Shown in pieces: positions 1-64,000 of a stretch of 64,000 nt of DNA. The stretch is from the NCBI GenBank assembly GCA_964610175.1, contig CAZSVE010000003.1, positions 2,193 through 66,192 on the forward strand. The letters run 5' to 3'. The position numbers and the translations under genes were made by a program. The DNA is from an uncultured Thiotrichales bacterium (lineage in GTDB: Bacteria; Pseudomonadota; Gammaproteobacteria; HK1). The notes beneath the pieces were generated by a model. It saw only the letters and a program-made list of their open reading frames with translations. It ran no database searches and had not been told where the DNA came from. Numbering within the stretch: position 1 is the first letter of the stretch; the number at the start of each line of letters is the position of its first letter.

Positions 1-1128
1 CAACGGCTGGAATCATTGGCCTTTATCGGCAGACTGAGAAGGGATCAGAAAAGGGTGGTGACGAGCATCATCGCCCATGATACGGGCATCCTGCACGTCC
101 CCACCGCCTTCGGGAAAACGGTTGCCGCCATCGGCGTCATCGCCGAACGTGAGGTCAACACCCTGATTTTGACCCACAGCCGCCAACTCCTGGGACAATG
201 GCGGGAACGTATTCAATCATTCCTGACCGGTGTCGAAGTCGGCGTCATCGGTGCAGGGAAAAGGAAGCCCACCGGGCAAATCGACATCGCTACCTATCAA
301 AGTCTCGTCGATAGACGAAACAATTCCGTTTCACCGCTCGTCGGACAATACGGACAGGTCATCATCGATGAATGCCATCATATCTCCGCTCCACGTTTCG
401 AGATGGTGCTGAACGAGGTGCGTTCCAAATATGTCCTGGGCCTGACCGCTACCCCCGACAGGCAGGATGGCCATCAGAAGATCATGTTTATGCTTGCAGG
501 TCCCGTTCGCTGTAGGGTTAGCGTGGCAAACAGGGCCGAATTCGAGCAGACAGTGATTGTGAATCGAAGGCATGAACAGGCCCCCCATTTTTCCGACCAG
601 CCTCACATATCCGAGGTATACCGCTGGCTGATGGAAAATACCCGGCGCAACCTCCGGATCGTCGATGACGTTGCAGCAACTATCGAAGCCGAACGTCATC
701 CTTTGGTCCTGACAGAACGGCGGGAACACGCGGAACGCCTTGCGGAAACACTGATGGAGCGGGGGATTCGGGCCGTCGTGTTGCGTGGCGCCATGCGGGC
801 CAGAGAGCGTGAAATCGCCAACGAGCAGCTCTCGAAGACACAGGTCATCGTGGCGACCGGGAAATACATCGGTGAGGGCTTCGATCTCCCTCGACTGGAC
901 ACACTGTTTCTCGCGCTACCTATCTCATGGAAGGGCTCTCTTGTGCAATACGCGGGCAGGATACACAGGGAATCGAGCGGGAAAACTCGCGTAATCGTAT
1001 ACGATTATGTGGATTCCTCCCTCCCGATGATCGAAAGGATGTATAGGAAACGGGAAAGGGGTTACAAAGCGATGGGCTACGAAATCAGGGAGAAGGACTG
1101 GCGAAGCGAAGCTTCGCCAGCTGGGTGA
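1..1128 (+). CDS. SF2 helicase, DEAD/DEAH-box / type III restriction Res-subunit-like (5'-partial, runs off window start)
   Basis: Frame is open from nt 1 (track ORF 16..1128). Helicase motifs are readable: motif I PTAFGKT, motif II DECHH, motif III TATP, motif VI QYAGRIHR. Confidence 0.8.
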   Translation, partial: QRLESLAFIGRLRRDQKRVVTSIIAHDTGILHVPTAFGKTVAAIGVIAEREVNTLILTHSRQLLGQWRERIQSFLTGVEVGVIGAGKRKPTGQIDIATYQSLVDRRNNSVSPLVGQYGQVIIDECHHISAPRFEMVLNEVRSKYVLGLTATPDRQDGHQKIMFMLAGPVRCRVSVANRAEFEQTVIVNRRHEQAPHFSDQPHISEVYRWLMENTRRNLRIVDDVAATIEAERHPLVLTERREHAERLAETLMERGIRAVVLRGAMRAREREIANEQLSKTQVIVATGKYIGEGFDLPRLDTLFLALPISWKGSLVQYAGRIHRESSGKTRVIVYDYVDSSLPMIERMYRKRERGYKAMGYEIREKDWRSEASPAG

Positions 1129-1378
1129 GTTTTCAGGATAATTCCGGGAATGAAGGGCCTTTACCCAAGGATACAGTCCGAACTACGATAGAATATAAGG
1201 ACATCTACAGGCTCGGATCGATTATTATCCGAGTACGCCATGACATGGGTTCCCCGTGTGCCCTCCCGGTTTACTGCCAGGCTGTGACGCAACGGGGATG
1301 CCCCGAAATCGTTGGAAAACGAACCAGACCCGAGCGCATCGGAGCGATGGTAGCCGGAAGGCGACAAGATGGAATGCG

Positions 1379-1489
1379 CTAGCGAAGCTTGTGCTCGAAC
1401 CGACGAGGCAGACCTAAGCATCGGTAAGGCAAGACTGGCGTCTCGTAAAACTTGGCTCATTTGCGAAGATAAGCGGGAAATAAACAAAA
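1379..1489 (+). repeat. Interspersed repeat family F1, full-length copy
   Basis: Reads CTAGCGAAGCTTGTGCTCGAACCGAC...CGTAAAACTTGG...AAGCGGGAAATAAACAAAA. Aligns end to end with the other F1 copies. Confidence 0.85.
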
Positions 1490-1621
1490 TGGAATCCTTG
1501 GGTTTTGGTCGGACCAGGCCAGGAGATCCCCCGCTGGGAATTCGTTCCGATAGAAAAATCACGTTTGAAAGAATCACGTTTTTAGAAGCACGACAAGGGG
1601 CCTTGTGGCCAAAGGAGGACA

Positions 1622-2044
1622 ATGATGGGACAAGTCATTGCAGACATTACCCTGGAAAACTACTTCGATCGGGTATTGTCACAAGAAGATCGTCTGGCAG
1701 CGGAGGCTGTGCGTACCCATGAAACCCCCGCGCTGGTGGATAGCGGTGCCGTGATGCTGGCGCTGCCCCAGGACGTTACGGAAAAACTGGGGCTGAAACC
1801 GGTCCGCAAGGTGATCGTGACTTATGCCGATGAGCGCCGCGAGGAATGCGAGGTCATGGCACCCATCTATCTCACGGTGGCGGGGCGCTCCATGGTGACC
1901 GAAGCGGTTACGGGGCCACCGCTTAGCGAGGCCCTCATCGGACAGGTGATATTGGAGGAATTGGATCTGTTGGTGGATTGTCAACGCCAGATTCTGACAC
2001 CACGGCCGGAATCGCCGATCTATCCGTCGCTGAAGATGAAATGA
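1622..2044 (+). CDS. Retropepsin-like (clan AA) aspartyl protease family protein
   Basis: 140-aa ORF with a strong SD (AAGGAGG 6 nt upstream of the ATG). Contains the D-S-G-A motif (LVDSGAVMLALP) at the typical position for small bacterial retropepsin-like proteins. Confidence 0.55.
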   Translation: MMGQVIADITLENYFDRVLSQEDRLAAEAVRTHETPALVDSGAVMLALPQDVTEKLGLKPVRKVIVTYADERREECEVMAPIYLTVAGRSMVTEAVTGPPLSEALIGQVILEELDLLVDCQRQILTPRPESPIYPSLKMK

Positions 2045-2103
2045 AGATGGAGTGAGGTGGAGTGAGAAGAACCCGGAGAGATCGGCTCGAGGCCCTGCCG
2101 AGG

Positions 2104-3108
2104 ATGAAATCGATATCCCGCATTATCCTGGCGCGTATCGTCTTGGTGCTTGTCGCCCTTTTTTCATCGATGGTATTCGCTGACGACTACCAACCCGTGA
2201 AAATCGCGAGCGGTGGGCACGTGGTGCATTTCTTGCCGCTGGATATCGCCATTGCCCACGGCTTTTTCCAGGAACAGGGCCTGAGGCCGGAGGTGACTTA
2301 TCTCAGGGCGGGAACGCCCACGGCCCAGGCTCTGCTGGCGGGCCAGGTAGATTTCAGCACGAATGGCATCGAGCATGCGTTCAAGGCCGCTGTCCAAGGT
2401 AAGGATAATCTTCGCATGGTGGTGTTGATGAATCGCCTGCCGGGTATGGTTTTAGTGGTGGACGCCAGATACCGAGGCAAAGTGGAGGACGTTTCGGATC
2501 TGAAGGGCCTGACCCTGGGCGTAACCTCCAAGGGGGCGGGCACCCACATGGTGCTTGACTACCTGCTCGGCAAGAATGGCGTTTCTCCCCATGAGGTCAC
2601 GGTCATCAAGGCCGGGACATCCACTTTCCCGCCAGCCCTGCAGAATCGTCAGATCGATGGGGGCATGGCTCTGGAACCCTTTGCCTCCATGCTGGTGGAG
2701 AACGGAGATGCCTTCGTGCTTGCCGATCTGAATACCCTTGCCAATACCGAAAGGGTCTTCGGTGGTCCCTATAATCTGGCGGGAATCGTGACCCGTCAGG
2801 CGGTTATCGACGCGGACCCGGCCCTGGTCGGCAAGGTGGTGGCGGCAATCCGGAAAGCATTGCGCTGGATCGCGACCCATTCCCCCCGGGCTATTGCCGA
2901 TGCGCTTCCGACAATCGTGGTGGGCACCGATAAAGAGAGATATATCGAAACCCTGAAAAAACTAGCGGAATTCTATAGTGCGGATGGGCGTATTCTCCCG
3001 ATTGGCGTGGATAGCGTATTTCGTTCCATGCAATTCTCCGGTGCCCTGCCCAAAGATACACCCCTGGATCAGGGGCGCTTTTATACCAATCGGTTTATCG
3101 TGGATTGA
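2104..3108 (+). CDS. ABC-transporter-type periplasmic substrate-binding protein (NMT1/SsuA/TauA-like)
   Basis: Track ORF 2062..3108. The ATG at 2104 gives the signal peptide MKSISRIILARIVLVLVALFSSMVFA. The rest resembles nitrate/sulfonate/bicarbonate-family binding proteins. No cognate permease or ATPase lies nearby. Confidence 0.7.
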   Translation: MKSISRIILARIVLVLVALFSSMVFADDYQPVKIASGGHVVHFLPLDIAIAHGFFQEQGLRPEVTYLRAGTPTAQALLAGQVDFSTNGIEHAFKAAVQGKDNLRMVVLMNRLPGMVLVVDARYRGKVEDVSDLKGLTLGVTSKGAGTHMVLDYLLGKNGVSPHEVTVIKAGTSTFPPALQNRQIDGGMALEPFASMLVENGDAFVLADLNTLANTERVFGGPYNLAGIVTRQAVIDADPALVGKVVAAIRKALRWIATHSPRAIADALPTIVVGTDKERYIETLKKLAEFYSADGRILPIGVDSVFRSMQFSGALPKDTPLDQGRFYTNRFIVD

Positions 3109-3127
3109 CGGGGAAAGGGAATCACCC

Positions 3128-3886
3128 GTGCCGAAGATCATCCACATGACCGATCTTCATCTCGATGATTTCCCCGGAAATCTCCATGAAGTCGCCACGC
3201 GAATCGAAGGACTGCAAGCCGATATCTTTTTAATCGGCGGCGATAACGGCGGCGATGCGGGTATCGCGCGGATCATTCGTCTGGTGCGCGGGATCCATCC
3301 CAGGGCCGCGATAGCCTGGGTCATGGGAAATCACGACCTGTGGAACCGCACCATCGATCACCTATGGCGGGACTATTCCTGTCTCGACGCTTGCTATTTG
3401 GAGACCGGCAACCTGGAGGCCGAGACATGCACCGTGGTCGGGACTTACGGTCACTACGACCATAGCGGTGGCGATTCCGGTATCCGTCATGAAACATACG
3501 AGCAGTACCGCTTCGAGAATATGGGCTGGAACGACCGTTACATCATCCGCGGTCATCGGAGCAATCCGGAAATAGCCCGGGAAATCGCCGAACGTTTCGC
3601 CATCAGATATCGATGCGCCCTGGCTCGCGGGCTGCCGGTGATCGTCCTCATGCACACACTGGCATTTGCGGAACTGAACGCATGGGGGCGCAATTTCTAC
3701 GGTGCATACGGTACCAACAGCCTTATCGGCGACGAGATCTCGAAACACGACACCAAGCCAGTCGTGCTCTTCTGCGGTCACACCCACAATCCCATTCGCA
3801 TCGAGGCCTATGGTTTTCCCATGATCAACACGGGAAGCGATTACGAGCACGTGCGGATCACGGTGTTTCGATTCCAGAGCGCCTAG
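3128..3886 (+). CDS. Metallophosphoesterase (calcineurin-like)
   Basis: Motifs IIHMTDLHLD, GGDNGGD, GNHD and CGHTH. A GTG at 3128 in the track frame (2978..3886) gives the canonical N-terminus. The start is uncertain (ATG at 3146 is the alternative). Confidence 0.7.
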   Translation: MPKIIHMTDLHLDDFPGNLHEVATRIEGLQADIFLIGGDNGGDAGIARIIRLVRGIHPRAAIAWVMGNHDLWNRTIDHLWRDYSCLDACYLETGNLEAETCTVVGTYGHYDHSGGDSGIRHETYEQYRFENMGWNDRYIIRGHRSNPEIAREIAERFAIRYRCALARGLPVIVLMHTLAFAELNAWGRNFYGAYGTNSLIGDEISKHDTKPVVLFCGHTHNPIRIEAYGFPMINTGSDYEHVRITVFRFQSA

Positions 3887-3942
3887 TTTTTGTTTGTTTC
3901 CCGCTTATTTGCGAATGATGGGCGGGAAATAAACAAAATAAC
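3887..3942. repeat. F1 end-module fragments, head to head
   Basis: TTTTTGTTTGTTTCCCGCTTATTTGCGAATGA is the reverse-oriented F1 3' module. It is followed by GGGCGGGAAATAAACAAAATA, the forward F1 3' module. Confidence 0.7.
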
Positions 3943-4049
3943 AGAATCAGAACCCTTCGAAAAATGACCTATGGGTTTCGGGACACCGCATTTTTTACGT
4001 TGAAAGTCAAGACTCTTCAGAAACCAAAGTACGCTTTAGTCGGATGAGC

Positions 4050-4212
4050 CGAAATTTACCACTTCCGTCATTCCGGTAGGGAATGCCGGGACCCGGACGC
4101 CAGGGATGGCAAAAACTACCCGTGAATTTTCGTGAAATCACAATCGGTAAAACCCTTCGACCAACCACGAACATTCGCGCGGTCATGTCGATTGTCGAGG
4201 AGGAATTGCATA
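4050..4212 (+). repeat. Interspersed repeat family F4 (163 bp), copy a
   Basis: About 96% identical (by eye, ~6 mismatches) to the reverse complement of 35497..35659. Its 5' part holds the hairpin GTCATTCCGGTAGGGAATGCCGGGAC. Confidence 0.9.
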
Positions 4213-4266
4213 TCGGGAGGGGTTCGGATCCTCCACCCGTGGTGGAGAATCGAGGTGGTCGGGGTC

Positions 4267-4707
4267 TTATCCGAAGCAAAGACGTATTCGAAGCCGTCGA
4301 AATGCATCCGCATCCGTTACCATATCCGGAGTCAAGACAACCGGCTTGGCCAGGCGTTTCCCTGTATTGAAGTTCAGAACGACGAGATAGGGATGCACAT
4401 ATACGGAAGGCCATGGGCCCCAGGTGGGTTCCAGGTCTCCACTGATGACTTGACCACCCCGCGTCCATAGTTGCCATGCACCTTCCGCCGTCCACAATAG
4501 CGTTGTGATGGAAGATCGGGAACAGCGAAGAGTGTGTTCGCAAGCGCTGAAAAACATGCTGAACGTGATGGCGCCCCCAACGATAAGCTTCGTCGATAAC
4601 GCCAATTCGACAATTATCAAGCAACCGGCGGCACCTCCGTGGGCGAGAAAAACCAGTAATGTCGAATATGGGGACCGCTGTAATGTAAGTCGTATCGGTT
4701 GCAGCAT
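4267..4707 (-). CDS. CptA/YgfX-like inner-membrane protein
   Basis: 146 aa with two N-terminal hydrophobic helices. The C-terminal pattern (WQLW...YLVVLNF...TPDMVTDADAFRRLRIRL) matches the YgfX/CptA architecture recalled from E. coli and Pseudomonas homologues. Confidence 0.5.
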   Translation of the reverse strand: MLQPIRLTLQRSPYSTLLVFLAHGGAAGCLIIVELALSTKLIVGGAITFSMFFSACEHTLRCSRSSITTLLWTAEGAWQLWTRGGQVISGDLEPTWGPWPSVYVHPYLVVLNFNTGKRLAKPVVLTPDMVTDADAFRRLRIRLCFG

Positions 4708-4783
4708 TATCGTCTTCTACTTGGGGAACAAGGTTTTTTCATGATGCTTTGGTCTCATTGAACGATAAGCTTTCCATCTTGGA

Positions 4784-4992
4784 TTAGGCAACCGCGATTT
4801 CCTGAACACCGATAAACCTGGATTCCATCTCGGGTTCCCCATCTTCGAGCAGCATTTGGAGACCTCTTCGAGATTTCGCATCGATTCATCGAGCCTAACG
4901 CCTTGTGAGTGTGCACCTGGGAATCCGGGAATAAAGCCCACATAGAACCCTGTTTTCGGGCATTGCTCGATGACAGCGACGGAACCTCTCAT
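4784..4992 (-). pseudogene. HicB-like (UPF0150) antitoxin gene with a 1-nt frameshift
   Basis: The N-terminal half (MRGSVAVIEQCPKTGFYVGFIPGFPGAHSQGVRLDESMRNLEEV) is in one frame. The canonical C-terminus (LQMLLEDGEPEMESRFIGVQEIAVA, then stop) is in the adjacent frame. The shift is near 4855-4865. Confidence 0.55.
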
Positions 4993-4993
4993 A

Positions 4994-7912
4994 TCACGCA
5001 ATCCTTCTCACTTCCCCCTCTCCCTCCACATTCTCCACGCAGCGCCCGCAGAGTTCCGGGTGCTCGGTATTATTCACCCCGACGTCTTCCCGACGATGCC
5101 AGCAGCGGACGCATTTTTTGTGGGGGCTGGCGGTAACCCGCAGCCAGAACGGGGAACCGCTTGGCCCGGAGGTGTCCGTTACCGTGGCCACGGCATCGTT
5201 CGGGGATTGTTGCGCGGGATGGACGTTGGCCTCGGAGGTGATGAGCACGAAACGGAGTTCGTCTCCCAATTGGCGCAGATCGGTGAATAACGCACCGTCG
5301 CAGTAGATGTCCACTTGGGCATCCAGGGCCGAACCGATGACGCCAGCGGTACGGAGGCCCTCGAGTTCCCGATTGACGGCATCGCGCACGGCGATGATGC
5401 GTTCCCAGAATCGCGGGTCCTCCAGATCCTTTCCGTCGCCTTTCCCTGTATCACCCCCGGAGAGCGGCGCGAGATCGGTGTACCACTCGGCGAGGAAGAC
5501 GGAGGGTTCGCGCTTGCCGGGGAGGTGTTGCCAGATCTCCTCGCTGGTGAAGCTCAGGATGGGGGCGAGCCAGCGCACCAGGGCCTCGGCGATGTGGTAC
5601 AGGGCGGTCTGGGCGGAGCGGCGCGCCAGGCTGGCGGTTTTCGTGGTGTATTGGCGGTCCTTGATGATGTCGAGGTAAAGACTACCGAGGTCGACGGTGC
5701 AGAAGTTGTGGAGTTTTTGATAGACGATATGGAAATGGTTGTCCCGGTACGCGCTTTGGATATCGAGTTGCAATGTAGCGGTCCGGTGGACTACCCAACG
5801 GTCCAGGGCGAGCATTCGGTGGGGAGGGATGAGATCCCGATCCGGGTCGAAGCCGTGGAGGTTGGCGAGCAGGAAGCGCGCCGTGTTACGCAGCCGCCGG
5901 TAGGAGTCGGTCATGCGTTTCAGGATCTCGTCGGAGACGCTCATCTCGGCGCTGTAATCGGTGGCGGCCACCCATAGTCTCAGGATATCGGCGCCCAGTC
6001 GACTGACCACCTGTTGCGGGGCGATGACATTGCCACGGGATTTGGACATCTTCATGCCTTGGGCGTCGACGGTGAATCCGTGGGTGAGCACGGCGCGGTA
6101 AGGGGCGCCCCGGCCCATGGCGAGGGAGGCGAGCAGGGAGGATTGGAACCAGCCGCGGTGCTGATCGGAGCCTTCGAGATAGAGGTCGGCGGGGAAACCC
6201 AATTCGTCGCGTTGGGAGAGGACGGTGAATTGGGTAGCGCCGGAATCGAACCATACATCGAGGGTATCGCTGACCTTTTGGTAGTCCCGTGCATCGGCTC
6301 CGAGCAATTCTTCGGGGTCGAGATCGAACCAGGCATCGATGCCGCGTGTCTCGACGCGCCTGGCGACCTCGTCCAGTAAACGGACCGTATCCGGATGCGG
6401 AATGCCGGTTTCCTTGTGCACGAACAGGGTGATGGGTGTGCCCCAGCTGCGCTGGCGGGAGATGCACCAATCGGGGCGGTTTTCCACCATGCCGTGAATA
6501 CGCGCCGCGCCCCAGTCGGGTTGCCAGGTGACGGAGGAGATGGCGGAAAGGGCGTTTTTACGAAGGGTTGCCTTGTCGGCGCTGTCCGCGGTGCCGGATC
6601 CCATGCGGATGAACCACTGGGGCGTGGCCCGGAAGATGATGGGCGTTTTGTGCCGCCAGCAGTGGGGATAGCTGTGGTTTACGGTCTCGACGTGCATCAA
6701 GTGGCCGCTTTGTTCCAGGGCACCGATGATGAGGGAGTTGGCGTCCCAGACGTTTCGACCCTCGAGGAAGGGGGTTCCGGTGAGGAAGCGGCCATCGGGG
6801 CCCACGGGGTTGTCCACGGGGAGGTCATAGCGGTTGCCCACGACGTAGTCTTCCTGACCGTGGCCGGGTGCGGTGTGCACGGCGCCGGTTCCGGCCTCCA
6901 GGGTGACATGTTCGCCCAGGATCAAGGGCACCATGCGCGGGTAAAGGGGATGGTATAGCATGAGGCCTTCCAGCCGGAGGCCGGGACAGAATCCGCGCAC
7001 CTGGTATTTTTCGATGCCATAGCGAGCCATGGTGCCAATCAGGAGATCCTTGGCGAGCAACAGGCATTCTTCGCCCTGTTCGGTATCGATTTGTACCAAT
7101 ACGTAATCGAATTCGCCGTTCAAGGCCACGGCCTGGTTGGCGGGGAGTGTCCAGGGCGTGGTGGTCCAGATGAGGACCGAGATAGGCCCACGGGGGATTG
7201 TGTCCTGGTCCGCGTCTTGTTCGGTTTCGAGGCCGAATGCCCGCAGGAAGGCGGTCTCGTCCTGTACGGGGAAGCGGACATCGATGGCGGGGGATTGTCT
7301 GTCGTCGTATTCGACTTCGGCCTCGGCCAGGGCGGACCCGCAATCGATGCACCAGTGGACCGGTTTGAAACCCCGATCGAGGTGTCCCGTTTCTATCACT
7401 TTGCCGAGCGCCCGGATGATATTGGCCTCGATGGCAAAATCCATGGTGAGATAGGGATGTTCCCAGTCACCCAGGATGCCGAGTCGCATGAAGTCCTTGC
7501 GCTGTTTGTCTACTTGTTTGGTGGCGTATTCCCGGCATGCTTTGCGGAACGCGCTGGCATGGATCTTTTGACCGGCCTTGCCGACACGTTTCTCCACCTG
7601 GTGCTCGATGGGCAGGCCGTGACAGTCCCAGCCCGGTACATACGGGCAATCGAACCCATCCATTCCGCGTGCCTTCACGATGATGTCTTTGAGCACTTTG
7701 TTGACGGCATGACCGATATGGATATCGCCATTGGCGTAAGGGGGACCATCGTGCAGGATGTAGCGTTTTTTCCCGGCGCGCGCCCGGCGCAGTCGCTCGT
7801 ACAGGGAAAGTTCCTGCCAAAGGGCGAGAGTGGCAGGCTCGCGTCCGGCGAGATTGGCGCGCATGGGAAAACCGGTCTTGGGGAGGTTCAAGGTGTCTTT
7901 ATAGTCGCTCAT
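4994..7912 (-). CDS. ileS: Isoleucine--tRNA ligase
   Basis: 972 aa. HIGH motif ([13 protein letters not shown]), KMSKS motif ([10 protein letters not shown]) and a C-terminal Zn-finger (CVRCWH...CGRC). Confidence 0.97.
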
Positions 7913-8225
7913 CGGGATGAATTTCCTTTAGTGCCCATCTCCTCGAGACGCGGTAAACACCCAAGGGTTCGATGGGGTCTTATTTGGCGTGATTGCTGAT
8001 TTATTTGTTTTCCGCCCGGTCTGGTAAATGAGCCATGTTTTGCATGATGTCGATTTTCACCCGAATCCTCGAATCACGCTTTATCGGTTCGAGGAGAGGC
8101 TTTGCTGGCGTTTCGAAGGCCGTTGCGATATCCCGGGCGATGACCATGCCGGGATTCGGTTGTCTCGGGATGAATCGGGGGGTGGTCTTGCGTTGGACCT
8201 TGGCTGCAGTGGCGATTCCGTTCAG

Positions 8226-8313
8226 GTATCGGAAAAACAAGGATTCGAGGGAATCGGTGCATGCGCCAGGGGCCACCCCGCTTCAGTCCTGGCGCGAAGC
8301 GCTAGCATGTTCC
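8226..8313 (+). repeat. Interspersed repeat family F2, copy
   Basis: Reads GTATCGGAAAAACAAGGATTCGAGG...CCCGCTTCAGTCCTGGCGCGAAGCGCTAGCATGTT. Shares the F2 consensus with 12959, 26954 and 60131. Confidence 0.8.
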
Positions 8314-8325
8314 ATGGGTGCATTT

Positions 8326-8437
8326 CTAGCGAAGCTTATGCTCGGACCGACAACGCATGACCCCGTATCGGTAAAGCGGAATCGGTGTCTTGTAAAACTT
8401 GATTCCAATTGTGAAGTCGAGCGGGAAATAAACAAAA
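8326..8437 (+). repeat. F1, full-length copy
   Basis: Reads CTAGCGAAGCTTATGCTCGGACCGACAACGCATGACC...TTGTAAAACTTGATTCCAATTGTGAAGTCGAGCGGGAAATAAACAAAA. Confidence 0.85.
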
Positions 8438-8550
8438 TAAATAAGTATATTCAAATGATGATGATAAGCTTAAAATTCTTGCTTTAGCAATTTGCGGCGA
8501 GTCGATCGAACCGGCAGTCCGAGGTTTCCTTCGAGCGAGAGGACCGTTTC

Positions 8551-8640
8551 GGAACATGTTGGCGCTTTGCGCCAGGATTGAAGTGGGGTGGGCCCTGGCG
8601 CACGCACCGGGATTCTCGGAATCTTTGTTTTTCCGACACC
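8551..8640 (-). repeat. F2, inverted copy
   Basis: Its reverse complement reads GGTGTCGGAAAAACAAAGATTCCGAGAATCCC...CCTGGCGCAAAGCGCCAACATGTTCC. Confidence 0.8.
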
Positions 8641-8689
8641 TGAACAGAAAGCCGAAGTCTCCATAAAGCTTCCCCAGGAAGCCTGCCCC

Positions 8690-8770
8690 GAAACACCAAT
8701 ATCAAAACACGAATTTTGCTTTACCAATGCATGAATCATGCTTTGTCGATTCGAGTACAAGCTTCACTAG
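8690..8770 (-). repeat. F1, partial copy (5' and middle modules, reverse orientation)
   Basis: Reads ...TTTTGCTTTACCAATGCATGAATCATGCTTTGTCGATTCGAGTACAAGCTTCACTAG. Aligns to the reverse strand of F1 and lacks the GGGAAATAAACAAA end. Confidence 0.7.
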
Positions 8771-8853
8771 AGGATCAATCGATGGCGCTTGTTTCGTGAC
8801 AACCCTGCCTTGATCCGTGGCTATGGCGAGCTTGAATCTCAAAAGGTCTCCAA

Positions 8854-9642
8854 ATGGTTCCTAAAGGTCGCGTTGCCCGTGCAACGCCACGGCAAAGATT
8901 CCACGATTGGCTTTCCCATCCCCCCGGAAGCATGTTATTGAATACCGAGGCAAGGCTGCTCGGTGATTCTCTCGGCTCTCTTTTTGGCTATCACCTCGTG
9001 CAGGTAGGCCGATTGAGTAATACGGACCTGCTGGCGCAGAGTAGAATTCCGCACCGCGTTATCGTGGAAATAGATAACAGTCGACAGGTTTCCGGTTATC
9101 CCCACCTTCGCGCCGAACCTGATGCCTTGCCCATGGCCTCCGACAGCATCGACGTAATCATCCTTCCCCACGTGCTCGAGTTCTCTCCCCACATGCAGGA
9201 AATAATCAAGGAAACGAAGCGGGTCCTGGTCGCGGAAGGACATCTACTCATCCTTGCCTTCGATGTCTGGAGTCTCGTTGGTATTTGGTCTCTGCTATTC
9301 GGGAAGGAAGGAGAGGAGCCCTGGATGCCTTGTCAGGGGGGACGATTCCCGGGTTTCGGTCGAGTCAAGGGGTGGATTACCGCCATGGGCTTCGACGTCA
9401 TTTCCGTGAAGCGATATTTTTTTCGACCGCCGATCCGCATGGGCAGCATTATGAATCATGGGAGAATTTCCGATCCGCTGCGTTTTCTCGACACCGTTGG
9501 CCCCCGTTTTTGGCCATTTTTCTCCGGTGCATACCTTTTGGTAGCGAAAAAGCGTGTAACGGCACTAACACCGAGGAAATCGCTGTGGCGACAACCGAAG
9601 CGACCTTTGATCGCGGTGGGGCTCGGGAGGCCTTCTTCGTAA
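8854..9642 (+). CDS. Class I SAM-dependent methyltransferase (YafS-like)
   Basis: 262 aa. Has the Methyltransf_11-type core (DVIILPHVLEFSPHMQEIIKETKRVLVAEGHLLILAF). N- and C-terminal patterns resemble the conserved gammaproteobacterial YafS-type protein. Confidence 0.65.
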   Translation: MVPKGRVARATPRQRFHDWLSHPPGSMLLNTEARLLGDSLGSLFGYHLVQVGRLSNTDLLAQSRIPHRVIVEIDNSRQVSGYPHLRAEPDALPMASDSIDVIILPHVLEFSPHMQEIIKETKRVLVAEGHLLILAFDVWSLVGIWSLLFGKEGEEPWMPCQGGRFPGFGRVKGWITAMGFDVISVKRYFFRPPIRMGSIMNHGRISDPLRFLDTVGPRFWPFFSGAYLLVAKKRVTALTPRKSLWRQPKRPLIAVGLGRPSS

Positions 9643-10213
9643 GTCGTATTCCCCCCTTCGGGGCAGTCGGATCGGGGACTTTCAAGTCCGACTACGCCGT
9701 GCCGCCCCGCCTGGGAGAGAGCTTTTGATTCCTACAGGTAGACTCGGCGCAACCGCAACGGATAACCGACTACCCTGTGCGTTCGCCTGTGCGCTCGGAG
9801 ATGGTCACCACGACACCATCGCCGGAGGCAGGCACGGTGTGCTCGGCATTGAGCGGCGATCGGGATTCATCCGTTCAGGATGCTCGGGTTTCAGAGCCGG
9901 CCTTGAAATCCCTCGTCATGGCGAGGCGGAAACCCGGCTGTGGCCTACAAAAGTGCACAAGGCCAAAAATCGCGGAGTGTAGCGGACTACATGACGCGGT
10001 TTTTGGCCTTGTTGTGTGATGCGGTGGGCCGCGAATCGGAGAGCACCGCGGTAGACCAGGAATATCGAGACAGGCTCTCGGGAAGGAACGGCAAGGGGAC
10101 TTGGGGATCGGCAGGAAACTCGGGGGACCTCACTTCGATGAACCATGCATGCATTTCGGCACTTATCTCAAGCACCCTGGCTCAAGTGCTTTGGCTCAAG
10201 CGTTTTTTATAAC

Positions 10214-10495
10214 TCAAGCGCTTTGGGAACCTTCTCCCATGGCCTTGATGTGAGCACTAAGGCGGCTCTTGTGCCGCGCCGCTTTGTTCTTGTGAATCAA
10301 TCCCCGCCCGGCCATGCGATCCACGATAGGCACTGCCGCCTTGAAAGCAACCTCCGCCTCCGCTTTATCTCCGGCTACAATCGCCTTGCTTACCTTTTTG
10401 AGGTGGGTGCGCAACATGGAACGCCTGCTGGCATTGAATTTACGACGCTTTTCCGCTTGGCGGACGCGCTTTTTAGCTTGTGATGAATTAGCCAC
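10214..10495 (-). CDS. rpsT: 30S ribosomal protein S20
   Basis: [35 protein letters not shown]... is the canonical S20 sequence. Confidence 0.95.
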
Positions 10496-10653
10496 GATTA
10501 CACTCGTATTTCGGTTGGATTAACGAGGTGCGAACTATGCGTTTTTACGCCCTTTTTGTCAAATCGAATCGGGAAATACAACGCTCGGCGATGGCTTGCG
10601 CCGTTTCGGCCAATCGCTGGGTAAAGAGTCGATAATCGCACCATGCTCGTTAA

Positions 10654-10763
10654 TTTGTTTATTTCCTGCTCAGCTTCACCATTGGATCAAGTTTTGCAAG
10701 GCACCAATCTCGCTTTACCAATATCGGGTCATGTGTTGTCGGCTCGAGGCGAAGCTTCGCTAG
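10654..10763 (-). repeat. F1, full-length copy (first of a head-to-tail pair)
   Basis: Reads TTTGTTTATTTCCTGCTCAGCTTCACC...GGCTCGAGGCGAAGCTTCGCTAG, the reverse complement of the F1 consensus. Confidence 0.85.
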
Positions 10764-10870
10764 TCTGTTTATTTCCCGCTCATCTTCGCAAACGAGTCGC
10801 CATTTTACGAAACACCAGTTTTGCTTTACCGAATGCTAAATCATGTCGGTTCGAGCACAAGCTTGGCTAG
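10764..10870 (-). repeat. F1, full-length copy (second of the head-to-tail pair)
   Basis: Reads TCTGTTTATTTCCCGCTCATCTTCGC...GGTTCGAGCACAAGCTTGGCTAG. It directly abuts the previous copy. Confidence 0.85.
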
Positions 10871-10918
10871 GATTTTCAACGGATCTTTCCAGACCTGAAA
10901 AACAACTGGAGCGCTCCC

Positions 10919-11770
10919 CTACTCGATCTCCACCTCTCCGGTAAAGACGACCGCTGCCGGGCCGGTCATATAGACGTGGTTATCGATTTCAAGCCATTCG
11001 ATGCCGAGATCACCGCCCAGGAGTTTCACGGTAACCTTGCGGTCGGTGAGATCGTCCAGGATGGCGGCGACCGCCGTGGCGCAGGCACCGGTGCCGCAGG
11101 CCAGGGTTTCCCCCGAGCCGCGTTCCCAGACCCGCATCTGGATGGTGTCGCGGGAGATTATCCTGGCAAACTCGACATTGGTGCGGTTGGGGAAGTGGGG
11201 ATGGACTTCCAGTGCCTTGCCGTCTACCAATACCTGTTGGTCGGTGATCTCGTCGACGAAGATGACGGCGTGGGGATTGCCCATGGAGACGCAGGTCATT
11301 GCATAGTCGCGCCCGGCTCCCAGAGAGACCGAGGTCCTGGCTGGATTGGCGTCCACGGCAACGGGGATATCCGGCCCATCGAGGATGGGCTCGCCCATGT
11401 CGACGCGAACACTGCCGACCTTGCCATGATCGATGCCGAGCCCCAGGATCAGGGTACCGGCGCCGGTCTTGATGCGGAGGGTCTCGGAGGTGGCGTAGCC
11501 GCTTTCGTACAGGAACTTGCCGACGCAGCGGATGGCATTGCCGCACATCTCGGCCTCGGAGCCGTCGGCATTGAACATGCGCATGCCGAAGTCGGCGTCA
11601 TCATGGGGCAGGATGAGCACGATGCCATCTCCCCCGATACCGAAGTGCCGGTGGGAGAGCCTGATGGCGGTTCGGGAAGGGTTTGCGATGAGCCCGGGGT
11701 TTGCGATGCAATCGAAGTAGATGTAATCGTTGCCGAGGCCGTGCATTTTCGTGAAGGGGATAGCGCGCAT
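10919..11770 (-). CDS. dapF: Diaminopimelate epimerase
   Basis: 283 aa. N-terminus FTKMHGLGNDYIYFD. Both catalytic Cys motifs are present (MCGNAIRC and ACGTGACA). Confidence 0.93.
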   Translation of the reverse strand: MRAIPFTKMHGLGNDYIYFDCIANPGLIANPSRTAIRLSHRHFGIGGDGIVLILPHDDADFGMRMFNADGSEAEMCGNAIRCVGKFLYESGYATSETLRIKTGAGTLILGLGIDHGKVGSVRVDMGEPILDGPDIPVAVDANPARTSVSLGAGRDYAMTCVSMGNPHAVIFVDEITDQQVLVDGKALEVHPHFPNRTNVEFARIISRDTIQMRVWERGSGETLACGTGACATAVAAILDDLTDRKVTVKLLGGDLGIEWLEIDNHVYMTGPAAVVFTGEVEIE

Positions 11771-11850
11771 GGGTATCGTCGGGACGTGGGTTATTTTCTC
11801 GGGGAAGGCGATTGGAAAGCAGAATAATATGGCAACATGACCATGCCGGA

Positions 11851-12471
11851 TCAGGTAATGACTTTTCGGGCGAGTTTTGCCAGTTTTGCTTTCTGCAAAA
11901 TGGAAAAGTGCGTATCGGCCACATAAAACAAACCGCTCAATGCATAAAAATCACGCTTCAAGTTTTCGGGTACGGCGCTTATTTCTTTATAGTCGAGGTA
12001 GTGGGATACCGATGCCCAGGCGTCTTGGGCGATGGTTCTTACCTGTATTTCGAATGGAGTGGAAGTTAATGCATCATTGGATTGGGCGTCGCTTTTCAGT
12101 CTGGCTTCGAGGTGTAGAGACATATAGCCAAAGATCTGCATTTCCGAAGCATTGACCTTGTCATCTTCTTCGAAGACATCGAATTCTTCTTTGATGATAT
12201 CGCTGATTTCATCCAGTTCGGAAAGGAAAAGACATACGATACGAAACCCAATCAGGTCATGGATTTGTTCGAATGGTTTACTGATTCCCTTTCTTTGGGC
12301 CTTATCGAGCAGTGAATCGATCTCTTCGATCCGCGAGGTCAGGGCATGTATTTTTATCCCGTGTCTTTCTATGGATTCATTTAGAATACGCTCGACCTCC
12401 CCGACTAATCGTCCATAATCACGCCGATTGGCATGATATTGTTCGATAATGGACCTTTTATCCATTTTCAT
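11851..12471 (-). CDS. RelA/SpoT-domain protein (small alarmone synthetase-like, stand-alone)
   Basis: 206 aa. Synthetase-fold motifs DLIGFRIVCLF (DxxGxR) and FEIQVRTIAQDAWASVSHYLDYK (EIQxRT..Q..WA...H...YK). The usual RxK reads SRIEEIDS. The region is visibly lower in GC than lysA and dapF. Confidence 0.8.
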   Translation of the reverse strand: MKMDKRSIIEQYHANRRDYGRLVGEVERILNESIERHGIKIHALTSRIEEIDSLLDKAQRKGISKPFEQIHDLIGFRIVCLFLSELDEISDIIKEEFDVFEEDDKVNASEMQIFGYMSLHLEARLKSDAQSNDALTSTPFEIQVRTIAQDAWASVSHYLDYKEISAVPENLKRDFYALSGLFYVADTHFSILQKAKLAKLARKVIT

Positions 12472-12812
12472 GATTCCAGGTCTTCCTTTTTTTTCCCTTT
12501 GATCAAAATTCCCATCTCAGGGATTTCTGGTATGCTCCCCGTCGCTCTAAAATCATATTTGTCCAACTTTCCATTTATTCTCAGTTGGAAATAATCGAGA
12601 TTGCCGAATACGGAAGTACTATTGATATCATATTTAATGATGATCAAATCGGCATCGATTTTATGATCGATAGCGTTGCATGTCCCGGAATAGTAATAAC
12701 CTGTATCCCCACCCAACGCGCGCCCATTGTTGACGACCAATACCCCTCTGCCATATCTGTTCATCGTTGTCTCAAACTCCACGGTCCATAATCCATTCAG
12801 CATATCGGACAT
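12468..12812 (-). CDS. GrlR-like small beta-barrel protein
   Basis: 114 aa. The pattern NGLWTVEFET...GRGVLVVNNGRALGGDTGYYYSG...DYFQLRI parallels EHEC GrlR (DGIYSIIF...GEGILIKNGNMITGGD...YQG...DYQLVI, recalled from memory). Its stop overlaps the downstream ATG (ATGA at 12468-12471). Confidence 0.6.
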   Translation of the reverse strand: MSDMLNGLWTVEFETTMNRYGRGVLVVNNGRALGGDTGYYYSGTCNAIDHKIDADLIIIKYDINSTSVFGNLDYFQLRINGKLDKYDFRATGSIPEIPEMGILIKGKKKEDLES

Positions 12813-12958
12813 ATCTATCTCCTTCAGGTTCGATTATTGGGTGGCATTACTGAAGTAATATGGCACATTGATTCGTTTATTTTCCGCTCATCTTCGCTAG
12901 ACGCCAGGCTCTCGGTGAACCCGTGAAAGGGAGGCAATCCGAGAATCCCGAGGATCGG

Positions 12959-13042
12959 GTATCGGGAAAACAGAGATCCCGAGAAAACCGATGCGCCAAG
13001 ACCCATCCCGCTTCGGTCTTGGCGCGAAGCGCCGACACGTTC
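12959..13042 (+). repeat. F2, copy
   Basis: Reads GTATCGGGAAAACAGAGATCCCGAGAAAACCGATGCGCCAAGACCCATCCCGCTTCGGTCTTGGCGCGAAGCGCCGACACGTT. Confidence 0.8.
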
Positions 13043-13048
13043 TCCTTT

Positions 13049-14308
13049 TCACGCCTGACCATTCGCGAATTCCCGGCTATCTTCGATGTCGGCCAGAGCC
13101 GACTCCGCAACAATCCGGTCCACGAGTTCTTCATTACCGAGTCTTCTCCGAACCAGCTGCAAGCTGCCCCGATACACCATGGCCTCCGCGGGCATGGGGC
13201 GCAGGTTGTAGACCCCCCCCATGCTGTAGCAATAGGCACCGGCGTTTTGGATGGCGAGGAGGTCGCCCTCGCGGATCTCGGGGATAGGGCGCTGCTCGGC
13301 GAAGCGGTCGCCGGTCTCGCAGATGTTGCCACAGACATCGTAACGATGGGGCCTGCCGTCGGGGTTGGTCAGGTTGACGATATGGTGATAGGCATCGTAC
13401 ATCACCGGGCGGATGAGCTGCGGGAAACCCGAGTTGCAACCCACGATGATGCGTTCATTATTGTGTTTGATGGTGTTGACTTCCACGATCAGGTAACCCG
13501 CCTCGGCGACCACGTACTTGCCGGGCTCGAAGCGCATTTCCAGCGCTGCACCGTATCCCTCGCAAAATGCCGTGAAGAGGCGGGTGATCTCCGCCCCCAT
13601 GGCCGGATAATCGACACGCCCCTCGTCCGGTCGATACGGGACCTTGAAGCCGCCGCCGAAATCCAGGAACTCCAGCGCCGGGAAGTTCCTTCTGGTGGCG
13701 ATGGTCATGAGGTTTTTCATGCTCTGGTACACCGATTCCGTCATGGTCAGCCCGGAACCGGTATGCTCGTGCAGGCCCACCACGGTGAGGCGGTATCGAT
13801 CCGTGATCTCCCTTACCCTGGCCACATCCTGGAGCAGGATACCGAATTTGGTCACATCGCCGCCGGTGCGCACCTTGGCATCCTCGCCATCCACCACATC
13901 CGGATTGAAGCGCAGGCACACCCGGGAACCGGGGAATTCGTCTCCGAATCGTGCCAGGCGCGACAGGGAATCGATATTGAGCAGGATGCCGGTGGCCTGG
14001 ATGGCGCGCACCTCGTCATCGGTCATGTTGTTGGCGGTATAGAGGATGCGCTCACGATCGAAGCCGAGACGCCTGGCGAGGAGCACCTCGGCGGGGCTCA
14101 CCGTATCCAGATGGGCGCCGATGTCGTTCAGGACCTTCAGGAGGCCGGGATTGTAGTTGGCCTTCATGGCGTAGTGGATCTCGAGCCTGGGCCAGGCAAT
14201 GAACCTCTGCAATTCCCGGTAGCGTTGCACCACCAGGTCGGCATCGTACAGATAAAGGGGCGTGCCGAATTCCCTGGCGGCTGCAATCAGTTCTTTTGTC
14301 GTCGGCAT
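13049..14308 (-). CDS. lysA: Diaminopimelate decarboxylase
   Basis: 419-aa PLP-dependent group IV decarboxylase. Motifs YAMKAN (PLP Lys), HEHTGSG, CGNICETGD and NAGAYC. It lies in dapF context. Confidence 0.88.
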   Translation of the reverse strand: MPTTKELIAAAREFGTPLYLYDADLVVQRYRELQRFIAWPRLEIHYAMKANYNPGLLKVLNDIGAHLDTVSPAEVLLARRLGFDRERILYTANNMTDDEVRAIQATGILLNIDSLSRLARFGDEFPGSRVCLRFNPDVVDGEDAKVRTGGDVTKFGILLQDVARVREITDRYRLTVVGLHEHTGSGLTMTESVYQSMKNLMTIATRRNFPALEFLDFGGGFKVPYRPDEGRVDYPAMGAEITRLFTAFCEGYGAALEMRFEPGKYVVAEAGYLIVEVNTIKHNNERIIVGCNSGFPQLIRPVMYDAYHHIVNLTNPDGRPHRYDVCGNICETGDRFAEQRPIPEIREGDLLAIQNAGAYCYSMGGVYNLRPMPAEAMVYRGSLQLVRRRLGNEELVDRIVAESALADIEDSREFANGQA

Positions 14309-14337
14309 GGGTTTTCCTCGTGTCGATGCGGCTCGCT

Positions 14338-14455
14338 AGAGGGGAGAAATCTTCCGACTTTCTCGGGATCTCGAGCGCACAGGATCTCTCCCTTTGGTCG
14401 AAATGACAAAAAGCCGATTTTTCGATCGTTTTGTTCGAGATTTCCCGGATAACGG
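14338..14455 (+). repeat. Interspersed repeat family F3 (palindromic core + tail), copy with truncated left arm
   Basis: Reads ...GGGAGAAATCTTCCGAC...AGGATCTCTCCCTTTGGTCGAAATGAC, then the tail AAAAAGCCGATTTTTCGATCGTTTTGTTCGAGATTTCCCGGATAACGG. The tail matches the copy at 63812. Confidence 0.75.
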
Positions 14456-14474
14456 GCTGGTTATTACCCTGGGG

Positions 14475-14723
14475 TTATTTCGGGGGCGCCACTTCGGCGC
14501 ACTCCACATGATCCACCCGGGCGAGTGGCGGCCCCTCCCACAACCAGCGCTCCAACAGGGCCACCTGGGCGGCCTCCCCCTGAATCGATACCCGCACCCG
14601 GCCATCGGCCAGATTGACGGCCTGGGCGCTGACCCCCAATTCGGCGGCCTTGTCATGGGTGCTGGCGCGAAAGTAGACGCCTTGGACGCGACCTGACACG
14701 AAACAACGACGAGAGATGATCAT
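14475..14723 (-). CDS. acyP: Acylphosphatase
   Basis: 82 aa. VSGRVQGVYFRASTHDKAAELGVSAQAVNLADGRVRV is the canonical acylphosphatase signature. Confidence 0.88.
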   Translation of the reverse strand: MIISRRCFVSGRVQGVYFRASTHDKAAELGVSAQAVNLADGRVRVSIQGEAAQVALLERWLWEGPPLARVDHVECAEVAPPK

Positions 14724-14857
14724 TTCGAAAACAACCGATTATATTTCCATGGAAGGCCCCACGCAGGGCAAGGATGAGCGGGGAATCGACAGATTGGCGG
14801 GAACATTTTCGACCAGGGCGATTCGGCTGGGCGATCCGGCTGGGCGATCCGGCGCCA

Positions 14858-16429
14858 TCATGGCCCCCGGCCATTCGGCTGCCCGGTCGGGCCCGATTCG
14901 GCAAGGGCCGCTTTTATCAGCGCGATCCACTCCCTTTGCTGCGCAGGCAGGCGGTCCTCCCCGGCGAGCGGCTCCAGGATGTCCAGGGCCTCGCGGAGCC
15001 ACCCCGCCCGTTGCGCCTTGTCTGTCTCCAGGATAGCCATCTTCGAAAGGCTTACCACCACATCGGTCTTCCACTCGACCCTCATGGGATCGAGCTCCGT
15101 GAGCCTCTCCCGGATCGACAACCCGTCCTGGTAGGCGGCGAGGGCCTTGGCGCCGTCGCCATTGGCTTTGTGCATGTCCCCTACCTTGTTGTGGCTCACC
15201 GAGAGGTTGCGCTGCCACTCGCTGTTTCCGGGGTCGAGCTCCGTGAGTTTTTCCCGAATCGACAACCCGTCCTGGTAGGCGGCGAGGGCCTTGGGCCCGT
15301 CGCCATTGGCGACGTGCATGTCCCCTACACGGTCGAAGCTCACCGAGAGGTCGCGCTGCCACTCGCTGTTTCCGGGGTCGAGCTCGGTGAGCTTTTCCCG
15401 AATCGACAACCCGTCCTGGTAGGCGGCGAGGGCCTTGGCGCCGTCGCCATTGGCGACGTGCATGTCCCCTACACGGTCGAAGCTCACCGAGAGGTCGCGC
15501 TGCCACTCGCTGTTTCCGGGGTCGAGCTCGGTGAGCTTTTCCCGAATCGACAACCCGTCCTGGTAGGCGGCGAGGGCCTTGGCGCCGTCGCCATTGGCTT
15601 TGTGCATGTCCCCTATCTTGTTATGGCTCACCGAGAGGTTGCGCTGCCGTTGCGGGTCATCGGGTTTCTGTTTGGCCCATCGCTTGAACAATGATCGGGC
15701 CTGTTGGTAGCGATCCAATGCGGCGCCGCTCTCGCCACGCAGGGCATCGATGTCGCCCAACTCGAGATGCGCAATGGCCTGCCAGTGTATCTGTCCTTTC
15801 CTTTCGGCGCGCCCCATGAGTTCCCGGGATGCGCGCAACGCCTCGTTGGAATCCCCGGCGCGCCGGGCGACACGCCCCAGATCGAGCCAGCCCTCCAGGG
15901 CCTCCGGATCGAGCACCACCGCCTCTCGGTAGCTCTCCAACGCCTTTCCGGTGTCGTGGAGATACACGAAGGCCCCCAGATGACGCGCCGTGGCGGCGGC
16001 CTCCCGCAGGGCATTGCGCCCGGCGAGCCTCTGGCTTTCCAGGTGGCGGCGCAATATGTCCTCTGCCCGAGCGGTGTCGCCTTTCTCGAGGAGGGAGATC
16101 GCCTCCTGGACGGCTGCCGCCTTCTCCGGCTCGGTTCGTTCGATGCGATACAGCGCATCGACGGCGGCCAATACCCGCCCTCGTTCCTCCTCCGGCATGT
16201 CACCGAGGGCATCGATGATCTCGCCCTTGGTGATTTCCTCGTTCCGAGTTTGCCGCGTGGCCCGGCTCTTCCGATAGGTGAATATCCCCCATCCGATGGA
16301 GAACAGGACGCCGATGGACGTCACGGAGAATACCAGTATTTGCAGATTGTCCCCTGTGAACAGGTTGGTCATGAGGCCGATGAGTCGATTATCCATGAAA
16401 GCTTGAACAAAATGGTCGAAAAATGTCAT
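14858..16429 (-). CDS. Tetratricopeptide-repeat protein with an N-terminal membrane anchor
   Basis: 523 aa. One TM helix (ILVFSVTSIGVLFSIGWGIF), then TPR-like repeats including four near-identical 48-aa units. The ATG at 16429 lies inside an F3 repeat arm, so the true start may be M12 or M20. Confidence 0.8.
   Translation of the reverse strand: MTFFDHFVQAFMDNRLIGLMTNLFTGDNLQILVFSVTSIGVLFSIGWGIFTYRKSRATRQTRNEEITKGEIIDALGDMPEEERGRVLAAVDALYRIERTEPEKAAAVQEAISLLEKGDTARAEDILRRHLESQRLAGRNALREAAATARHLGAFVYLHDTGKALESYREAVVLDPEALEGWLDLGRVARRAGDSNEALRASRELMGRAERKGQIHWQAIAHLELGDIDALRGESGAALDRYQQARSLFKRWAKQKPDDPQRQRNLSVSHNKIGDMHKANGDGAKALAAYQDGLSIREKLTELDPGNSEWQRDLSVSFDRVGDMHVANGDGAKALAAYQDGLSIREKLTELDPGNSEWQRDLSVSFDRVGDMHVANGDGPKALAAYQDGLSIREKLTELDPGNSEWQRNLSVSHNKVGDMHKANGDGAKALAAYQDGLSIRERLTELDPMRVEWKTDVVVSLSKMAILETDKAQRAGWLREALDILEPLAGEDRLPAQQREWIALIKAALAESGPTGQPNGRGP
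15086..15661. repeat. Intragenic tandem repeat, 4 x 144 bp
   Basis: Unit starts at 15086, 15230, 15374 and 15518 (exact 144-bp spacing read from the GGGGTCGAGCTC landmarks). The middle two units differ at only ~3-4 positions. Confidence 0.9.
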
Positions 16430-16503
16430 TTCGAGCGCAGCGAGAAATCTTGGGCGCTGAATCTATCCCGGCCTCGAAGATTTCTCCCTACGGTCGAAAT
16501 GAC
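16425..16503. repeat. F3 palindromic core, copy
   Basis: Reads GTCATTTCGAGCGCAGCGAGAAATCTTGGG...GAAGATTTCTCCCTACGGTCGAAATGAC. The termini are inverted repeats (GTCATTTCGA / TCGAAATGAC). Confidence 0.8.
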
Positions 16504-16576
16504 GGACGTAGTCGAAATAGAGAGATTCCTGGTTTCGGCCAGGCCGGGTTGGGCATGTATCGTTACCAATGAAAAA

Positions 16577-16684
16577 AGCGAAGCTTCGCCTCGAACCGAT
16601 GAGGCATGCGTTGGTGAATTCAGGGGAATCGGCGCTATCGAAATTCGATCGATCTGCGAAGCCAAGCGGGAAATACAAACAAAA
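16577..16684 (+). repeat. F1, near-full copy
   Basis: Reads AGCGAAGCTTCGCCTCGAACCGATGAGGCATGCG...CTGCGAAGCCAAGCGGGAAATACAAACAAAA. Confidence 0.8.
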
Positions 16685-16708
16685 TACCACGCATTCCGGA
16701 TGGGAATA

Positions 16709-17452
16709 TTACTCGGGATATCGTTCTATCCCCATGAGGGTCGCGCCGGCCACGGCGGCCGGGATGACCACGAAATTCAATCCGGGCACCATGGTGGCCA
16801 GCAATACCACGGCGCCGAAACCGAAGCCGAGGGCGCGGTGCTCGGAGAGGAGCCTTCGTTGCTCGGGGAACGACAGGCCCCGGTTTCCCAGGGGGTAATC
16901 GACGTATTCGATGGTGAGCATCCAGGCGCTGAACACCAGCCACGGGAACGCCGCGATGACATTGATGCCCGGGATCAGAAAGAGCAGCCCAAGGGGAATC
17001 GCCCGCGGGAGGAGGTATTGCAGCTTGCGCAGCTCGGAGAGCAGGGAGGGTACGATGCCCCTGGCGACATCCCGGAAGAATGCCAGCCATCCGGTGTTTT
17101 GGTTCCGGGGCGGACCCGTGAGCCTTTCCTGAATGGCCTCCGCGAGCAGGCTGTTGAAGGGGGCGGCGATGAGATTGCCCACCCAGGAAAACAGGAAAAA
17201 CACCACGAACAGGGCAAGGATGGCGAAAACCGGCCACAGCAGCCATCGCAGCCAATCGAGCCAGCCCGGGATCAGCCCGTCGAGCAGCGCATCGAATTGC
17301 CCGGCGCCGAAATAGATCAGTGTTGCGAACAACAGGGTATTGGTGAAAAGCGGGATGGCGACATATCGCCGGATGCCGGGCAGACTCAGCAGGGAAAGAC
17401 CCCGCCGAAAGTACCCGAACCCCGCGGCAAAATCATGGAGGTATGATTTCAT
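16709..17452 (-). CDS. cysZ: Sulfate transporter CysZ
   Basis: 247 aa. Collinear with E. coli CysZ as recalled from memory (GIRRYVAIPLFTN..., IAAPFNSLLAEAIQERLTG, LPRAIPLGLLFLIPGIN, IEYVDYPLGNRGLSF). Confidence 0.92.
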   Translation of the reverse strand: MKSYLHDFAAGFGYFRRGLSLLSLPGIRRYVAIPLFTNTLLFATLIYFGAGQFDALLDGLIPGWLDWLRWLLWPVFAILALFVVFFLFSWVGNLIAAPFNSLLAEAIQERLTGPPRNQNTGWLAFFRDVARGIVPSLLSELRKLQYLLPRAIPLGLLFLIPGINVIAAFPWLVFSAWMLTIEYVDYPLGNRGLSFPEQRRLLSEHRALGFGFGAVVLLATMVPGLNFVVIPAAVAGATLMGIERYPE

Positions 17453-17597
17453 CGGTGGGTGGTATCGGCCGAAGGCATTGGGTTTGGAAGCGGGGCTTCC
17501 GGGAAGGCCCCCGGAAGCCGGTGTTTTCGGTGCATGGCAGGCAGACGTGCGGGGGTGGCTGCAAGGGACCCTTGATACTGGTCCTCATGACCGGCCC

Positions 17598-18428
17598 TCA
17601 TGAAATGATCTTGATATGCCAGGGTTCGAAGCGGACACCCACAAGGTTGTCGGGCGGGTAGCGAATTTCCGTGAAACCCAAATCGATGAGTCGGCGGTAC
17701 ACCCTGGTGGTCGCGAAGGTCTTCGTGAAATTCAACCTGCCGAGCCCCTTTTGCCCCACGTCGAAATCACCGATGGCGTGGTAGGAGTACCCCGGTGGCG
17801 CCAACGAGCGCGAGGCGCGCGACAGGTTTCCCTTGGTCACCAGGGCCTTGTTCATGAATAGATACATCTGCTTTGCGATACCGCGCACGCCCGAGGTCAA
17901 TATCAGGTCATCGCCCACGGCCCGCTGTACCTTGTGGCAGATATCCAGTGATTTTCCCTTTGCGATGTATTGCCCTGTTCCGGGTATCTTGACTACCTGA
18001 CGTTTGGAAATATTGTCCGTCAAATGGGTGAGTAGCTTTTCACCGAGGAAACCATAGCGGGCCGCTTCTCGATAAAAGATCCGCTCCATGAATTCGATTT
18101 CACGGGCCGTGAAGGGCTTGATATCGGAATAGTTGCGGCCAAAACGCAGCATCTCGTCGAAGCCGAGGAGGTGAAAGTTCCCATGCCCCATTTTTGTCTG
18201 GACCCGTTTCAAATGCGCCACGGTCTCGGCAAGCAGTGGAAGTTCATCGCGCGCAAGCCAGATATCCTCGGAATGATCGCCGTCGAAGTCCCGTATCTTT
18301 TCGAAGTAGTCGGTGTCGGGCCGTGGTGTCTTCGGTTTTGCGGCGACGGGAGACCAATACACGCCGGTGGCTGCCGTAACCCCGGCTAGCGTCAATCCGA
18401 GAAAATATCGCCGATCCATTTTTGTCAT
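17598..18428 (-). CDS. M15-family D-Ala-D-Ala carboxypeptidase-like metallopeptidase (VanY-like), Tat-type signal
   Basis: Track ORF 17598..18599. The start is set at MTKMDRRYFLGLTLAG (twin-Arg signal). Zn-peptidase motifs LTSGVRGIAKQ, PPGYSYHAIGDFD and FEPWH. Confidence 0.75.
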   Translation of the reverse strand: MTKMDRRYFLGLTLAGVTAATGVYWSPVAAKPKTPRPDTDYFEKIRDFDGDHSEDIWLARDELPLLAETVAHLKRVQTKMGHGNFHLLGFDEMLRFGRNYSDIKPFTAREIEFMERIFYREAARYGFLGEKLLTHLTDNISKRQVVKIPGTGQYIAKGKSLDICHKVQRAVGDDLILTSGVRGIAKQMYLFMNKALVTKGNLSRASRSLAPPGYSYHAIGDFDVGQKGLGRLNFTKTFATTRVYRRLIDLGFTEIRYPPDNLVGVRFEPWHIKIIS

Positions 18429-18674
18429 CGATATGGTTCCGAAAGTTTTCTTGCCGGGGCAAGGGGGCCCCGCGGCCTGTCGGTCATCGTGAAATAGTGG
18501 ATTATCGTCACCGGATCCTTGGATTCCCGGCATTTCCATGGGAAAGATCGCCTCATGTGGCCAATGCAGGCATCCCGGATCCCGAGCGCAGTCTCGCAAA
18601 AAAGCGTAGTTCCTTGCCGTGAGAATCTTGAATAAAAATGATCTGAATTCATGTTGTTTCCATTCGGGATCGGA

Positions 18675-19883
18675 TCATCCCAGCAAGAACTCCTTGAAAT
18701 CCCTTTTGGCAAGTATCAGGGACAGGTCCCAGTACACTTCCGAAAAGAGGGGAACGATCCTGATGGCCTCTCTGAAATGGTGCTTTACTTCCTCGATATT
18801 CCTTCCAGTGCCCAAAAGCAGCAGGGCGAGATTATGATGGGCCCTGGCAAACTCGGCATCGCGCTCTATGGCGTTTTGGAGACTTTCCACGGCCCTTTCG
18901 GGATCATTCAATTCATCCACGCATAACAGCGCCAGATTGTAATATGCTTCGGCATATTGTGGGTTGTACGTGATGGCCTTTTCATAGTTTTCCTCGGCAA
19001 GTTTCGGGTTCCCTTCCCGTTCGCATAAAAAGGCCAACGCACAGTAGAACTCGGCGGATTCGGGATTTACCTCCAGCATCTCCAATGCCTCCCTCGCCTT
19101 GGCGAGATAAGGCGATCTCTCCTTGCTTTCGTCTTCGCTCCCATGCCCTTTTTCGCCTTCGGGCGCATCCAGGGGGGAGGCCTTGTCCAGCATATATTGT
19201 CTGATGTACAACCTGGCGAGGTCGAGATTGTCCGTTTCGCCACCCGCCAGGCCTTTCAATATGAACTCCCTCCCTTCGAAATCCGGCTTCAATATTTCCA
19301 GTTTGTCCAGCTCCTCCGATTCCGATACCGCCATGGGGCTTTTCAACCTGCCCAATTCCTTGGTTATTTCCGTATTCCTGCCGTCCCTCGCGAGGGCATG
19401 GACCCGCTCTTCCCTTAGTTCGTTGATGGCGTCGGCAGAGATCAGATCGAACCCCTTATCGAGAGATTCCCGCGCCTGGTAACCCTCTCCCAGCCTCAGA
19501 TAATTCTCCACCAGAGACACATGATATTGGACTTTATCGGGACTTATCTCGACGCATTCCGTAAGCGCTTCCACGGCCCCTTGCCACCGCGACGACGCAA
19601 TACAGACCCGCGCCAGGGAGAATGATGCATTTTCCACATCCGATTTCTTTCCCGACAATGGTTTCTTCGCCAGCTTCCGGGCGATATCGAATTCCTGAAT
19701 CGATTTGTCGAATTCCTGTAACTCGAAGTGTTTACGGCCGAAATCATAGTGCTTGCGGTACAGATATTTATTGATCCGGATGATGGCCATCACGACGGCG
19801 ATAACGGCAAGGATGAACAAAATCCCGTAGATGGCAATCTCCTGCTGATTATTTTTTAGATATTCGGATAGTTGATTGAACAT
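18675..19883 (-). CDS. Tetratricopeptide-repeat protein, N-terminally anchored
   Basis: 402 aa. TM helix IAIYGILFILAVIAVVMAII, followed by multiple TPR-like A..Y..LA motifs (AEFYCALAFL, AEAYYNLALL, ARAHHNLALL). Confidence 0.7.
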   Translation of the reverse strand: MFNQLSEYLKNNQQEIAIYGILFILAVIAVVMAIIRINKYLYRKHYDFGRKHFELQEFDKSIQEFDIARKLAKKPLSGKKSDVENASFSLARVCIASSRWQGAVEALTECVEISPDKVQYHVSLVENYLRLGEGYQARESLDKGFDLISADAINELREERVHALARDGRNTEITKELGRLKSPMAVSESEELDKLEILKPDFEGREFILKGLAGGETDNLDLARLYIRQYMLDKASPLDAPEGEKGHGSEDESKERSPYLAKAREALEMLEVNPESAEFYCALAFLCEREGNPKLAEENYEKAITYNPQYAEAYYNLALLCVDELNDPERAVESLQNAIERDAEFARAHHNLALLLLGTGRNIEEVKHHFREAIRIVPLFSEVYWDLSLILAKRDFKEFLLG

Positions 19884-20150
19884 GGGCTGCGCTTCATAGG
19901 TTGATCATTCTTACACGATGCCCTGTGGGGCGGGTTTTTCTTCGAGGACTTGGTTTTTCTCATACATCGGAAATCGGGATACTGTCCTCAGGGACAGCGC
20001 TTCCGGCAACCCATTCCGGGCCTCGCCGAAAACGATATCTTTTGGACGGCGCTTTCGTTTTTCCGGTATTTTGTCGATCCCCCGCTCGTCCTTGGGAGGT
20101 GATGCATCTCGATGTGATTTGTTTCCATCGGGACGCCCGAGGCAAAGGCG

Positions 20151-21041
20151 CTACCCGAACAATCCGACGAACACGAGACCCACTGCCACATAAATAGCGG
20201 CCTCCAGGGAACCGATGGCTACATTTCTTTGCACGTCCACCTCCTCGCCCACATCGATTCCCGGCAACAACACCAAACGCGCCCCGATGGATACCACGGT
20301 CTGCGCCAAAAACATGACGAGCGCTACGATGCTCCATACGAGCAGGGAAAACGCCACGTCATCCGTGGCGTAGACCACGATGCCCGAAGCCGCCGTCACC
20401 GCGAGCCCGACCCCGATTCGGTGCCCGGCGAAACGCACCGCCAACGCGATGTTCCCCTCCGCAATCCCCTGTTGCAGCGAATTCCCGGGATGGCGCCGCG
20501 CGAACACCGCCGCGCGATAACGGGCGGCGAGATACAAGATGACCTGGGCAACCAGGTAACCCGCCAGCACCACGGCGATGCCCGCATAGGTCGAGCCATC
20601 CACCCAGCTCATCGCGGCCCGGACGATGATGGCGGTGGCCACCAGATTCCCTGCCTCCACCAGGGCCGCGGCGATATTCCCCCGCTGAATCAGGTCCCGT
20701 ATCGGGATCTTCGGCATCGACAAATGATCGAATATCCGGCTGGTAATCCACATGAGCACAATGCCGACCAGTCCGTAGCCCAGCATCAACAACGCCTCTT
20801 GCCCGGGGCTTCCGCCGGCATCCCCCGCCACCGCGCCCATGAGCATTACGGCAACCCCGATGACCGCGCCGGTCAGGGAAATGCCCACGGCGGCGTTATC
20901 GTCTTCGGAAAGCACCTCATGCAGCGAGATATTGGCGACCAGACCCGAGAAAAAGCGCAATCCGGCCAGGATGGCAAGTACGACGACCAAATCGATGGCG
21001 TAATACTCCAGGGACGCATCATGAAGCATCACATAGTTCAT
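20151..21041 (-). CDS. Multi-repeat DUF350-family membrane protein
   Basis: Track ORF 20151..21131, with the start set at MNYVML. Four repeats carry the DUF350-like signature (e.g. EDDNAAVGISLTGAVIG, QRGNIAAALVEAGNLVA, AEGNIALAVRFAGHRIG, VQRNVAIGSLEAAIYVA). Confidence 0.6.
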   Translation of the reverse strand: MNYVMLHDASLEYYAIDLVVVLAILAGLRFFSGLVANISLHEVLSEDDNAAVGISLTGAVIGVAVMLMGAVAGDAGGSPGQEALLMLGYGLVGIVLMWITSRIFDHLSMPKIPIRDLIQRGNIAAALVEAGNLVATAIIVRAAMSWVDGSTYAGIAVVLAGYLVAQVILYLAARYRAAVFARRHPGNSLQQGIAEGNIALAVRFAGHRIGVGLAVTAASGIVVYATDDVAFSLLVWSIVALVMFLAQTVVSIGARLVLLPGIDVGEEVDVQRNVAIGSLEAAIYVAVGLVFVGLFG

Positions 21042-21171
21042 GGGGGAGTCTCCGTTGAATTGAAAAATCACCAATATCGGCGAGGCACGCCAAACATAAG
21101 GCCGAGATAGGCGTCGAAAGGGTGCCTGCAACCAAGCTCACTTCGAGACTTTTGCACGAAGTGCAAAGTTC

Positions 21172-21753
21172 TCACTTTATATTCCCGAATGGGAAGAAGG
21201 ACATCGGCGCGGCCATGGTAGAGGTATTCTTGCCCATGAGTCCTACGTTACCGGCCATGTATCCCATATTGCCGCCCATGTAACCCATGGTAATTTCGAT
21301 ACCGGCCATGCGCTTGTCCATTTGCGCCATGGTCCCGTCGATTGTACTCATGTCGGATTTCATTGCCTTCATGTCATTGGCCATGCTATCCATGTTTCCC
21401 GCCATCGAGCCCATATCGCCTTGCATGCTTTCCATATACCCTTCCATCTTATCCATATCGGAGTGCATCCCTACCATTGCCTCCTTCATCGGACGGAGGA
21501 CATTGGCACGCATCTCCACAAGGACAATGGCGATCACAATAGCTCCGATCAGTGCCGCGGACACCGAAAAGGCAAACTCGCGGCGCTGATGCCTCAGATC
21601 CTTGCGCTGATTATCGAGATGCTGCTTCATGATCTCCTCGCGTTGATCGGAATCCTCATGGATCAGCGCGAGGAGCTTCGTGATTTCCTCGAGGATATCG
21701 TCATGTTTCGTCGGGACCATCTCATTCGTAGGCGCCATACTCACAATCTCCAA
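21172..21753 (-). CDS. Methionine-rich single-pass membrane protein (hypothetical)
   Basis: 193 aa. One TM helix (FAFSVSAALIGAIVIAIVLV), then a ~115-aa tail with ~25 Met at 3-4-residue spacing (MKEAMVGMHSDMDKMEGYMESMQGDMGSMAGNMDSMANDMKAMKSDM...). Confidence 0.6.
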   Translation of the reverse strand: MEIVSMAPTNEMVPTKHDDILEEITKLLALIHEDSDQREEIMKQHLDNQRKDLRHQRREFAFSVSAALIGAIVIAIVLVEMRANVLRPMKEAMVGMHSDMDKMEGYMESMQGDMGSMAGNMDSMANDMKAMKSDMSTIDGTMAQMDKRMAGIEITMGYMGGNMGYMAGNVGLMGKNTSTMAAPMSFFPFGNIK

Positions 21754-21785
21754 AATTATCTCCAGGGACCGAATTCACGAAGATG

Positions 21786-21897
21786 TACGAAACGCCGGTT
21801 TTGCTTTACCGATGCCGGTTCATGCCTTGTCGGGTTACGCCCTTCGGTCTAACCCGACCTACTCCGATCTTGTCGGTTCGAGTACAAGCTTGGCTGG
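21786..21897 (-). repeat. F1, diverged partial copy with an internal ~35-bp insert
   Basis: Reads GTACGAAACGCCGGTTTTGCTTTACCGATGCCGGTTCATGCCTTGTCGG [GTTACGCCCTTCGGTCTAACCCGACCTACTCCGATC] TTGTCGGTTCGAGTACAAGCTTGGCTGG. Confidence 0.65.
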
Positions 21898-21993
21898 AGA
21901 GATTTACGTGTTCGATCTCGAAATCCAAAGACTCCTGCCGGATTCTGCATGTAGGCTACCGAATCACTCCCGATCCGGCTATTTACGATCCGG

Positions 21994-23061
21994 TTATTTC
22001 CCACGGCGAAATCCACGGGAGCGGCTACTCGTGCCGCGGCTGCTGGCGCCGAAAAACGACGAGCGGCGTTTCACGTTCGTCCCGGTACGGCTACCGGTAG
22101 ATGACGACGATGGCATGCGACCGCTCTTGAGCGCCGAACTCGTGCGGGCGCGGTGGGAGGCATAGGTGCTGGTGCGCTTCCTGCCCGCCACGCTGCCGTA
22201 ATTCTTCGGCCTTGGGGTTCGAATCCCTTGCCGGGCCAATCGATCCCGCCCATTTCGCCAGGTATCCCGATCCGCCCGCGACCCATAGGCGCCCCGGCCC
22301 GCATCGTGATAAAAGCTGTACCGGGGCCTGCCGTACCAGGCATCGTGATAGACGGGGCCCCGATGGAATCCGCCGCCGAATCCGCCACCCATGAGCCCCG
22401 CCACATCGGTGAACATGCGGTACATCCCGTACCATTCCCAGAATGAATGCCCCGAAGAATCCGTCTTCCACTGCCCGTATTCCGGATTGCCCACCAGGTA
22501 ACTCCCCGGAACCTGGCCCCCTTTCACCGCCGCGGCCTCGGCACTCCCCGGTACATTGATGCGCGGTAATTTCCCTTGGGAGAGATCGGCCAGGGTATTC
22601 ACCACATCCAGCAGCGCATCGTTGTACACCACCGGATCGCTGCCCGCCTCCAGCGCGTTCAATTCCTGATAGGCCTTGGCGAACTCCTGCTTGTTTCCGG
22701 GGGTTCGGTTCACCTTCGACAGGCGCTTGCGCAATCCCTGATACAGCGGCCCCTTGGTGGTCCCATCCAGGCGGAGCTGCGTGGCGATATCGCCAAGTGC
22801 CGGTTGCTGGCGCGTCAGCCGATCGGCATAGTTTTTGATAATACGGACGTTGACCAGGGAGTCCGAACCGATTTTCTTTCCAAGTTCGGTCAGTTGTCGT
22901 TCCACGCCCGCCGCCTTGTTCGCGGCCTCATCGGCATACTGGTTGGAACAGCCCGGAAGCCCTACCAGGAATAACGCCAGCAGGACAATCAGAGAGGAAA
23001 CTGGCGATGGCGATGGCCAAACGGCGCATCGGGACCGTGGAGTAAAGTTATTGATACGCAT
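21994..23061 (-). CDS. Lipoprotein, hypothetical (Gly/Ser/Arg-rich C-terminus)
   Basis: Track ORF 21994..23148. The 5' end of that ORF is repeat-derived, so the start is set at MRINNF... Lipobox LFLVGLPGC. The C-terminus is low-complexity (GGGFGGGFHRG ... SSRGTSSRSRGFRRGK). Confidence 0.55.
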   Translation of the reverse strand: MRINNFTPRSRCAVWPSPSPVSSLIVLLALFLVGLPGCSNQYADEAANKAAGVERQLTELGKKIGSDSLVNVRIIKNYADRLTRQQPALGDIATQLRLDGTTKGPLYQGLRKRLSKVNRTPGNKQEFAKAYQELNALEAGSDPVVYNDALLDVVNTLADLSQGKLPRINVPGSAEAAAVKGGQVPGSYLVGNPEYGQWKTDSSGHSFWEWYGMYRMFTDVAGLMGGGFGGGFHRGPVYHDAWYGRPRYSFYHDAGRGAYGSRADRDTWRNGRDRLARQGIRTPRPKNYGSVAGRKRTSTYASHRARTSSALKSGRMPSSSSTGSRTGTNVKRRSSFFGASSRGTSSRSRGFRRGK

Positions 23062-23069
23062 GATTGACA

Positions 23070-23094
23070 ACATGTTGGCGCTTCGCGCCAAGAC
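23070..23094 (-). repeat. F2, 3'-terminal fragment
   Basis: Reads CATGTTGGCGCTTCGCGCCAAGAC, the reverse complement of the F2 GCGAAGC-centred palindrome end. Confidence 0.7.
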
Positions 23095-23202
23095 CTGGCG
23101 AAGCTTCGCTTCGAGCCGATGAAGCATGATTCGGCATTCGTAGAGCAAAGTCGGCGTCTTGTAAAACCTGGCTCATTTGCCAAGACGAGCGGGAAATAGA
23201 CA
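23095..23202 (+). repeat. F1, full-length copy (first of a head-to-tail pair)
   Basis: Reads CTGGCGAAGCTTCGCTTCGAGCCGATGAAGCATGATTCGG...CCAAGACGAGCGGGAAATAGACA. Confidence 0.85.
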
Positions 23203-23314
23203 CTAACGAAGCCTGTGCTCGAACCGGTGAAACATGATTGAGCCTTGGTAAGGCGGAATTGGCGCCTTGTAAAAACTTGATCCGATTGCGAAGCCGAGCG
23301 GGAAATAAACAACT
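23203..23314 (+). repeat. F1, full-length copy (second of the pair)
   Basis: Reads CTAACGAAGCCTGTGCTCGAACCGGTGAAACATGATTG...GCGAAGCCGAGCGGGAAATAAACAAC. It abuts the previous copy. Confidence 0.85.
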
Positions 23315-23865
23315 GCAAAGAGGGGGTATGCCTTATCGCGCCCCGGATCGTCCAGGATGCTTTTTCCGATACTCGAACCAGTAAAGCCGTGCCTCGGACT
23401 TACGACTCGTGAGCGCGATGAACATCGCATCCCTGGCGTTTCAGCCACCCCCGCCGCGAGGCCAAAACCGCCTCGACGCCAGGCTCGCGGGAGGCGTCGC
23501 TCGAAAATCCGGCACAATCCACAACAGAAATGATGAGCGATAGGAACAATAACCGAAGTTGTACACTTCAATAAGATTTTACAGAAAATTTTTCGGGCTG
23601 TATGTAATGCAATCAACCCCAGCCAACGACAATAATAGCGAAAGAGGATAAGGGAAGAGGATAGGATTTCCACTTCGAAACCACTTTGGTTATGCTTGGC
23701 AGGGTAGTGGGAAATGGTTCGTTTCACCCAGTGTGCGACACTGGCTAGCGGAGTTTCGCTAGAATTCGGTTGCGGCTTTGCTGCGCCGGGCATCGATGAT
23801 GTAACAGGTCCTTTCTGTTTTCTGAGTGAAAAAGCGGACTTTTTCACCATCCTGCCAATCACCAC

Positions 23866-23953
<88 letters not shown>

Positions 23954-24017
23954 TTATCCGATCCGATCTCTTTGCGAATCAGCATGTTGCGTGTGTTTGA
24001 GGCATCGCAAAAATTAA

Positions 24018-24090
24018 AGTTCTCGAGAGAACCTGTGTGCGCGCATGGACCCATCCCGCTTCGGTCCTGGCGCGAAGCGCCAACATGATT
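24018..24090 (+). repeat. F2, partial copy
   Basis: Reads ...GCGCGCATGGACCCATCCCGCTTCGGTCCTGGCGCGAAGCGCCAACATGATTC. Confidence 0.75.
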
Positions 24091-24369
24091 CTTGCTTCGT
24101 TTTCCAATGCGCACGCGCTGGAGGGGGGAGAGGCGCATCGCTCTGCTTTCTTCGTCCATACCCCTGCCGTACTCGGATTCCGGCATCCTAACGTTACATC
24201 TATCCTCCCCATTGCGTGGAAAAAACACACCCTCAATCGATATAGGCAGGGAAGTGAGTATAATGATCGCACGAGAATGGCGGGTAAAAAATATTGTAAT
24301 TCAATAATATATAATACTAATATAGGAATATTCCCGTGCGCTTGGAGGATGCACCCGAAAATCGATGTT

Positions 24370-24409
24370 CTAGCGAGGCTGCGCCTCGGATCGATGAAGC
24401 ATGATTCGT
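24370..24409 (+). repeat. F1, 5'-module fragment
   Basis: Reads CTAGCGAGGCTGCGCCTCGGATCGATGAAGCATGATTCG, after which the homology ends. Confidence 0.7.
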
Positions 24410-24708
24410 TGTGTGGTTACCTCTCATCCATAATGGGCAAAGGCGCGAAGCGCTGTGCCCATCCTACAAGGCTGATATAAACGGAAGATCGCCAATCGGT
24501 TTCGGATTCTTGGGTGGACCTTGAGCCAATGATGTTCGCTTGCTCTCAAGCTCTCGCTTGGGAACCGGCGGAAAGGTTTTTTCTCGATTACGCCGCTTTC
24601 CAAAACTCGATCCATTTGTAAGGATTTCGGGTACTCGAATCTTTTGTAGAGATTGGATTCGTCAATGCTGTTTTTTTTCGGAGTCCATTGATTTTTGTGA
24701 GTATAGTC

Positions 24709-26925
24709 ATGAGCATAGAACAATCAAAAGAAGAAGAACAACCAAAAGAAGAGTTTGTAGAGATCGACGAGCGTAAGTTTTTCATAGGTAGGGGAGAACC
24801 GCTGCCGCTTGGTGCTACGGTTCAACCGGGTGGAATCAATTTTTCGATATTTTCAAGGCATGCAACTGCGGTTACGTTGGTGATTTCGTTGCCGCGCAAA
24901 TTCGCAAAGCGTCGGGATGAGCTTTTGTGCACGGGTTTGGCTGGTGATCCCGATGGCGATAATGGGGATGGGTCATTGAAGCGGATTACGGAGGTTCCGT
25001 TGGACCCCGGAGTCAACAAGACGGGAGATGTATGGCACGTCTTCATTCAAGACCTCGATCCGGGTGTGCACTACGGCTATCGAATGGATTGTGCACCTAA
25101 TTCGAATCCCAAGGTACAGCGTTTCGATAAGGAAAAGGTCTTACTGGATCCATACGCACACACGATTTCCGGTCGCCTCGAGTGGGGAATATTGTCCGAT
25201 GCCGATAACGCGCACCCGGGTCGATTCGGAGAGCGGTGCTCCATCGTGTTGCAGGATGATTTCGACTGGGGCGATGATCAGCCACTCAATGTCCCTTTGG
25301 CCGACTCTATCATCTACGAGCTGCATGTCAGGGGGTTTACGCGCCATTCATCTTCCGGTGTGCGGGCCCCGGGTACATTTCTCGGTTTGATGGAAAAGAT
25401 CCCCTACCTCGAATCCCTCGGCATCACGGCTGTCGAGTTACTTCCCGTCTATGAGTTCGAAGAACGGGATACCGATCGGATAAATCCGACAACCGGTGAA
25501 CCGCTATTGAACTATTGGGGTTACCATCCTATTTCGTTTTTTGCATTGAAGAATTCCTATGGAAGCAACAAGGAGGATGGAGCTGTCGTACGGGAATTCA
25601 AATCCATGGTAAAGGCGTTTCACGAAGCAGGGATCGAGGTTATTCTGGATGTGGTTTTCAACCACACGGCGGAAGGGGATGAACACGGTACCACGTTCTC
25701 ACTTCGGGGTATCGATAATTCGGTATATTACATCGTTGACATGGAAGAAGGCGCTTACCATAACTACTCCGGATGTGGTAATACCGTCAACTGTAATCAT
25801 CCCGTGGTTCGGGACATGATATTGGATAGTCTGCGGTATTGGTCGACGGAAATGCACGTGGATGGTTTTCGATTCGATCTGGCCTCGATACTTGGGCGTG
25901 GGCGAGATGGTTCGGTGCTGCACAATCCGCCACTGTTGGAACAGATTGCCGCCGATCCGGTGCTCGCAAACACCAAGCTAATCGCTGAAGCATGGGATGC
26001 GGCTGGGGTCTATCAAGTCGGCAGCTTCCCCAATTGGGGGCGTTGGGCGGAATGGAACGGGCGTTTCCGGGATGATGTTCGACGGTTCGTGCGCGGTGAT
26101 CCCGGCATGGTGCAGACCTTGGCGACAAGGATGGCCGGTAGCCCGGACCTTTATCAGACTGATCGCGAGCCTTATCACAGCATTAATTTCGTGACCTGCC
26201 ATGATGGATTTACACTTATGGACGTGGCTTCGTATAACGGGAAGCACAATATCGAAAATGGAGAGGATGAACGGGACGGCCATAACGATAATCTCAGTTG
26301 GAACTGTGGTGAAGAGGGGCCAACGGACACTGAAACGGTAAACCAGCTACGCAGACGCCAGGTAAAAAACATGGCGGCATTGCTTTTGTTGTCTCATGGT
26401 GTGCCGATGGTGCTCAGTGGCGATGAAATGGGACGCACCCAGCAGGGTAATAATAATGCCTACTGCCAAGACAATGAGATTAGCTGGATCGATTGGGAAC
26501 TGACACGGGAAAACGCGGATTTGGTGCGGTTCTTTCAGCGATTGATCGAGCTGCGGCGTACACATGCCGCGCTTCGAAGGGAATCATTCTTACCGGATGA
26601 AAAGGGCACCACGGTTTCCGTGGAATGGCATGGCGTTGTCCCATACCAACCGGATTGGTCCTATGAATCGAGAACACTCGCCAAATGCCTGCGGGCGATC
26701 ACCCCCGATGGCGAAACCGAGAGTATTTATTTGATTGCAAGCGCTTATTCGGAGCCACTATCATTCGAGCTTCCCAGCATTACGGATCGGGTATGGTACC
26801 GGGTTTCCGATACGTCACTGGATGCGCCGCGGGATATCGTGGACCTTGGTAAGGAAGAGCGTCTCGATGAGCAGAGGAACTACTTGGTACAACCTCGTTC
26901 AGTGGTGGTATTGATCGGGAAATAA
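24709..26925 (+). CDS. glgX: Glycogen debranching enzyme GlgX (GH13 isoamylase-type)
   Basis: Track ORF 24688..26925. GH13 conserved regions are readable (DVVFNHT, GFRFDLAS, EAWD, FVTCHDGFTL), as is the N-terminal GlgX-type domain (GATVQPGGINFSIFS). Confidence 0.92.
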   Translation: MSIEQSKEEEQPKEEFVEIDERKFFIGRGEPLPLGATVQPGGINFSIFSRHATAVTLVISLPRKFAKRRDELLCTGLAGDPDGDNGDGSLKRITEVPLDPGVNKTGDVWHVFIQDLDPGVHYGYRMDCAPNSNPKVQRFDKEKVLLDPYAHTISGRLEWGILSDADNAHPGRFGERCSIVLQDDFDWGDDQPLNVPLADSIIYELHVRGFTRHSSSGVRAPGTFLGLMEKIPYLESLGITAVELLPVYEFEERDTDRINPTTGEPLLNYWGYHPISFFALKNSYGSNKEDGAVVREFKSMVKAFHEAGIEVILDVVFNHTAEGDEHGTTFSLRGIDNSVYYIVDMEEGAYHNYSGCGNTVNCNHPVVRDMILDSLRYWSTEMHVDGFRFDLASILGRGRDGSVLHNPPLLEQIAADPVLANTKLIAEAWDAAGVYQVGSFPNWGRWAEWNGRFRDDVRRFVRGDPGMVQTLATRMAGSPDLYQTDREPYHSINFVTCHDGFTLMDVASYNGKHNIENGEDERDGHNDNLSWNCGEEGPTDTETVNQLRRRQVKNMAALLLLSHGVPMVLSGDEMGRTQQGNNNAYCQDNEISWIDWELTRENADLVRFFQRLIELRRTHAALRRESFLPDEKGTTVSVEWHGVVPYQPDWSYESRTLAKCLRAITPDGETESIYLIASAYSEPLSFELPSITDRVWYRVSDTSLDAPRDIVDLGKEERLDEQRNYLVQPRSVVVLIGK

Positions 26926-26953
26926 GGGGTAATGCTTCGTCTTTCGAGTACAC

Positions 26954-27040
26954 GTATCGGAAAAATAAAAATTCTGAAAAACCTAGCCTCGAAATCAAGG
27001 CCCACCCCCTTCAGTCTTGGCGCGAAGCGCTAACATATTC
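26954..27040 (+). repeat. F2, copy
   Basis: Reads GTATCGGAAAAATAAAAATTCTGAAAAACC...GGCCCACCCCCTTCAGTCTTGGCGCGAAGCGCTAACATATTC. Confidence 0.8.
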
Positions 27041-27090
27041 ATCTATTTGGAAAAACGAAGTTTCCGAAAGCTTTTGGGGGTTCGAATAAC

Positions 27091-27117
27091 CTAGCGAAGC
27101 TTCGCTTCGAACCGACA
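27091..27117 (+). repeat. F1, 5'-module fragment
   Basis: Reads CTAGCGAAGCTTCGCTTCGAACCGACA. Confidence 0.7.
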
Positions 27118-27617
27118 TGAAAAAAGGATGGATGTACGGAATTAGCGGTTCTTCGAACATTTTCTGCCAAATTGCCGAGAAAAAGATAAGGGTATGGCAA
27201 GGCAGGGAATCAAGGAAAAGCAACCTGTAATTCCTCCTTGACTTGCCAAAGAGGGTTTGGGATACGAGAAGAAACGAATCTCCTAACCCTCCTAACCCCC
27301 CTAACGAACTCCACATATAGAGTGGAGCTTTTCCCCGAAACGCGGTTTGGCGTTCTCTCCAATTTGGAATCTCATCTATTTCGGGCGGCGATTCCGGAAC
27401 ATGATCCGTAACTTCCTTGTACTGCTTTTTCACTCGGCTGGCCAGAACATAATACCCCTTCAGTACAACTCTATTGTTACCACCAGTAATAGCATAAACA
27501 ATCAAAATTGATTATGATTACGCCGATTATCGTGGGAATATCGGACAATTTCAGGGTGGTCCGACTATCGAGAATTCATCCTTCAATGCTTGTAAATGAA
27601 CCGCTTGGGAGTCCAAA

Positions 27618-28358
27618 TTGAATAGAAAAAAGCGCTTCGGCATAGAAATCGTCTTGTTTTTATTTCTATACATGTTGGCCAGCGGATGCAGTGGAGCGTC
27701 TGCCCAGGAAGAGGGGGATGGCGATCCCCTAAAGGGCATGAATGAAATCTTCTATGGGATCAACGATGTGTTGGACAAGGCCTTTCTCGAGCCGGTCGCC
27801 GAAATCTACGCAGACCACCTTCCGGCGGGCTTCCAATCCGGGATTTCGAATTTCTTCGATAATCTGGCCTATCCCGGTGTCATAATCAATAACATCCTGC
27901 AAGGCAAGATCGGGAATGGCATCAAGAGCACGGGACGTTTTATCATAAATACGATATTCGGTATCGGTGGATTGTTCGATCCAGCCACCTCCCTGGGACT
28001 CGAGCGCCAGAAGGAAGATTTTGGTCAGACGCTTGGCGTATGGGGTGCGGGCGAGGGAGCATACCTCGTTTTACCGGCCATCGGTCCGAGCTCCGTCCGT
28101 GACACCCCCGGTGTGGTTGCGGACATCTTTACCAACCTGCTCTACTACGCAGAGTCGAGCGTCATGGTCCCGCTTATCGCCGTCAGGGCCGTCGAGCGCA
28201 GGGCGGACTTCCTGGAAGTAACCCGTGTACGCGACAAATCACTGGACCCCTACCTCTTTACGCGAGAAGCCTATCGGCAACGGCGAATGGACCTTATCTA
28301 CGACGGAGAACCGCCATACCAGTATGATGTGTACGAGGACGACGAAGAATCACAGTAA
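27618..28358 (+). CDS. mlaA: MlaA/VacJ-family outer-membrane lipoprotein
   Basis: 246 aa. A TTG start gives a lipoprotein signal with lipobox LASGC. Conserved MlaA blocks are present (DPLKGMNEIFYGINDVLDKAFLEPVAEIY, NTIFGIGGLFDPA, DFGQTLGVWG, DPYLFTREAYRQRR). Confidence 0.9.
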   Translation: MNRKKRFGIEIVLFLFLYMLASGCSGASAQEEGDGDPLKGMNEIFYGINDVLDKAFLEPVAEIYADHLPAGFQSGISNFFDNLAYPGVIINNILQGKIGNGIKSTGRFIINTIFGIGGLFDPATSLGLERQKEDFGQTLGVWGAGEGAYLVLPAIGPSSVRDTPGVVADIFTNLLYYAESSVMVPLIAVRAVERRADFLEVTRVRDKSLDPYLFTREAYRQRRMDLIYDGEPPYQYDVYEDDEESQ

Positions 28359-28583
28359 AACAATATGAGTTCATTGTCGTCCGAACGTAGAAGATCGAAT
28401 ACTCCGAAAATTCGTTGACAGAGAGTCCCTAGAGAGTCCCTTGTTCAGGGGGTCTCTTACTCCCTGTTCAGCGGTAATATTCGCACATCATTGCACGCGA
28501 TGACTTTCCGCCGAATCGGAGAAGGTGCAAGCCGCCCTGTGGCCTGTTTCTGGGATCAAGAAACTCCTTGACCGTCCCCCTCA

Positions 28584-28997
28584 TCAAAGTTCCTCCTCGG
28601 ACATCAGCTTTATTCCATTCTCCTTCAACAAGGTTGAAGTGACGCCATTACCCGATATCACCTTGCCGGAAAAGGTGCCGTCGTAGATCTCACCGACACC
28701 ACAAGAGGGACTTCTCTGTTTCAGGATTGCCTCTCCGATACCATACAGTCTTGCCAACAATAAGCTCCCGTGCGCGCCTCTCTGGAAGTTTTCCGTAACA
28801 TCCTCTCCTTTCTTCGTAACCACCTGTTCACCCCGTTGCTCGGAAGGGATTCGGGGGGTCGGCAAACCTCCACACTGCTCGGGACAGACCGGAATCAGCA
28901 CTTCTTCTCGGGCGAGTTCCAAAACCTTTCCATTCTTATTATTGCCTCCATCGTATCTGCAATCGATGCCGAGCAGACAGGCGCTACAAAGTTTCAT
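28584..28997 (-). CDS. DUF523-family protein (2-thiouracil desulfurase-like)
   Basis: Start set at MKLCSACLLG, because the upstream part of the track ORF is translated from an F1 repeat. Cys pattern CLLGIDCRYDGG...PVCPEQCGGLPTPR...SPSCG is typical of DUF523. Confidence 0.78.
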   Translation of the reverse strand: MKLCSACLLGIDCRYDGGNNKNGKVLELAREEVLIPVCPEQCGGLPTPRIPSEQRGEQVVTKKGEDVTENFQRGAHGSLLLARLYGIGEAILKQRSPSCGVGEIYDGTFSGKVISGNGVTSTLLKENGIKLMSEEEL

Positions 28998-28999
28998 GA

Positions 29000-29099
29000 C
29001 TAGCGAGGCTTCGCCTCGGACCAATGAACCATAATCCTGCGCTAGTAAAGAACCGTTAGAACTTGGCTCATTTGTAAAGCTGAGCGGGAAATAAACAAA
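29000..29099 (+). repeat. F1, copy (1 of 3 in this gap)
   Basis: Reads CTAGCGAGGCTTCGCCTCGGACCAATGAACC...TTTGTAAAGCTGAGCGGGAAATAAACAAA. Confidence 0.85.
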
Positions 29100-29102
29100 T
29101 TA

Positions 29103-29207
29103 AAAGCTTCGCCTCGAACCGATGAGACATGATTCGGTAGTAGAGTAAAATCAGCGTGTTGTAAAACTTGATTCATTTGGGAATGCCGAGCGGGAAATAA
29201 AACAAAA
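29103..29207 (+). repeat. F1, copy (2 of 3)
   Basis: Reads AAGCTTCGCCTCGAACCGATGAGACATGATTCGG...GGGAATGCCGAGCGGGAAATAAAACAAAA. Head to tail with the previous copy. Confidence 0.85.
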
Positions 29208-29295
29208 TATTGGCAGCATAAATGATGCAAGAAATCACATTTTCCGATTCCGTGAGTGAAAAAGCGAACTTTTTCATCATCCTGATAGTGGAAGT

Positions 29296-29405
29296 CTGGC
29301 GAAGCTTGTGCTCGAACCGACAACGCATGACCCGGTATTGGCAAAGCGAGATTGGCGCCTTGTAAAACTTGATACATTTGTGAAGATGAGCGGGAAATAA
29401 ACAAA
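29296..29405 (+). repeat. F1, copy (3 of 3)
   Basis: Reads CTGGCGAAGCTTGTGCTCGAACCGACAACGCATGACCCGG...TGTGAAGATGAGCGGGAAATAAACAAA. Confidence 0.85.
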
Positions 29406-29564
29406 TTAGCTCTATCCTTCTCTTCGATGGCTTGCGCTTCTCCTCGATGATCTTCCTCTTTGCATTCGGTGCACCATTCCAGGGTAGCGCGGTTCCGGCG
29501 GGTTGGGATATATTTTTCGAAACAAGATCCGAAGAGACGACAAAGAAGGAGGGTTCGAGAGAAA

Positions 29565-30770
29565 ATGCGCAAGTCAAATAGTTTCCTTATCCTTGCATTG
29601 GTAACCGTAGTGGTAGTTATGGCGACGATCTATGTACAGCGGGAGTCCGGCAAGGCCGCCGTGGAAGAGGGATTTTTGTTCCCGGACTTGAGTGAAAAAC
29701 TGGATCGCACCGCCCAGGTACGGATCAGTAAGGGGGTATCCGTGGTCGAACTGCACCGCCAGGGGAAGGATGCCTGGAGCGTGCGGGATCGAGCGGATCA
29801 TCCAGCCAATCTCGCCAAGATATATGAACTTTTACTGGGGACAGCCGGGCTGGAGCGTCTGGAACAAAAGACCCGCAATCCGGAACGGTATGCACGACTC
29901 GGTCTCGCCGAGACGGCGAACGGAGATGAACAGGGGGCCATGCGAGTTGTCATGCAGGATGAACAGGGGGTGACGCTGGCCGATTATTTTATCGGTAAAC
30001 GTAGCACGGCGAAGGGACGGCGCGCGCGCGATGAGATGTATGTGCGGATTCAGGATGACCCCGTAGTCTGGCTCGTGGAAGGCATTTTGCCCTATGGAAT
30101 CGAGACGACGGATTGGTTGCGAGGGGAGATCTTGACGCTGGATGAAAAACGCATTCGAGGGGTGCGCATTACCCATCCGGATGGCGAAGAGGTAATCGTC
30201 GGGCGGGATGATCGCGAAGCAACGGATTATCGCCTGATCGGATTGCCGCAGTCCGCCAAGCCGAGATCATATCTCGTCAACGGCATTGCTTCCGACATGG
30301 CGAAACTGCGATTGCAGGATGTGCGGAGCATCGAGGATATAGACCTCTCGGACGGGAAACGCGGTACCAAGATCCGGCTGACCACCTTCGATGGTATGCA
30401 TATCACCATGAAAACGTGGCAGTTCGGACAGGACACCCTTGCGCGCTTCGATGCCGGTTTCGACCCGAAGCTGATTGAACCGGATCCGGAAAAACCGCAG
30501 GCTGCGGAAGGAGATACACCCATTGCAGCCGATTCCGGCAACGAAAATGACGCCGCAAAAAAGGAAACCGGAAAAAACCAAAAAGAGCCCGAAGGCATCT
30601 CCTCGGTTGAAGCGAAGCGGCACGACAGGGAGTCCGTGGAGAAAGAGGTGGACACCCTTTCCGAGAGGTGGCGCGATTGGGCCTACATCCTGCCCCAATA
30701 TCGTCTGAACAATCTCACCAAACGGATGGATGATTTGATCGAGAAAACCGCCGAATCCGATGCCCCGTAG
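29565..30770 (+). CDS. Membrane-anchored hypothetical protein (DUF4340-like)
   Basis: Track ORF 29460..30770. The start at MRKSNSFLILALVTVVVVMATIY gives a signal-anchor. The length and beta-rich periplasmic-type sequence resemble DUF4340 proteins. This assignment is tentative. Confidence 0.5.
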   Translation: MRKSNSFLILALVTVVVVMATIYVQRESGKAAVEEGFLFPDLSEKLDRTAQVRISKGVSVVELHRQGKDAWSVRDRADHPANLAKIYELLLGTAGLERLEQKTRNPERYARLGLAETANGDEQGAMRVVMQDEQGVTLADYFIGKRSTAKGRRARDEMYVRIQDDPVVWLVEGILPYGIETTDWLRGEILTLDEKRIRGVRITHPDGEEVIVGRDDREATDYRLIGLPQSAKPRSYLVNGIASDMAKLRLQDVRSIEDIDLSDGKRGTKIRLTTFDGMHITMKTWQFGQDTLARFDAGFDPKLIEPDPEKPQAAEGDTPIAADSGNENDAAKKETGKNQKEPEGISSVEAKRHDRESVEKEVDTLSERWRDWAYILPQYRLNNLTKRMDDLIEKTAESDAP

Positions 30771-30798
30771 CCCTGGCATGGCAACAACAAATGAGTCA

Positions 30799-30898
30799 CT
30801 GGCGAGGCTGCGCCTCGGACCAATGAAGCATGCTTTTGTATTAGTAAAGCACTCTTGAAATTCGATCCATTTGTAAAGCCGAGCGGGAAATAAACAAA
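30799..30898 (+). repeat. F1, copy
   Basis: Reads CTGGCGAGGCTGCGCCTCGGACCAATGAAGCATGC...TTTGTAAAGCCGAGCGGGAAATAAACAAA. Confidence 0.85.
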
Positions 30899-31062
30899 TC
30901 ATGTTGGTGCACAATCATATGGGTGGTACCCTGGAACCTTCCGGAAAGGACGAAGGGGCTACGCGCGCCCTGATCGGGGCCGGAAAGCTACTGGGAATCA
31001 TCGCATGGGATCATCCGATTATTTCGATGTTTCCTTTTTCACTAGCCGTTTAAGCACAAGTG

Positions 31063-33399
31063 ATGACTATCATGAAGCAATCAATCGAGAAATCTTACAC
31101 CCCTGAATCTCGCGATACCGGAGATGTTTCCAAGAGCGAAGGCTCGAAGACCATGCCAGGCGCGGACCCCATGGATGAGAAATCCGAAACCAAGGCCCAT
31201 TCCAAGGCGAAGGGCTCTGTTCATTCGGTGCCTGAATTCGATCTCGATGCCTCGGAACTCTATTCGAATCGGGAACTTACCTGGATTAATTTCAATCGGC
31301 GGGTTCTGCATGAAGCCGAAGACGAGCGCACTCCCTTGTTGGAGCGCGTGAAGTTTCTGGCCATTGTCAGTTCCAATCTGGATGAATTCTTCATGAAGCG
31401 CATCGGCGGCCTGAAACAGCAATTGGCAGCCGGGATGCAGAAGCTCACCGTGGATGGACGGACCCCGGCGCAGCAGCTCGTGGAATGCCACGCCCAGGTG
31501 CGCGATATCCGCCTGAAGCGGGAGGGGATTTACAAGGTTCTGGTTAAAAAGCTTGCGGAACACGATATCCGTCTCGTGCAGTACCCATCCCTCGACGAGC
31601 ATCGACGGGCCGAACTTCGCGAGCGTTTTATCCAAAGTATTTTTCCGCTGGTTACGCCGCTCGCCATGGACCCCGGCCATCCGTTTCCATTTATTTCCAA
31701 CCTTGCCCTTAATCTATTGGTAACGTTGCGTTATCCGGGCGGTACCGGCATCTACATGGCCCGGGTCAAGGTTCCCCTTATCAAGGGGGTGGCGCCTCGA
31801 TTTCTCCGCATCGGGGAGGGGAATACATTCGTCACCCTGGATGATGTGGTGGCGCATAACCTCGATCTGCTGTTTCCCGGTATGGAGATCGAGTCTTGTG
31901 ACCTGTTTCGGGTTACCCGTAACGCCAACGTGGAGACGGACGAAGAGGCCGCCGACGATCTCCTGGAGATGATCCAATCGGAGCTGCGCGAGCGCCATTT
32001 CGCGCCGATTGTTCGCTTGGAGGTGATGCCGGGAATGAATCCGACGCTTCGCGGCATGTTGGCCGCCGAGCTTGGCCTGGATGCCGAGACGGATGTTTTC
32101 GAGGTGCAGGGCACGATGGCGATGCGCGATCTCTTCGAGATTGCCATGTTGGATATCCCGGAGTTGCACGACCGTCCGCATCGTCCCATCGACCATCCGC
32201 GTCTTGCCCACAACCGCCAGAACATCTTTCACATCATCCGAAAGGGTCCCCTTTTGCTGCAGCACCCGTACGAATCCTTCGGTACCTCGGTGGAGCGCTT
32301 TCTTCGTACCGCGAGCGTGGACCCCAAGGTGCTGGCCATCAAGATGACGCTATACCGGACCTCATCGAGCGGGAACATCATTACGTCACTCATCGAGGCC
32401 GCGCAAAACGGGAAACAGGTAGCCGTGCTCGTCGAGCTGAAGGCGCGGTTCGACGAGGCCGCCAATATCCGTTGGGCCAGGCGCCTGGAGCAGGCGGGCA
32501 TTCATGTCACCTACGGCGTCGTCGGATTCAAGACCCACAGCAAGGTGATCCTGGTGGTGCGCAAGGACTACAACGGTATACAGCGCTATGCCCACATCGG
32601 AACCGGGAACTATCATGCCGATACGGCCCGGCTGTACGGGGACCTCGGGATATTGACCAACGATCAGGATATCGGTCGGGATTTGACGGAGTTATTCAAC
32701 TTCCTCACCGGGTACACGCCTCCGCTCGGTTACCGCAAGATTCTCGCCGCCCCCTATACCTTGAAACGGGGGTTATTGGAAAAGATCGATCGGGAAATCG
32801 GCAAGCACACGCCGGAATCTCCGGGGCTCATTCAGTTCAAGATGAATGCCCTGGAAGACTTCGATATCACCAGGGCCCTGTATCGCGCGTGCCAGGCTGG
32901 CGTCAAAGTGGAGCTCATCGTGCGCGATACCTGTCGGTTGCGTCCGGGTATTCCGGGCTTGAGCGAAACGGCGCGTGTTGTCAGCGTCGTCGGACGTTTC
33001 CTGGAGCATACGCGGATCTTCTATTTCCAAAACGGTGGCGAGGAAGAATATTACATCGGGTCGGCAGACATGATGAAACGCAACCTGGAAAGTCGCGTCG
33101 AGGTGGTAACCCCGGTGGAAAATCCCGATCTGCGCCAGGACCTTCGCATGATGCTCGATGTGCAACTCGCCGACCGCAGGAGTGCCTGGGATCTCAATCC
33201 CGATGGCAGTTACACCCAGAGAAAACCCGGGGAGGGGCAGGAAACCCATGGCTCCCAGGAAACCCTGATCACGGTTGCCGAGACCCGCCTGTCCGCAGCC
33301 CTCAAACACAAGCAGGGTAGGATTCGACGGAAACTCGTCAGTCGTTTCCAGAAGCGTTTGAAGACCATTGTGAATGGCCTGGGGGAAAACCGACCGTGA
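31063..33399 (+). CDS. ppk: Polyphosphate kinase 1
   Basis: ~778 aa. YSNRELTWINFNRRVLHEAEDERTPLLERVKFLAIVSSNLDEFFMKR is the canonical PPK1 N-domain. Two PLD-like C-domains are present (HSKVILVVR...). There is a ~65-aa N-terminal extension, so the start is uncertain. Confidence 0.95.
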   Translation: MTIMKQSIEKSYTPESRDTGDVSKSEGSKTMPGADPMDEKSETKAHSKAKGSVHSVPEFDLDASELYSNRELTWINFNRRVLHEAEDERTPLLERVKFLAIVSSNLDEFFMKRIGGLKQQLAAGMQKLTVDGRTPAQQLVECHAQVRDIRLKREGIYKVLVKKLAEHDIRLVQYPSLDEHRRAELRERFIQSIFPLVTPLAMDPGHPFPFISNLALNLLVTLRYPGGTGIYMARVKVPLIKGVAPRFLRIGEGNTFVTLDDVVAHNLDLLFPGMEIESCDLFRVTRNANVETDEEAADDLLEMIQSELRERHFAPIVRLEVMPGMNPTLRGMLAAELGLDAETDVFEVQGTMAMRDLFEIAMLDIPELHDRPHRPIDHPRLAHNRQNIFHIIRKGPLLLQHPYESFGTSVERFLRTASVDPKVLAIKMTLYRTSSSGNIITSLIEAAQNGKQVAVLVELKARFDEAANIRWARRLEQAGIHVTYGVVGFKTHSKVILVVRKDYNGIQRYAHIGTGNYHADTARLYGDLGILTNDQDIGRDLTELFNFLTGYTPPLGYRKILAAPYTLKRGLLEKIDREIGKHTPESPGLIQFKMNALEDFDITRALYRACQAGVKVELIVRDTCRLRPGIPGLSETARVVSVVGRFLEHTRIFYFQNGGEEEYYIGSADMMKRNLESRVEVVTPVENPDLRQDLRMMLDVQLADRRSAWDLNPDGSYTQRKPGEGQETHGSQETLITVAETRLSAALKHKQGRIRRKLVSRFQKRLKTIVNGLGENRP

Positions 33400-33842
33400 A
33401 CAAAATTGGCAGTGAGCGTGCCGCGGGATGCCAGGAGGATATGCCGCACAGTCGTGGCGACTTATGTCCCAGGATCATCCCGATGTCGATGGCGCCGAGC
33501 TATCCTGTTTTGCCAGGGTTTCCTGGATGACCCGCTGGGAACCTCGCAATCGGTAGGCCCATGGTCCTGTCGATACGGCATCACCAAGGTCGCCTTCGGG
33601 GTGTTCCCGTCCCGGAGGTGGCACACGGTTCACCTTCGAGGGTCGATACCCCCTTGGGGGCCGACCCTGGGCCCATGACCCTGGGCCCATGCCCCGGTTC
33701 CCCCTTCCAATAGACTCCATGTTTGAACTTGCTGCGTAATATTTCGAAAGAGTTCAAACAGGAAGTCTGATGTTTTCGACAATAACTGCGCCAGAAATCC
33801 CTTTCTGTCACAGTTACTTGCAAGTTAAAACATATCAGTCCC

Positions 33843-33969
33843 TTACTCGAAAAATCTCGAGCAAAACGCACGAAAATTCGTGGTTCGTCATTTTTCGCTG
33901 CGCGAGAAATCTTTCGCGTTCGGGGTGTCCGCCAAGTCGGAAGATCTCTCCCTTCTCGGTCGAGATGAT
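33843..33969 (-). repeat. F3, copy (tail + palindromic core, reverse orientation)
   Basis: CGAAAAATCTCGAGCAAAACGCACGAAAATTCGTGG is the reverse-complemented tail. It is followed by GTCATTTTTCGCTGCGCGAGAAATCTTTCG...GGAAGATCTCTCCCTTCTCGGTCGAGATGAT. Confidence 0.75.
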
Positions 33970-34241
33970 GGGGGAGTGCCTGGATTGACGATGGCATCAT
34001 CGAAATGTTTTGGTTTCGGCTTGTCCGGGTTAGGTCCTCGGGACTCGCTACGAACAACTATCTTGGTAACGGCAGGGTTTGCCGATATCCTGGCCTGCGG
34101 TTTCTGCTCTTCTCCGAAGAGCGTTTTCCCCGGGCGCGGTTGCCGATCTCGGAAGCAAAGCCTGTTCCCCTGAAATGAAAAATGAGTCCTTCCCGTCCTC
34201 CCGGTGCAGCTTTCGATAAGCCTCGATAATCGGCTGTACAA

Positions 34242-35222
34242 TCATCCTCTCCCTTTTCCGGCGAGAAAATCGGCGTATGTCGATGCCAGCCCCTTTTCTA
34301 AAGTGATCCTGGGTCGCCAGCCGAGCGCGAGAAGACGGCTGGTATCCATGAGTTTTCTCGGGGTGCCGTCGGGCTTGCCGGAATCGAAGGTGATCCGGCC
34401 CCTATATCCCACGGTTTCGGCGATCATCCGGGCCAGTTCGGCGATAGTCATATCGCTCCCATACCCCACATTGATGTGGGAGCGCATGGGTTCCATGTGT
34501 TGGCGGTACGCGGCCATGGGCAGGTTCATGACATGGATGCAGGCATCGGCCAGGTCGTCCACGTGAAGGAACTCGCGCCTTGGCGTACCGGTACCCCAGA
34601 TGGTTACGTTCGGGGCATGGTTTATCTTGGCTTCATGGAAGCGGCGGATCAACGCCGGAAGGACATGGCTGTCTTCCGGATGGTAGTTGTCATTGGGGCC
34701 GTAGAGATTGGTCGGCATGACGGATCGGTAGTCGACTCCATGGCTTTCGCCATACTGACGGTTGTAGCTCTCGCAAAGCTTGATGCCGGCAATCTTGGCG
34801 ATGGCGTAGGGTTCATTGGTGGGTTCGAGCGCGCCGGTCAAGAGGACCTCTTCCCGTATCGGTTGTAGGGCGAGTTTGGGATAGATGCAGTTGGACCCGA
34901 GAAAGAGCAACTTCCTGACGCCGCTTTGGAAGGCGGTATGAATGACATTGGTGGCTATCGTGATGTTCTGATGGATGAATTCCGCCGGGTAGGTGGCATT
35001 GGCCAGAATACCACCGACACGGGCGGCGGCGAGGTAGACCTGATCGGGTCGTTGTTGCCGGAAAAAGGCGCGAACGGCCTCCTGTTCGGTAAGATTCAGT
35101 TCCCCGTGACAGCGGGTGAGTATTCTGTCTTCGGGGTGGCCATTGGCCTCGAGCCTGCGCACGATGGCGGAGCCCACCAGCCCCCGGTGACCCGCGACAT
35201 AGATATTCGGTATGGGATTCAT
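34242..35222 (-). CDS. fcl: GDP-L-fucose synthase
   Basis: 326 aa. [17 protein letters not shown] (Rossmann GxxGxxG), SNCIYPK and YAIAKIAG (catalytic YxxxK). Collinear with WcaG/Fcl. Confidence 0.93.
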
Positions 35223-35496
35223 GACGTCTGTGGTTCAGGAACGTAGGAATGCCGCGCGTTGGCAATATTGAAAACGAATGCCCGTACCGTGTCCGCGGCC
35301 TTTCGTTCCCCGTGTCGTATCGGCGAGCGTATTTTATCGATGTTGTGGAGATAGGGGGATGGATCCATCATGATGGTATCGGCCTTGCGGGACAGCTCCA
35401 GGACATTGAAATGACGATAAAGGCGTATTTTACCTATGTTGAAATCATCTTCGATATTTTGTTCGGGATTTTACGGGTAGTGAATGTATGGTCTCT

Positions 35497-35659
35497 ATAT
35501 GCAATTCCTCCTCGACAATCGACATGACCGCGCGAATGTTCGTGGTTGTTCGAAGGGTTTTACCGATTGTGATTTCACGAAAATTCACGGGTAGTTTTTG
35601 CCATCCCTGGCATCTGGGTCCCGGCATTCCCTGCCGGGATGACGGAAGTGGTAAATTCC
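35497..35659 (-). repeat. F4, copy b (inverted relative to 4050..4212)
   Basis: The reverse complement aligns over all 163 bp with copy a, with ~6 mismatches by eye. Confidence 0.9.
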
Positions 35660-35687
35660 TACACAATCGCCTGAAACAACCTCTCTT

Positions 35688-35733
35688 GTCATCCCGACAG
35701 GGAATGTCGGGACCCAGACGCCAGGGACGGCAA
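35688..35733 (+). repeat. F4, 5'-module fragment
   Basis: GTCATCCCGACAGGGAATGTCGGGACCCAGACGCCAGGGACGGCAAC matches the first ~46 nt of F4. It is head to head with copy b. Confidence 0.75.
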
Positions 35734-35799
35734 CAGGATTTGGTTGCGGCTCAGCCGCGCTATGCTCTATATGTCTGTCCATGTGGATGAGGTGCCACG

Positions 35800-36483
35800 A
35801 TGTCGAAGACTGAACCGACCTATGATTCGGATCTTGCCCGGTGGGCCGATTTGCTTCGGGACATTTCGGCACGGGGCCTGTGCTACAGCAAGGATCCCCA
35901 TGACATCGAGAATTTCCACCGGATTCAGGCCATCGCCAGGGAAATGTTGGCCTCGTCCACGGGGGGAATCGATGGACGTGGACAGCAGATGCCCTGGGTC
36001 GAGATGCTGTTCCGGCGTCCTACTCCGGTAATCTATGGCGATGGTGCCCTGATAGACGGTAATGGTGCCGTGTTATTGGTGCAACGCGCGGATAACCATA
36101 CCTGGCTGCTGCCCGGGGGGGCGTTGGAGGTGGGGGAAAATGCCGCGCGGGGGGTTTGCCGCGAGGTCCGTGAAGAAACGGGTATTACCTGTACGCCAAC
36201 GAGTCTCGTCGGGGTGTTCGATGAGCCATGTGGCGTGGCCTGCTTTCCTTATCACATGTATATCCTGACCTTCCTGTGCCGGGTCGATACCCCGGATACG
36301 AGCGATTTCGTTTTGCCGCCGCACGAGATATCGGCGGCAGGATGGTTCGAAGAGGATGCTTTACCGGATGCCTTGTATCCGGGGGTCTCGCTACGGATTC
36401 GGGAGGCCTTCAAAAGCTGGCGTGGCGAACAGAACGCTTATTTCGATGGGGTTCGAGATGTACCGACAAGACTCATTGGATAG
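35800..36483 (+). CDS. NUDIX hydrolase with Nudix_N_2-type N-terminal domain
   Basis: 227 aa. N-terminal LARWADLLRDISARGLCYSKDPHDIENFHRIQ. Nudix box GGALEVGENAARGVCREVREETGI. Confidence 0.85.
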   Translation: MSKTEPTYDSDLARWADLLRDISARGLCYSKDPHDIENFHRIQAIAREMLASSTGGIDGRGQQMPWVEMLFRRPTPVIYGDGALIDGNGAVLLVQRADNHTWLLPGGALEVGENAARGVCREVREETGITCTPTSLVGVFDEPCGVACFPYHMYILTFLCRVDTPDTSDFVLPPHEISAAGWFEEDALPDALYPGVSLRIREAFKSWRGEQNAYFDGVRDVPTRLIG

Positions 36484-37207
36484 AAATAGTATCGAGGCGA
36501 CCCTGGAGGCCGCTCGGCGCATACGCACCCGGCCTTTTCTATACAAGATCTACCTGGATCTTTACGCCTTTTTGGAGCGGGAGCTGGAGAGCGCACCGTC
36601 GGGACCCCGGTTGGAGCTGGGCAGCGGTGGCGGATTCCTGGGCGAGCGGGTGCCCAATCTGATCACCTCCGATATCGTCCCTGTCCCTACCGTGGATCTG
36701 GTTGCTTCGAGCGTGGCCCTTCCCTTCGAGGGTGGTTCCCTGTCCGCCATTTGCATGATGAACGTGCTGCATCACATGGGCGATGTGTCGGCCTTTTTCC
36801 ATGAGGCCGAGCGTTGCCTGAAACCTGGCGGGAAGATCGTGATGATCGAGACCGCCAACACCGCCTGGGCCAGGCTCTATTTTACCCACTACTACCACGA
36901 GCCCTGCGACCCTGGCCAGGCGTCGTGGCAACTCCCCAACGCCGGTCGGATGACCGACAACAACACGGCCTTGCCCTGGATCGTGTTTTGTCGGGATGGC
37001 CGGTTATTTTCACACCGCCACGCGGGGCTTCGACTTGCCTCCATCGGATACACCATGCCGTTTCGCTACATCCTGAGCGGCGGAGCCTCGCGCGCAAGGA
37101 AAATACCCGATTGGTCCTTTCCGCTGTTGCGTGGCTTGGAATGGTGTCTCTCTCCCCTGGACCGATGGCTGGGCCTTTTCATGCAGGTCGTCGTTCACAG
37201 AGTGTGA
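36446..37207 (+). CDS. Class I SAM-dependent methyltransferase
   Basis: Track ORF 36356..37207. The start is set at MGFEMYRQ (or M at 36458). It has an LELGSGGGFLG SAM-binding loop and LKPGGKIVMIE. It overlaps the Nudix gene end by ~25-38 nt. Confidence 0.72.
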   Translation: MGFEMYRQDSLDRNSIEATLEAARRIRTRPFLYKIYLDLYAFLERELESAPSGPRLELGSGGGFLGERVPNLITSDIVPVPTVDLVASSVALPFEGGSLSAICMMNVLHHMGDVSAFFHEAERCLKPGGKIVMIETANTAWARLYFTHYYHEPCDPGQASWQLPNAGRMTDNNTALPWIVFCRDGRLFSHRHAGLRLASIGYTMPFRYILSGGASRARKIPDWSFPLLRGLEWCLSPLDRWLGLFMQVVVHRV

Positions 37208-37216
37208 GCCGTGCCA

Positions 37217-38143
37217 TCACCGGGGATCATCCATGGGATAGGGAAGGCTGAACTCGCTCGATGGCTCATGGCGGTACCGGTTCAGTACGGGGGAGTAGGT
37301 CCTGAACTGGATTCGGTCTTCTTCCGGGTGGAAATGCAGCACCCTCATCCAGCCATTGCCACCTTTTTCGAAGAATTGATAATTGGCCATGACCTGGTGA
37401 ACCAGGTTGCCATGCTCCCCCTTGTCGCTTCGTTTTGCCTCGCCGTGATCGTGTCCGCATAGAACCAGAAAGATGTTCTTGTGCCTTTTCAAGAACTTGT
37501 CCCAGATCGCCTGGGCGGTATTGCCTTCTATGGCATAGCTTTGGTGATGGAGATTGCGGTTTGCCTGTACATCGAGGAATCCATGGGTGAGTACGATGCA
37601 ACGATGATCGGGATACGCGTCGATGACCTTATCGGCCCATGCAATGGCCTCGTCCCGTGGCATGAATTCCAGGGTGATGACCATGAAATCCATGCCGTCG
37701 GCCGTAAAAAGGACGAAGTAATTGCTACTCGAACCCTCGAAATTCCCCCCATAACGATACAACGGGTTCCTCAGAAAACGGGAAGGGGGGAAATAGGCAT
37801 CGATCTTGGAATCGCGGCGATTGGAATAGGCGGATACGCCTTTTGGCGGATGGGGATCGTACCCCTGGTCGTGATTGCCGATGCACAATACATACGGTAT
37901 GTGTCTTTCGATTACCTGAAAGGCCTCGCAACCGAGTTGCCACTCGATCTCGAAATTGGATTGGGTGAGATCCCCCGCATGAATGATCAGCACGGCGTTC
38001 AAAGCATCCCTGTTTTCCAATATCCATTGTATCTGCCGATAGAAACAGTGGCGTTGGTCCGGGACACAAAAGTGCTTGCGCGTCCATTTCAGGCGCAGAT
38101 CGCAATAGCTTTGGGTATCGGGAAGCACGAAGAGCGTGAACAT
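37217..38143 (-). CDS. Metallophosphoesterase (calcineurin-like)
   Basis: 308 aa. Motifs FVLPDTQSY, HAGDLTQ, IGNHD, LTHGF and CGHDHG. Confidence 0.75.
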   Translation of the reverse strand: MFTLFVLPDTQSYCDLRLKWTRKHFCVPDQRHCFYRQIQWILENRDALNAVLIIHAGDLTQSNFEIEWQLGCEAFQVIERHIPYVLCIGNHDQGYDPHPPKGVSAYSNRRDSKIDAYFPPSRFLRNPLYRYGGNFEGSSSNYFVLFTADGMDFMVITLEFMPRDEAIAWADKVIDAYPDHRCIVLTHGFLDVQANRNLHHQSYAIEGNTAQAIWDKFLKRHKNIFLVLCGHDHGEAKRSDKGEHGNLVHQVMANYQFFEKGGNGWMRVLHFHPEEDRIQFRTYSPVLNRYRHEPSSEFSLPYPMDDPR

Positions 38144-38150
38144 GATATTG

Positions 38151-39212
38151 CTAGTTCGGGATCGGTGTGGCCCCCTTGTTGCTGGATTCGTAGCAGGCCT
38201 CTACCAGGGCCATGGTATGGAATGCGTCCTCCACGCTCGTGAATAGGGTGTCGTCCTCACCGGAGGCGAACCGTTGAAGATTGAGCATGGGTCCCATGAA
38301 GGCATCCGGAAACCAGTTACCCAGCAACGTGATCTCGGCCCAATCCTTTCCCTTGGTGGCAATCTCCAGTCGGTCGGGTTTCCCCCGCGGATAATCCAGA
38401 TTGACGCCCATGCGAGTGACGACGGCCCCCTGGGTGCCATCCACTTGCACACGGGAGAGCTCGTGTCGGGAGCCGAATTCGTGGGTATGGTTCAGGGACA
38501 GGCAGCAGCGGGTCGCATCGCCATAATCGAGGATGATACTGCTGCGGATATCGCGCAGATCCGGGAAAGATGGATGGCGGATCGTGCGTGCATATACGCC
38601 CCGGGGGTTGCCGAGCAAAGACCGGATCCAGTCCAGATAGTGGATCGAGTGCACCAGAATTTCGATGCGATCCATTTGCAGCATAAATAGAAATGTTTCC
38701 CACGGATCGCGCAAATTCAGATGAATATCCACATCGATAATGTCACCGATCAGCCCCCGTTCCATGGCATCGCGAACGGCAAGCATCATGGGACTGAAAC
38801 GCAGCTGAAAATTGATCGCCGCGGTCAGATGCTTATCACGGCACCGCCCGCGGATTTGGCGGGCGTCTTCCAGATTCTCTCCCATGGGTTTTTGGATCAA
38901 CACCGCCGCACCATCGGGCAGGCTATCCAGCGCGGTACATATTGCCGAGGGAGGCAGGGCCAGATCGAATACTACGTCCCGCATCGACACGGCTTCTTCC
39001 AGCGAATCGAAGACGCGATCGACGGCAAATGCTTCCGCCAGGGTTTGCGAACGGCCTTTGTCGATATCGAATAGACCGGCAACAGGAAGCCCTGCCTTGG
39101 CATAGGCAGGCAGGTGAGCATCACGAACGACATCCCCCGTGCCGATGATGACAATGGGTTTAGGTTCGCTGGGCGCGGGCCAGCGTTGATTCAGTGGTGG
39201 TACAGTCGACAT
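38151..39212 (-). CDS. Gfo/Idh/MocA-family oxidoreductase
   Basis: Track ORF 38151..39305, with the start set at MSTVPPL. It has an N-terminal Rossmann segment (IVIIGTGDVVRDAHLPAYAKAG) and a C-terminal Gfo/Idh/MocA-like domain. Confidence 0.78.
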   Translation of the reverse strand: MSTVPPLNQRWPAPSEPKPIVIIGTGDVVRDAHLPAYAKAGLPVAGLFDIDKGRSQTLAEAFAVDRVFDSLEEAVSMRDVVFDLALPPSAICTALDSLPDGAAVLIQKPMGENLEDARQIRGRCRDKHLTAAINFQLRFSPMMLAVRDAMERGLIGDIIDVDIHLNLRDPWETFLFMLQMDRIEILVHSIHYLDWIRSLLGNPRGVYARTIRHPSFPDLRDIRSSIILDYGDATRCCLSLNHTHEFGSRHELSRVQVDGTQGAVVTRMGVNLDYPRGKPDRLEIATKGKDWAEITLLGNWFPDAFMGPMLNLQRFASGEDDTLFTSVEDAFHTMALVEACYESSNKGATPIPN

Positions 39213-39339
39213 GTCATAACCTCCTTCATCTTGTTCGAATCGATAATATCGGCAACAGTGCGTCGGGCCGACGAGCGATCCCCGAGGAACCTCTGAAAAT
39301 ACCATCCGCGGTATTCCGGGAAATGATACTTTTCAGCGC

Positions 39340-40590
39340 TTACTTGGGTTGTGTCGAGATTTTACCCGGAGGACCGGTTGAAAACGCAGGGAAATCGAAA
39401 GTTGCATTTTTCGATTCCCGTCTCTGGAAAATACCGGGGATGGCTTTTTCAGAGGTTCCTTGGCGTATCGGGATTTTACCATCCTGCCCGATGTGCCGTC
39501 CCCACTCCGCAGCCTTCGAATCTTCCCGCGCCATTTCCGAAACCAGCGCATCGAAGCTGGTTTTGGGCACCCAGCCGAGTTTGTCTCTGGCCTTTGCGGC
39601 GTCGCCGAGTAGGTTGTCGACTTCGGTGGGGCGGAAATAACGCCGATCCACGGCCACCACTTCCCGGCCCAATAGCCTCTCCCCGATTGCGTCGCTGGCA
39701 CCTTCCATCCCGCTCAGGATACCCACTTCCTCGATGCCTTCTCCGCGCCATTCCAGGGACATCCCCAGGGCCTTGGCGGCGCGATTGACGAAATCGCGTA
39801 CCGAGTGCTGCACCCCAGTAGCGATGACGAAGTCTTCCGGGGCCGGTTGTTGCAGCATGAGCCACTGCATTTCCACGTAATCGCGGGCATGGCCCCAATC
39901 GCGCAGCGCATTCAGGTTGCCAAGGTAAAGTTTTTCCTGGAGCCCCAGCCTGATGCGGGCCAGTGCCTTGGTGATCTTGCGGGTGACGAAGGCCTCCCCG
40001 CGAAGCGGGGATTCATGGTTGAACAGGATTCCGTTGCAGGCATAGATCCCATAGGCCTCGCGATAGTTGACGGTGATCCAATGGGCGTAGAGCTTGGCCA
40101 CCGCATAGGGGCTGCGCGGATAGAATGGCGTGGTCTCTTTTTGCGGGGTTTCCTGCACCAATCCATAGAGTTCCGAGGTGGACGCCTGATAGAAACGGGT
40201 TTTGTGGGAGAGATCGAGCGTGCGGATGGCCTCCAGGAGGCGCAATGCCCCCAGTGCATCGGAGTCGGCGGTGTACTCGGGCTCCTCGAACGATACCGCC
40301 ACATGGCTTTGCGCCGCGAGATTGTAGATCTCGTCGGGGCGCAGCTTTGCGACGATGTGTACGAGACTGCTGGAATCGGTCATGTCGCCATGGTGCACGA
40401 AAAATGGCGTGCCGTTTTCATGGGCGTCGCGTAAGAGATGATCGATACGCGCCGTGTTGGGCAGGGAACTACGGCGCTTGACGCCGTGAACCTGGTAACC
40501 CTTGCCGAGGAGAAACTCTGCAAGCCAGGCACCGTCCTGACCGGTAATGCCGGTGATGAGCGCGATTTTTGTTGTCTGCTCCAGATTCAT
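39340..40590 (-). CDS. gmd: GDP-mannose 4,6-dehydratase
   Basis: Start set at [42 protein letters not shown] (the ATG at 40608 is also possible). Motifs QASTSELYG and YAVAKLY (YxxxK). Confidence 0.94.
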
Positions 40591-42085
40591 TTTCCCTGAG
40601 TGCTCCATTTTGGATGCTTCCCGAGTTGTTTGTTGCCCATTCCGACGCATCATCGGAATGCACAGTTGTTTGCGTGTAATCGTCTTCGAGACGTTCGATA
40701 TCGTTTTCGCCGAGATAACTACCGGTTTGGATCTCGATGATTTCGAGTTCGATTTTGCCGGGATTGCATAGGCGATGCACCTCGCCCGTCGGGATATAGG
40801 TGGATTGGTTTTCCGAAAGTAAAAAGGTCTCCGTGCCACGCGTCACCTCCGCCGTGCCCTTGACGACGATCCAATGTTCGGCACGGTGGTAATGCTTTTG
40901 CAGGCTGATGCCTGCGCCAGGTTCGATGGTGATGCGCTTGACCTGGAAACGCTCTCCGCTATCCACGTGATCGTACCAACCCCACGGGCGCACTACCCGA
41001 CGATGGACCAGGTCCTCGCCGTATTCATTCCCTTGCAGCCGCGTCACTACGTCCTTGATCTCGTCCGCCCGCTGGCGGTGCGCTACCAGTACGGCGTCTT
41101 GCGTGTCTACGACGAGTAGATCCTGGGTGCCCAATGCCACCACGGGGCGATGCGGGGCGCGGATGTAGGTATTGCTGGCAAGGTGGGCGATGCCCTGACC
41201 ATGGAGACGATTGCCTTGCGAATCGGCGGGCGTTAGATGTGCCACGGCGTTCCAACTGCCCACATCGCTCCATTGACCATGGAAGGGGACCACGGCTATC
41301 GGGGTGTGTTTTTCCATGACGGCGTAATCTATGCTCTGCGAGCGGCAGGCATGGAAGGCGGCCGCTTCGGGACGCACGAAATCGAGGCCGTCGCCGGCGA
41401 TCTCCCGATGTGGCCGGGTCATGGCCGCCTGGCAACTTCGCAGGATATCGGGGGCGTGCCGGGCCAATGCCGCCAGCAGGGTATCGGCGCGGGTGAGGAA
41501 AATGCCGGCATTCCAAAGCGCGTCCCCTCGAAGGACGAGGGCCCTGGCCCTGGCGTCGTCCGGTTTCTCGATGAAGCCGCGTACCTGGCGACTGCCGTCC
41601 GGGCGCCTTGGGCCTTGCAGAATATAGCCATAGGCAACGCTGGGAGAGGTGGGCGTCACGCCGAATGCGACGATGAGGCCGGCTCTGGCGGCGGCCATGC
41701 CGTTTCGCATCGTCCCGATGAAGGCCCATGCATCGGGGATATGGTGATCCGAGGGACAAAACAGCAAGAGGGCCTCGGGTTGTTCCTTTTGCCGTGCATG
41801 CAAGGCCGCCAGGGCCATGGCCGCGGTGGTATCGCGGGCCACCGGCTCCAGAATGATGGGGCCGGTCACGTTGGCGGCTTGCATGGCATCGATGACGAGA
41901 AAGCGATGCCCCTCCGCCGCCACCACGCACACGACCTTGCCCCCGAAGGCGGACACGCGTTCCAGGGTGGTCTGTAGCAGGCTTTTGTCGCCGATGAGCG
42001 GCACGAATGGTTTGGGAAGGCTGTTGCGGCTCAAGGGCCATAAGCGACTACCGGAACCGCCGCAAAGAACTACGGGAGTGATCAT
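40469..42085 (-). CDS. manC: Mannose-1-phosphate guanylyltransferase / mannose-6-phosphate isomerase
   Basis: 538 aa. N-terminus [20 protein letters not shown] and a cupin domain ([43 protein letters not shown]). The ORF continues ~60 aa beyond the usual ...ERLEDDY end and overlaps the gmd start. Confidence 0.9.
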
Positions 42086-42276
42086 GGAGCACGGGTTTTG
42101 TCGTTTTGGGGGGAGAAGACGCTTCTCCCGGCGTTATTTCGACTGGAAGTGGTTCTCTTCGATTATGAAAGAAAATCGGTGGTTGGTGCACACCAACCCC
42201 TCACCTTCCATAAATGTGAGGCAATTGGGAGCTTTATAAGACAGATACGAAGCGGAAGATGGGACGGAGTCAATAA

Positions 42277-42376
42277 TTTGTTTGTTTCCCGCCCAGCTTC
42301 ACGATTGGATCGAGTTTTACAAGGCACGAATTCCGGGTTACCAAGCCTCGATGATGTTTCATCGGTTCGAGGCTAA
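42277..42376 (-). repeat. F1, copy truncated at its 5' module by the rpn duplication boundary
   Basis: Reads TTTGTTTGTTTCCCGCCCAGCTTCACGATTGGATCGAGTTTTACAAGG...CATCGGTTCGAGGC. The homology stops just before 42381. Confidence 0.8.
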
Positions 42377-42437
42377 CCACGTTAGCAATATATTCGCCTT
42401 GGCTACATGAGATAATCTTGTATTCTTACCAACCTAC

Positions 42438-43430
42438 TTGGCAAACCCTACCTTGACCAACGATATCGCCCAGCCCCACGATCACTTCCTGAAGGAACTG
42501 CTCTCCTACCCGGAGCAGGCCGGAACCCTGCTGCGGGAACGTCTTCCTTCCGCGGTGGTAAAATTCCTGTCCCCCAAGCCGCCCAAGCTGGTTCCGGATT
42601 CCTTCGTGGACAAAGCACTGCGCGATCACCTCTCCGATCGACTCTTCGAAGTGGAGACCATCAACGGTAAAACTGCCTTTCTTTACGTGCTTATCGAACA
42701 CAAGAGTGCACCGGACGGCAAAGTAGGCTGGCAGTTGTTCAGATACCTGGGCGAGATCCTGAAGCAATGGGTAAAGGAAAATCCGAATTGGGATCACCTG
42801 CCGGCCATCGTGCCGTTGCTCTTCTACCATGGCGAAAGGGAATGGAAGATCCCCAACGAATTCCTGCACCTGGTAGACTTCGAGGAAAGCTGGCGACCAT
42901 ATCTTTTGAACTTCCAATTTCCGGTGCTGGATCTTGGTGTCATTCCGGATCGAAAATTATCCGAGGACCGCCGCCTGCAGGCCCGGCTGCTGGCCATGAA
43001 GTACGCCACCAGAAGGACGCAGCAGTTGGCGGTAAGGGCGAGCTTGATCGAGGCGCTCAAAAACGCCCCCGAGGATCTTCGCACCGTCATTCACTACCTG
43101 ATATCCACTTACATCTATGATGAACAAACCCTGCGCGGAATCATCCGAGCAGTGAAACCAGAGGAGGAAAATCAAATGATGTCCCAGTTTGCCCAGGACA
43201 TTCGCCAGAGAGCCTTGCAGGAAGGTGTACAACAAGGCATGCAACAAGGCCGACAGGAAGGTCTGTTGGAAGGGGAAGCGAAACTACTGCTTCGTCAGCT
43301 TTCCCATCGGTTTCAGCCTTTGCCCGACGAAATCACCGAGCGAATCCACGGAGCCAACCCGAACGCCATCGAAACATGGGCAAAGCGCGTACTGGACGCC
43401 AAATCCCTGGACGAAGTCTTCTCGGAATAA
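42438..43430 (+). CDS. Rpn/YhgA-like recombination-promoting nuclease / putative transposase (PD-(D/E)xK, C-terminal DUF4351-like), copy 1
   Basis: 330 aa. N-terminus PHDHFLKELLSYPEQAGTLLRERLP and core SDRLFEV...FLYVLIEHKS, typical of the Rpn (transposase_31) family. Confidence 0.85.
   Translation: MANPTLTNDIAQPHDHFLKELLSYPEQAGTLLRERLPSAVVKFLSPKPPKLVPDSFVDKALRDHLSDRLFEVETINGKTAFLYVLIEHKSAPDGKVGWQLFRYLGEILKQWVKENPNWDHLPAIVPLLFYHGEREWKIPNEFLHLVDFEESWRPYLLNFQFPVLDLGVIPDRKLSEDRRLQARLLAMKYATRRTQQLAVRASLIEALKNAPEDLRTVIHYLISTYIYDEQTLRGIIRAVKPEEENQMMSQFAQDIRQRALQEGVQQGMQQGRQEGLLEGEAKLLLRQLSHRFQPLPDEITERIHGANPNAIETWAKRVLDAKSLDEVFSE
43161..43178 (+). promoter_or_regulatory. Internal Shine-Dalgarno + ATG inside rpn copy 1 (possible internal translation start)
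   Basis: GAGGAGG at 43161-43167 lies 8 nt upstream of the in-frame ATGATG at 43176. Copy-to-copy divergence begins 27 nt downstream. Confidence 0.4.
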
Positions 43431-43823
43431 TCCGTCCCCTGATCGCCCGCCTCTGGGAAAATTCACGGCTCATTGCAGGGAATCCGTCCCTGTTCCTGCC
43501 CGGCTGGAAGGGAGATTCACGCCCAAAAATCCGTACCACGACTTCAGGCCTTATCTCCCTCATAGCTCGGCTTATCCGGGCGTATCTCGTGAAAACGTGG
43601 TGCAACTCGTCGTTTCCAAGGCATTGATAAATGGAAGGAATATGGCAGACTGCCAAGCAGTCTACCAATCAGGTGATCGGAAGCGTCCAGTAGCCTCATC
43701 ACAAATCCCTGCTTTGCACGCAGGCGCAGACGTATAGTTCGTGGAACCTGGAGAGAAACAATTCATGTTAGTAATATATTCGCCTTGGCTACATGAGATA
43801 ATCTTGTATTCTTACCAACCTAC

Positions 43824-44828
43824 TTGGCAAACCCTACCTTGACCAACGATATCGCCCAGCCCCACGATCACTTCCTGAAGGAACTGCTCTCCTACCCGGA
43901 GCAGGCCGGAACCCTGCTGCGGGAACGTCTTCCTTCCGCGGTGGTAAAATTCCTGTCCCCCAAGCCGCCCAAGCTGGTTCCGGATTCCTTCGTGGACAAA
44001 GCACTGCGCGATCACCTCTCCGATCGACTCTTCGAAGTGGAGACCATCAACGGTAAAACTGCCTTTCTTTACGTGCTTATCGAACACAAGAGTGCACCGG
44101 ACGGCAAAGTAGGCTGGCAGTTGTTCAGATACCTGGGCGAGATCCTGAAGCAATGGGTAAAGGAAAATCCGAATTGGGATCACCTGCCGGCCATCGTGCC
44201 GTTGCTCTTCTACCATGGCGAAAGGGAATGGAAGATCCCCAACGAATTCCTGCACCTGGTAGACTTCGAGGAAAGCTGGCGACCATATCTTTTGAACTTC
44301 CAATTTCCGGTGCTGGATCTTGGTGTCATTCCGGATCGAAAATTATCCGAGGACCGCCGCCTGCAGGCCCGGCTGCTGGCCATGAAGTACGCCACCAGAA
44401 GGACGCAGCAGTTGGCGGTAAGGGCGAGCTTGATCGAGGCGCTCAAAAACGCCCCCGAGGATCTTCGCACCGTCATTCACTACCTGATATCCACTTACAT
44501 CTATGATGAACAAACCCTGCGCGGAATCATCCGAGCAGTGAAACCAGAGGAGGAAAATCAAATGATGTCCCAGTTTGCCCAGGACATTAGAAAAACTGCC
44601 CTGCAGGAAGGTCGGCAGGAAGGTCGGCAGGAGGGTTGGCAGGAAGGTCGGCAGGAAGGAGAAGTGAAAGGAGAAGCGAAAATGCTACTACGTCAGCTCT
44701 CCCGTCGCTTTCACCCCTTGCCCGATGAAATCACCGAGCGGGTTTATGGAGCAGACCCGAACATCATTGAGAGTTGGGTTGATAGGGTACTGGACGCCAA
44801 ATCCCTGGACGAAGTCTTCTCGGAATAA
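43824..44828 (+). CDS. Rpn/YhgA-like nuclease, copy 2
   Basis: 334 aa, identical to copy 1 through ...EENQMMSQFAQDI. The C-terminal ~65 aa then diverge and include (QEGR)n 12-bp repeats. Confidence 0.85.
   Translation: MANPTLTNDIAQPHDHFLKELLSYPEQAGTLLRERLPSAVVKFLSPKPPKLVPDSFVDKALRDHLSDRLFEVETINGKTAFLYVLIEHKSAPDGKVGWQLFRYLGEILKQWVKENPNWDHLPAIVPLLFYHGEREWKIPNEFLHLVDFEESWRPYLLNFQFPVLDLGVIPDRKLSEDRRLQARLLAMKYATRRTQQLAVRASLIEALKNAPEDLRTVIHYLISTYIYDEQTLRGIIRAVKPEEENQMMSQFAQDIRKTALQEGRQEGRQEGWQEGRQEGEVKGEAKMLLRQLSRRFHPLPDEITERVYGADPNIIESWVDRVLDAKSLDEVFSE
44547..44564 (+). promoter_or_regulatory. Internal Shine-Dalgarno + ATG inside rpn copy 2
   Basis: The same GAGGAGG-N8-ATGATG arrangement as in copy 1, 1386 bp downstream. 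Confidence 0.4.
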
Positions 44829-45067
44829 TCCGTCCCCTGATCGCCCGCCTCTGGGAAAATTCACGGCTCATTGCAGGGAATCCGTCCCTGTTCCTGCCCG
44901 GCTGGAAGGGAGATTCACGCCCAAAAATCCGTACCACGACTTCAGGCCTTATCTCCCTCATAGCTCGGCTTATCCGGGCGTATCTCGTGAAAACGTGGTG
45001 CAACTCGTCGTTTCCAAGGCATTGATAAATGGAAGGAATATGGCAGACTGCCAGGCAGTCTACGAAC

Positions 45068-45104
45068 CAGGCGGTCGGGAGTTCGAATCTCTCCGGGCGC
45101 GCCA
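45068..45104 (+). other. tRNA 3'-end fragment (T-arm + acceptor 3' strand + CCA; tRNA-Arg-like), att-site-like remnant
   Basis: Reads GGCGGTCGGGAGTTCGAATCTCTCCGGGCGCGCCA: T-stem GGGAG/CTCTC, T-loop TTCGAAT, then CGGGCGC-G-CCA. No matching 5' acceptor strand (GCGCCCG) lies within 100 nt upstream. A degenerate version sits at the equivalent place after rpn copy 1 (~43668-43700). Confidence 0.6.
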
Positions 45105-45274
45105 TTTTTCTTTAGGAATCAAAGAGATAGATAGCAACGAGGGAGAGACGTTCAGATCAATCTGTACCACGGATTCGAAGTTGTACCACGAATTCAACCC
45201 CATCCCTGCGTTTCATCCCTGTTTCAGGGGATGAAATCCCCTGAAAAGTGCGCTAACAAAAGGCCTTCCGGCCA

Positions 45275-45632
45275 CTATCCGATTCCTTTTCCCGGCTGTA
45301 CCCGTTCCGGTTTCCGACGATAAACCCGCTGGGTGGTGCGTGGGTCCGCGTGGGTAAGAAGGGCCCTGGCATGCTCCAGGGTCTCGGCGTCGGAAGCGCA
45401 TTTGGCGCGCAGATCGTGCTCCGTGAAGCGATTGTCCACCTTCGTCTCGGCGAGCACTTTATTTATTTCCGGCCATGAAGCGCTTCCACATGGACTCCCA
45501 GCCATTGGCGCTGCCCTTCTCCTCGTTGACATACCCCCGGCCGTCCCGGGTGCAGGAAAGGAATGGAGCGATATCCACCGGACGCGCGGCCAACGCCCCG
45601 TCCACGGTGGCCCGCAGTTCCGGGGTCCATCC
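45275..45632 (-). pseudogene. Tyrosine recombinase/integrase remnant (5'-truncated and frameshifted)
   Basis: The C-terminal catalytic region is readable (RFTEHDLRAKCASDAETLEHARALLTHADPRTTQRVYRR). The preceding segment (GWTPELRATVDGALAARPVDIAPFLSCTRDGRGYVNEEKGSANGWESMWKRFM) is in another frame. Homology stops at the F1 repeat at 45633. Confidence 0.7.
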
Positions 45633-45743
45633 CTAGCGAGGCTTCGCCTCAAACCGACAAGGCATGGTCGAGTATTGATAAAGCGAGATTGGCGTCTTGT
45701 AACACTTGATCCAATTGTGAAGCTGGGCAGGAAATAAAAAAAT
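45633..45743 (+). repeat. F1, full-length copy
   Basis: Reads CTAGCGAGGCTTCGCCTCAAACCGACAAGGCATGG...TTGTGAAGCTGGGCAGGAAATAAAAAAA. Confidence 0.85.
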
Positions 45744-45756
45744 AGCAGTACGAACG

Positions 45757-46441
45757 TCATGGTTGGATCGGTGCGATCGAATCGAAGTCGGGCACCTGGG
45801 GGTGTGGCAGACCTTCCGTCGGTTTACCGTTGCGGACTAGTTGGCAGGTGGTCATGCCAGCCTCGCGGGCGGCGTCCAGCTCCTGCTCGGTATCGGACAG
45901 GAACAGGATCTCGTTGGGGGTGGGGCCGATGCGTTCGGCGATGGCCCTGTAGGAGGCCACCTCGTGCTTATGACCGACCCTGGTATCGAAGTAGTCGTCG
46001 AACAAGGGGGTCAGGTTACCGACATCGCTGTAGCCGAACAGCAGTTTTTTGTGCCTGCACGGAGCCGGAGGAGTAGACGTAGAGCCGCAGACCGGCGGCG
46101 TGCCACTGGCGCAGGTTGCGTACCGCATCTTCATGGACATGGCCGGTAAAGTCACCCTGCTGGTAGCCGCGTTGCCACAGCATGCCCTGTAGGTTTTTCA
46201 GCGGCGTGGCCTTGCGGTTTTCGGCGATCCAACGCTTCAGTACTTCCACCACCTCGTCGTCGTCGAGTGAATGTCCCAGCTCTTCGGCTACCGCCCGCAG
46301 TTCGGTTCGCACCACGGCCTCGCCGCCATGTTCCGCCACGAATCTTGCCATGTGGTCACGGGCGTAGGGAAAGAGCACGTCGAACACGAAGGCGATGGAA
46401 GTGGTGGTATCCTCGATATCGGTGAGAATGGCGTTGATCAT
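45757..46441 (-). pseudogene. mtnC: Enolase-phosphatase E1 / acireductone synthase, interrupted by a 1-nt frameshift (or sequencing error)
   Basis: The N-terminal part is in ORF 46016..46441 (MINAILTDIEDTTTSIAFVFDVLFPYA...YVYSSGSVQAQK). The continuation is in ORF 45757..46155 (LLFGYSDVGNLTPLFDDYFDT...FLSDTEQELDAAREAGM). The frames switch at the T6 run at 46045-46050. Confidence 0.8.
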
Positions 46442-47073
46442 GGCCCGGCTCCCGTGCGTGTATTTTTCTGCATGGTCAACATGCGCAGTTTACAGTCGAA
46501 CAGAAATTCGAAGGCCTCTACATGGCGCAGGGCATCCTCGACGCTTTCGCCCCAGGTGTAGAAGCCGTGCCCCCTGATCAGATAGCCAAGCAATGAGCCA
46601 TCGATGTCCATATCATGATCCACCACGGTGGCAAGGCGTTCGATGTCCTGATCATTGGCGAAGATCGGCACTCGCACCCGGCGGGTATGGCAATCGACGC
46701 CAGAAAATGCCTTGAGTAGCTCGTAGTCCTGCAATAACAGGGTGCCTTGATGCAATTCGGAGACCAGGGTGGCATTCGCCGAATGGTGGTGCAACACCGA
46801 GTTGATCTCGGGAAGGCGGCGATAGGCCTGCACATGGAGTTGGGTTTCGGCGGAAGGGGTGCGATTATCCAGGGAGTTGCCCCGCACATCGGTTATGAGT
46901 AGATCGTCACGCGTTAGTTTGCCCTTGTGGCGCCCGGATACCGTGATCAGTAGCCTGCCGTCCGGCAGGCGGGCGGAGAGATTGCCGCTGGTGGCCGGTA
47001 CCATACCCTGCCGGTAGAGTAGTCGGCCTGCCTCGATAAGGGAATCGGCCAGTTGGTCTGTAGTGGTGTTCAT
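46438..47073 (-). CDS. mtnB: Methylthioribulose-1-phosphate dehydratase (class II aldolase/adducin fold)
   Basis: Start set at MNTTTDQLADSLIEAGRLLYRQGMVPATSGNLSAR. The rest is collinear with MtnB (ETQLHVQAY, NSVLHHHS, GYLIRGHGFYTWG). Its stop overlaps the mtnC start by 4 nt. Confidence 0.88.
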   Translation of the reverse strand: MNTTTDQLADSLIEAGRLLYRQGMVPATSGNLSARLPDGRLLITVSGRHKGKLTRDDLLITDVRGNSLDNRTPSAETQLHVQAYRRLPEINSVLHHHSANATLVSELHQGTLLLQDYELLKAFSGVDCHTRRVRVPIFANDQDIERLATVVDHDMDIDGSLLGYLIRGHGFYTWGESVEDALRHVEAFEFLFDCKLRMLTMQKNTRTGAGP

Positions 47074-47257
47074 GGGCGAAATCGATCGTTGTGCGTATTT
47101 TCCGATTTGAAAATGATACGTGTGTGGGCAAGTCCTGCATAGGGTAATATTCGCAAGCCCTGCCCGCCCGGGGCCGAGCCATTGGTCAAACACGGTTGCA
47201 TCTTTTCAAGGACGCATTTTGACCGGAAGAGGTTCTCTTTTTTTATTGTGACAGTAT

Positions 47258-47457
47258 ATTTTGTTTATTTCCCGCTCGGCTTGTGCTCGATCCGACAAGG
47301 CACGATTCGCCTGGCTCCCGAGCTTCTGGCTTGGGAGCATGGATCGTGGAAGCCCCAGCTTTCGGAAAAGCCTCCCAGTCTCCCGCTTGGGGGGCAAGCG
47401 GAGCTGGCGTTTCGTGAAATCCGGCTCATCGGCAAAGCCGAGCGGGAAATAAACAAA
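47258..47457. repeat. F1-derived composite (reverse 3' module + forward 5' fragment + unrelated insert + forward 3' module)
   Basis: Reads ATTTTGTTTATTTCCCGCTCGGC | TTGTGCTCGATCCGACAAGGCACGATTCG ... | ...CGTGAAATCCGGCTCATCGGCAAAGCCGAGCGGGAAATAAACAAAG. Confidence 0.7.
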
Positions 47458-47497
47458 GTAATAATTCCTTCGGTCCAACGTGATATCCACTGGAATT

Positions 47498-49951
47498 GCC
47501 ATGTCTTTTTCTTTACGCAAGCCACTTGAGCGAAGAAGTCCTCGTGAAGTCATCCTGATCGTGTCGGCGGCGGTGGTGTTGTATTTTTTGCTTTCCCTGA
47601 TGACCCATCATCCTAATGATCCCGGTTGGTCGCATAGCGCCGAAATCGAACGCATCGAGAATAGTGGTGGCCCGGTCGGTGCCTGGATCGCCGATCTGTT
47701 TTTTTATCTCTTTGGCTATCCGGCATACCTGTTCCCATTGTTGCTGGGTGTCATTGGTTGGTTGATATTCCGATTGTCCGGCGAAGGGGGTCGGTCCAAT
47801 CCGTGGTTTGTCATCGTTCGGGGTAGCGGATTTTTGCTGACGCTGATGGCGAGCTGCGGACTTGCGGCGACCCACTTCGGCGGGAGCGAGGTACTACCGG
47901 TGGATAGCGGGGGGATGTTGGGGAAGGTAATCGGTATCGGCCTGTTCCGGTCGTTCAATCCTCTCGGTGGAACGCTTGCGTTGCTTGCCATGTTTCTGAC
48001 AGGGATCACCCTGCTTACCGGTGTCTCCTGGCTTTGGCTGATGGACAATACGGGACGTTGCACATTGTTCCTTGCCGATAAGCTCCAGCGTGTCATTTCC
48101 ATCGGGCACGAATATTACCTGTCGAGCGGGCTCCGCGACACCCAGGCGGAGCTGGGTCGAACCGCGGGCAGGAAGCTCATGGGATTTCTCCAGGAGAAGA
48201 TCGGTGACGGGAAACCGCCGCAACCTCGCATCGAACCCGGTGGTATCGGGCCACTGACGTTCGATCCCGACGTGGATATAAAGGAAAAAAGGCAGTACAT
48301 GGGAGGCGGGCACCGCGTGGAAAAGCGGGGTGAGCAACGGTCATCCACGTCCCGGGAACAGCCGTCCCGGGGGCAACCATTCAAGCCCAGGGAACAGTCG
48401 TCGAAATCCCAGGAAACCATTTCCGGGGGCGCCTTGCCGCCCATTTCCCTGCTCGATCTCCCCGAAACCCCGATGCACACCGTCACCGACGAGGCATTGG
48501 GGGACATGTCGCGACAGGTGGAGGAAAAGCTCGGCGACTTCGGGATCGAGGCCCAAGTCGTGGCGGTATACCCGGGCCCCGTCATCACCCGCTTCGAGGT
48601 CGATCTCGCCCCGGGAACCAAGGTGAGCCGGATCACCGCGCTCGCCAAGGATCTTGCCCGCTCCCTCTCCGTGATCAGCGTGCGCATCGTGGAAGTAATC
48701 GCGGGAAAGAGCGTCATCGGTCTCGAATTGCCCAACGAGCAGCGCGATCTGGTCAGGTTGAGCGAGATACTCCATTCCCACGAGTACAAGAACTGTATTT
48801 CGCCACTTACCCTGGTATTGGGAAAAGACATCGCCGGGCGTTCCGTGGTGGCCGATCTCGCCGGTATGCCCCATCTCCTGGTGGCGGGAACCACCGGCTC
48901 CGGGAAATCGGTGGCCATCAACGCCATGATACTGAGCCTGCTCTATAAGGCCAGCGCCGATGACGTGCGCATCATCATGGTGGACCCCAAGATGCTGGAA
49001 CTCTCGGTCTACGAGGGCGTCCCCCATCTTCTGGCCCCGGTGGTCACCGACATGAAAGAAGCGGCGAACGCGCTTCGCTGGTGTGTCGCCGAGATGGAGC
49101 GCCGCTACAAGCTCATGTCCAGCCTGGGGGTGCGCAACATGGCCGGATTCAACCGAAAAGTTCGGGAGGCCAGCCGCGCCGGGAGGCCCATCCCCGATCC
49201 GTTCTATGCCCCTCCCCCCTGGGAGCCATCCTTCGATGAGGAGGATGGCGGTGATCCACCCGAGCCACCGACCCTGGAACCATTGCCCGCTATCGTCGTT
49301 ATCGTCGATGAGCTGGCGGACATGATGATGGTGGTCGGTAAAAAGGTCGAGGAACTCATCGCACGCCTCGCCCAAAAGGCACGCGCCGCCGGTATCCATC
49401 TCATCCTCGCCACCCAGCGGCCCTCCGTGGACGTGCTCACCGGCCTCATCAAGGCCAATATCCCCACCCGGATCGCCTTCCAGGTCTCGGCAAGGGTGGA
49501 TTCGCGCACCATTCTCGATCAAATGGGCGCGGAGCAACTTCTTGGGCACGGCGATATGCTCTATCTCGCCGCTGGCAAGCCCATGCCTACCCGTGTGCAC
49601 GGCGCCTTCGTGGCCGATGGAGAGGTACACAAGGTGGTGGAACATCTCAAGCAGCACGGGAGCCCCAACTATCTCGACGAAATCCTCTCGGGCGGCGTCG
49701 ATGGCGTATCCGAGGAAGGGGGCATCATGGGGGATAGCGACGACACCGAGTCCGATCCCCTCTACGATGAGGCGGTACGCATCGTTACCGAGACCCGGCG
49801 CGCCTCCATCTCCGGGGTGCAGCGGCGGCTCAAGATCGGCTACAACCGGGCGGCACGCATGGTGGAACAGATGGAGATTGCCGGTGTGGTAGGGCCCCTG
49901 GAATCCAACGGCAACCGCGATGTCCTGGCCCCGCCGCCACCGGAGGATTAG
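47498..49951 (+). CDS. ftsK: DNA translocase FtsK
   Basis: Start set at [10 protein letters not shown]. It has N-terminal TM helices, a Pro/Gln-rich linker, the motor domain (Walker [10 protein letters not shown], Walker [13 protein letters not shown]) and a C-terminal gamma domain ([26 protein letters not shown]). Confidence 0.95.
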
Positions 49952-50036
49952 CAAGATGCCGATCGAAAAGCCCTTTCATGGCTTCCACGTCTACCAATAG
50001 TGTCAATGCATATATTTGAAGAAGGAAGGATTGAAG

Positions 50037-51275
50037 ATGCGAGTATTCATGCTGCCGATACTTATTCTTACGTTTCTCACGTTTCCTGTCGCAAACCATG
50101 CGCTACCGCACAAATACCCGGATTATTCCGATCCGGTACCGGAAGGTTACACGGGAAAAACATTCCGCCTAAGTCAGGATTACCCGTCCTCCATGCCCAC
50201 CTCCGACCGCCCGTGGAAGGATATCGACTTCACGAAAAAGCCGAATGAGTACCTCGAAATCGTAAGAAAATATATCTATGAAGGCATGCGGGAAGCAAAC
50301 TGGGAGGTCGATAGAAATACCATCGGAAAATGGTATCACGTGCCTTGGATGCACGTCGGTAAAAATCCAAGAGAGTTCATCCATGGCATGACCCAGGAAC
50401 GCACATTGAATCCCGGAGACCTGGGACCAAGGCAGACGCGAAAGATTCAAAATTGGGCCGTCGGCTTCTACAACGACTATGGTGGATACACAATAGGGCA
50501 GGTTTGGAAAGACCCCACCAATCCCGATCCGGCTTCCGCCCGCTTCCCGACCGGCACGGTCGTCGCCAAGGTCCTGTTTACCGCAGCAACGGTCGATCAA
50601 ATCCCGGAACTGGCGGGAACCATACAATGGCAGGCCAATATAAACGCCACACTCGATAAAGACAGTCCAAAGAAGATCCAAATGCTAAGGTTGCTGCAAA
50701 TGGATTTCGGGGTACGGGACGCACGCGCCGATGGGACTACGGGGTGGGTCTTTGGTACATTCGTCTACGATGGCCGCGCCGATGGGGCCGACGGCTGGGA
50801 CAAAATGGTCCCCGTCGGTCTGACGTGGGGCAATGATCCCGGGATTACGCCAACCGGCGTTGCCAATGGCGCAACGCTCGAGGAAGTATTCTTGAACCCG
50901 GATGCGCCGGATTACGCAAGGAATCGATTAGGTTGGGCGGGTCGATTGAATGGCCCGGTGGATGATCCCGAGTCCTCGTGTCTCAGTTGCCACAGTACAG
51001 CGCAATGGCGGCCACAAGCCCAAATGACACCCATCGGAACGGAACGGGAACGCCTGCATTGGTTCCGCAACCTGAAACCGGATCAAGCCTTTACGGAGGG
51101 AGAAATCAGCCTGAATTATTCCCTGCAACTGGCGGCATCCATTCAAAACTTTTTCAATCCGAGTCTAAACCCGGCCATTCCAGCGAAACCGCGCCATCCC
51201 TCTCGGCCAAAAAAAGAAAAATACGATAAGAAAGATATCGATCCGTTCGATCTCGGCTATCCTATCGAGAGGTAA
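50037..51275 (+). CDS. Secreted hypothetical protein with a single C-terminal CxxCH motif
   Basis: Signal peptide MRVFMLPILILTFLTFPVANHA. There is one haem-c-type motif, CLSCH (ESSCLSCHSTAQW). I recognise no family. Confidence 0.55.
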   Translation: MRVFMLPILILTFLTFPVANHALPHKYPDYSDPVPEGYTGKTFRLSQDYPSSMPTSDRPWKDIDFTKKPNEYLEIVRKYIYEGMREANWEVDRNTIGKWYHVPWMHVGKNPREFIHGMTQERTLNPGDLGPRQTRKIQNWAVGFYNDYGGYTIGQVWKDPTNPDPASARFPTGTVVAKVLFTAATVDQIPELAGTIQWQANINATLDKDSPKKIQMLRLLQMDFGVRDARADGTTGWVFGTFVYDGRADGADGWDKMVPVGLTWGNDPGITPTGVANGATLEEVFLNPDAPDYARNRLGWAGRLNGPVDDPESSCLSCHSTAQWRPQAQMTPIGTERERLHWFRNLKPDQAFTEGEISLNYSLQLAASIQNFFNPSLNPAIPAKPRHPSRPKKEKYDKKDIDPFDLGYPIER

Positions 51276-51319
51276 AACAGGTTTTCAGCGCAAAGATCAA
51301 AGGCATCGACCTTAAGCAA

Positions 51320-51375
51320 TTTTGGTTGAATTTATGCGAAATCATGCTTTGTCGGTTTGAGGCGAAGCTTCGCTA
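51320..51375 (-). repeat. F1, 5'-module fragment (reverse)
   Basis: Reads ...GCGAAATCATGCTTTGTCGGTTTGAGGCGAAGCTTCGCTAG. Confidence 0.7.
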
Positions 51376-51400
51376 GGGTTTCCAATTGGAGGATGATTCC

Positions 51401-52057
51401 ATGACCGACGAAGAACTCAAGGAACTCGTTGCCGGTTTACTGGTTTCTCAGCAGGAGATTTTAGTCTCTCAGCGGGGAAATTTGGCTTTTCAGAAGGAGA
51501 CAAACGCTGGTATTAGGGAATTGCGCGCATCCCAACGGGAAACCGATCGGCAAATGAAAGAAACCGATCGGCAGATGAAGGAGACCGATCTGCAAATCAA
51601 GGAGCTGGGCCGTCAGATTGGCGGGCTGGGTAGGAAGTTCGGTGGTTTTACCGAAGGTATGGCCTACCCATCCATGAAGAGGCTGCTGCGGAAGCGTTTC
51701 CATATGGAGACCATTACCCCACGGGTAGAGATATCCCGAAACGGCAAACACATGGAGTTGGATGTGCTGGGCTATTCCAATGGCAAGGGAAATCGGGTCG
51801 TGGTCGTGGAGGTCAAGAGCCGCCTTACCCCGGAAGGCATCGATCGGATGGAGCGAACCATGACCCGTTTCGATGAATTTTTCCCGGAGCATCGGGAAAA
51901 GCGACGTTTCGGGATGATCGCGGCGGTGGATTTTTCCCCGAATGTGGAGATCCAAGCCCGTCGGCGAGGATTCTATCTGGCCCGTATTCAGGACGAGTTG
52001 TTTGTCCTGCAATCCCCGGAATCATTTGAACCTCGCTATTTCGGTGGCGTGTCATGA
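51401..52057 (+). CDS. DUF3782-type PD-(D/E)xK nuclease-fold protein with N-terminal coiled coil
   Basis: GGAGGA lies 8 nt upstream of the ATG at 51401. Repeated ETDRQMKETDRQMKETDLQIKELGRQIGGLGRKFGGFTEG. The nuclease-like core is MELDVLGYSNGKGNRVVVVEVKSRL (D...E-x-K). Confidence 0.68.
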   Translation: MTDEELKELVAGLLVSQQEILVSQRGNLAFQKETNAGIRELRASQRETDRQMKETDRQMKETDLQIKELGRQIGGLGRKFGGFTEGMAYPSMKRLLRKRFHMETITPRVEISRNGKHMELDVLGYSNGKGNRVVVVEVKSRLTPEGIDRMERTMTRFDEFFPEHREKRRFGMIAAVDFSPNVEIQARRRGFYLARIQDELFVLQSPESFEPRYFGGVS

Positions 52058-52249
52058 GCAGCGTTGCACCTCGGGCCGAAATAATGGAAACCAAGGGCTG
52101 TCTCGGTCTCTCGACAGAATATCGGGATCGCGGCATTCTCCTCGGCTGGCGATTGATATTTTTGCCAACCGATCCATCGAGAGGCCTGGAAGTGGGCAAG
52201 GTATGGGTTTTCGGTGTTGATCGAGAGAGTTCCGAACCCGAACCATATC

Positions 52250-52354
52250 CTGGCGAAGCCTCGCTTCGAACCGATGAAGCGTGATTTGATATTAGCAAAA
52301 TCAGTGTCTTGTAGAATTTGACTCGTTTGCGAAAATGAGCGGGGAATAAACGAA
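52250..52354 (+). repeat. F1, copy
   Basis: Reads CTGGCGAAGCCTCGCTTCGAACCGATGAAGCGTGATTTG...TTTGCGAAAATGAGCGGGGAATAAACGAA. Confidence 0.8.
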
Positions 52355-52646
52355 GCAATGCCCCGTGGAAATCGATTATCAGAACCTCGACGCTCCCCGG
52401 TAATCCCCCTCTCCCCCGAAGAACCACCCCACGACTTCTTCTCAGGTAGCGCCGCCAGCGGCGAGAATCATTCTCCGTTGTCATCTCCACCGGAAGAAGA
52501 CATCTTCGGATTCCACGGGAATATTCGCTTCCCGGTTTTTTGCCGCTGTATGTGGGCAGGCGGATCGGCGGAAAGGATCGTTTACTATAGGCGGGAAAGA
52601 CCGCATGGAACACGCCACGATAAGACACACATGACGAACCAAAAAA

Positions 52647-53786
52647 ATGCGACTGAAATCCGTTGAATACACTGAACGCCAAGGTACGCTCCAGGAGTGG
52701 ACGCTGCGCGGATTGACCCTGGAGGATATCAACCTGCTGGTGGGCAAGAACGCCTCCGGCAAGAGCATGATTCTTAATATTATCCACGGGGTTGCCCATG
52801 GAATTGTCGGCAGGCGCCCGCCGCCTACCCATGAACATTTTACGTTTGTATTCGACGAAAACGAGCTGGAAACCAGATACGAGTTAGGAGCCGAGAATGG
52901 AAAGCTCGTTTCTGAATGCTTTACGGTGGACAACGAGGTCAAGCTGGAGCGCGGCCCAGGGGGCGTAGGCAGAATCCATGCCGAGAAGGAAGGAAAATTT
53001 ATCGAGTTCCAGACCCCGGAGGACCAACTGGCTATCGCTGCCCGACGCGATACCCTCCAGCATTCGTTCTTCGAGCCGATGAGTCAGTGGGCCGATTCGC
53101 TGTATTTCTATGCGTTCGGTACCCCGTTGGGGAAAGATCGCGGGGCGGTACTCACCGATGATATATCGGGCGTGGATTCCAAGGATCCATCACAAGTAGT
53201 CGCTATTTTTCACAAAGGAAAAAGGCAATTCGGCGACAAATTCATCGATGCGGTGCGGGAAGACTTCAAGGTGGTCGGCTACGCCATCGACGACATCGGA
53301 CTCACGACGCCTCTTCGTTATATGGGAATGAATGCGCCAATCTCTGGTAGCGAATTGTTGGTGATCTATGTCCAGGAGGCCGGCCTGCCAGGGATTACCG
53401 AGCAAACCGAAATGTCTCAGGGAATGTTCCGCGCCCTGTCTCTCATCATCCAGATCGATTACGCCGTCCTCGTCGGCACGCCGAGCTGCATCCTCATCGA
53501 CGATATCGGCGAGGGACTGGATTTCGAGCGCTCCGTGAATCTCATCGATGTCCTGATAAAAAAGGCCAAGAACTCCGCCGTGCAGCTCATCATGGCCAGC
53601 AACGATTCCTTCGTCATAAACCATGTGCCTTTGGAGGTCTGTGCCTTTGTCGACCGACAGGACAACCATGTGGAGATCCGGAATTATGCCAACTCCAGGG
53701 AGATCTTCGACCGCTTCCAGTTTACCGGCCTCAACAACTTCGATTTCCTGGCCTTCGATTACCTGCGTGCGGAGGTCGAGGAATGA
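52647..53786 (+). CDS. ABC/AAA-type ATPase (AAA_21/AAA_15-like, SMC-fold)
   Basis: 379 aa. Walker A LLVGKNASGKS, signature-like MSQGMFRALSLI, Walker B SCILIDDIGEGLD. There is a long insert between Walker A and the signature, as in OLD/AbiL/PARIS-type ATPases. Confidence 0.8.
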   Translation: MRLKSVEYTERQGTLQEWTLRGLTLEDINLLVGKNASGKSMILNIIHGVAHGIVGRRPPPTHEHFTFVFDENELETRYELGAENGKLVSECFTVDNEVKLERGPGGVGRIHAEKEGKFIEFQTPEDQLAIAARRDTLQHSFFEPMSQWADSLYFYAFGTPLGKDRGAVLTDDISGVDSKDPSQVVAIFHKGKRQFGDKFIDAVREDFKVVGYAIDDIGLTTPLRYMGMNAPISGSELLVIYVQEAGLPGITEQTEMSQGMFRALSLIIQIDYAVLVGTPSCILIDDIGEGLDFERSVNLIDVLIKKAKNSAVQLIMASNDSFVINHVPLEVCAFVDRQDNHVEIRNYANSREIFDRFQFTGLNNFDFLAFDYLRAEVEE

Positions 53787-54574
53787 ACGGGTCCGAGGTG
53801 AATAAGTCGATGGTCAATAAGCTGGCCATCTTCGTGGAGGGCCGTACAGAGCAGATCTTCGTGGAGAGATTGGTTCGCTTCCTCGGGGAGAGTGTAGATC
53901 TGGCCATCCGCGTCGATGGCGCGGAAGGGGGACGACACAAACCTCGTCGTTTTATCCGGATGAGCGGAACCAGGGAAACGGAGGGATATGAGTTCTTCGT
54001 TCTCATCGTGAATTGTGGCCAGGACGCACGCGTCAAATCGGATATTCTGAAACGCTACAACCGTTTAGTCAGCCAGGGCTACCGCTACATCATCGGAATC
54101 CGCGACGTCCATCCCCATGACCGGAAAGATACCCACCATATTCGGCAAGGATTCCAGTTCGGATTACCCACCACGCCATGCAAGCCGGTCTTGATCCTGG
54201 CCATCATGGAGATCGAGGCTTGGTTCCTGGCCGAATACGCGCACTTTCCCCGCATCCACCCGAGCCTCACCAGGGCGCGAATCGGACGGGAATTCGGCTT
54301 CGATCCCGCCGAGGACGACATGCAGCTTCGCGACCACCCGGCCAGGGATCTGGAAGCCATCTACTTCCTGGAGGCAATCCCCTACGCAAAGAGCCGCGAA
54401 AACGTGGAACGAACCGTGGATAGCCTGGATTTTTCCCGTATCCGAGACGAGGTGGCGGCACGGATCGCCGATCTTGCAAGATTGACGGGGCTGATTCGGG
54501 CCTTTTTCACGTATTCCGAACAAACCGACAAGGTGTGCGATGAGTCCCTCCCTCGACCACGGCTGTCTGTGTAG
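53783..54574 (+). CDS. DUF4276-like (Toprim-like) protein
   Basis: 263 aa. Its start overlaps the ATPase stop (ATGA at 53783-53786). N-terminus LAIFVEGRTEQIFVERLV, acidic block IGIRDVHPHDRKD and MEIEAWFLAEY match my recollection of the DUF4276 pattern (VEGxTE...EFEAW). The stop codon TAG is supplied by the first bases of the F1 repeat at 54572. Confidence 0.68.
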   Translation: MNGSEVNKSMVNKLAIFVEGRTEQIFVERLVRFLGESVDLAIRVDGAEGGRHKPRRFIRMSGTRETEGYEFFVLIVNCGQDARVKSDILKRYNRLVSQGYRYIIGIRDVHPHDRKDTHHIRQGFQFGLPTTPCKPVLILAIMEIEAWFLAEYAHFPRIHPSLTRARIGREFGFDPAEDDMQLRDHPARDLEAIYFLEAIPYAKSRENVERTVDSLDFSRIRDEVAARIADLARLTGLIRAFFTYSEQTDKVCDESLPRPRLSV

Positions 54575-54683
54575 CGAGGCTTCGCTTCGAGCCCACAAGG
54601 CATGATCCATGCGGCTGGTGAAGCAAAACCGGTGTTTTGTAAAACTCGACTTGTCTGCGAAGCCGAGCGGGAAATAGACAAAG
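54572..54683 (+). repeat. F1, full-length copy
   Basis: Reads GTAGCGAGGCTTCGCTTCGAGCCCACAAGGCATGATCC...CTGCGAAGCCGAGCGGGAAATAGACAAAG. Confidence 0.85.
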
Positions 54684-55252
54684 TAGGCGCATCATCGTGG
54701 AGATCTGAAAAGGCCGGGCAATGGGATGTCTGACCGGAACTGACCCTGGAATCGGTGTCGGCATGGTCCCCGATATCGCGGTCTGTGAGGAGGCTGCGCT
54801 CCAGTGGGATTTTCGGGAAGATGCCATCGAAAGATGTCATGGAATGCGCCGTGTTTCCAAGGCGGGTCATGGAGGTGATCTCCCCCAGCCAATCCATCCA
54901 TGACCTGATGCAAAAAGCGGAAAAATTTCTACGGGCCGATATTCCGGACAATCTGTACCATAGAGTCGGAGGGAAGAATGATTATCATGGGATCGATTAT
55001 CGGAACAACCCCGTGTTTGCCACTGCCTATCTGGCCGAGGAAAACGAACATGAATCGATGAAATGGCTCGATGTCGAATTTCGGGATTTCTTTCTATGAA
55101 TTCGTGTTGTTTGTCGGTCTTTTCCCAGTAAGAAACCGCAATCTCCAGGAGTATCCATGACACCAATCGGATCGTCTCATTCCCTATCATGGGGTTCGCC
55201 ATATTCAGGGTCATATTCGGGACCATATTCAAGAGGGCATGCGCCTGGATAT

Positions 55253-55981
55253 ATGCCTCCTCGCCCATGCCGATACCGTGGGCGGCCTTCGACGGCAGTG
55301 CAGGTTTTCCTGCTTCTATGCTGCGTTCTATCGTTCCTGTGTCCTATGCCGGGTCGCGCCGAGACCGATGCCTCCCCGGTGATTTTGGAGCACCTGAACC
55401 GGTTTCTCCAGGAGGTCGACACCCTGGCGGCGAATTTCGAACAGGCCCTGTTCGATGAGGAAGGGCAATCCCTGGAGGATTCCAGGGGGATTGTGTATCT
55501 GGCGCGCCCGAAACGGTTCCATTGGGCATACGAGGAACCCTATGAACAGACCATCGTGGCCGATGGGAAGCGGGTATGGTTTTATGACAAGGACATTGCC
55601 CAGGTCATCGTAAAGCCCTGGAATTCCTTTTCACCGGACACCCCCATTGCCCTCCTGACCATGGCCCGACCTTTGGAGGAGATCTTCGTTGCCAGGGAGA
55701 TCGCGCCTGAGGAAATGGCCATGGGGGCGAGGTCTTCACGGCAATGGGTCCGGTTGACGCCGAAATCCTCGGAGGCCACGTTCGTCGACATCAGGCTGGG
55801 GCTCGGCAAGGAAACCGTCGAGGTCATGGAGCTGTCCGACAGTTTCGGACAGCTAACGCGGCTTACGTTCTCGAAGGTAGTCACCAATCCGAAATTGGAT
55901 CCCAAGATCTTTTCCTTCACGCCACCGGAAGGCACCGACGTGGTGGGCCTGGATGTCGAGGGTAAAAAATCGCATCCCTGA
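55253..55981 (+). CDS. lolA: Outer-membrane lipoprotein carrier protein LolA
   Basis: Track ORF 55157..55981, with the start uncertain. The mature part is collinear with LolA (LNRFLQEVDTLAANFEQ, GIVYLARPKRFHWAYEEPYEQTIVADGKRVWFYD, IFSFTPPEGTDVVG). Confidence 0.86.
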   Translation: MPPRPCRYRGRPSTAVQVFLLLCCVLSFLCPMPGRAETDASPVILEHLNRFLQEVDTLAANFEQALFDEEGQSLEDSRGIVYLARPKRFHWAYEEPYEQTIVADGKRVWFYDKDIAQVIVKPWNSFSPDTPIALLTMARPLEEIFVAREIAPEEMAMGARSSRQWVRLTPKSSEATFVDIRLGLGKETVEVMELSDSFGQLTRLTFSKVVTNPKLDPKIFSFTPPEGTDVVGLDVEGKKSHP

Positions 55982-56160
55982 CTCGGGGGACGGGGAGGAC
56001 AGGATCGATACCGAATATCGGTCCGGAAGGCCCACGGGAAGGTCTCGGTGGTTGGCGCAAGTTGGCCCCGAAAAATTCCCGACATACGCCGAGAGGTTCC
56101 GCGCCGACTCTTGTTTCAGCTACTCTTACAGGAAATTCGTGAACGCAGGATAGAAAGAAA

Positions 56161-58806
56161 ATGAAAGATCGTTACTCCCCGCAACAGATAGAAGCCCAAA
56201 TACAGCAGCAGTGGGAAGCAGCCGACACATTTCGGGTCATCGAGGCCCCCGGGCGGGAAAAATTCTATTGCCTCTCCATGTTCCCATACCCCAGCGGACG
56301 CCTGCACATGGGACACGTGCGCAACTACACCATCGGGGACGTCATCGCTCGTTACCAACGCATGTTGGGGAAAAACGTCCTGCAACCCATGGGTTGGGAC
56401 GCCTTCGGCCTCCCCGCCGAAAACGCCGCCATGGCCAACCAGGTTCCCCCCGCCGCCTGGACCTACAAAAACATCGACTACATGCGCGCGCAACTAAAAA
56501 GGCTCGGGTTCGGGTACGACTGGCAGCGGGAACTTGCCACCTGCCGCCCCGACTACTACCGCTGGGAGCAATGGTTGTTCACCCGGCTTCTGGCCAAGGG
56601 CCTCGTCTACAAAAAGAGCGCCGAGGTCAATTGGGACCCGGTAGACAAAACCGTATTGGCCAATGAACAGGTGGTGGACGGTCGTGGTTGGCGATCCGGG
56701 GCCATCGTCGAGCGCCGCGAGATCCCCCAGTGGTTTCTGCGCATCACCGCCTATGCCGAGGAACTCCTCGCCGAGATCGACCAGCTCCATGGCTGGCCGG
56801 AGGCGGTGCGCACCATGCAAAGAAACTGGATCGGCAAATCCGAAGGGGTGGAATTCTCCCTCGCCATCCATGACGAATCACCCGGAGAAGAAGAACCCAT
56901 CCGGGTCTACACCACGCGCCCGGACACCATCATGGGCGTCACCTTCGTCGCCGTATCCGCGGGACATCCCCTGGCGCGCAAGGCCGCCGAGCATGATCCC
57001 GACATCGCCGAGTTCCTCGCCGAATGCCAGCGCACCGACACCTCCGAGGCCGCCCTGGAGACCATGGAAAAACGCGGTATGCCACTCGGCATCGACGCCA
57101 TCCACCCCATCACCGGTGGCAAGGTACCGGTCTGGGTCGCCAACTTCGTGCTCCAGGGCTACGGCACCGGGGCCATCATGTCGGTACCCGCCCACGACCA
57201 GCGGGACCACGACTTCGCCCGGAAATACGGGCTTCCCATCGTGCCGGTGGTGTTTCCGAAAGATCCCCGTGACCCGGGGGGGCAAGGATCGGGCCAAAAT
57301 CCGGACGTCCGGGATTGGGATTTCGAGCAATCCGCCTTCGTCGAAAAGGGCATCCTCGGGAACTCCGGCCAATTCTCCGGGCTCGACTCCAAAGAGGCCT
57401 TCGGGCGCATCGCCGACTGGCTCCAGGTGCGCGGCAAGGGGCAGCGCAAGACCAACTTTCGTCTCCGGGACTGGGGCATCTCGCGCCAGCGATACTGGGG
57501 CGCGCCCATCCCCGTCATCAACTGCCCCGCCTGCGGGGTGGTCCCGGTCCCCGACCAGGACCTCCCCGTGCTCCTCCCCGAAGACGTTCGGCTCGGCGAC
57601 GGAAGCTCACCCATCAAGGGCGACCCGGCATTCTTCGAGACCACCTGCCCCACCTGTGGCGGCAAGGCCGAGCGCGAAACCGACACCTTCGATACCTTCA
57701 TGGAATCCTCCTGGTACTACGCCCGCTACGCCTGCCCCGACCAGGACCGGGCCATGCTCGATGAAAAGGCCGACTATTGGCTCCCGGTGGACCAGTACAT
57801 CGGTGGCATCGAACACGCCATCCTGCATCTCCTCTACGCCCGCTTCTTCCACAAGCTATTGCGGGACGCCGGATTCGTTACCAGCAACGAACCCTTCGCC
57901 AACCTCCTCACCCAGGGCATGGTCTTGAAAGACGGCGCCAAGATGTCCAAATCCAAGGGCAACACCGTCGACCCCGAACAGCTCATCGAAAAATACGGCG
58001 CCGACACCGTGCGCCTTTTCGTCATGTTCGCCGCCCCTCCGGACCAGGCACTGGAATGGTCCGACAGCGCCGTCGAGGGTGCCTTCCGCTTCCTGCGTCG
58101 CCTGTGGCGGCTGGTGGCCAGTCATGTGGAGGAAAATGGTGACCGTCATTTCGGCAGGGATCGCCGGGAGCAAGTAGAAGGGACGGCAACAAACGACGCC
58201 CAAAAGGAACTGCGACGACGCATCCACGAAACCATCGTCAAGGTCAGTGACGACATCGGACGGCGCTACACCTTCAACACCGCCATCGCCGCCATCATGG
58301 AACTGGTCAATGAATTGACCCGTTGGCAGGAACGCGGGGTCCAATCAGCATCGCCGACACCAACACCAACGCCGTCGTCGAGACCATCCCCGGAATCGTC
58401 GCCGAAATCATCCGGCGAGCCATCGGCAGAGGCCCCAAAGGCCCCAGCCGGCGAGACCTCGAAACGGGCGCTGCTCCAGGAAGGCATCGAGACCGTCGTT
58501 CTCCTCCTCTCCCCCATCGTCCCCCACATCACCGCCGCCCTGTGGCGGGAACTGGGACACCCCGAACCCATCATCGATGCCCCCTGGCCCAAGGCCGACC
58601 CCGACGCCTTGCTGCGCGACCAAATCACCCTGGTGGTGCAGGTCAAAGGTAAGCTCCGCGCTCAGGTGACCGTGGCCGCCAATGCGAGCCGGGAGGAAGT
58701 GGAACAGGCGGCGCTCGCCAATGAAAACGTCCAAAAGTTCATGGAGGGAAAGCCGGTCAGGAAGATCATCGTGGTGCCGGGGAAGTTGGTGAATGTGGTG
58801 GTGTGA
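56161..58806 (+). CDS. leuS: Leucine--tRNA ligase
   Basis: 881 aa. HIGH-type motif ([15 protein letters not shown]) and KMSKS ([10 protein letters not shown]). Collinear with E. coli LeuRS apart from a Pro/Ser-rich insert near residue ~730. Confidence 0.97.
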
Positions 58807-58847
58807 AGAGGTCGACTCTCGCGTCTTTGCGTGGAAACGAGCGAATA

Positions 58848-59368
58848 TGAATAAGAAGCATATTTATCCGATATTGGGAGTCATTGGTTCTCTTGCATCG
58901 ATAGTGGCTCTATTTTTAGCCTTTTATGGTAAGGTGGATAGTCTCGCTATAAAAATCAATGGTAACGATAACCCAATTAATGCCAATCGCATTAGTGATG
59001 TTCAAGGAAATGTAATAATAAATCAATCATCGGAAACCAATGTGACGGGACAATTCCATGTCCCTACAAATTTGTATGGCCTTACTTATCATCAGGCTAG
59101 GAAAGAATTACTCGGGAAGGGCTGGATTCCTAATAAAAGACATTGGTTACACGGTGATACAGTCAATATGAAAAGTGGTAATGGTCCGATTTTTTGGAAA
59201 AAAGGTTATTTTGAGCTTGATTCGTGTAGTGGCACTGGCTATGCGTATTGCAGGTTTGAATTTTTTGATCCAAGCGGGAGAATTCTAGTTATCATTACGG
59301 AGGGTGAAGAATGGAGCAAGGGAGAAGATATACACGCAACAGTTGCGCGAGTGTATTTTGAGAATTGA
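58848..59368 (+). CDS. Hypothetical membrane-anchored protein
   Basis: Start set at MNKKHIYPILGVIGSLASIVALFLAF (TM helix). The region is low in GC. I recognise no family. Confidence 0.5.
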
Positions 59369-59475
59369 ATCGATTATTTTTAACATGTGTGTTCAGCTAA
59401 CCACGACGCTATTGTTCCCTTCGTGTCGATTAACCCATGATATTAGTCGCTGAAGACGAAAAAGTGAAAATTCAA

Positions 59476-59727
59476 ATGCCAACGATACTTGTTCTATTTG
59501 GATGGCGTCTTTTTTTCTATGCAAATGAAGGAAATGAACCTATCCATGTACATTGCCGAAAAGGAGGTATGGAATGTAAATATTGGATAGACGATGAGAA
59601 TTTCGATATTCAGGAAGCGTATTCTTATGGAATGTCGACAAGGGATAAGAAACAAATACGAAAAATAATATTCGAACACTTCGATTACATCGTGGATCAA
59701 TGGAATGTTTTTCAGGAAAGGCGATAA
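59476..59727 (+). CDS. DUF4160-family protein
   Basis: MPTILVLFGWRLFFYANEGNEPIHVHCRKGGMECKYWI is the characteristic DUF4160 N-terminus. Confidence 0.75.
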   Translation: MPTILVLFGWRLFFYANEGNEPIHVHCRKGGMECKYWIDDENFDIQEAYSYGMSTRDKKQIRKIIFEHFDYIVDQWNVFQERR

Positions 59728-59729
59728 AG

Positions 59730-59987
59730 ATGAAAAAGTTTCATAAAGTAGAAAATGCGCGGTTCGAAAAGGGCGTTCTCAGTCTTCGTGTCGATGACAT
59801 CGACATCAGAAGAAACTTGAATGAATTATCTTCCACGCTTGCCAATGCAAAGGAAGCGGAACAAAAAGAATTCGAGATTTCACCTTCCGGGTATGGTATC
59901 CATTGGCCTCTGATCGATGAAGATATTTCAATAGACGGCCTTCTGGGTATTGCGCATGGTCCGGGTGAGAACGAAAAGGGCGCGTAA
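59730..59987 (+). CDS. DUF2442-family protein
   Basis: It starts 2 nt after the DUF4160 stop. The C-terminal FEISPSGYGIHWPLIDEDISIDGLLG is the DUF2442 signature. Confidence 0.75.
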   Translation: MKKFHKVENARFEKGVLSLRVDDIDIRRNLNELSSTLANAKEAEQKEFEISPSGYGIHWPLIDEDISIDGLLGIAHGPGENEKGA

Positions 59988-60130
59988 CTTAGAAATAGAA
60001 GCGGATCACTTCCGGCTATTGAATGATGCCGGGAAACCCTATCTTTAATCCGCCGGAAGGATTCGATATCGTGGATTCCCGCAAATCGGAACCTTGCCAG
60101 GGCCGCTTGATGGCGGGGTTTCTTGTTCAC

Positions 60131-60213
60131 GTATCGGAAAAAGAATTCTGAAGAACCGATGCTGGAATTCGGACTTACCCCCTTTGGACCCTGACGCGAA
60201 GCGCTAACAAATA
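60131..60213 (+). repeat. F2, copy (diverged)
   Basis: Reads GTATCGGAAAAAGAATTCTGAAGAACCGATGCTGG...CCCTTTGGACCCTGACGCGAAGCGCTAACAAATAAC. Confidence 0.75.
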
Positions 60214-60259
60214 ACAACATACCGGCCCCATCGATCGAGGCCCCGTCGAGGTAAAAACC

Positions 60260-60457
60260 ATGCGATACACCGTTGTGCTGGAACCATCCGAAGAGGGATA
60301 CGCGGTCTCCGTGCCGGGATTGCCCGGCTGCCATTCCCAGGGAAATACCGAGCAGGAAGCCTTGAGGAATATTTCCCATGCCGTTTATGAATATCTGGAG
60401 GTTGTCAGGGAACTGACGAATCACAAGATGGTTAGGCAAATCGAGGTTGGGGGTTGA
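60260..60457 (+). CDS. hicB: HicB-like (UPF0150) antitoxin, copy 1
   Basis: MRYTVVLEPSEEGYAVSVPGLPGCHSQGNTEQEALRNISHAVYEYLE is the typical HicB N-domain. It lies upstream of a HicA-like gene. Confidence 0.8.
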   Translation: MRYTVVLEPSEEGYAVSVPGLPGCHSQGNTEQEALRNISHAVYEYLEVVRELTNHKMVRQIEVGG

Positions 60458-60460
60458 ATA

Positions 60461-60673
60461 TTGCCTAAATTTGTTGGCATCAATCACCTCGATGCGGTAC
60501 GGGCCTTGAAGAAGGCGGGGTTCTGGGTGGCTCGTCAGGGAAAACATATCGTCATGACCAACGGCGCCCGAATCATCACGATTCCTCGTCATAACCCCGT
60601 CAATGCAATCACCATGGGGAATATTATTCATGACGCGGGACTGACCAAGGAAGAATTCAAGGGGTTTTTGTGA
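60461..60673 (+). CDS. hicA: HicA-like (YcfA) mRNA interferase toxin, copy 1
   Basis: 70 aa with a TTG start. AVRALKKAGFWVARQGKHIVMTN...ITIPRHNPVNAITMGNIIHDAGLTKEEF matches the HicA pattern. Confidence 0.8.
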   Translation: MPKFVGINHLDAVRALKKAGFWVARQGKHIVMTNGARIITIPRHNPVNAITMGNIIHDAGLTKEEFKGFL

Positions 60674-60770
60674 AGAAGTCTCATAGAAGGGGTAAGCGAA
60701 GTGCGTCCATCTTCATTGGTCTCTCTCCAGCTTTAATTATCGTATCTTCATACTAGGTGAAGGTAATAGC

Positions 60771-61939
60771 ATGATGAAAAGAGTGTGCATATATTGCAAT
60801 AAAGAAAAGCCGAAGGATGAATTCTCTTTAGAACATATATTTCCGGATGCATTAGGCGGAGCATTATGTTCGGATGTATTCAAAACAAGAAGGGTATGCA
60901 GGCAGTGTAATTCAATTTCCGGTCTATTCGTAGATGGCGCTCTTATCAAGAATTTCTTTATTCAGAACGACTTGGCGGAGTCTGCGCTGAATTACATAGA
61001 TCTGGAAAAACCAGCCTCCTTACCACTCAGATATATGGGACCAGTCGATAACCTTACGATAGGTGACGATTTATCATGTGATTCATGGTTTGGGCCTCAT
61101 GGTGGCCTAATTTATCATAGAAGGAAAAAAGCGGATACGAAATATGACACAATAGCAGGTGGAAATCCCATCGATAATAAGAAGTTTAGGGGCGAGATAT
61201 ATATCTTCGCTCAAAATGAGGACATGTATTGGAATAAAGTACTGCTATTGTCAGCATATATATATTTCAAGCATGCACGCCGTATTTCAGGAAACTTTCC
61301 AGAATCTTCGGTAACTTTTGACAATAACGGTGAACGGCCATATTTCGATGAACCCACGGAAAATGAAAAGGCGTTTTTGGAAGAGATCAAAAACATTCAA
61401 GGGAAAAAACACGAAGGGAAATTCGCTGTTCAAATAGGCTTTGAACAACGTTTCCTGTGCAAATTGCGTTGGCTTTTGGGACCAATATACTTGGGGAGCA
61501 ATTCCTTGCATCGGAATACGCGACAAATCTTAGAAACGCATTCTGGGAAAAAGATGTCAACCGAGGGAAAATACATGGTGTCGATTTTTCCCACTTCTTC
61601 AACGGTCTTGGTTCTGAATATCCTATGAAATTGTTTACCTGGGATGGTGTCCACACTATTCTGATTTATCCGACGGACGATGTACTATTTGGGTTTATAT
61701 TTCTCTTTGGGAAGAGAACGATGAGTATCCCTATCGCCAAGGATCGGGATCTATGGAAAGATAAAATAACTCATCCCCAGGTATATGTTATATGCCAACC
61801 ACTGGGTAAATTCGTCGGCCCAATCTCCCTTGGAGATTTTCCCGCCCATCGAACCGGGGATGCACCAATTAGCGAACTCGAAGAGATAGAAAAGAAGCAC
61901 TTCGATCCAAGCACTTTGCCAAAGATCACTCAAGTTTAA
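60771..61939 (+). pseudogene. HNH endonuclease-domain protein, split by one frameshift (or sequencing error)
   Basis: N-terminal HNH/Zn motif [25 protein letters not shown]...CRQCNS in ORF 60771..61628. The continuation ([19 protein letters not shown]...) is in ORF 61457..61939. The frames switch near 61455-61470. Confidence 0.7.
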
Positions 61940-61981
61940 CGATATTTCCTCGTCCCCACGCCCCTTGCAGCCAGGAATCCA

Positions 61982-62503
61982 TTGTCATTAGATAGAAAAA
62001 CTCCAACCCAACAGGAACCCACAACCATACCCTACCAAAACATCGACGCCTCCCTTTCTCCCGAGGATATCAAGGCCATCAAGGATGCCTTTGCGCTCAT
62101 CCAGGAAAAACTCCCCTTCCTGATCAACCTGACCCCCGAGGAGCGGCGATCCTTGTTCAAGACCGGGGTCGATAGTGTCTCCTTCATCGAGAATGCCCTG
62201 AATGCCGCCCAGGACCACCCGGATATCCTTCCCGCCACGTTCAAGACCGAGGAATTGAAGGGCGATGTGGCCCTTTTCGGCGTGATGACCGACATCGGGA
62301 CGATTGCCGCGTCGGTGGCATCGGAGATCGATGATACGCGTCTCGCGGTCGGCAGCGAGGCGATGGAGAAATCGACCCAAATCTATAATTACGTGAAGAC
62401 GGTGGCCAAAACCACGCCGGGCCTGAAGCCGGTGGTCGACCAGTTGGGTCAGCGTTTCAAAAAAGCGGGTAGACATAAGAAACATGACGATCCTAAGGAA
62501 TAA
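61982..62503 (+). CDS. Conserved-looking hypothetical protein
   Basis: 173 aa with a TTG start. The pattern LTPEERRSLFKTGVDSVSFIE...DDTRLAVGSEAMEKSTQIYNYVK resembles an uncharacterised family I have seen in diverse bacteria. I can assign no function. Confidence 0.5.
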   Translation: MSLDRKTPTQQEPTTIPYQNIDASLSPEDIKAIKDAFALIQEKLPFLINLTPEERRSLFKTGVDSVSFIENALNAAQDHPDILPATFKTEELKGDVALFGVMTDIGTIAASVASEIDDTRLAVGSEAMEKSTQIYNYVKTVAKTTPGLKPVVDQLGQRFKKAGRHKKHDDPKE

Positions 62504-62539
62504 GGTCGGCGGTGGTGTTTTCAATTGGGTTGTGACCCT

Positions 62540-62770
62540 GGTGAGGCTCCAAGGTTGGGCGTTGAGGTTCGGAGCCTCTATGTCGAAGCTTGGAGCCTTA
62601 ACGTTGAGGCTCAGAGGTTAAACATTGAGGCTCGGAGCTTCGATGATGAGGCTAAAAGGTTCAACGTTGAGGCTCAGAGGTTCAATGTTGCGGTTCAGAA
62701 TCTCAACGTTGAGGCTTAGAGGTTCAATTCCAAGGCTTGGAACCTCGATGATGAGGCTCCGAGCCTTAAT
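62540..62770. repeat. Tandem array, 11 x 21 bp, perfectly phased
   Basis: Units start every 21 nt from 62540, with no indels. Consensus is about GTTGAGGCTCAGAGGTTCAAC. Several units contain a small dyad (e.g. AGGCTC-C-GAGCCT in the last unit). Confidence 0.9.
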
Positions 62771-62854
62771 CCCGAGTTACTACTTCGACCGGCGGAAATC
62801 GCTGGCAGTCGGGCGCATTTCCAAGGTACGGTTTTTACACGCGGCTCTTCCTTG

Positions 62855-62876
62855 CCCCCCGAAGGGGCTTTTCTCA
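62855..62876 (+). terminator. Possible rho-independent terminator
   Basis: GCCCC-CCGAA-GGGGC followed by TTTTCTC. The stem is only 5 bp. Confidence 0.35.
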
Positions 62877-62882
62877 TCATAG

Positions 62883-63520
62883 CCCAGGGTTGCCGCGAAG
62901 CGGCTACCCTGGGTAAATGGCAGGTACACAACACAACCCCAACGGGGTTGCGTCATGAAATGCCAAAAATACCGGAAACAATACCGCCATGGCACAATCC
63001 TTATCGTCCGTTTACGTGCACCTGGTGTTCTCGGTGAAAAACCGCGAGCCTTTTCTGAGGGACGCGGGGATTCGTGGGGAAATGCATGCCTTCTTGGGCG
63101 GTATCGCGAAAAGATTGAACTGCCCGCCAGTCATTACCGGAGGGACGGAGGATCACGTTCATCTGCTGTGCCGATTGAGCCGAACCGTTTCACAAGCCGA
63201 TTGCGTCAAGGAACTAAAGCGCGTCTCCGCCATTTGGATCAAACAACGCGACCCCACGCTGGCGGGCTTTGCGTGGCAGGGAGGATACGGGGCCTTTTCG
63301 GTCAGCGCGTCCAACCTGGCGAGTGTCCGTGAATACATTGCCGAACAGGAAGCGCATCATAAAAAATGGAATTTTCAGGACGAATACCGGGCGCTTTTGC
63401 GCAAACACGGCATTGCATGGGACGAAGGATATGTTTGGGATTGATTATTACACAACCCCGTTGGGGTTTGTTCTCCCCTGTTTCACCCTCCCAGGGTAGC
63501 GGCTTTGCCGCAACCCTGGG
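62883..63520 (+). mobile_element. IS200/IS605-family (RAYT-like) Y1 transposase gene with symmetric flanking hairpins
   Basis: On the left are CCCAGGGTTGCCGCGAAGCGGCTACCCTGGG (62883-62913) and CAACCCCAACGGGGTTG (62934-62950). On the right are their inverted counterparts CAACCCCGTTGGGGTT (63453-63468) and CCCAGGGTAGCGGCTTTGCCGCAACCCTGGG (63490-63520). Confidence 0.7.
62989..63444 (+). CDS. tnpA: IS200/IS605-family Y1 (HUH) transposase homologue
   Basis: 151 aa. HUH motif EDHVHLLCRL, WQGGYGAFSVS and REYIAEQEAHHKK. No tnpB follows it. Confidence 0.88.
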   Translation: MAQSLSSVYVHLVFSVKNREPFLRDAGIRGEMHAFLGGIAKRLNCPPVITGGTEDHVHLLCRLSRTVSQADCVKELKRVSAIWIKQRDPTLAGFAWQGGYGAFSVSASNLASVREYIAEQEAHHKKWNFQDEYRALLRKHGIAWDEGYVWD

Positions 63521-63574
63521 CTGGATTACACAGCCTCTTCGGGGCAATAAGGCGTAAAACCATGCGACACACCG

Positions 63575-63760
63575 TTGTTGCTGGAACCATCCGAAGAGGG
63601 GGTTGCAGCCTTCGTGCCGGGATTGCCCGGTTGCCATTCCCAGGGAAATACCGAGCAGGAAGCCCTGAAAAATATTTCCGATGCCGTTTACGAATATCTT
63701 GAAGTCGTCAGGGAACTGACAAATTACAAGATGGCAAGGGAAATCGAGGTTGGGGGTTGA
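63575..63760 (+). CDS. hicB: HicB-like antitoxin, copy 2 (N-terminus altered by a 1-nt insertion relative to copy 1)
   Basis: ~88% similar to copy 1 by eye. The copy-1-equivalent ATG at 63562 is out of frame because of an extra T (GTTGTTGCTGG versus GTTGTGCTGG). An ORF remains open from the TTG at 63575. Confidence 0.5.
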   Translation: MLLEPSEEGVAAFVPGLPGCHSQGNTEQEALKNISDAVYEYLEVVRELTNYKMAREIEVGG

Positions 63761-63763
63761 ATA

Positions 63764-64000
63764 TTGTCCAACCCAGCCGGAACCAAGGATTTTTTGTTTA
63801 ACCACTTCCTTGTCATCTCGACCGAAGGGAGAGATCTTGTCTTTTCAGCGCGGAAGATTTCTCGCTGCGCTCGAAATGACAAACCGTGATTTTTTGATCG
63901 TTTTGTCGAAGATTCTCCCGATAATGGATTCGTCGGGATCGATCACCTCGACGCGGTACGAGCCTTGAACAAGGCGGGTTTCCGGATGGCTCGTCAGGGG
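63764..64000 (+). pseudogene. hicA: hicA copy 2, disrupted at codon ~2 by a ~157-bp insertion; runs off the window end
   Basis: Homology to copy 1 is GAATATTG | insertion | ...GGATCGATCACCTCGACGCGGTACGAGCCTTGAACAAGGCGGGTTTCCGGATGGCTCGTCAGGG. Confidence 0.6.
63812..63926 (+). repeat. F3, full copy (core + tail), inserted in hicA copy 2
   Basis: Reads GTCATCTCGACCGAAGGGAGAGATCTTGTC...GGAAGATTTCTCGCTGCGCTCGAAATGAC, then the tail AAACCGTGATTTTTTGATCGTTTTGTCGAAGATTCTCCCGATAATGG. Confidence 0.85.

Follow-up and report, generated by a model that had tools for sequence, protein, structure and literature searches.

What is the directional repeat of about 110 bp that recurs throughout the 64,000-nt stretch of DNA analyzed here (the window, from an uncultured Thiotrichales bacterium), and how does it spread? 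The earlier note had described this family, F1, as very abundant in the window, with at least 15 near-full copies and at least 7 fragments. The repeat is real, and these numbers agree with the counts obtained here. An nhmmer profile (two rounds, E<1e-3, 109 model positions) yielded 21 significant matches in the window, 16 of them near-full (spanning about 100 or more model positions) and 5 partial. The repeat search of the window recovered F1 as families D2, D4, D5, D6, and D8, and it alone detected a further 5' fragment at 27090. The two consensus ends had 4 and 6 matches in the window with at most three mismatches, vs. none in 100 shuffles. The copies, with the positions of the nhmmer model that they cover, are as follows.

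1379-1488, plus strand: full copy (model 1-109; repeat search D5/D6)
8002-8106, minus: near-full (3-108)
8326-8436, plus: full (1-109; D5/D6)
8702-8770, minus: 3'-truncated fragment (1-68)
10655-10763, minus: full, downstream partner of a head-to-tail pair (1-109; sequence read)
10766-10870, minus: full, upstream partner of the same pair, 2-nt spacer (1-108; sequence read)
16577-16677, plus: near-full (3-106), just downstream of a minus-strand gene ending at 16709
21779-21835, minus: internal fragment (20-76)
23095-23202, plus: full, first of a tandem pair, 0-nt spacer (1-108)
23203-23312, plus: full, second of the tandem pair (1-109)
24370-24408, plus: 5' fragment (1-39)
27090-27134, plus: 5' fragment under the nhmmer threshold (repeat search D4 only)
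29000-29098 (= C3:31192), plus: short (~99 bp), recently active subfamily type (1-109), 89% identical to the short-subfamily reference
29104-29201, plus: lacks the first 6 nt, in tandem with the 29000 copy (7-106)
29296-29406, plus: full (1-109), reference copy of D2/D5
30799-30897, plus: short subfamily with a TGC hairpin loop (1-109), the type closest to the copies of relative G023 (82-89% matches there)
42278-42376, minus: lacks the first 10 nt (11-109), adjoins the left edge of the 42378/43764 duplication (D7)
45633-45742, plus: full (1-108; sequence read)
47395-47456, plus: 3' fragment (48-109)
51299-51376, minus: 3'-truncated fragment (1-84)
52250-52351, plus: near-full (1-107)
54571-54683 (= C3:56763), plus: full, starts with GTAG (2-109)

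The 3.14-Mb assembly contains 1,001 F1 matches, 717 of them near-full, with 493 on the plus and 508 on the minus strand. Their lengths peak at 110 bp, and together they occupy 94.6 kb, or 3.0% of the assembly. F1 is a non-coding DNA element of about 110 bases present in about 1,000 copies in a small bacterial genome.

The ends of F1 are exact and polar, CTAG…GGGAAATAAACAAA. The fixed left end consists of C-T-A-G and, next to it, a short GC stem-loop (CGARGC-TTC-GCYTCG), and the right end is likewise fixed, unstructured, and A-rich (GAGCGGGAAATAAACAAA). The interior is free to vary and differs between genera, whereas the termini are conserved; the 5' module retains about 90% conservation across genera of very different GC content. 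The consensus ends are not complementary to each other, so F1 lacks terminal inverted repeats, as the earlier note had stated, and a search for target duplications at F1 insertions revealed none. Information in the flank falls to zero immediately left of C1, the left flank having almost no preference. The right flank prefers a tetranucleotide W/Y-Y-A-R (ATAA, TCAA, TTAA, TTAG, CTAG) that resembles the first four bases of the element itself; at 0.3-0.7 bits per position, this is a weak preference. Fixation is much stronger in the left tetranucleotide, where C and G reach 86% and 96%, than in the right one, where they reach 15% and 21%, and exact identity of the two within a copy is in small excess (6.0% vs. 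3.7%).

The 5' hairpin is weak, with a mean DNA folding energy of -2.7 kcal/mol for positions 1-24 vs. -1.7 to -2.2 in shuffles. The 12-nt palindrome at the 5' end is confined to one subfamily, and the consensus stem has a mismatch. A structured small RNA family would account for the directionality of F1 and for the high conservation of parts of its sequence. Nevertheless, no covarying base pair was found among 673 full copies, folding z-scores on both strands (-1.5 to +0.8) are like those of shuffles, an Rfam search gave no match even at E up to 5, and the repeat occurs in both orientations relative to genes and has no terminator. We consider it extremely improbable that F1 encodes such an RNA, and the alignments and folding energies suggest that no fold, of RNA or DNA, is under selection.

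Head-to-tail tandems reported at 10655/10766, 23095/23203, and 29000/29104 (nhmmer coordinates) are real, and 41 pairs and 7 triplets with a spacing of 0-4 bp were found genome-wide. Their junctions are uniform (...AAACAAA|CTAG...): insertion often takes place precisely at the right edge of a copy already there, and 4 of the 14 youngest copies directly follow the right end of another copy. Three copies are nested within other F1 copies, with boundaries exactly CTAG...AAACAAA and no duplication, and in each case the host sequence is continuous across the insert. Opposite-strand neighbors within 200 bp show no preferred arrangement (40 divergent vs. 39 convergent pairs). BOX and BIME mosaics are similarly intergenic, composite-looking, and clustered in tandem, and F1 had been read as modular in the same sense. 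But those systems consist of defined modules in varying combinations, and the modular reading of F1 is not supported: breaks in the 133 5'-truncated and 126 3'-truncated copies are spread over the whole element, with a single peak at model position 68, the insertion point of a second repeat, F2. The F1 fragments are either copies truncated at arbitrary points or parts of copies into which F2 has inserted.

F1 is, or recently was, mobile. In the 99-bp subfamily, at least 14 copies share 93-100% identity, yet the sequences that flank them are unrelated. The earlier note had called for a comparison of orthologous regions, and in the nearest relatives these are almost entirely devoid of F1: about 85 kb orthologous to the window in G023 and G010 contain one copy, vs. 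about 20 around the same genes here, so that occupancy differs. G023 has about 60 copies in its genome. In the related genus g5, the F1 5' module is present at 4-33 copies per genome, and several of these genomes are complete. Within g5, G063 has at least seven F1-like elements that are 95-100% identical, and an intergenic spacer that contains an element in G063 has none in its G059 ortholog.

ERIC and BIME have been proposed to spread through recombination and gene conversion. In the same way, F1 could be a repeat that the host maintains, for instance as an mRNA element or as the binding site of a regulatory or nucleoid protein, and that never was, or no longer is, a transposon. The conserved 5' module would fit, as would several features of placement. 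F1 is overwhelmingly intergenic, though not strictly so as had been claimed: by crude gene calls, 57 of the 1,001 midpoints lie within called genes and 97 matches overlap a gene by more than 20 nt. Copies between divergent genes are enriched (222 of the 806 classified vs. a 20% share of intergenic length), and co-orientation with flanking genes is slightly favored (295 vs. 206), both orientations being observed. On the other hand, copies between convergent genes are under-represented (83), so the placement does not look terminator-like; the earlier note had predicted that F1 shapes transcription and termination. Conservation is limited to the termini, and relatives do not share F1 occupancy at orthologous loci. 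The 673 full copies are all unique, with a median identity of 81% to the consensus, a divergence that looks like neutral decay. Finally, without transposition it would be difficult to explain the exact-ended nested insertions and the near-identity of copies whose flanks are unrelated. Host maintenance is, in our judgment, improbable.

We tentatively propose, with slightly less than even confidence, that F1 is a mobile DNA element without any coding capacity, non-autonomous and moved in trans, following the IS91-type rolling-circle grammar (HUH, single-strand nick-and-join). An enzyme would nick one strand after the YTAR tetranucleotide flanking the right end, the F1 strand would be peeled off as far as the CTAG that lies behind the hairpin, and this strand would then be joined at another YTAR site. 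In IS91-type elements, the left end is the termination end. The work of Bardaji et al. (2011; PMC3189936) on IS91, IS801, and a 229-nt IS801 derivative shows that the first tetranucleotide of such an element equals the target tetranucleotide beside its right end, that a GC-rich stem-loop occupies the left end, that inverted repeats are absent, and that the transposase acts in trans. F1 shares with this family and its miniatures the absence of terminal inverted repeats and of target duplications, the fixed polarity, and the proposed mobilization in trans. Its left GC stem-loop, its conserved, essential-looking right end, and a target tetranucleotide that lies beside the right end only and resembles its own first four bases are also IS91-like. 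In contrast, F1 uses CTAG/YTAR rather than GAAC/CAAG, and its copy number is far above that reported for IS91-derived miniatures.

The co-resident repeat F2, with 297 copies, carries the two ends of an IS91-like element (GAACATG and a hairpin ... CTTTGTTTTTCCGATAC) and is flanked on the right by (T)GAA(C). F2 is derived from an IS91-like element and is a direct example of the IS91 rule operating in this genome. F1 has no significant sequence similarity to F2 or to the resident IS91-like element, whose gene lies at a contig end, is interrupted by an in-frame TAA (a pseudogene), and has no homologue in any of 52 related genomes. The assembly contains no autonomous partner bounded by F1 ends, nor was a Y2 transposase carrying such ends detected. 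One-ended transposition, a signature of IS91, left no visible products, as 5'-truncated copies do not start at YTAR-like sites. Also counting against this reading, the orientation of F1 copies is unbiased with respect to GC skew. All eight g5 genomes lack RAYT and Y2/IS91 matches, and the three checked for Y1 genes (G063, G004, G059) have none. Thus, a classical HUH transposase is not needed for the g5 branch, unless it is too divergent to be detected or resides on unassembled DNA.

An excised circle, integrated by a site-specific recombinase (tyrosine, serine, or IS110-type) through crossover next to a YTAR/TA core, requires no HUH enzyme and so fits g5. The left CTAG and the right YTAR would then be two copies of a core-like site; both tetranucleotides are indeed YTAR-like with the same TA > CA/TG spectrum, and the AAACAAA|CTAG tandem junctions resemble circle junctions. 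However, the unequal fixation of the two tetranucleotides and their lack of copy-by-copy correlation beyond the small excess do not suit this explanation, and the right junction is without TA in 5 of the 14 youngest copies. Fragments of IS110 transposase genes are present in the genome, but they are truncated relics, and the diversity of F1 sites does not match the high site specificity of enzymes of this type. Serine recombinases were not detected. We regard integration of a circle as unlikely.

The earlier note had also likened F1 to REP sequences moved by a RAYT (REP-associated Y1 tyrosine transposase), which would recognize the 5' CTAG and hairpin. Like REPs and REPINs, F1 is very abundant, intergenic, and non-coding, and its tetranucleotide ending in TAG beside a hairpin resembles the GTAG and palindrome of REP. 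REP-type elements, too, leave no target duplications. As in REP/RAYT systems, the genome has a single-copy intact RAYT gene (C4:24721-25305; NCBIfam NF047646, 86 bits at a cut-off of 80), in addition to two RAYT pseudogenes, and a co-oriented F1 copy lies 26 bp upstream of the intact gene. Yet at about one F1 per 3 kb, adjacency to a single gene is weak evidence, and what flanks this gene is a direct repeat of 165 nt private to it rather than F1 copies in inverted orientation. REPs are strong palindromes of 20-40 nt, often in inverted pairs flanking the RAYT gene; F1 is 110 nt long with a long unstructured tail, a short, weak, mismatched hairpin, and no head-to-head or tail-to-tail preference. 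F1 does not co-vary with RAYT across relatives: G023 shows no RAYT, g5 genomes with F1-like elements, complete ones included, have no RAYT and, in the three checked, no Y1 gene, and the RAYT-rich genera g15 and g7 have none of the F1 5' module. Movement by the RAYT is therefore distinctly unlikely. Lack of co-variation between a transposase and copy number had been named beforehand as an argument against the RAYT idea, and no co-variation with RAYT genes was seen.

Classical MITEs (Correia, ERIC, Nezha, MITEPsy1, and others) resemble F1 in being small, non-coding, intergenic, and numerous, moved in trans, and able to change gene ends, but their defining features are terminal inverted repeats and target-site duplications, and F1 has neither. 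PATEs derived from IS200/IS605 are polar, lack inverted repeats and target duplications, and move as single-stranded DNA, as proposed here for F1. However, they have strong subterminal hairpins at both ends rather than one weak hairpin, and they insert 3' of a fixed tetra- or pentanucleotide flanking the left end, whereas F1 shows its flank preference on the right side. TnpB genes were not detected in the assembly. The Y1 gene in the window (62989-63444) gives no support to the RAYT reading; it encodes an IS200-type transposase, and its flanking hairpins occur nowhere else in the genome.

The impact of F1 on genes is visible at several loci. A copy had been predicted to supply the stop codon at 54572, and ORF 53783-54574 does terminate at TAG 54572-54574 of the copy at 54571-54683. 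The minus-strand copy at 42278-42376 lies, as claimed, at the left edge of a duplication, and copies also lie at truncation points, two IS110 transposase fragments being cut off at F1 ends. Genome-wide, F1 accounts for 3% of the sequence, its CTAG provides the stop codon of 39 co-oriented genes, which end exactly in its TAG, and it marks the truncation of others.

As the earlier note had proposed, the copy number of the polar, non-coding F1 repeat was determined genome-wide. An nhmmer profile, built in two rounds and applied at E<1e-3 to the whole assembly holding the window (G000; 3.14 Mb, 159 contigs, 53.7% G+C), yielded 1,001 matches (717 near-full), with 493 on the plus and 508 on the minus strand. 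Their combined length of 94.6 kb amounts to 3.0% of the genome. About 1,000 copies occupying 3% of a 3.1-Mb genome place F1 among the densest small bacterial repeats. Within the window (C3:2193–66192), the profile gives 16 near-full and 5 partial matches, 21 in all, and one further 5' fragment was seen in the repeat search alone. This independent repeat search of the window also recovers the family, and the consensus ends match there 4 and 6 times with at most three mismatches vs. 0 in 100 shuffles. The coordinates, the tandem pairs and the count first read by eye are thus confirmed. Among the 53 genomes of the taxonomic family, full-length F1 is confined to G000 and its two nearest relatives: a first look gave 845 candidates in G000 (1,001 by nhmmer), approximately 60 in G023, and a few in G010.

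Only 57 of the 1,001 match midpoints fall within a called gene, as judged by our own crude gene calls; hence, F1 is overwhelmingly intergenic. Copies between divergently transcribed genes (222) outnumber those between convergent ones (83), and within tandem gene pairs F1 is mildly co-oriented with the genes (295 vs. 206). This placement is not terminator-like. A link between F1 orientation and replication was looked for by way of GC skew, to which orientation shows no relation. A separate repetitive feature of the window, at 15050–15769, consists of at least four 144-bp tandem units, 67–87% identical, within an open reading frame on the minus strand (14858–16429).

The F1 consensus is CTAGCGAAGCTTCGCCTCGAACCGACGAAGCATGATTTGGCATTGGTAAAGCAAAATTGGCGTTTTGTAAAACTTGACTCATTTGCGAAGCTGAGCGGGAAATAAACAA(A). 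Its left boundary is very sharp, with zero information at positions -1 to -3 and 1.2–1.7 bits from C1 onward, and the right end carries the signature GAGCGGGAAATAAACAAA. The distance between the 5' and 3' motifs peaks at 110 bp (165 copies), followed by 111 bp (68) and 109 bp (40). Between the consensus ends, CTAGCGAAGCTTCGCC and ...GCGGGAAATAAACAAA, there is no complementarity, so F1 lacks terminal inverted repeats, as originally claimed. No two of the 673 extracted full copies are alike; the median copy is 81% identical to the consensus.

A short stem-loop, CGARGC-TTC-GCYTCG, immediately follows CTAG within the first 24 nt; its stem of at most 6 bp pairs fully in the youngest subfamily but contains a mismatch in the consensus. 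With DNA parameters, positions 1–24 have a mean folding energy of -2.7 kcal/mol, compared with -2.2 for column-shuffled and -1.7 for sequence-shuffled controls, and constitute the sole segment slightly more stable than the column-shuffled controls; the right-end segment, positions 85–109, practically does not fold (-0.2 kcal/mol). Compensatory substitutions and Rfam membership, both suggested as checks in the earlier note, were sought in vain. Mutual-information and pair-excess analysis of all column pairs in the 673 copies gave no candidate stem above the expected pairing, the mutual-information signals being subfamily markers. RNAalifold returned nothing, single copies folded no better than their shuffles on either strand (z from -1.5 to +0.8), and Rfam gave no match at gathering thresholds nor at E up to 5. 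A structured RNA or DNA family can therefore be rejected.

F1 is real and very abundant: a non-autonomous mobile element that was active recently, whose end sequence is new and whose grammar resembles that of IS91. A 99-bp subfamily comprises at least 14 copies that are 93–100% identical to one another, with wholly unrelated flanks. Three copies are nested within other F1 copies (C16:44799, C28:5383 and C35:5503), and in each the host sequence resumes on both sides with nothing lost or gained. The insert is thus exactly CTAG...AAACAAA, and no target duplication is formed. Comparative data point in the same direction: approximately 85 kb of G023 and G010 orthologous to the window genes, at about 75% nucleotide identity, contain one F1 copy vs. 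about 20 at the same genes in the window. Closer relatives that could provide clean empty sites were sought by a metagenome scan, which gave only 27–28% identical proteins, and by an exact-protein look-up, which gave none.

The left flank shows a weak excess of A at -5/-4 only. The right flank has a weak W/Y-Y-A-R preference (T 49%; T 58%, C 27%; A 75%; A 49%, G 21%), the most frequent tetramers being ATAA, TCAA, TTAA, ATAT, and TTAG. This right-flank tetranucleotide, hereafter YTAR, looks like the first four bases of F1 itself (CTAG, CTGG, CCAG, TTAG). The likeness is not a duplication for two reasons. Firstly, the left tetranucleotide is far more fixed. Secondly, the two agree exactly within the same copy in 6.0% of cases, barely above the 3.7% of shuffled pairs. 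Direct repeats of 2–8 nt around F1 are not enriched at any offset. A TA or YTAR target duplication of the IS630 or IS5 kind is ruled out by the flank search, the youngest copies and the per-copy matching. One-ended transposition was also rejected, as the starts of truncated copies are not at YTAR sites.

Head-to-tail neighbors (41 pairs and 7 triplets) share a uniform junction, ...AAAC(A/G)A(A)-CTAG..., where the dash marks the boundary. Four of the 14 youngest copies lie directly behind the right end of an older copy, indicating that tandems are made by insertion and not by slippage. Neighbors in opposite orientation within 10 bp number 37.

The incomplete copies had been read as modules resembling those of BOX or BIME elements, a reading that is not supported. 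The 259 truncated copies (133 lacking the 5' part and 126 lacking the 3' part) have break points that are scattered over the whole element with a single peak at model position 68, which is due to repeated insertion of a second repeat, F2, at this point. Many seeming half-copies are in fact one F1 interrupted by an 88–90-bp F2. Given the scatter and these splits, the fragments are best read as truncations and interruptions; mosaic BOX and BIME repeats, in contrast, combine defined modules in varied ways, a pattern not seen in F1.

F2 is about 90 bp long and has 297 copies in the assembly, 229 of them near-full, making up 0.8% of the genome. Its copies in the window are:

8226–8313, F2 copy
8551–8640, F2 copy
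12975–13046, F2 copy
24023–24094, F2 copy
26999–27040, F2 copy
60173–60214, F2 copy

The left end of F2 is GAACATG plus a hairpin, the right end is CTTTGTTTTTCCGATAC, and the right flank is (T)GAA(C). An IS91-type (Y2) transposase gene occupies the end of contig C62 (C62:16637–17689); it contains an in-frame TAA and is cut off by the contig end. No homolog was found among the other 52 genomes of the family, and a plasmid collection gave relatives of only 24–27% identity, but other metagenome contigs carry homologs of 430 aa with 63–75% identity. These define the ends of the IS91-like element as GAACATGATGCCC-TGC-GGGC... and ...CTTTGTTTTTCCGATACAT. The F2 ends, GGAACATGTTAGCGC-TTC-GCGCC...CTTTGTTTTTCCGATACC, match both, and hence F2 is a non-autonomous IS91-family derivative. 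An F1-like 5' fragment located 60 bp beyond the left end of the C62 element was considered as its own end and dismissed, since the homologs show that the true end is GAACATG plus the hairpin.

Members of the IS91 family lack inverted repeats, have an essential right end and a GC-rich left stem-loop, and act in trans; their first tetranucleotide equals the target tetranucleotide beside the right end (PMC3189936). By analogy, F1 appears to follow this formal rule, with CTAG/YTAR taking the place of GAAC and a right-flank preference that is weak. Like IS91-family derivatives, it has no inverted repeats, no target duplication, and a fixed polarity. The family target at the right end is GAAC or CAAG, however, whereas F1 starts with CTAG and has the weak W/Y-Y-A-R flank. 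Moreover, IS91 derivatives share their ends with an autonomous Y2 element; F2 does so, while no such element exists for F1 in G000. Alignments of F1 with the IS91-like ends and with F2 are no better than shuffles, and thus F1 does not derive from the resident IS91-like element.

F1 was also compared with other classes of small mobile elements. MITEs have terminal inverted repeats and a target-site duplication, while the F1 ends are not complementary and no duplication accompanies even the nested insertions. PATEs derived from IS200/IS605 have a subterminal hairpin at either end, and their left end is preceded by a fixed tetra- or pentanucleotide; in F1, the right end is practically unfolded and positions -1 to -3 carry no information.

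The earlier note had suggested mobilization by a Y1 transposase of the REP-associated type (RAYT). The Y1 gene of the window (62989–63444) scores as an IS200-type transposase. Inverted ends rich in hairpins, each about 100 nt long, enclose it within 62850–63550 (CCCAGGGTTGCCGCGAAGCGGCTACCCTGGG and ACACAACCCCAACGGGGTTGCGT). As they have no further occurrence in the assembly, this is a single private element and not the source of an abundant REP. Just upstream of its left hairpins lies a perfectly phased array of 21-bp units (62539–62769), crossed by an open frame (62525–62719). The region of the Y1 element is bracketed by two copies (60260–60673 and 63575–64000; 86–88% DNA identity) of a small gene pair that is HicB/HicA-like as judged by eye from the translations (MRYTVVLEPSEEGYAVSVPGLPGCHSQG..., MPKFVGINHLDAVRALKKAGFWVARQGKH...).

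The assembly has one intact RAYT, on contig C4 (NF047646, 86 bits at a cut-off of 80); two others are pseudogenes. An F1 copy lies 26 bp upstream of the intact gene and on the upstream side only, which is weak evidence given that there is approximately one F1 per 3 kb. The gene is situated between two direct GC-rich 165-nt copies, 94% identical and present nowhere else in G000 (C4:24505–25625; locus L006 1210–2330), and between the upstream copy and the gene there are one F1 fragment and one full F1. The distribution of the F1 5' module across the family was assessed with AGCGARGCTTYGCCTCRRACC, allowing at most two mismatches (reversed-pattern control, 0–1).

Occurrences of the F1 5' module
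G000: 431
G023: 55
G010: 3
Sister genus g5: 4–33 per genome in 6 of 8 genomes
Genus g12: 0–9 per genome
Most other genera: 0

None of the eight g5 genomes, several of them complete, has a RAYT, and no Y1 gene turned up in the three examined for one (G063, G004, and G059), whereas RAYT-rich genera have zero modules. RAYT genes thus do not co-vary with F1 across the family, the outcome that the earlier note had named as refuting its idea, and the RAYT link is not supported. F1 also differs from REPs and REPINs: these are stable imperfect palindromes of about 20–40 nt with a GTAG-type 5' tetranucleotide that flank their RAYT, usually in inverted orientation, and co-occur with it across genomes. 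F1 begins with CTAG, measures 110 nt, has a stem of at most 6 bp with a consensus mismatch, and does not co-occur with RAYT; the C4 RAYT is accompanied by a lone upstream F1 and a private direct repeat.

Further candidates were sought within G000. No autonomous F1 parent was found, as every pair of 5' and 3' ends at a distance of 0.7–4 kb has ordinary genes in between (coaD-like, trpD-like, and others). Searches for TnpB and serine recombinases found none. Three IS110 transposase fragments have only 700–800 bp in common:

C57:370–1181, IS110 fragment
C21:3090–3801, IS110 fragment, coding sequence cut at an F1 3'-end fragment
C101:7003–7808, IS110 fragment, coding sequence cut at an F1 5' end

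The latter two are relics truncated at F1 copies.

In G004 and G063 of genus g5, the F1 5' module heads GC-rich elements of 190–215 nt. Examples sharing the 35-nt head and part of the right half of F1 are:

G063:C1 1214582–1214759, F1-like element
G063:C1 2763338–2763512, F1-like element
G004:C1 1877600–1877830, F1-like element

Near the right end, these elements also carry the F1 core ...AAACTTGACTCA...GAAGATGA..., while their right terminus differs (...GCCTCAAGGAGTC). At least seven copies in G063 are 95–100% identical, several of them with an additional 24-nt internal hairpin insert at the same identity, and at one site where G063 has the element, the corresponding position in G059 is a 30-nt spacer that lacks it. 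Beside several of the elements (G063:C1:619600–621400, 1039100–1040900, and 3706500–3708300) there is a second repeated block (...CGCTTACGCGCTGGCGAAGGCGTAGTCGACAC..., ...GAAATCGGTGATTTTTCCGGGCT...). At one locus, the F1-like element lies exactly inside this block, and at another the block is unbroken; the latter may represent a clean empty site. No Y2 gene of any kind was found in the genus. These data indicate an F1 superfamily whose ends are conserved and whose interior is free, recently active in a genome without known HUH transposases. Near-identical copies in complete genomes that lack any detectable Y1, RAYT, or IS91-type gene also raise the conceivable, if rather unlikely, prospect that F1 and the GC-rich elements of the sister genus together constitute a new class of polar elements lacking inverted repeats and target duplications and moved by something other than the known Y1 and Y2 HUH enzymes. 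The conserved 35-nt head (CTAG and alternative hairpins, ...ACCGACGAGGCATG) would then be the recognition site of an uncharacterized mobilization system.

Insertion of F1 has consequences for adjacent genes. An upstream gene in the same orientation stops exactly at the TAG in positions 2–4 in 39 cases. Only four genes use the stop of the next frame, which lies 34 nt inside the element, and gene ends 0–10 nt upstream of F1 are very few. This preference for one frame is best explained by selection favoring insertions that do not lengthen the protein. Targeting of native stop codons was rejected: when the empty site is reconstructed, the junction regains a stop in only 8 of 32 cases, about as the flank composition predicts. 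As a stop is so seldom restored, most F1-terminated genes had their 3' ends replaced.

F1 thus alters the ends of genes, 39 of which stop in it, lies at truncation points, and fragments assemblies, and its profile provides both an annotation mask for the lineage and a strain-typing marker. Its mobilizer, once found, would represent either a new specificity among IS91/HUH enzymes or a different route for elements without inverted repeats and target duplications.

Follow-up and report, generated by a model that had tools for sequence, protein, structure and literature searches.

In the 64,000-nucleotide stretch of genomic DNA from an uncultured Thiotrichales bacterium analysed here (the window), a conserved lysine-biosynthesis gene pair, lysA and dapF, is interrupted by a foreign, AT-rich island. 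What does this island encode, and what might it do? A first-pass annotation of the sequence had read it as a cassette of two genes, encoding a GrlR-like protein and a stand-alone small alarmone synthetase (SAS), and had proposed that they form a toxin-antitoxin or abortive-infection pair. Both open reading frames and the ATGA overlap that joins them were present in the sequence (Table 1), on the same strand as lysA and dapF. The GC content was 0.37-0.44 over positions 11900-12800 and 0.60-0.65 in the flanks. Further, the cassette as a whole was lower in GC than 10 kb of flank (0.43 versus 0.584), in agreement with the estimate made by eye in the annotation. The cassette thus explains the AT-rich island within the lysine-biosynthesis gene pair of this genome.

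Table 1. Features of the cassette and of its flanks, with positions counted within the window.
Feature	Position	Strand	Basis
lysA (diaminopimelate decarboxylase), upstream flank of the insertion site	13049-14308	-	Pfam Orn_Arg_deC_N + Orn_DAP_Arg_deC
Dispersed intergenic repeat copy in the spacer between lysA and the GrlR-like gene; neighbour, outside the module	12865-13042	.	Repeat families D2, D3
Shine-Dalgarno AGGAG, 6 nt 5' of the GrlR-like ATG	12819-12823	-	Sequence reading
GrlR-like gene (predicted GrlR-fold beta-barrel protein, 114 aa), upstream in the cassette	12468-12812	-	Pfam, AF2, Foldseek
ATGA stop/start overlap, 4 nt, between the GrlR-like and SAS genes (translational coupling)	12468-12471	-	Sequence reading
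SAS gene (small alarmone synthetase, RelA/SpoT SYNTH domain, 206 aa), downstream in the cassette	11851-12471	-	Pfam, sequence and fold matches
SAS codon 49 (GAA, Glu): K49E in the R-x-K ATP-phosphate-binding motif	12325-12327	-	K in 194/194 other members
SAS codon 72 (Asp): predicted Mg2+-coordinating catalytic Asp of D-x-x-G-x-R	12256-12258	-	Invariant in family; equivalent to FaRel2 D90
SAS codon 116 (Tyr): G-loop Tyr, predicted to stack on the acceptor base	12124-12126	-	Invariant in family
SAS codon 141 (Glu) of the predicted E-I-Q-V-R-T catalytic motif	12049-12051	-	Invariant in family; aligns with RelP/RelQ EIQIRT
dapF (diaminopimelate epimerase), downstream flank of the insertion site	10919-11770	-	Pfam DAP_epimerase, 214.8 bits

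Both ORFs are real genes, because hundreds of homologues exist (853 were found for the SAS) and dN/dS relative to the sister strain L034 was 0.07 for the GrlR-like gene and 0.16 for the SAS gene; the value for dapF was 0.21. No promoter, terminator or RNA-family signal above chance was detected around the cassette. The repeat that had been noticed on the lysA side is real, but it is one of a family of repeats dispersed between genes and therefore not specific to the cassette. Additional copies of repeat families D2 and D3 lie at 8261-8312, 10647-10677 and 10757-10787 (within the ranges ~8216-8750 and ~10647-10850), away from the cassette, and we rejected the repeat as an insertion scar for this reason.

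In Kentron sp. G, lysA is directly followed by dapF at a distance of 141 nt, and the corresponding gap is 32 nt at loci L127 and L128. No remnant of either cassette gene was found at the lysA-dapF junction of Kentron sp. G, L127 or L128. Because these sites are empty in other Kentrum species, the cassette is a real insertion at the lysA-dapF junction. Further, the cassette is common to the Kentrum LFY and FW lineages, the dapF genes of which are 80% identical, and it has diverged along with dapF. We concluded therefore that the insertion is old; the proposed insertion between the two genes held, whereas a recent arrival did not. The low GC content is a trait of the whole family and no sign of recency. 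The SAS copy of Kentrum FW has lost its first ~28 codons. The sequence that truncates it gave no Pfam match and had no copy in the window, and a transposase origin for it was thus not confirmed. Thus, both sister lineages bear a damaged enzyme, with K49E in LFY and loss of the 5' end in FW.

The product of the upstream gene scored marginally under the cut-off of the Pfam GrlR family PF16518 (26.5 bits, E 7.7e-6; cut-off 26.8), and its close homologues P0125-P0127 bear a precomputed match to that family. When the profile of the GrlR-like family was compared with the PDB, GrlR was matched at E 0.003. The AF2 model of the protein had eight strands and a pLDDT of 91.3, and Foldseek aligned it with the GrlR structures 2ovs (TM 0.83) and 4kt5 (TM 0.79-0.81), followed among the top PDB matches by designed or lipocalin-type barrels. 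On this model, the partner is predicted to adopt the eight-stranded beta-barrel fold of GrlR, in keeping with the resemblance that had been read from the sequence. None of the known anti-toxSAS domains (pZFD/PAD1/D27, Panacea, SAH, Tis1) was found in the partner, GrlR being its sole Pfam match.

The dimeric beta-barrel GrlR binds GrlA directly and thereby inhibits it, and the surface motif EDED (residues 46-49) is required for this binding (PMC1868957). This motif is absent in the partner, in which the aligned residues are D-H-K-I-D (D-N-K-I-N in the family consensus). Neither a GrlA-type HTH gene nor an LEE context was present beside the GrlR-like gene, the neighbours of which are lysA and the SAS gene. 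In the literature searched, we found no report linking a GrlR-type protein to an alarmone synthetase, in line with the annotation, which was aware of no described partner with this fold. To our knowledge, work on GrlR-type proteins has so far been confined to their role as type III secretion regulators in attaching-effacing E. coli.

The annotation had asked whether GrlR-like genes recur beside SAS genes of this clade, and they do when counted from either side. In a SAS-seeded genome scan (32 loci), an intact GrlR-like ORF lay directly upstream on the same strand in all 14 loci with an intact short SAS. A metagenome scan seeded with an alignment of 18 GrlR-like sequences yielded 80 loci, 77 of which had room for a downstream SAS, and a SAS gene immediately followed the GrlR-like gene in 73 of these 77 (~95%). 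The spacing between the two genes was mostly -4 to +9 nt across the family. The pairing is near-obligate and no chance association. No third conserved gene was detected near the pair by all-against-all BLAST of the neighbouring genes, which revealed lineage-level synteny only (at most 11 of ~90 loci).

We favour, with moderate confidence, the reading that the two genes act in conflict as a toxin-antitoxin or abortive-infection module, in which the SAS is the effector and the GrlR-fold protein is the antitoxin or sensor, and which is probably attenuated in this genome. A toxin-antitoxin or defence function of the pair is likely. In favour of this reading are, besides the near-obligate pairing, the behaviour as a mobile module, the empty sites, the long relatives on prophages and islands, the exchange of the effector downstream of related GrlR-like genes, the decay asymmetry, the precedent of GrlR and the damage to the enzyme in both sister lineages. 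Against it count the closeness of the enzyme to RelQ/RelP, the weak partial PADLOC match, the copies amid housekeeping genes, the absence of the short form from the viral contigs and phages searched, the precedent of PANGU, locus L116 and the purifying selection on both genes. The SAS would move pyrophosphate from ATP to an acceptor, for which a purine nucleotide is a likelier candidate than tRNA. The products would be of the (p)ppGpp or (p)ppApp type, and the NTP pools would be drained. The barrel would bind the SAS directly and hold the enzyme off until a trigger arrives; we cast it as an antitoxin or sensor because of the analogy with GrlR, a protein-binding inhibitor. We infer that the SAS and its partner interact physically and that the SAS is toxic, and likewise in which direction it is regulated, on which substrate it acts and any role in phage defence. 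On this reading, an ancestor of Kentrum LFY and FW acquired the cassette at the lysA-dapF junction, and the LFY enzyme has since gained K49E in its R-x-K motif.

The alternative that survives best, although we regard it as unlikely, is a sensor-activated alarmone synthetase, maybe acting in defence, that is not a toxin-antitoxin pair: the SAS would be inert alone, and the barrel would switch it on after sensing a trigger, for instance a protein of a phage or a small hydrophobic ligand that occupies the cavity of the barrel. There is a precedent in PANGU type I, in which the GRel enzyme Pag1B, a toxSAS that is harmless alone and makes pppGpp, is activated by Pag1A, a nucleoid-associated protein (bioRxiv 10.64898/2026.04.06.716658). 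Because a small partner activates its toxSAS in that system, an antitoxin role is not the sole option here, and by analogy the partner could be an activator. The internal hydrophobic cavity of GrlR, which held a ligand in the crystal (PMC1868957), would suit such a sensor, and the SAS resembles the alarmone-making RelQ and RelP and is acidic, as nucleotide-using enzymes are. Further, the SAS is replaced downstream of related GrlR-like genes by a zinc-ribbon protein and a membrane protein (L105, L115, L119), so that these genes, as PANGU sensors, are coupled to alternative effectors. The pattern of decay bears on the question in both directions. At one locus (L116), an intact SAS is retained beside a truncated GrlR-like gene, which favours this alternative over a toxin-antitoxin pair. 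However, the reverse, an intact GrlR-like gene with a disrupted or remnant SAS, was found at 10 loci, and a SAS decay about ten times commoner than partner decay is not predicted by an activator model; this asymmetry, the sole indirect hint that the SAS is toxic and is neutralised by its partner, is marginal (size-corrected binomial p ~0.06) and rests on metagenome assemblies. In addition, type II toxin-antitoxin systems usually place the antitoxin gene first (NetFlax paper), an arrangement that the upstream partner and its stop/start overlap match, and GrlR itself is an inhibitor.

In the toxin-antitoxin or abortive-infection reading, the SAS would be attenuated in this genome. All of the motifs that the annotation had listed were found: D72-x-x-G-x-R77, E141-I-Q-V-R-T, Q149, W152-A153, H157, Y161-K162 and R47-I-E49, the last in place of R-x-K. 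R47, S53, K57, R60, D72, Y116 and E141 of the catalytic set are present, but the full ATP-site set R-x-K-x3-S-x3-K-x2-R is incomplete because the Lys of R-x-K is Glu49. The counterpart of the G-loop Tyr is essential in every toxSAS tested (PMC7229694) and in Pag1B (bioRxiv 10.64898/2026.04.06.716658). Glu at position 49 was found only in this genome and its 95% identical twin, with Lys in 194/194 other family members. K49E is a lineage-specific change, and R-I-E is no trait of the family. The counterpart of this residue in FaRel2, K66, coordinates the alpha and beta phosphates of ATP (PMC11782079). Since K49E lies in the ATP-phosphate-binding R-x-K motif, the activity of the SAS in this genome is probably attenuated. 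This natural active-site variant could be used for testing whether activity equals toxicity.

K49E might instead have abolished ATP binding altogether and left a catalytically dead relic in this genome, the pair being kept by inertia or by a secondary, non-enzymatic role. The invariance of K49 in the other 194 members, the contact of its FaRel2 counterpart with ATP phosphates and the missing 5' end of the Kentrum FW copy are consistent with such a relic, which we nonetheless consider improbable. Every other catalytic residue is intact, and a single Lys-to-Glu exchange may reduce activity and yet leave some of it. Further, the dN/dS values of the SAS and its partner were obtained between two strains that both bear E49 and are as low as that of dapF, and such purifying selection argues against plain decay.

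The SAS, which has no additional domain, scored above the gathering threshold of Pfam RelA_SpoT PF04607 (80.9 bits; cut-off 27) and far below that of the NCBIfam RelQ equivalog NF053588 (70.3 bits; cut-off 320). Its closest solved relatives by sequence were RelQ and RelP (24-28% identity), and the top whole-chain Foldseek matches, 5dec, 6ex0 and 6fgk, are also RelQ/RelP structures (E 5e-12 to 1e-11, TM 0.65-0.75). The family profile matched RelQ/RelP in the PDB at E 1e-22, CapRel at 2.5e-5 and FaRel2 at 0.02. Because the non-toxic RelQ/RelP are much closer and the SAS is mostly acidic, grouping the SAS with the tRNA-modifying toxSASs, as had been suggested, was not supported. In the comparison of the family profile with the PDB, the SAS fell outside the validated toxic subfamilies FaRel, FaRel2, PhRel, PhRel2 and CapRel. 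The family has a C-terminal motif of its own, D-F-x-A-L-S-G-L-F-Y-V-A-D-T-H-F.

The cassette was found in Nitrospirae, Delta-, Gamma- and Betaproteobacteria, Planctomycetes, Bacteroidota, Chlorobium and Bathyarchaeia, and the genes flanking it vary between genomes. Its GC content was below that of the flanks in 45 of 46 loci (mean difference, 0.11). HicB, PIN and other toxin-antitoxin genes are often near the cassette, and many copies lie among housekeeping genes, outside recognisable defence islands. No short two-gene form was found in the viral contigs and GenBank phages searched. The cassette behaves as a self-contained, horizontally spread, mobile accessory module.

The closest relatives of the SAS are long single-gene forms (315-363 aa) that carry an unrelated fused C-terminal domain and lack a GrlR-like gene. 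They were located in an IMG/VR viral contig, a Mycobacterium prophage, a Vibrio inovirus and an integrase/AlpA island, and PHROG phrog_9640 matched them at E 1.8e-35. Mycobacterium prophi68-1 gp42 and the Lysinibacillus L019 gene are examples of the long form. No PDB or Pfam relative of the long-form C-terminal domain was found, and its homology to the GrlR-like protein was ruled out (hhalign probability 0.1%). All 68 short forms grouped together in an NJ tree, with a bootstrap of just 26% and with the long forms showing no clear branching at the base; a clean long-versus-short phylogeny was rejected accordingly. The split-versus-fused pattern of short and long forms mirrors that of the bicistronic toxSASs and the fused CapRel. 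When PADLOC was applied, the SAS matched the candidate system PDC-S33 in part (profile positions 36-176 of 349; 48.8 bits), as did the long relatives, and the partner matched nothing, so that no known defence-system model covers the pair.

It is very unlikely that the pair consists of an ordinary stress-signalling SAS, as RelQ, RelP and RelV are, and its dedicated regulatory subunit, and that it tunes (p)ppGpp for host physiology with no role in conflict: the best sequence and fold matches, the many copies amid housekeeping genes and the purifying selection on both genes in Kentrum would fit, but the score falls far short of the RelQ equivalog cut-off, the cassette is spread patchily across phyla including archaea, with consistent AT-richness, varied contexts and empty sites in sister species, disrupted copies are frequent, the closest relatives lie on prophages and genomic islands, and loss of the invariant ATP-binding Lys is unexpected in a housekeeping enzyme.

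The GrlR-fold/SAS pair looks like an undescribed module of the toxin-antitoxin or defence type. SASs that act as toxins or in phage defence are a recent and fast-growing topic, and each new kind of partner has brought to light a control mode of its own: the ATP site or the acceptor site is occluded, the product is hydrolysed, or a released nucleoid protein activates the enzyme. GrlR-fold barrels are not known among these partners. If our reading is true, the module, which occurs in some archaea and hundreds of environmental bacteria, would give the wider GrlR family its first general function. Further, a new toxSAS branch close to housekeeping enzymes would bear on the origin of toxic SASs from non-toxic ones. 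We tentatively extend this reading: GrlR-fold barrels may be an unrecognised class of partners that control SASs and other effectors (zinc-ribbon and membrane proteins) as parts of a modular system of immunity or addiction reaching from Proteobacteria to Bathyarchaeia. The barrel would then be a trigger-sensing switch of alarmone growth arrest, and orphan GrlR-like genes of phages (Escherichia phage SKA5, Vibrio phage Pm34) and plasmids might be counter-measures by which mobile elements neutralise such effectors.

Among known systems, the housekeeping SASs RelQ/RelP (YjbM/YwaC) agree with the SAS described here in their catalytic motifs, are similar to it in size and give the best sequence and fold matches, but it differs from them in its near-obligate upstream partner, its family-specific C-terminal motif and its behaviour as a mobile cassette. 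The partner shares the eight-stranded barrel and the signature G-x-G...G-G-D...Y-x-G with GrlR, the LEE-encoded negative regulator of EHEC and EPEC (2ovs, 4kt5). In contrast to GrlR, to which it is ~21% identical, it lacks EDED and is coupled to an enzyme, with no GrlA-type HTH gene or LEE at the locus.

PANGU type I is likewise bicistronic, with a small non-enzymatic partner and a SAS; it is a defence module in which the SAS makes alarmone, and its partner family also couples to alternative effectors including membrane proteins. However, the PANGU partner is a DNA-clamping nucleoid protein and not a barrel, Pag1B carries at its C-terminus a DNA-mimic domain that is missing from the short SAS, and activation-based control has been shown for PANGU only. 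CapRel(SJ46), a toxSAS to which an antitoxin/sensor domain is fused at the C-terminus, resembles the long SAS relatives in its added C-terminal domain and its prophage or island location. However, no similarity of the long-form domain to known domains or to the GrlR-like protein was detected; the sequence similarity to CapRel is weak, and the gene studied here is of the short two-gene form.

Compared with the toxSAS modules (PMC7229694), the enzyme stands apart from the validated subfamilies, and the partner is a predicted GrlR beta-barrel instead of a pseudo-Zn-finger/PAD1, Panacea, SAH or Tis1 protein. The two share, however, a stand-alone RelA/SpoT synthetase and a small non-enzymatic partner in a tightly coupled two-gene operon that is widely and patchily spread, and both have fused single-gene relatives on prophages.

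The first-pass annotation placed two ORFs between lysA and dapF, encoding a GrlR-like protein and a RelA/SpoT-type small alarmone synthetase (SAS). Both were present, on the strand of their neighbors and sharing an ATGA overlap. The lower GC content noted by eye was also borne out: GC along the window was 0.37-0.44 within the pair versus 0.60-0.65 outside (overall, cassette 0.43, flanks 0.584). A 100% identical database protein assigned the window to the ciliate symbiont Candidatus Kentrum sp. LFY. The repeat reported on the lysA side is a copy (12865-13042) of a dispersed intergenic family, with direct and inverted copies also at 8216-8750 and 10647-10850 (77-90% identity). This copy occupies the lysA/GrlR-like spacer and others fill several further spacers; the family looks like a MITE-type element of the host genome. 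Elsewhere in the window, 14858-16429 (-) encodes a 523-aa TPR-type protein with several near-identical internal repeat blocks (ALAAYQDGLSIREKLTELDPGNSEWQRDLSVS...), and the GC-rich DNA around it has numerous long shadow ORFs on the other strand.

Coordinates of the cassette, its flanks and related loci
Feature	Location	Strand	Remark
GrlR-like ORF, 114 aa	12468-12812	-	read from window sequence
SAS ORF, 206 aa	11851-12471	-	read from window sequence
Shine-Dalgarno AGGAG	6 nt 5' of GrlR-like ATG	-	sequence
lysA, flank of cassette	13049-14308	-	same strand as pair
dapF, flank of cassette	10919-11770	-	same strand as pair
Long SAS	L134 2947-3966		Mycobacterium prophage prophi68-1 gp42
Long SAS	L135 3938-4948		Vibrio inovirus
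Long SAS	L039 5920-6972; L020 5887-6963
GrlR-like + zinc-ribbon + membrane protein	L105 499-1614; L115 1964-2980; L119 2558-3642
Orphan GrlR-like	L132 3001-3321		Escherichia phage SKA5
Orphan GrlR-like	L133 2953-3324		Vibrio phage Pm34
Orphan GrlR-like	L136-L138		Pseudomonas and Salmonella plasmids

The downstream product matched Pfam RelA_SpoT (80.9 bits), as annotated. Its nearest solved relatives were RelQ and RelP, both in a single-sequence search (E about 1e-16) and in a family profile search (about 1e-22, versus 2.5e-5 for CapRel and 0.02 for FaRel2). Further, the AF2 model (pLDDT 82.9) superposed best on RelQ/RelP (TM 0.65-0.75), followed by CapRel (about 0.6). With the NCBIfam RelQ equivalog the score was 70 bits, well below the 320 required, indicating that the SAS is not a RelQ orthologue.

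The upstream product scored 26.5 bits against Pfam GrlR, 0.3 bits under the cut-off. Its AF2 model (pLDDT 91.3) was an eight-stranded barrel matching GrlR at TM 0.79-0.83, with designed and lipocalin-type barrels next, in agreement with the lipocalin-like GrlR fold proposed earlier. GrlR is a protein-binding inhibitor that needs an EDED motif to bind GrlA (PMC1868957). This motif was absent from the window protein and no GrlA-like gene was found near the cassette; we therefore regard the protein as a distant member of the GrlR-fold family and not as a GrlR orthologue. In two large proteins, P0149 (4189 aa) and P0174 (1707 aa), the GrlR-like profile matched 9 and 11 separate stretches, which could be tandem barrel repeats or spurious matches to repetitive beta-strands.

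When one genome per GTDB species was scanned with the SAS as seed, 32 loci were returned from many phyla, including Bathyarchaeia. An intact GrlR-like ORF lay directly 5' of all 14 intact short SASs (about 200-225 aa). When metagenomes were scanned with the GrlR-like protein, 80 loci were returned. Of the 77 that had downstream space, 73 showed a SAS immediately next (spacing mostly -4 to +9 nt). The GrlR-like gene thus recurs beside this SAS clade. Flanking genes varied from genome to genome, and no conserved third gene was found among the neighbors. The pair is almost certainly a conserved functional two-gene module. Of 46 loci, 45 had a cassette AT-richer than the flanking DNA (mean difference 0.11, maximum 0.34); low GC therefore characterizes this mobile family as a whole and does not mark a recent arrival.

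The sister strain (L034; SAS 95% identical) has the window's gene order, lysA-pair-dapF-rpsT, and in Kentrum sp. FW (L036; SAS 76% identical) the SAS likewise directly precedes dapF. In contrast, lysA is followed directly by dapF in Kentron sp. G (141 nt apart) and in another relative (L127/L128; 32 nt apart), with no remnant of either cassette gene in these junctions. These empty junctions bear out the annotation's description of the cassette as an insert: it entered a lysA-dapF junction of the ancestral type, in a common ancestor of LFY and FW. dS between the window and FW was 0.97 for the cassette and 0.64 for dapF, the same order, which fits vertical descent since insertion. A pair 70% identical occupies a different site on another Kentrum-associated contig. 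Window and sister strain differ unevenly over about 3 kb (nucleotide identity: lysA 99.7%, dapF and GrlR-like gene 97.4%, SAS 95.5%), which suggests recombination or different selective histories.

The FW SAS copy is missing roughly its 28 N-terminal codons and borders unrelated DNA where the contig ends. The 105 nt 5' of it (L036 1-108) code for the C terminus of a different, unrelated ORF (…KAYGFRTYHGIEIALYHALGNLPVPKSTHKFF, then stop), which may be a transposase tail; it had no Pfam match and no copy within the window. Genes 3' of dapF in FW (L036 1975-5645; TIR/SEFIR, AAA_5 and caspase-like Peptidase_C14), where the window has rpsT, look like a defence-type cluster beside the same junction.

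FaRel2 binds the triphosphate of ATP through R64, K66, S70, K74 and R77, and Mg2+ through D90 (PMC11782079); this spacing corresponds to R47, E49, S53, K57, R60 and D72 of the window SAS. The R-I-E noted in place of R-x-K was confirmed: position 49 was Lys in 194/194 other short family members, and Glu was confined to the window strain and its 95% identical twin. K49E thus reverses, in this lineage only, the charge at a position that contacts the ATP phosphates, and probably lowers SAS activity. D85E was the sole further departure from consensus positions of 90% or more. dN/dS between the two E49 strains was 0.16 for the SAS, 0.07 for the GrlR-like gene and 0.21 for dapF; both cassette genes are under purifying selection despite K49E.

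Twelve related SASs were longer (315-363 aa, one frameshifted) and had no adjacent GrlR-like gene; instead, they were extended at the C terminus by about 130 aa. This extension had no Pfam or PDB relative and no kinship with the GrlR-like protein, so we rejected a fused GrlR-like domain. Among the twelve, a Paraburkholderia copy is flanked by an integrase gene and an AlpA-like gene; additional long forms occurred on an IMG/VR viral contig, in a Mycobacterium abscessus prophage adjoining the holin and in a Vibrio filamentous phage. PHROG phrog_9640 matched at E 1.8e-35. The carriers of the tabulated long SASs are temperate phages and an integrase/AlpA island. In an NJ tree, short SASs all grouped, with long forms basal or sister at weak support. 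At three loci (L105, L115, L119), the GrlR-like gene (36-40% identical to the window protein) was followed not by a SAS but by genes for a Cys4 zinc-ribbon protein (about 90-100 aa) and a membrane protein (about 135-165 aa), suggesting that the barrel is a module shared among different effectors. Two phages, as well as conjugative plasmids, carried orphan GrlR-like genes with no SAS (phrog_2483 versus the window protein, E 8.5e-11). The sites of these genes are accessory-gene hotspots of mobile elements, including a lysis genes/terminase interval and rulAB-like or ParB-N and DUF3440 neighbors.

The evidence is best read as a two-gene conflict module in which the SAS would be the effector and the GrlR-fold barrel would bind and control it. 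We lean slightly toward a module of the toxin-antitoxin or defence type whose partner is inhibitory, since the partner gene precedes the enzyme gene and is coupled to it in translation, GrlR itself inhibits by binding protein, and the split and fused architectures parallel toxSAS and CapRel. Further, the SAS was disrupted beside an intact GrlR-like gene at 10 loci and the reverse held at one (p about 0.06, gene-length corrected). That one, L116 506-1474 (GrlR-like ORF truncated to 73/109 profile positions, SAS intact), may speak against the antitoxin model, or may have been misassembled. The known tRNA-targeting toxSASs are basic proteins. The inhibitory role is made less certain by the likeness of the enzyme to non-toxic RelQ/RelP, by its mostly acidic nature (pI about 5.5-6.7) and by PANGU, whose toxSAS is harmless alone and is switched on, not neutralized, by its partner (bioRxiv 10.64898/2026.04.06.716658). 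These same three points favor a nucleotide over tRNA as the acceptor, which would imply alarmone synthesis and NTP depletion. Of the first-pass interpretation as a whole, the GrlR fold, the pairing and the insertion stood; kinship with validated toxSASs did not (FaRel2 0.02 versus RelQ/RelP 1e-22).

Jimmy et al. divided SASs into 30 subfamilies (PMC7229694). In the papers covered, the toxSAS partners described are pseudo-Zn-finger/PAD1/D27, Panacea, SAH and Tis1 proteins, and a nucleoid protein in PANGU (PMC11782079; bioRxiv 10.64898/2026.04.06.716658). Among the papers searched, there was no publication treating toxSAS and GrlR together and no mention of GrlR-like or GrlR-family proteins, consistent with the earlier remark that no GrlR-fold partner was known to the annotator. 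The cassette shares the bicistronic layout of toxSAS modules but differs in the fold of its partner, a GrlR-fold barrel where PANGU has a nucleoid protein, and fused CapRel contrasts with bicistronic toxSASs as long SASs do with short ones here. Its SAS clade is close to the housekeeping enzymes RelQ/RelP in sequence and fold. The pair is best classed as a toxSAS-like bicistronic module that combines a new partner fold with a SAS clade near housekeeping enzymes.

Follow-up and report, generated by a model that had tools for sequence, protein, structure and literature searches.

The window, the 64,000-nucleotide stretch of DNA analysed here, carries on its forward strand two open reading frames (ORFs) of 330 and 334 aa, one Rpn/YhgA-like gene in each unit of a direct repeat with a period of 1386/1398 bp (Table 1). 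In a local alignment of the two units, the first 825 bp are mismatched only at 42380 and 42386, and the 816 bp from 42387 to 43202, spanning the 5′ leader and codons 1–255, contain no mismatch. A divergent block of 186 bp in copy 1 and 198 bp in copy 2 follows, with 53 mismatches and 12 extra bases in copy 2, and is succeeded by 267 bp without a mismatch (43389–43655) and by a short stretch in which 6 of 28 positions are mismatched (43656–43683), beyond which similarity stops. The contrast between 0 mismatches in 1083 bp and 53 in 186 bp is not due to chance. The ORFs, the repeat period, and the local alignment confirm the tandem duplication with a diverged C-terminal segment put forward in the original prediction, and its figure of ~820 bp of initial identity holds. 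The predicted size of the diverged block (~190 bp) and its 12-bp length difference are also correct, but the block does not encode the last ~65 aa: the second identical stretch, described as ~280 bp downstream of the stop codon, in fact starts 42 bp before it, so that the last 13 codons are identical and the diverged block comprises residues 256–317 rather than the final residues. The same tandem pair, with both ORFs intact as in the window, is present in an independent assembly from another sample (strain L008; ENA ERZ3929068), and because this assembly has the same two-gene arrangement, spacer, and cassette order, the tandem structure is no assembly accident and two real copies exist, as originally supposed.

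Table 1. Features of the tandem rpn locus, in window coordinates.
Feature	Position	Strand	Evidence
Repeat unit 1: leader, rpn gene 1, and conserved 3′ region	42378..43683	+	aligns with 43764-45081
rpnL-1, predicted full-length Rpn nuclease, 330 aa from TTG 42438	42438..43430	+	ORF, domain and family matches
PF04754 (Transposase_31 / PD-(D/E)XK) domain, copy 1, residues 12-210	42471..43067	+	profile match, RpnA alignment
Internal Shine-Dalgarno GAGGAGG, copy 1	43161..43167	+	codon conservation in related genes
rpnS-1, predicted small protein from ATGATG, 84 aa	43176..43430	+	Met conservation, RpnA alignment, AF2
Divergent cassette A, codons 256-317	43203..43388	+	local alignment
Four-residue repeat array, copy 1: QEGV QQGM QQGR QEGL LEGE	43218..43277	+	sequence
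Conserved non-coding 3′ region of unit 1, also downstream of paralogous rpn genes elsewhere	43431..43683	+	comparison of loci
Unique spacer between units, 80 bp, identical in L008	43684..43763	.	local alignment and L008 comparison
Repeat unit 2	43764..45081	+	local alignment with unit 1
rpnL-2, predicted full-length Rpn nuclease, 334 aa	43824..44828	+	ORF, domain and family matches
Internal Shine-Dalgarno GAGGAGG, copy 2	44547..44553	+	codon conservation in related genes
rpnS-2, predicted small protein from ATGATG, 88 aa	44562..44828	+	alignment, Shine-Dalgarno and ATGATG
Divergent cassette B, resembling the tail of paralog P0004	44589..44786	+	local alignment, paralog comparison
12-bp DNA tandem repeat, copy 2: QEGR QEGR QEGW QEGR QEGE VKGE	44603..44681	+	L008 one unit fewer
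Fragment like a tRNA 3′ end (T-arm, acceptor strand, and CCA), no complete RNA gene	45060..45095	+	ARAGORN, Rfam
Tyrosine-integrase remnant, truncated or frameshifted	45275..45760	-	PF00589, E 0.08, C-terminal part of model

On sequence grounds, both genes are Rpn/YhgA-like nucleases (Pfam PF04754, COG5464) with intact catalytic residues, in agreement with the family assignment made originally. Both copies match PF04754 at E about 1e-55 (8e-55 and 1e-54; 186 and 185.5 bits against a cut-off of 21) and DUF4351 (PF14261; 36.2 and 28.4 bits against a cut-off of 25), the NCBIfam matches include RpnA and the Rpn subfamily TIGR01784, and BLASTP against E. coli RpnA gives an E value of 1e-24. Residues D15, D67, E87, and K89 correspond in the alignment to D11, D63, E82, and Q84 of RpnA, which were defined by mutation; among 33 homologues, D15 (PHD), D67, and E87 are at least 90% conserved and K89 is invariant, the third catalytic position thus being a canonical K in the window proteins and Q in RpnA. 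The full-length start of rpnL-1 is a TTG, with no ATG start and no Shine-Dalgarno (SD) sequence, and the database copy of the gene starts at the TTG at 42453, giving 325 aa; TTG starts without an SD distinguish the window genes from E. coli Rpn. A scan of 42100–45300 found no sigma-70-like promoter, internal ones included. The AF2 model of the full-length protein is mediocre (pLDDT 69).

In the published Rpn systems, RpnL is a toxic nuclease and RpnS, made from an in-frame internal start, is its cognate antitoxin; the number of 4-aa repeats, which start 8–20 residues past the internal Met, sets the specificity of the RpnL/RpnS pair, the system contributes to phage defence, and tandem duplication gives rise to arrays (Zhong et al., 2023, PMC10400941). 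This is the work on E. coli Rpn toxins and intragenic antitoxins to which the original prediction referred, and its content is as given there. In the window, an in-frame ATGATG lies 8 nt after a perfect GAGGAGG in both copies (43176–43181 and 44562–44567), with the divergent block beginning 27 nt past the first ATG, exactly as first noted. The ATGATG aligns with RpnA M244, the experimentally verified start of RpnAS, and conservation of both M247 and M248 reaches 90% or more among the 33 homologues. Of 74 distinct relatives, 57 carry at the domain boundary a Met preceded, at a distance of 3–12 nt, by an SD of 5 nt or more, compared with 23 of 284 for the other internal Mets (Fisher p = 5e-32), and the combination is kept across relatives 25–100% identical. 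In addition, 18 of 19 related genes retain GAG GAG GAA unchanged. Of the 38 Glu codons that form the SD, two per gene, 37 are GAG, whereas the share of GAG in the remainder of these ORFs is 37.6%, and the adjoining Pro codon uses all four synonyms. Judged by this codon usage, the internal SD is held by synonymous-site constraint, and the predicted internal start is conserved at the nucleotide level across the family. The AF2 model of the predicted RpnS (pLDDT 87.6) has one long and two short helices (residues 4–46, 51–59, and 62–72), matching the published account of RpnAS, a unit of three helices of which the first is long. A PDB sequence search and two Foldseek searches, in which the query was a small all-helical domain, gave no significant match and did not retrieve the RpnAS crystal structure.

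The tails encoded by the divergent block differ in the number and sequence of their four-residue repeats and at 14 residues of the remaining helices. The arrays have five units in copy 1 and six in copy 2 and begin 14 residues after the internal Met (residue 15 of RpnS), and repeat number varies widely among homologues. The block has a pS of 0.66 and a dN/dS of about 0.14, with 0 differences in the 255 N-terminal codons. This was a comparison proposed in the original prediction, and the values obtained indicate that the block is old and would represent a swapped or retained cassette rather than fast divergence after duplication. Rapid positive selection after duplication was rejected for the block, in which synonymous sites are near saturation. 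The near-saturated synonymous sites, together with the low dN/dS, point to the tails being old alleles joined to a homogenised nuclease domain. The earlier description of a hypervariable C-terminal block can therefore be kept insofar as the copies differ in the 4-aa array and the following helices, but not in the sense of rapid point mutation.

In a comparison with L008, the two parts of the gene behave differently. The nuclease parts of L008 are identical to each other and differ from those of the window at 24 sites; between 42387 and 43202, all 24 of these sites agree between copies within a genome and differ between genomes, and 0 sites have the opposite pattern. In the divergent block, the opposite pattern (differences between copies and not between genomes) is found at 55 sites, with 0 between-strain substitutions. 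The cassettes of the two strains are unchanged save for one QEGW unit, missing from copy 2 of L008, and the gain or loss of this 12-bp unit is the sole recent cassette change seen between the strains. A nuclease domain identical within genomes and different between them, next to cassettes that are kept, suggests that the nuclease domain is homogenised by gene conversion, with two tail specificities persisting alongside it.

The locus fits the RpnL/RpnS toxin-intragenic antitoxin system, including its reported tandem arrays, as a clear but ordinary example (Zhong et al., 2023). It probably consists of two RpnL/RpnS modules in tandem, belonging to the Rpn (YhgA-like) family, with old distinct tails, cognate-only pairing, and a nuclease domain homogenised by conversion. 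Each gene would give a full-length PD-(D/E)XK DNA endonuclease, RpnL, from the weak TTG without an SD, and also an RpnS of 84 or 88 aa from the strong internal SD and ATGATG, the latter having the same sequence as the helical domain at the C-terminus of RpnL. If the modules behave like E. coli RpnA, RpnB, RpnC, and RpnP2, the long first helix of RpnS would bind the same domain in RpnL, and the bound, presumably toxic nuclease would stay silent until stress, presumably phage infection, frees it. A scan of viral contigs with an RpnS alignment found no phage-encoded RpnS mimics. RpnL is expected to accept only an RpnS with matching repeats, and the distinct repeats and 14 helix residues of the tails imply that the copies should be two mutually non-interfering toxin-antitoxin pairs. 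The nuclease domain and 3′ flank would be kept uniform within the genome by gene conversion, including patches from dispersed paralogs, and the cassettes would remain distinct, changing mainly through 12-bp repeat slippage.

A more far-reaching version, which we consider conceivable but somewhat doubtful, is that the pair forms a two-specificity array under active maintenance, in which conversion from one copy to the other, as well as from at least four dispersed paralogs, would unify the toxin and 3′ region and selection would separate orthogonal cassettes, these being exchanged among paralogs as units with 12-bp slippage. The cassettes could instead have persisted because mismatches impede conversion, and not through selection. 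If the array is maintained in this manner, it would be a natural demonstration of selection for orthogonality between co-resident Rpn modules, and Rpn diversification would proceed through the shuffling of cassettes, not through point mutation.

The perfect identity of the nuclease domains could also be an effect of assembly, the tandem being real and its near-identical repeat having been collapsed in short-read de Bruijn assemblies. The identical 816 bp exceed typical read lengths, both contigs bear SPAdes-type or metagenome names, and the between-strain differences form a few patches, each possibly a popped bubble; the identity of the 816-bp and 267-bp segments may be partly due to repeat collapse, which would weaken the argument for gene conversion. 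As a full account this is unlikely, since a single copy cannot account for the unique 80-bp junction and the SNPs that tell the units apart at 42380 and 42386, all of the approximately five patches would need to have been settled in opposite directions in the two samples, and the cassette order is equal in both assemblies.

The surroundings of the pair bear on a different explanation, in which the genes are selfish or decaying mobile-element debris, with transposase-like copies produced by unequal recombination beside an integrase remnant, tails that differ as a neutral consequence of recombination with other paralogs, and a pair and internal ATG without function. The family has long been annotated as transposase, many paralogs occur in Kentrum genomes, a tRNA-like fragment and an integrase pseudogene adjoin the pair and again a paralog elsewhere, and a dispersed repeat some 100 nt long lies on either side of the pair. 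This explanation is nevertheless quite improbable given that both ORFs are intact in two strains, the catalytic residues are intact, the divergent block has a dN/dS of about 0.14, and the SD is under synonymous-site constraint. Repeat analysis and alignment found no terminal inverted repeats or target-site duplication bounding each unit, in agreement with Zhong et al. (2023), and the sole inverted pair (42276–42376 and 45643–45743) is the dispersed repeat, which has at least eight copies in the window. The tRNA-like fragment is also found downstream of the P0004 paralog and is not derived from the tRNA-Ser of the window; a tRNA or tmRNA at this position was rejected. An integrase-like ORF homologous to the remnant occurs at another locus (L005). 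The conserved block made up of an rpn gene, the 250-nt 3′ region, the tRNA-like fragment, and an integrase may possibly point to small integrative elements that carry rpn as att-proximal cargo. The idea that the conserved 250-nt region holds a small gene was discarded, there being no codon-position periodicity and the indels not being multiples of three, and the RNA fold z-score of this region is only -1.9.

It is very improbable that the main role of the tail is DNA binding or target spacing, with the copies being nucleases of different DNA specificities, for although the domain is small and helical with 4-aa repeats and Zhong et al. (2023) note both an HHpred likeness to HTH motifs and a parallel with the TAEL repeats of EcoR124I/II, the strongly conserved internal SD and ATG argue for a domain that is also made separately, and in E. 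coli the small protein blocks a nuclease that, in the case of RpnA, cleaves without sequence specificity.

The reading as two RpnL/RpnS modules is in line with the features shared with E. coli RpnA-E and plasmid RpnP2, namely the PF04754 nuclease domain with aligned catalytic residues, an in-frame internal SD and ATG at the same domain boundary, a C-terminal DUF4351-type helical domain, a strain-variable number of 4-aa repeats, and tandem arrays that originate from direct duplication (Kingston et al., 2017, PMC5350276; Zhong et al., 2023). The window protein is only 28% identical to RpnA, and its motif PEEExxMMSQFAQDI, common to Kentrum and Magnetococcales relatives, is unlike E. coli Rpn. The rpnE-ypaA and rpnC-rpnCSs loci, in which a stand-alone RpnS gene lies downstream of an rpn gene, likewise have more than one RpnS-type product per locus, whereas the second tail of the window sits on a complete nuclease gene; relatives of the rpnE-ypaA/rpnC-rpnCSs kind include L025 and L031. 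Similarly, the specificity of the HsdS subunits of EcoR124I and EcoR124II changes when a helix gains or loses one 4-aa unit (TAEL) encoded by 12 bp, but that repeat spaces DNA target half-sites and the repeat of the window most likely sets protein–protein pairing. Polymorphic toxins such as Rhs and CdiA-CT/CdiI also combine a conserved, freely recombining body with divergent C-terminal specificity cassettes linked to their own neutraliser; these are secreted inter-bacterial toxins with separate immunity genes, whereas in the window genes the predicted neutraliser is the variable tail itself, and what is conserved is the toxin domain.

The locus would extend the RpnL/RpnS gene-within-gene system to uncultured sulfur-oxidising ciliate symbionts (Candidatus Kentrum) and Magnetococcales, and it offers unusually clean comparative evidence for nucleotide-level selection on the internal start. 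Apparently identical nuclease domains with old distinct tails are a pattern absent from the main text of Zhong et al. (2023), and what is new beyond that text is a nuclease domain that appears to evolve in concert within the tandem array while the tail cassettes stay distinct, as expected if co-resident modules must avoid cross-inhibition, an idea raised in the Koonin commentary. No work on Rpn arrays was found in the literature after the 2023 papers. If confirmed, the pair would offer a convenient natural setting in which to study RpnS–RpnL pairing specificity, since the toxin domains are the same and only the tails differ between the modules.

The organism is an uncultured Candidatus Kentrum-like symbiont, and Kentrum genomes carry many rpn paralogs; tandem rpn arrays and stand-alone RpnS genes are found in other relatives, as published. 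Exact-protein look-ups of P0001, P0005, and P0121 returned no recorded contig. PADLOC, which is without an Rpn model, gave just a weak 'putative invertase' candidate match. The immediate neighbours of the pair are housekeeping genes (GDP-mannose, methionine-salvage, and ftsK genes) and do not form a classical defence island, and an AbiLi/AriA-like ATPase is encoded about 8 kb away.

The tandem genes rpnL-1 and rpnL-2 (copies 1 and 2) lie within direct repeats whose period is 1386/1398 bp, in which local alignment pairs positions 42378-43683 with 43764-45081. Exact pairwise identity along the units, a check proposed with the original prediction, agrees with its description of a near-identical first part and a diverged block with one 12-bp length difference: apart from mismatches at 42380 and 42386 just ahead of it, the 816-bp stretch 42387-43202 (leader and codons 1-255) contains no difference, and it is followed by a block in which the copies mismatch at 53 positions and copy 2 is 12 bases longer. 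A second identical stretch had been placed downstream of the stop codon; it exists (267 bases, 43389-43655) and takes in the 13 terminal codons, the stop and a further 225 bp. As it starts 42 bp before the stop, the diverged C-terminal segment is present but comprises residues 256-317, excluding the extreme C-terminus. Beyond 43655, 6 of 28 positions differ, and unit similarity then stops.

Coordinates of features in the window and, where indicated, at related loci
Feature	Position	Strand	Remark
ORF copy 1	42438..43430	+	330 aa
ORF copy 2	43824..44828	+	334 aa
Internal SD GAGGAGG	43161-43167 (copy 1), 44547-44553 (copy 2)	+
Internal ATGATG	43176 (copy 1), 44562 (copy 2)	+	in frame, 8 nt after GAGGAGG
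Inverted repeat ATGTCC...GGACAT	43179-43201, 44565-44587		begins at second internal ATG
Divergent block	43203-43388 (cassette A), 44589-44786 (cassette B)
Repeat array copy 1			QEGV QQGM QQGR QEGL LEGE
Repeat array copy 2			QEGR QEGR QEGW QEGR QEGE VKGE
Conserved 3' region	43431-43683, 44829-45081; L005 9012-9260; L007 8991-9236		~250 nt after stop
Unique spacer	43684-43763		80 bp, between units
tRNA 3' end-like fragment	45060-45095		GGGAGTTCGAATCTCTC CGGGCGCG CCA; unit 2 runs into it
Tyrosine-integrase remnant	45275-45760	-	truncated or frameshifted; after tRNA-like fragment
Dispersed repeat, bracketing copies	42270-42395 (+), 45633-45743 (-)		inverted pair around rpn pair and integrase remnant
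Dispersed repeat, further copies	23218-23312, 10651-10753, 29311-29408, 29108-29212, 8370-8439, 30858-30902, 54637-54685
mtnC-like gene	45757-46155 (-), 46016-46441 (-); L008 13399-14083		two overlapping ORFs
ftsK	47480-49951
AAA_21 ATPase	52647-53786
Partner of ATPase	53783-54574		263 aa
lolA	55157-55981
HNH_5 protein	60771-61628		285 aa
Stand-alone RpnS-like ORF	L025 3937-4461; L031 1455-1805		after rpn gene, distant relatives

Both proteins match PF04754 (Transposase_31, YhgA-like; E ~1e-55, residues 12-210), carry DUF4351 (PF14261) above threshold near the C-terminus and are grouped by NCBIfam with RpnA and the Rpn subfamily. They share 28% identity with E. coli K-12 RpnA (BLASTP, E 1e-24), and D15, D67, E87, and K89 align with RpnA D11, D63, E82, and Q84, residues whose mutation abolishes activity. 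The nearest database relatives (65-87% identity) carry the name Candidatus Kentrum, the sulfur oxidiser that lives in symbiosis with Kentrophoros ciliates, followed by Magnetococcales (40-58%), and single Kentrum bins yield several distinct paralogs.

The toxicity, intragenic antitoxin, and phage defence cited in the original prediction are all documented. Each E. coli rpn gene contains an internal start for RpnS, the C-terminal domain, which binds RpnL, the toxic full-length nuclease, and inhibits it; this inhibition works only between cognate partners and depends on how many 4-aa repeats the long first helix has, these repeats starting 8-20 residues past the initiating Met; RpnP2 confers protection from T-even phages; and tandem direct duplication generates rpn arrays (Zhong et al., 2023, PMC10400941). 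Earlier publications already cover this type of system, its internal antitoxin, variation in the 4-aa repeats, and tandem arrays. Among relatives, tandem rpn genes (L001, L052, L053, L057, and L079) and rpn genes followed by a stand-alone RpnS ORF (L025 and L031) match the arrangements published for E. coli; the L025 ORF contains two DUF4351-like tails fused in tandem. Comparative evidence supports the toxin/intragenic-antitoxin reading, and the locus appears to hold a genuine and well-formed RpnL/RpnS module pair.

The predicted GAGGAGG 8 nt before an in-frame ATGATG, with the divergent block starting 27 nt past the first ATG, is found in both copies, and the case for an equivalent RpnS start, though comparative, is strong. 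Conservation is at least 90% for M247 and M248 and complete for S249, F251, and A252 among 33 homologues (44-94% identity), and the Met pair aligns with RpnA M244, a start proven by mutagenesis (Zhong et al., 2023, PMC10400941). Of 74 distinct relatives (25-100% identity), taken from genomes and metagenomes, 57 have a Met no more than 12 residues from the boundary and, 3-12 nt ahead of it, an SD match of 5 nt or longer, vs 23 of 284 other internal Mets of the same genes (Fisher p = 5e-32); raising the SD threshold to 6 nt gives 44/74 and 4/284. The upstream Glu-Glu-Glu is written GAG GAG GAA in 18 of 19 close-subfamily genes, GAG occupying 37/38 of the first two Glu codons vs 37.6% elsewhere in these ORFs, and all four synonyms are in use at the adjoining Pro codon. 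One gain is thus proof, at the nucleotide level, that the internal ribosome-binding site of a distant clade is under constraint. The only subfamily member with GAA for GAG in the internal SD (L019, ~3700, Ga0209681_1000072) has also lost the first ATG (ATA ATG), is split across frames and is probably undergoing decay. In the full-length ORF, no in-frame ATG precedes the essential D15, so its start must be TTG 42438 or TTG 42453, neither of which is preceded by an SD; close paralogs use GTG or an ATG in weak context. A weak toxin start combined with a strong antitoxin start would fit the published system, in which RpnS is made in excess over RpnL. In the mRNA, the short inverted repeat at the second internal ATG could leave the start codon base-paired, or it may be a mere consequence of the conserved MSQFAQDI codons.

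The AF2 model of the full-length protein is of mediocre quality (pLDDT 69), with a continuous helix (241-292) across the internal start and repeats and then two short helices. RpnS-1 modelled alone with 29 homologous tails (pLDDT 87.6) has predicted helices at 4-46, 51-59, and 62-72, which agree with the RpnAS crystal structure as described in words; the PDB, searched with Foldseek and by sequence, gave no significant match, so a structural match to RpnAS is not demonstrated.

Computation of dN/dS for the C-terminal block, also proposed originally, gave ~0.14 for codons 256-317 (Nei-Gojobori, copy 1 vs copy 2; pS 0.66, pN 0.19) and 0.17 for the helical part past the repeats (pS 0.59), with zero difference in the 255 N-terminal and last 13 codons. 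Near-saturated synonymous sites beside zero divergence are incompatible with rapid selection following a recent duplication; the block, an old cassette, and the identical parts differ in history. In nucleotides, cassette B is 84% identical to the tail of paralog P0004 (locus L005), equal to the N-terminal identity with P0004, vs just 77% for cassette A, which matches the tails of paralogs P0002 and P0005 at the protein level; tails would thus be exchanged or retained as units among paralogs. The copy 2 array is a 12-bp DNA tandem repeat (4.8 copies, 91% matches). Besides the 4-aa units, another expansion lies just past the internal Met in P0029 (a Kentrum relative), P0010, P0020, P0022, and P0027, with a 12-residue unit, KSQFAEEIERKV, repeated up to 6 times, so at least two repeat types vary there.

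A 79-kb contig of a second strain from another sample (L008), reached by exact-cluster look-up, is syntenic with the window (flanks 98.4-99.3% identical) and has the same two genes, 80-bp spacer, and cassette order. In a four-way comparison of both copies from both strains, 42387-43202 contains 24 sites shared within and different between genomes and none with an orthologous pattern, although both contigs are short-read assemblies, in which collapse of the 816-bp near-identical repeat could inflate within-genome identity. The divergent block has 55 orthologous-pattern sites and no substitutions between strains, its sole strain difference being one 12-bp unit (QEGW) missing from L008 copy 2; in the 3' region the copies agree within the genome at two more sites. 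As to an assembly artefact, the tandem structure itself is secure, since the junction is unique, SNPs at 42380 and 42386 tell the units apart, and two assemblies agree; the perfect identity of the copies is not secured in this way. The 24 sites fall mainly in two patches (42735-42775 and 42935-42977), which in L008 encode residues identical to P0002. The simplest reading is a three-part history, in which the patches would have been brought in by ectopic gene conversion from dispersed paralogs, the nuclease domain and 3' region homogenised by conversion between the tandem copies, and the cassettes kept distinct, changing through repeat slippage. A mismatch barrier to conversion, instead of selection, might explain why the cassettes persist. 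What the two strains add is evidence for concerted toxin-domain evolution alongside stable, distinct tails.

The pair lies between GDP-mannose genes and methionine-salvage/ftsK genes. The ~250-nt 3' region is 75-81% conserved downstream of paralogs at other loci (L005 and L007), without codon periodicity, with indels that are not multiples of three and with an RNA fold z-score of only -1.9. No complete gene was found for the tRNA-like fragment. The same fragment, then a frameshifted integrase, recurs after the P0004 paralog (L005 ~9240-10100), which suggests that small integrative elements carried rpn along as att-proximal cargo, consistent with the hitch-hiking already proposed in the literature; the fragment and integrase block may be a remnant att site. 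An IS-type element is unsupported, as terminal inverted repeats and target duplications are absent from both units. A dispersed repeat of ~100 nt is present in at least 8 copies in the window (72-83% identity, some higher over shorter fragments), and Rfam gave no match in 40000-48000, the range including the copies that bracket the pair.

Downstream of this region, an enolase-phosphatase-like (mtnC-like) gene is split into different frames in both assemblies, which makes it a frameshifted pseudogene or else the product of a sequencing error common to the two. Between ftsK and lolA lie P460-like and DUF3782 genes and an AAA_21 ATPase resembling AbiLi/AriA (PADLOC E 2e-14 and 1e-12) with an overlapping partner lacking a family match; the latter two may form a defence system of two genes within a hotspot for insertions. 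Another protein has an N-terminal HNH_5 endonuclease domain (E 1.6e-15).

Follow-up and report, generated by a model that had tools for sequence, protein, structure and literature searches.

The 64,000-nucleotide window analysed here, part of contig CAZSVE010000003.1 of an uncultured Thiotrichales bacterium, carries two small genes between ftsK and lolA whose reading frames may overlap by a few nucleotides. What do they form together: a defence module, an addiction module, a repair pair, or a piece of a larger restriction-like system? A preliminary description, made from the sequence of the window, proposed an SMC-fold ATPase coupled to a Toprim-related protein of the DUF4276 family, flanked by repeats, in a region of the kind in which defence genes accumulate. 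Its placement of the pair between ftsK and lolA is correct, and so are its gene model and the motifs it quoted, all of which are present in the two proteins at the residues given below. Other parts of it have to be revised.

Both genes lie on the forward strand, as do all features below. Gene A (52647..53786) encodes 379 residues and gene B (53783..54574) encodes 263, and the ATGA at 53783-53786 contains the stop codon of the former and a possible start codon of the latter. Both have homologues at E = 1e-100 and better, and neither has a second copy within the window. The start of gene B is ambiguous, since most of its homologues start near residue 10, where there is an alternative ATG (53810) preceded by GAGGTG. 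The ATG at 53783 in turn follows, at a distance of 10 nt, a Shine-Dalgarno-like GGAGG within the 3' end of gene A (53769..53773), which, as read from the sequence, may couple the translation of the two genes. With either start, the genes overlap or sit at most 23 nt apart, and an overlap of 1-8 nt is possible in 47 of the 60 scorable loci of other genomes. About 100 nt upstream of gene A, a hairpin with a T-run (52516..52543) matches the pattern of a terminator, in a scan that found 6 such sites where 3.0 +/- 1.7 were expected; this suggests that A and B may constitute a transcription unit of their own.

Gene A encodes an ABC ATPase of the SMC/Rad50/PtuA type, in agreement with the earlier reading. 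It matches Pfam AAA_21 with E = 4e-9 (37.4 bits, cutoff 27), and in a Foldseek search of the PDB its AF2 model (pLDDT 90.1) is closest to the SMC head 4i99, the Rad50 structures 4ncj and 3qkt, and PtuA (E ~1e-11, TM 0.5-0.65). Walker A, Q-loop, ABC signature, Walker B and D-loop follow one another in order within an ABC head fold. Several of these positions are invariant in an alignment of 28 sequences from a family for which we found 3624 homologues: N35, A36, G38 and K39 of the Walker A motif GKNASGKS (residues 33-40; 52743..52766); S257, G259, M260, F261 and R262 of the signature-like SQGMFRAL (residues 257-264; 53415..53438), which recurs as SxGMFR in 69 of 78 loci; and D285, D286, E289 and D292 of the combined Walker B and D-loop stretch ILIDDIGEGLD (residues 282-292; 53490..53522). 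At the profile level, an hhalign comparison with P2 Old aligned the Walker A region alone (probability 5.4%, not significant). The UniRef label of gene A, 'AbiEii toxin, type IV TA system', echoes the descriptive text of the Pfam entry AAA_21, and we discounted it.

At two catalytic positions, this ATPase departs from the canonical pattern. The position of the catalytic Glu is occupied by Asp286, and 'DD' is found there in 75 of 78 loci. At the H-loop position N319-D320 (53601..53606), which we assign through a weak alignment to the 'SHDR' of an ABC-F protein, an Asn stands where the switch His is expected; it is invariant in the 28-sequence alignment and present in 70 of 78 loci. Two distant plasmid-borne pairs have the same Asp and Asn. 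Since both substitutions extend across the clade, ATPase A is probably an ATP-binding switch with slow hydrolysis, not a motor. While such residues would thus imply a hydrolysis defect, they could also fit a non-enzymatic role.

Gene B is a DUF4276 protein by transitive homology. On its own, it remains below the cutoff of the Pfam model (PF14103; 15.4 bits against 30.2, E = 0.022), so that the assignment made in the preliminary description stands for the family and not for the single sequence. Of its relatives, which share 38-83% identity with it, 24 out of 29 match PF14103 at E <= 1e-3 (best 2.7e-10), many further relatives in the databases carry a precomputed match to this model, and a UniRef entry from Candidatus Kentrum sp. 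LFY, named 'DUF4276 family protein', is 100% identical to it.

The DUF4276 family has been placed in the Toprim superfamily (PMC12065111), which agrees with the Toprim relationship proposed for gene B, but our own fold comparisons are weak and one of the expected catalytic residues is missing. In the AF2 model (pLDDT 89.2), strand-helix units succeed each other in a Toprim-like order, with invariant acidic residues at the ends of strands. The first of these, Glu19 of motif I (E19-G-R-T-E23; 53837..53851), directly follows strand 12-18, as the strand-1 Glu of Toprim domains does; E19, G20, T22 and E23 are invariant, and EGxTE occurs in 79 of 80 loci. The surrounding VEGRTE (residues 18-23) can be aligned, non-significantly, with the VEGKTE of the Toprim domain of P2 Old. 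At the end of strand 3, within the RDVHPHDRKD block (residues 107-116), the invariant Asp108 (54104..54106) is the sole Asp at the site of the Toprim DxD motif: RD[VLI]x is found in 78 of 80 loci and a second Asp in just 2 of 80. After strand 4, the M142-E-I-E-A-W147 stretch (54206..54223; a motif of this type in 73 of 80 loci) provides a pair of acidic residues, with M142, E143 and E145 invariant, and this MExE may contribute further acidic ligands.

In the Foldseek comparison, which had been suggested as a check on the preliminary reading, gene A thus matched PtuA, SMC and Rad50 heads as described above, but gene B yielded nothing at E <= 1e-3 in the PDB, and none of its best 50 matches is an entry named as OLD or Toprim. 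The second-ranked of these, and the best over the whole length, is PH0156 (2p62; E = 2.7e-3, probability 0.99, TM 0.44/0.46), which in a published analysis is the structure closest to a lactococcal PARIS AriB and is annotated as the TOPRIM domain of OLD nucleases. The top viral structural match, at a borderline E = 9e-4, is an RloB-like protein. A profile of the gene B family matched none of the PDB sequences even at E = 10, the Pfam model OLD-like_TOPRIM gave E = 0.1 for gene B and 5.8e-4 for one relative, and hhalign aligned the gene B profile with P2 Old at the VEGxTE motif alone (probability 1.3%, not significant). Sequence and model together thus point weakly to a Toprim fold, and we regard gene B as a putative nuclease.

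The two genes form an obligate pair. Co-occurrence of the two families had been named as a further check, and in 77 of the 78 testable genomes, drawn from at least eight phyla, a gene B homologue is indeed immediately preceded by a gene A homologue of the same orientation. Combined with the identity of gene A and the family of gene B, this pairing supports the earlier reading of the locus as an ATPase joined to a Toprim-like protein. The pair is patchily distributed, with 322 occurrences among 185,579 species representatives (~0.17%), and Kentrum species carry it at differing loci. Cultivable carriers include Acidithiobacillus ferruginosus CF3 and Anabaena azotica SJ-1. The clade amounts to ~1,200 clusters at 50% identity, most of which are missed by present models.

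The combination of an ABC ATPase with DUF4276 had been taken for one without a name, a statement that is now outdated. PADLOC lists an ABC ATPase with a TOPRIM-like protein as candidate HEC-01 (Hma-embedded candidate 01, with the components HEC-01A and HEC-01B), and Mad3-Mad4 of the MADS system is a pair of the same kind. With HEC-01, the pair described here shares the two-gene architecture, the gene order and the ABC type of the ATPase, and the HEC-01A and HEC-01B models match 24 of 28 gene A relatives and 24 of 29 gene B relatives, respectively. These family-level matches are distant, with best E-values of ~1e-8 to 1e-11. In the window, where the two genes are adjacent, gene A matches HEC-01A with 6.6e-8 over residues 251-348 only and gene B matches HEC-01B with 1.5e-3 over residues 6-31; the existing models appear to have been built without sequences of this clade. 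Furthermore, HEC-01 was found embedded in Hma systems, whereas the present pair does not lie within one. Published phage assays of HEC-01 representatives point both ways: the first one tested was not protective, while a different one shielded E. coli from one or more of T4, T5 and T7.

Further relatives are found among the systems that the PARIS paper lists as combining an ABC ATPase with a TOPRIM protein, namely AbiL and MADS3-4. Mad4 is a DUF4276 homologue, but the matches of the mad3 and mad4 models are weak, and the pair stands alone, with the methyltransferase and the other mad genes absent around it. AbiLi is the best PADLOC model for gene A (2.2e-14; 5e-20 at the family level), the AbiL system has the same layout of an ATPase gene followed by an effector gene, and the best viral structural match of gene B is, as mentioned, RloB-like. 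By contrast, AbiLii carries an RloB domain, and neither gene B nor its relatives match any AbiLii or RloB model in PADLOC or Pfam. The matches of gene B relatives in PADLOC are confined to the HEC-01B and mad4 models; on the ATPase side, the AbiLi, AriA, HEC-01A and mad3 models match all or most of the gene A family.

[quoted passage not shown] Gene A scores 1.2e-12 with the generic AriA/AAA_21 model, PH0156 links gene B to the lactococcal AriB, and genes A and B diverge in step, as published for AriA and AriB (correlation of pairwise distances r = 0.86; Mantel 0/2000). Yet AriB belongs to DUF4435, which is matched by neither gene B nor its relatives, and AriA, at about 53-55 kDa, contrasts with the 379 residues of gene A. 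Finally, class 1 OLD nucleases, exemplified by P2 Old, and Gabija GajA also combine an ABC ATPase with a Toprim-type catalytic module, and the VEGxTE motif of gene B has its counterpart in the VEGKTE of Old. These proteins are single fused polypeptides, whereas A and B are separate reading frames whose separation is kept in 77 of 78 loci. P2 Old moreover has a canonical DE in Walker B (IDEPE), THS in the H-loop (STHS) and DCD in its Toprim domain, compared with DD, TND and a single Asp plus MExE in the present clade.

The surroundings of the pair do not bear out the proposed defence-gene context. Its neighbours in the window are ftsK, a gene for a P460-like haem protein, a gene for a DUF3782 protein, lolA and leuS, and no PADLOC model matched any of them. 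The DUF3782 protein is the neighbour that had been called a PD-(D/E)xK protein; it exists, but here it matches DUF3782 alone, and its orthologue in a second strain also matches DUF8196. In 75 genomes, the immediate neighbours vary and are for the most part housekeeping genes; no third gene is conserved among these 142 neighbours, and of the neighbour families listed, few have a defence-type match. An empty ftsK-lolA site was sought in other Kentrum species and not found, as lolA does not adjoin ftsK in them; in the MB and TUN genomes it has a different location.

The repeats said to bracket the pair are real, with 77% identity between the left copy (52253..52354) and the right copy (54574..54683), the latter of which starts at the gene B stop codon and holds a terminator-like hairpin (54614-54633). 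They belong, however, to a dispersed family of ~110-nt intergenic repeats with at least 15 further copies across the window, so the bracketing is not specific. We therefore rejected them as boundaries of a cassette, and strain divergence, described below, begins not at the repeats but at the start codon of gene A. The flanking copies are 98% identical between two Kentrum LFY strains, and the repeats have no convincing consensus structure (-3.7 kcal/mol). A search of positions 49900-56200 against Rfam found no RNA family, its lone match being a chance-level mraW inside gene B.

Comparison with the second Kentrum LFY strain reveals where the pair changes. Gene A is 70% and gene B 82.5% identical between the two strains, while the flanking proteins are ~99% identical. 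The divergence is concentrated in two segments. The first (52647..53450) spans ATPase codons 1 to about 270-280 and has 61-76% nucleotide identity, against 98-100% in the flanks; its dS of 0.6-1.6 compares with 0.015-0.04 in ftsK, the P460-like gene and lolA. The second (53810..54200) spans gene B codons about 10-140, and thereby the catalytic core, with 66-83% nucleotide identity and a dS of 1.3-1.65 over codons 41-120. Overall, the divergent segments exceed the flanks 30- to 100-fold in dS, and the alleles of both strains are intact, with dN/dS of 0.25-0.28. High dS in the N-terminal part of A and the core of B, next to nearly identical flanks, indicates that segments of the alleles were imported between strains at this locus.

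Our preferred reading, held with moderate confidence, is that A and B make up an accessory module complete in two genes, of the class that joins an ABC ATPase to a Toprim-like nuclease, and belong to a divergent HEC-01 clade related to Mad3-Mad4, AbiL and PARIS, whose role would most likely be in anti-phage defence or abortive infection. We envisage a division of labour between sensor and effector, in which ATPase A would form ATP-dependent oligomers and keep B inactive through its own conserved C-terminal tail, FKFTGLNNFDF, and the conserved C-terminal helical domain of B. The variable N-terminal and insert region of the ATPase would sense a phage-derived trigger, upon which A would release or activate B, and B would then act as a metal-dependent nuclease using E19/E23, D108 and E143/E145.

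Could the pair instead be a selfish addiction module, in which A neutralises a nuclease toxin B and which spreads by post-segregational killing, with no meaningful contribution to phage defence? A compact operon with coupled translation, its scatter over unrelated genomic sites and an ATPase that, with Asp and Asn at its catalytic positions, looks like a binder and not a hydrolase would all be consistent with this, and PARIS has been described as type II TA-like in its behaviour. As PARIS illustrates, however, such behaviour is compatible with defence. Plasmids, the usual home of addiction modules, nearly lack the pair, with homologues in just 2 of 72,556 records (50,697 phage records contained none), and an arms race accounts better than simple addiction for the high turnover of alleles in the part of A presumed to be the sensor. 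We therefore consider this explanation unlikely.

Similarly, the pair might maintain or repair host DNA, in analogy to RecF with the Toprim protein RecR or to SbcCD/Rad50-Mre11. Besides the SMC and Rad50 heads, the closest solved folds to gene A, this idea draws on RecF, the top NCBIfam match of gene A though in the Walker A region only, on the frequent housekeeping neighbours, and on eight Bacteroidota loci that adjoin a DNA_alkylation repair gene. Yet a presence in about 0.17% of species representatives, at loci that differ even inside one genus, argues against a repair function, as does a divergence of the pair that reaches species level between strains otherwise 99% identical; and the ATPase, compact at 379 residues, lacks the coiled-coil insertion of SMC and Rad50 proteins. 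This makes a repair pair improbable. That the genes belong to a larger system resembling restriction-modification, MADS or Hma for instance, with partners such as a methyltransferase encoded elsewhere, is very improbable, for despite matches of the mad3 model to 22 of 28 gene A relatives and of the mad4 model to 4 of 29 gene B relatives, the discovery of HEC-01 inside Hma systems and neighbours matching mad8 in two cases, neither a methyltransferase or helicase gene nor any further mad gene adjoins the pair in the window or recurs among the 142 neighbours in 75 genomes.

As a probable divergent member of an already catalogued candidate type, HEC-01, the accessory module that we favour represents neither a new kind of system nor a new class of biology. 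A bolder proposition, of which we are doubtful, is that the clade has split off within the ABC-ATPase/Toprim defence class as a branch with a mechanism of its own. In such a branch, an ATPase that has lost hydrolysis through the clade-wide changes of Glu to Asp and of His to Asn would serve as a pure ATP-gated latch, the metal site of the effector would consist of one Asp and ExE in place of DxD, and recombination in natural populations would re-assort sensor regions and effector cores, with crossovers at the best-conserved motif-coding stretches, those for Walker B and MEIEAW. If this were true, near-clonal symbiont strains would carry differing specificities at one locus.

Systems of the HEC-01/DUF4276 type are widespread, and the phage assays published for two of them conflict. 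The clade described here offers targets for mutation in both partners, namely K39, D286 and N319 in A and E19, D108 and E143/E145 in B. In addition, nature has provided an experiment: at this one locus, two nearly identical strains of a ciliate symbiont differ in their alleles of the presumed sensor and of the effector core, and the differences indicate where in the proteins turnover takes place.

The pair occupies the forward strand, with gene A, an SMC/Rad50-type ABC ATPase, at 52647–53786 (379 aa) and gene B, encoding a putative DUF4276-family nuclease, at 53783–54574 (263 aa). As the preliminary description had it, the two ORFs share an ATGA overlap at 53783–53786, formed by the stop of A and the start of B, and all the peptide motifs quoted there are found in the two proteins. 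The start at 53783 has a GGAGG 10 nt upstream. However, the exact start of B is uncertain because most homologues of B begin about 9 residues later, at the equivalent of the ATG at 53810, which is also preceded by a GAGGTG; accordingly, the two genes overlap by 4 nt with the first start and are separated by 23 nt with the second. Tight coupling is a trait of the family, since 47 of 60 scorable loci from other genomes offer B a start codon overlapping the ATPase stop by 1–8 nt. Proteins identical to A and B are recorded under Candidatus Kentrum sp. LFY, a symbiont of Kentrophoros ciliates.

Gene A exceeds the Pfam AAA_21 threshold (E = 4e-9) and matches the generic ABC-ATPase models of several systems in PADLOC, namely AbiLi (2e-14), AriA (1e-12), mad3 (1.6e-8) and HEC-01A (6.6e-8). 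The best structure matches of its high-confidence model (pLDDT 90.1) are the SMC head, Rad50 and PtuA, the ATPase found in Septu and retron systems (E ~1e-11, TM 0.5–0.65); a repair pair is accordingly one rival to a defence role. The clade of A departs from the canonical residues, present in phage P2 Old as IDEPE and STHS: it carries Asp instead of Glu after the Walker B Asp (ILIDDIGEGLD; 75 of 78 loci) and Asn at the H-loop position (ATNDRF; 70 of 78), the latter assigned via a weak alignment to the ABC-F ‘SHDR’. The same residues recur in the ATPases of two distant plasmid-borne pairs, whose B proteins are 30–35% identical. In ABC proteins, Asp at the first of these positions and a residue other than His at the second are hallmarks of degenerate nucleotide sites with slow hydrolysis, from which we infer that this clade may act as an ATP-binding switch.

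For gene B, the proposed DUF4276 assignment holds at the family level, though not by the protein's own score, which falls below the Pfam cutoff (E = 0.022): 24 of 29 relatives (38–83% identical) match DUF4276, so that membership stands by transitive homology. The same 24 match HEC-01B models, to which B itself is weakly similar (1.5e-3), four of the 29 match mad4, and none matches any other PADLOC family. Given the mad3 and mad4 matches, the pair might alternatively be a MADS-like component that has become separated from the rest of its system. The model of B (pLDDT 89.2) comprises four units of strand and helix that follow each other in a Toprim-like order; a beta-hairpin is inserted, the C-terminal domain is helical, and in model and alignment the invariant E19/E23, D108 and E143/E145 sit at strand ends. 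A PDB search with this model gave no match at E <= 1e-3; the best whole-length match was PH0156/2p62 (E = 2.7e-3, TM 0.44/0.46), which a published analysis found to be the closest structure to a lactococcal PARIS AriB and labelled as a TOPRIM domain of OLD nucleases. The top viral structure match was an RloB-like protein (E = 9e-4), and the literature places both DUF4276 and RloB in the Toprim superfamily (PMC12065111). In a profile comparison with P2 Old, only VEGxTE/VEGKTE aligned, and not significantly; whereas P2 Old has a Toprim DCD, the DxD is down to a single Asp in the clade of B (RD[VLI]x in 78 of 80 loci), and an MExE is invariant after strand 4. Direct evidence for a Toprim fold in B is borderline.

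The architectural reading, an ATPase with a Toprim-like partner, was right, but the view that this combination lacks both a name and a test is out of date, because HEC-01, AbiL and MADS3-4 are published. HEC-01 was defined by the pairing of an ABC ATPase with a TOPRIM-like protein, for which protection was not seen (Payne et al.); in a later preprint, one representative was protective against at least one of T4, T5 and T7. Likewise, the PARIS paper classed AbiL and MADS3-4 as ABC ATPase + TOPRIM systems and used DUF4276 as a domain label. The pair is a divergent, HEC-01-like member of this already known candidate system type.

With one genome scanned per species, a pattern search yielded 322 relatives of B, and among the best 80, an A homologue lies immediately upstream on the same strand in 77 of 78 testable loci. 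The carriers include Gammaproteobacteria, Planctomycetota, Cyanobacteria, Bacteroidota, Nitrospirota, Chloroflexota, Verrucomicrobiota and Patescibacteria, and clustering at 50% identity divides the family into about 1,222 groups. Between pairs of loci, the distances of A track those of B closely (r = 0.86, Mantel 0/2000), a correlation to which the species phylogeny common to both contributes. The 142 ORFs directly beside the pair are heterogeneous, mostly housekeeping, and include no third conserved gene; phage-borne members were absent from 50,697 phage records, and only two plasmid-borne ones were found among 72,556 plasmids. The pair thus has the behaviour of an accessory cassette that is self-contained and horizontally scattered. 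Defence-type neighbours are few and scattered (Uma2/PDC-S03, a type III methylase, a type II restriction enzyme, DRT, GajB and mad8), and these data do not establish residence in defence islands. An Uma2-family gene (putative restriction endonuclease, PADLOC PDC-S03) accounts for 6 of the 142 neighbours, all in other genomes, which may merely reflect Uma2 abundance in cyanobacteria. On the Bacteroides finegoldii plasmid NZ_OY725969.1, a distant copy of the pair (locus L094, 4953–6744) lies within a capsular polysaccharide biosynthesis locus, where genes for a tyrosine kinase and a sugar transporter flank it.

The pair does lie between ftsK and lolA, as first described: the order is ftsK (47480–49951), a P460-like gene (50016–51275), a DUF3782 gene (51386–52057), A, B, lolA and leuS, and is the same in the second LFY strain. 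The P460-like protein (419 aa) has a CxxCH haem-binding motif and scores near threshold for Cytochrome_P460 (26.4 bits, cutoff 27); its gene directly follows ftsK in Kentrum LFY and LPFa. In LPFa, the order is ftsK, P460-like gene, 85-aa ORF, A, B, Uma2 and lolA, with the Uma2-family gene overlapping the 3' end of B (locus L088, 8749–9162). In Kentrum eta and MB, the pair occupies another locus and is directly followed by an ADP-ribosylglycohydrolase-family gene (loci L086, 8776–9561, and L083, 8829–9188), which may be a lineage-specific third component. No empty ftsK–lolA site was found in other Kentrum species, lolA lying elsewhere in MB and TUN, and no window neighbour of the pair matches a PADLOC model. 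In the DUF3782 gene, three tandem repeats of 21 nt (51539–51601) encode ETDRQMK heptads, and the protein carries a D...EVK motif that could fit PD-(D/E)xK; between the LFY strains, the gene has a 42-nt indel near 51456 and a dS of 0.145, above that of flanking genes. The longest lolA ORF (55157–55981, 274 aa) begins 63 codons upstream of the start in all orthologues; the true start is probably 55346, giving a 211-aa protein that matches the database LolA entry at 100% identity. LeuS is 91% identical between the strains versus 99% for its neighbours, and a Pro/Ser/Thr-rich low-complexity insert within it (58340–58441) does not align, breaking the blastn match. Directly after leuS begins a low-GC stretch (58800–62500; 38% versus ~60%) with an HNH_5 endonuclease gene (60771–61628, Pfam E = 1.6e-15), possibly frameshifted into 61457–61939; several of its ORFs lack a family match, and PADLOC models match none of the genes in it. 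Further on, at 62989–63444, is an IS200-like Y1 transposase gene.

The ‘F1’ repeats said to bracket the pair are real, but belong to a dispersed family of oriented, intergenic copies of ~110 nt with conserved ends (CTGGCGAAGCTTCGC... and ...GAGCGGGAAATAAAC). Copies lie at 1378–1492, 8325–8442, 10650–10830 (minus strand), 23090–23314, 28998–29410, 30795–30905, 45630–45746, 47406–47460, 52253–52354 and 54574–54683, those at 23090–23314 and 28998–29410 in tandem. Rfam gave no match in the region scanned, and the consensus has no convincing fold (-3.7 kcal/mol).

Comparison of the two LFY strains gives identities of 99.0–99.6% for FtsK, the P460-like protein and LolA, 70.2% for A and 82.5% for B. 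Nucleotide identity is 98–100% in the flanks, falls to 61–76% from the start codon of A (52650–53450), rises to 92–97% over the Walker B-coding region (about 53460–53600), and is about 81% at about 53560–53700, 95–99% at the A/B junction, 66–83% at 53810–54200 and 94–99% from the MEIEAW-coding stretch onward (54200–54600). Likewise, dS is 0.6–1.6 in the divergent blocks versus 0.015–0.04 in flanking genes, with a dN/dS of 0.25–0.28 and intact alleles in both strains. Point mutation by itself is insufficient to explain this contrast. The segments came in by recombination with divergent alleles, and the crossovers fell where the most conserved motifs are encoded. The N-terminus of the window ATPase is 81% identical to the Kentrum FW allele versus 65% to the sister strain. 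While a pure addiction module is a further rival, we favour, with some reserve, a defence module of sensor ATPase and nuclease effector. Replacement affects the N-terminal and insert region of the ATPase and the catalytic core of B, and the C-terminal tail of A and the C-terminal domain of B are retained; this mosaic is consistent with, though no proof of, a turnover of specificity-determining parts of the kind expected at a defence locus.
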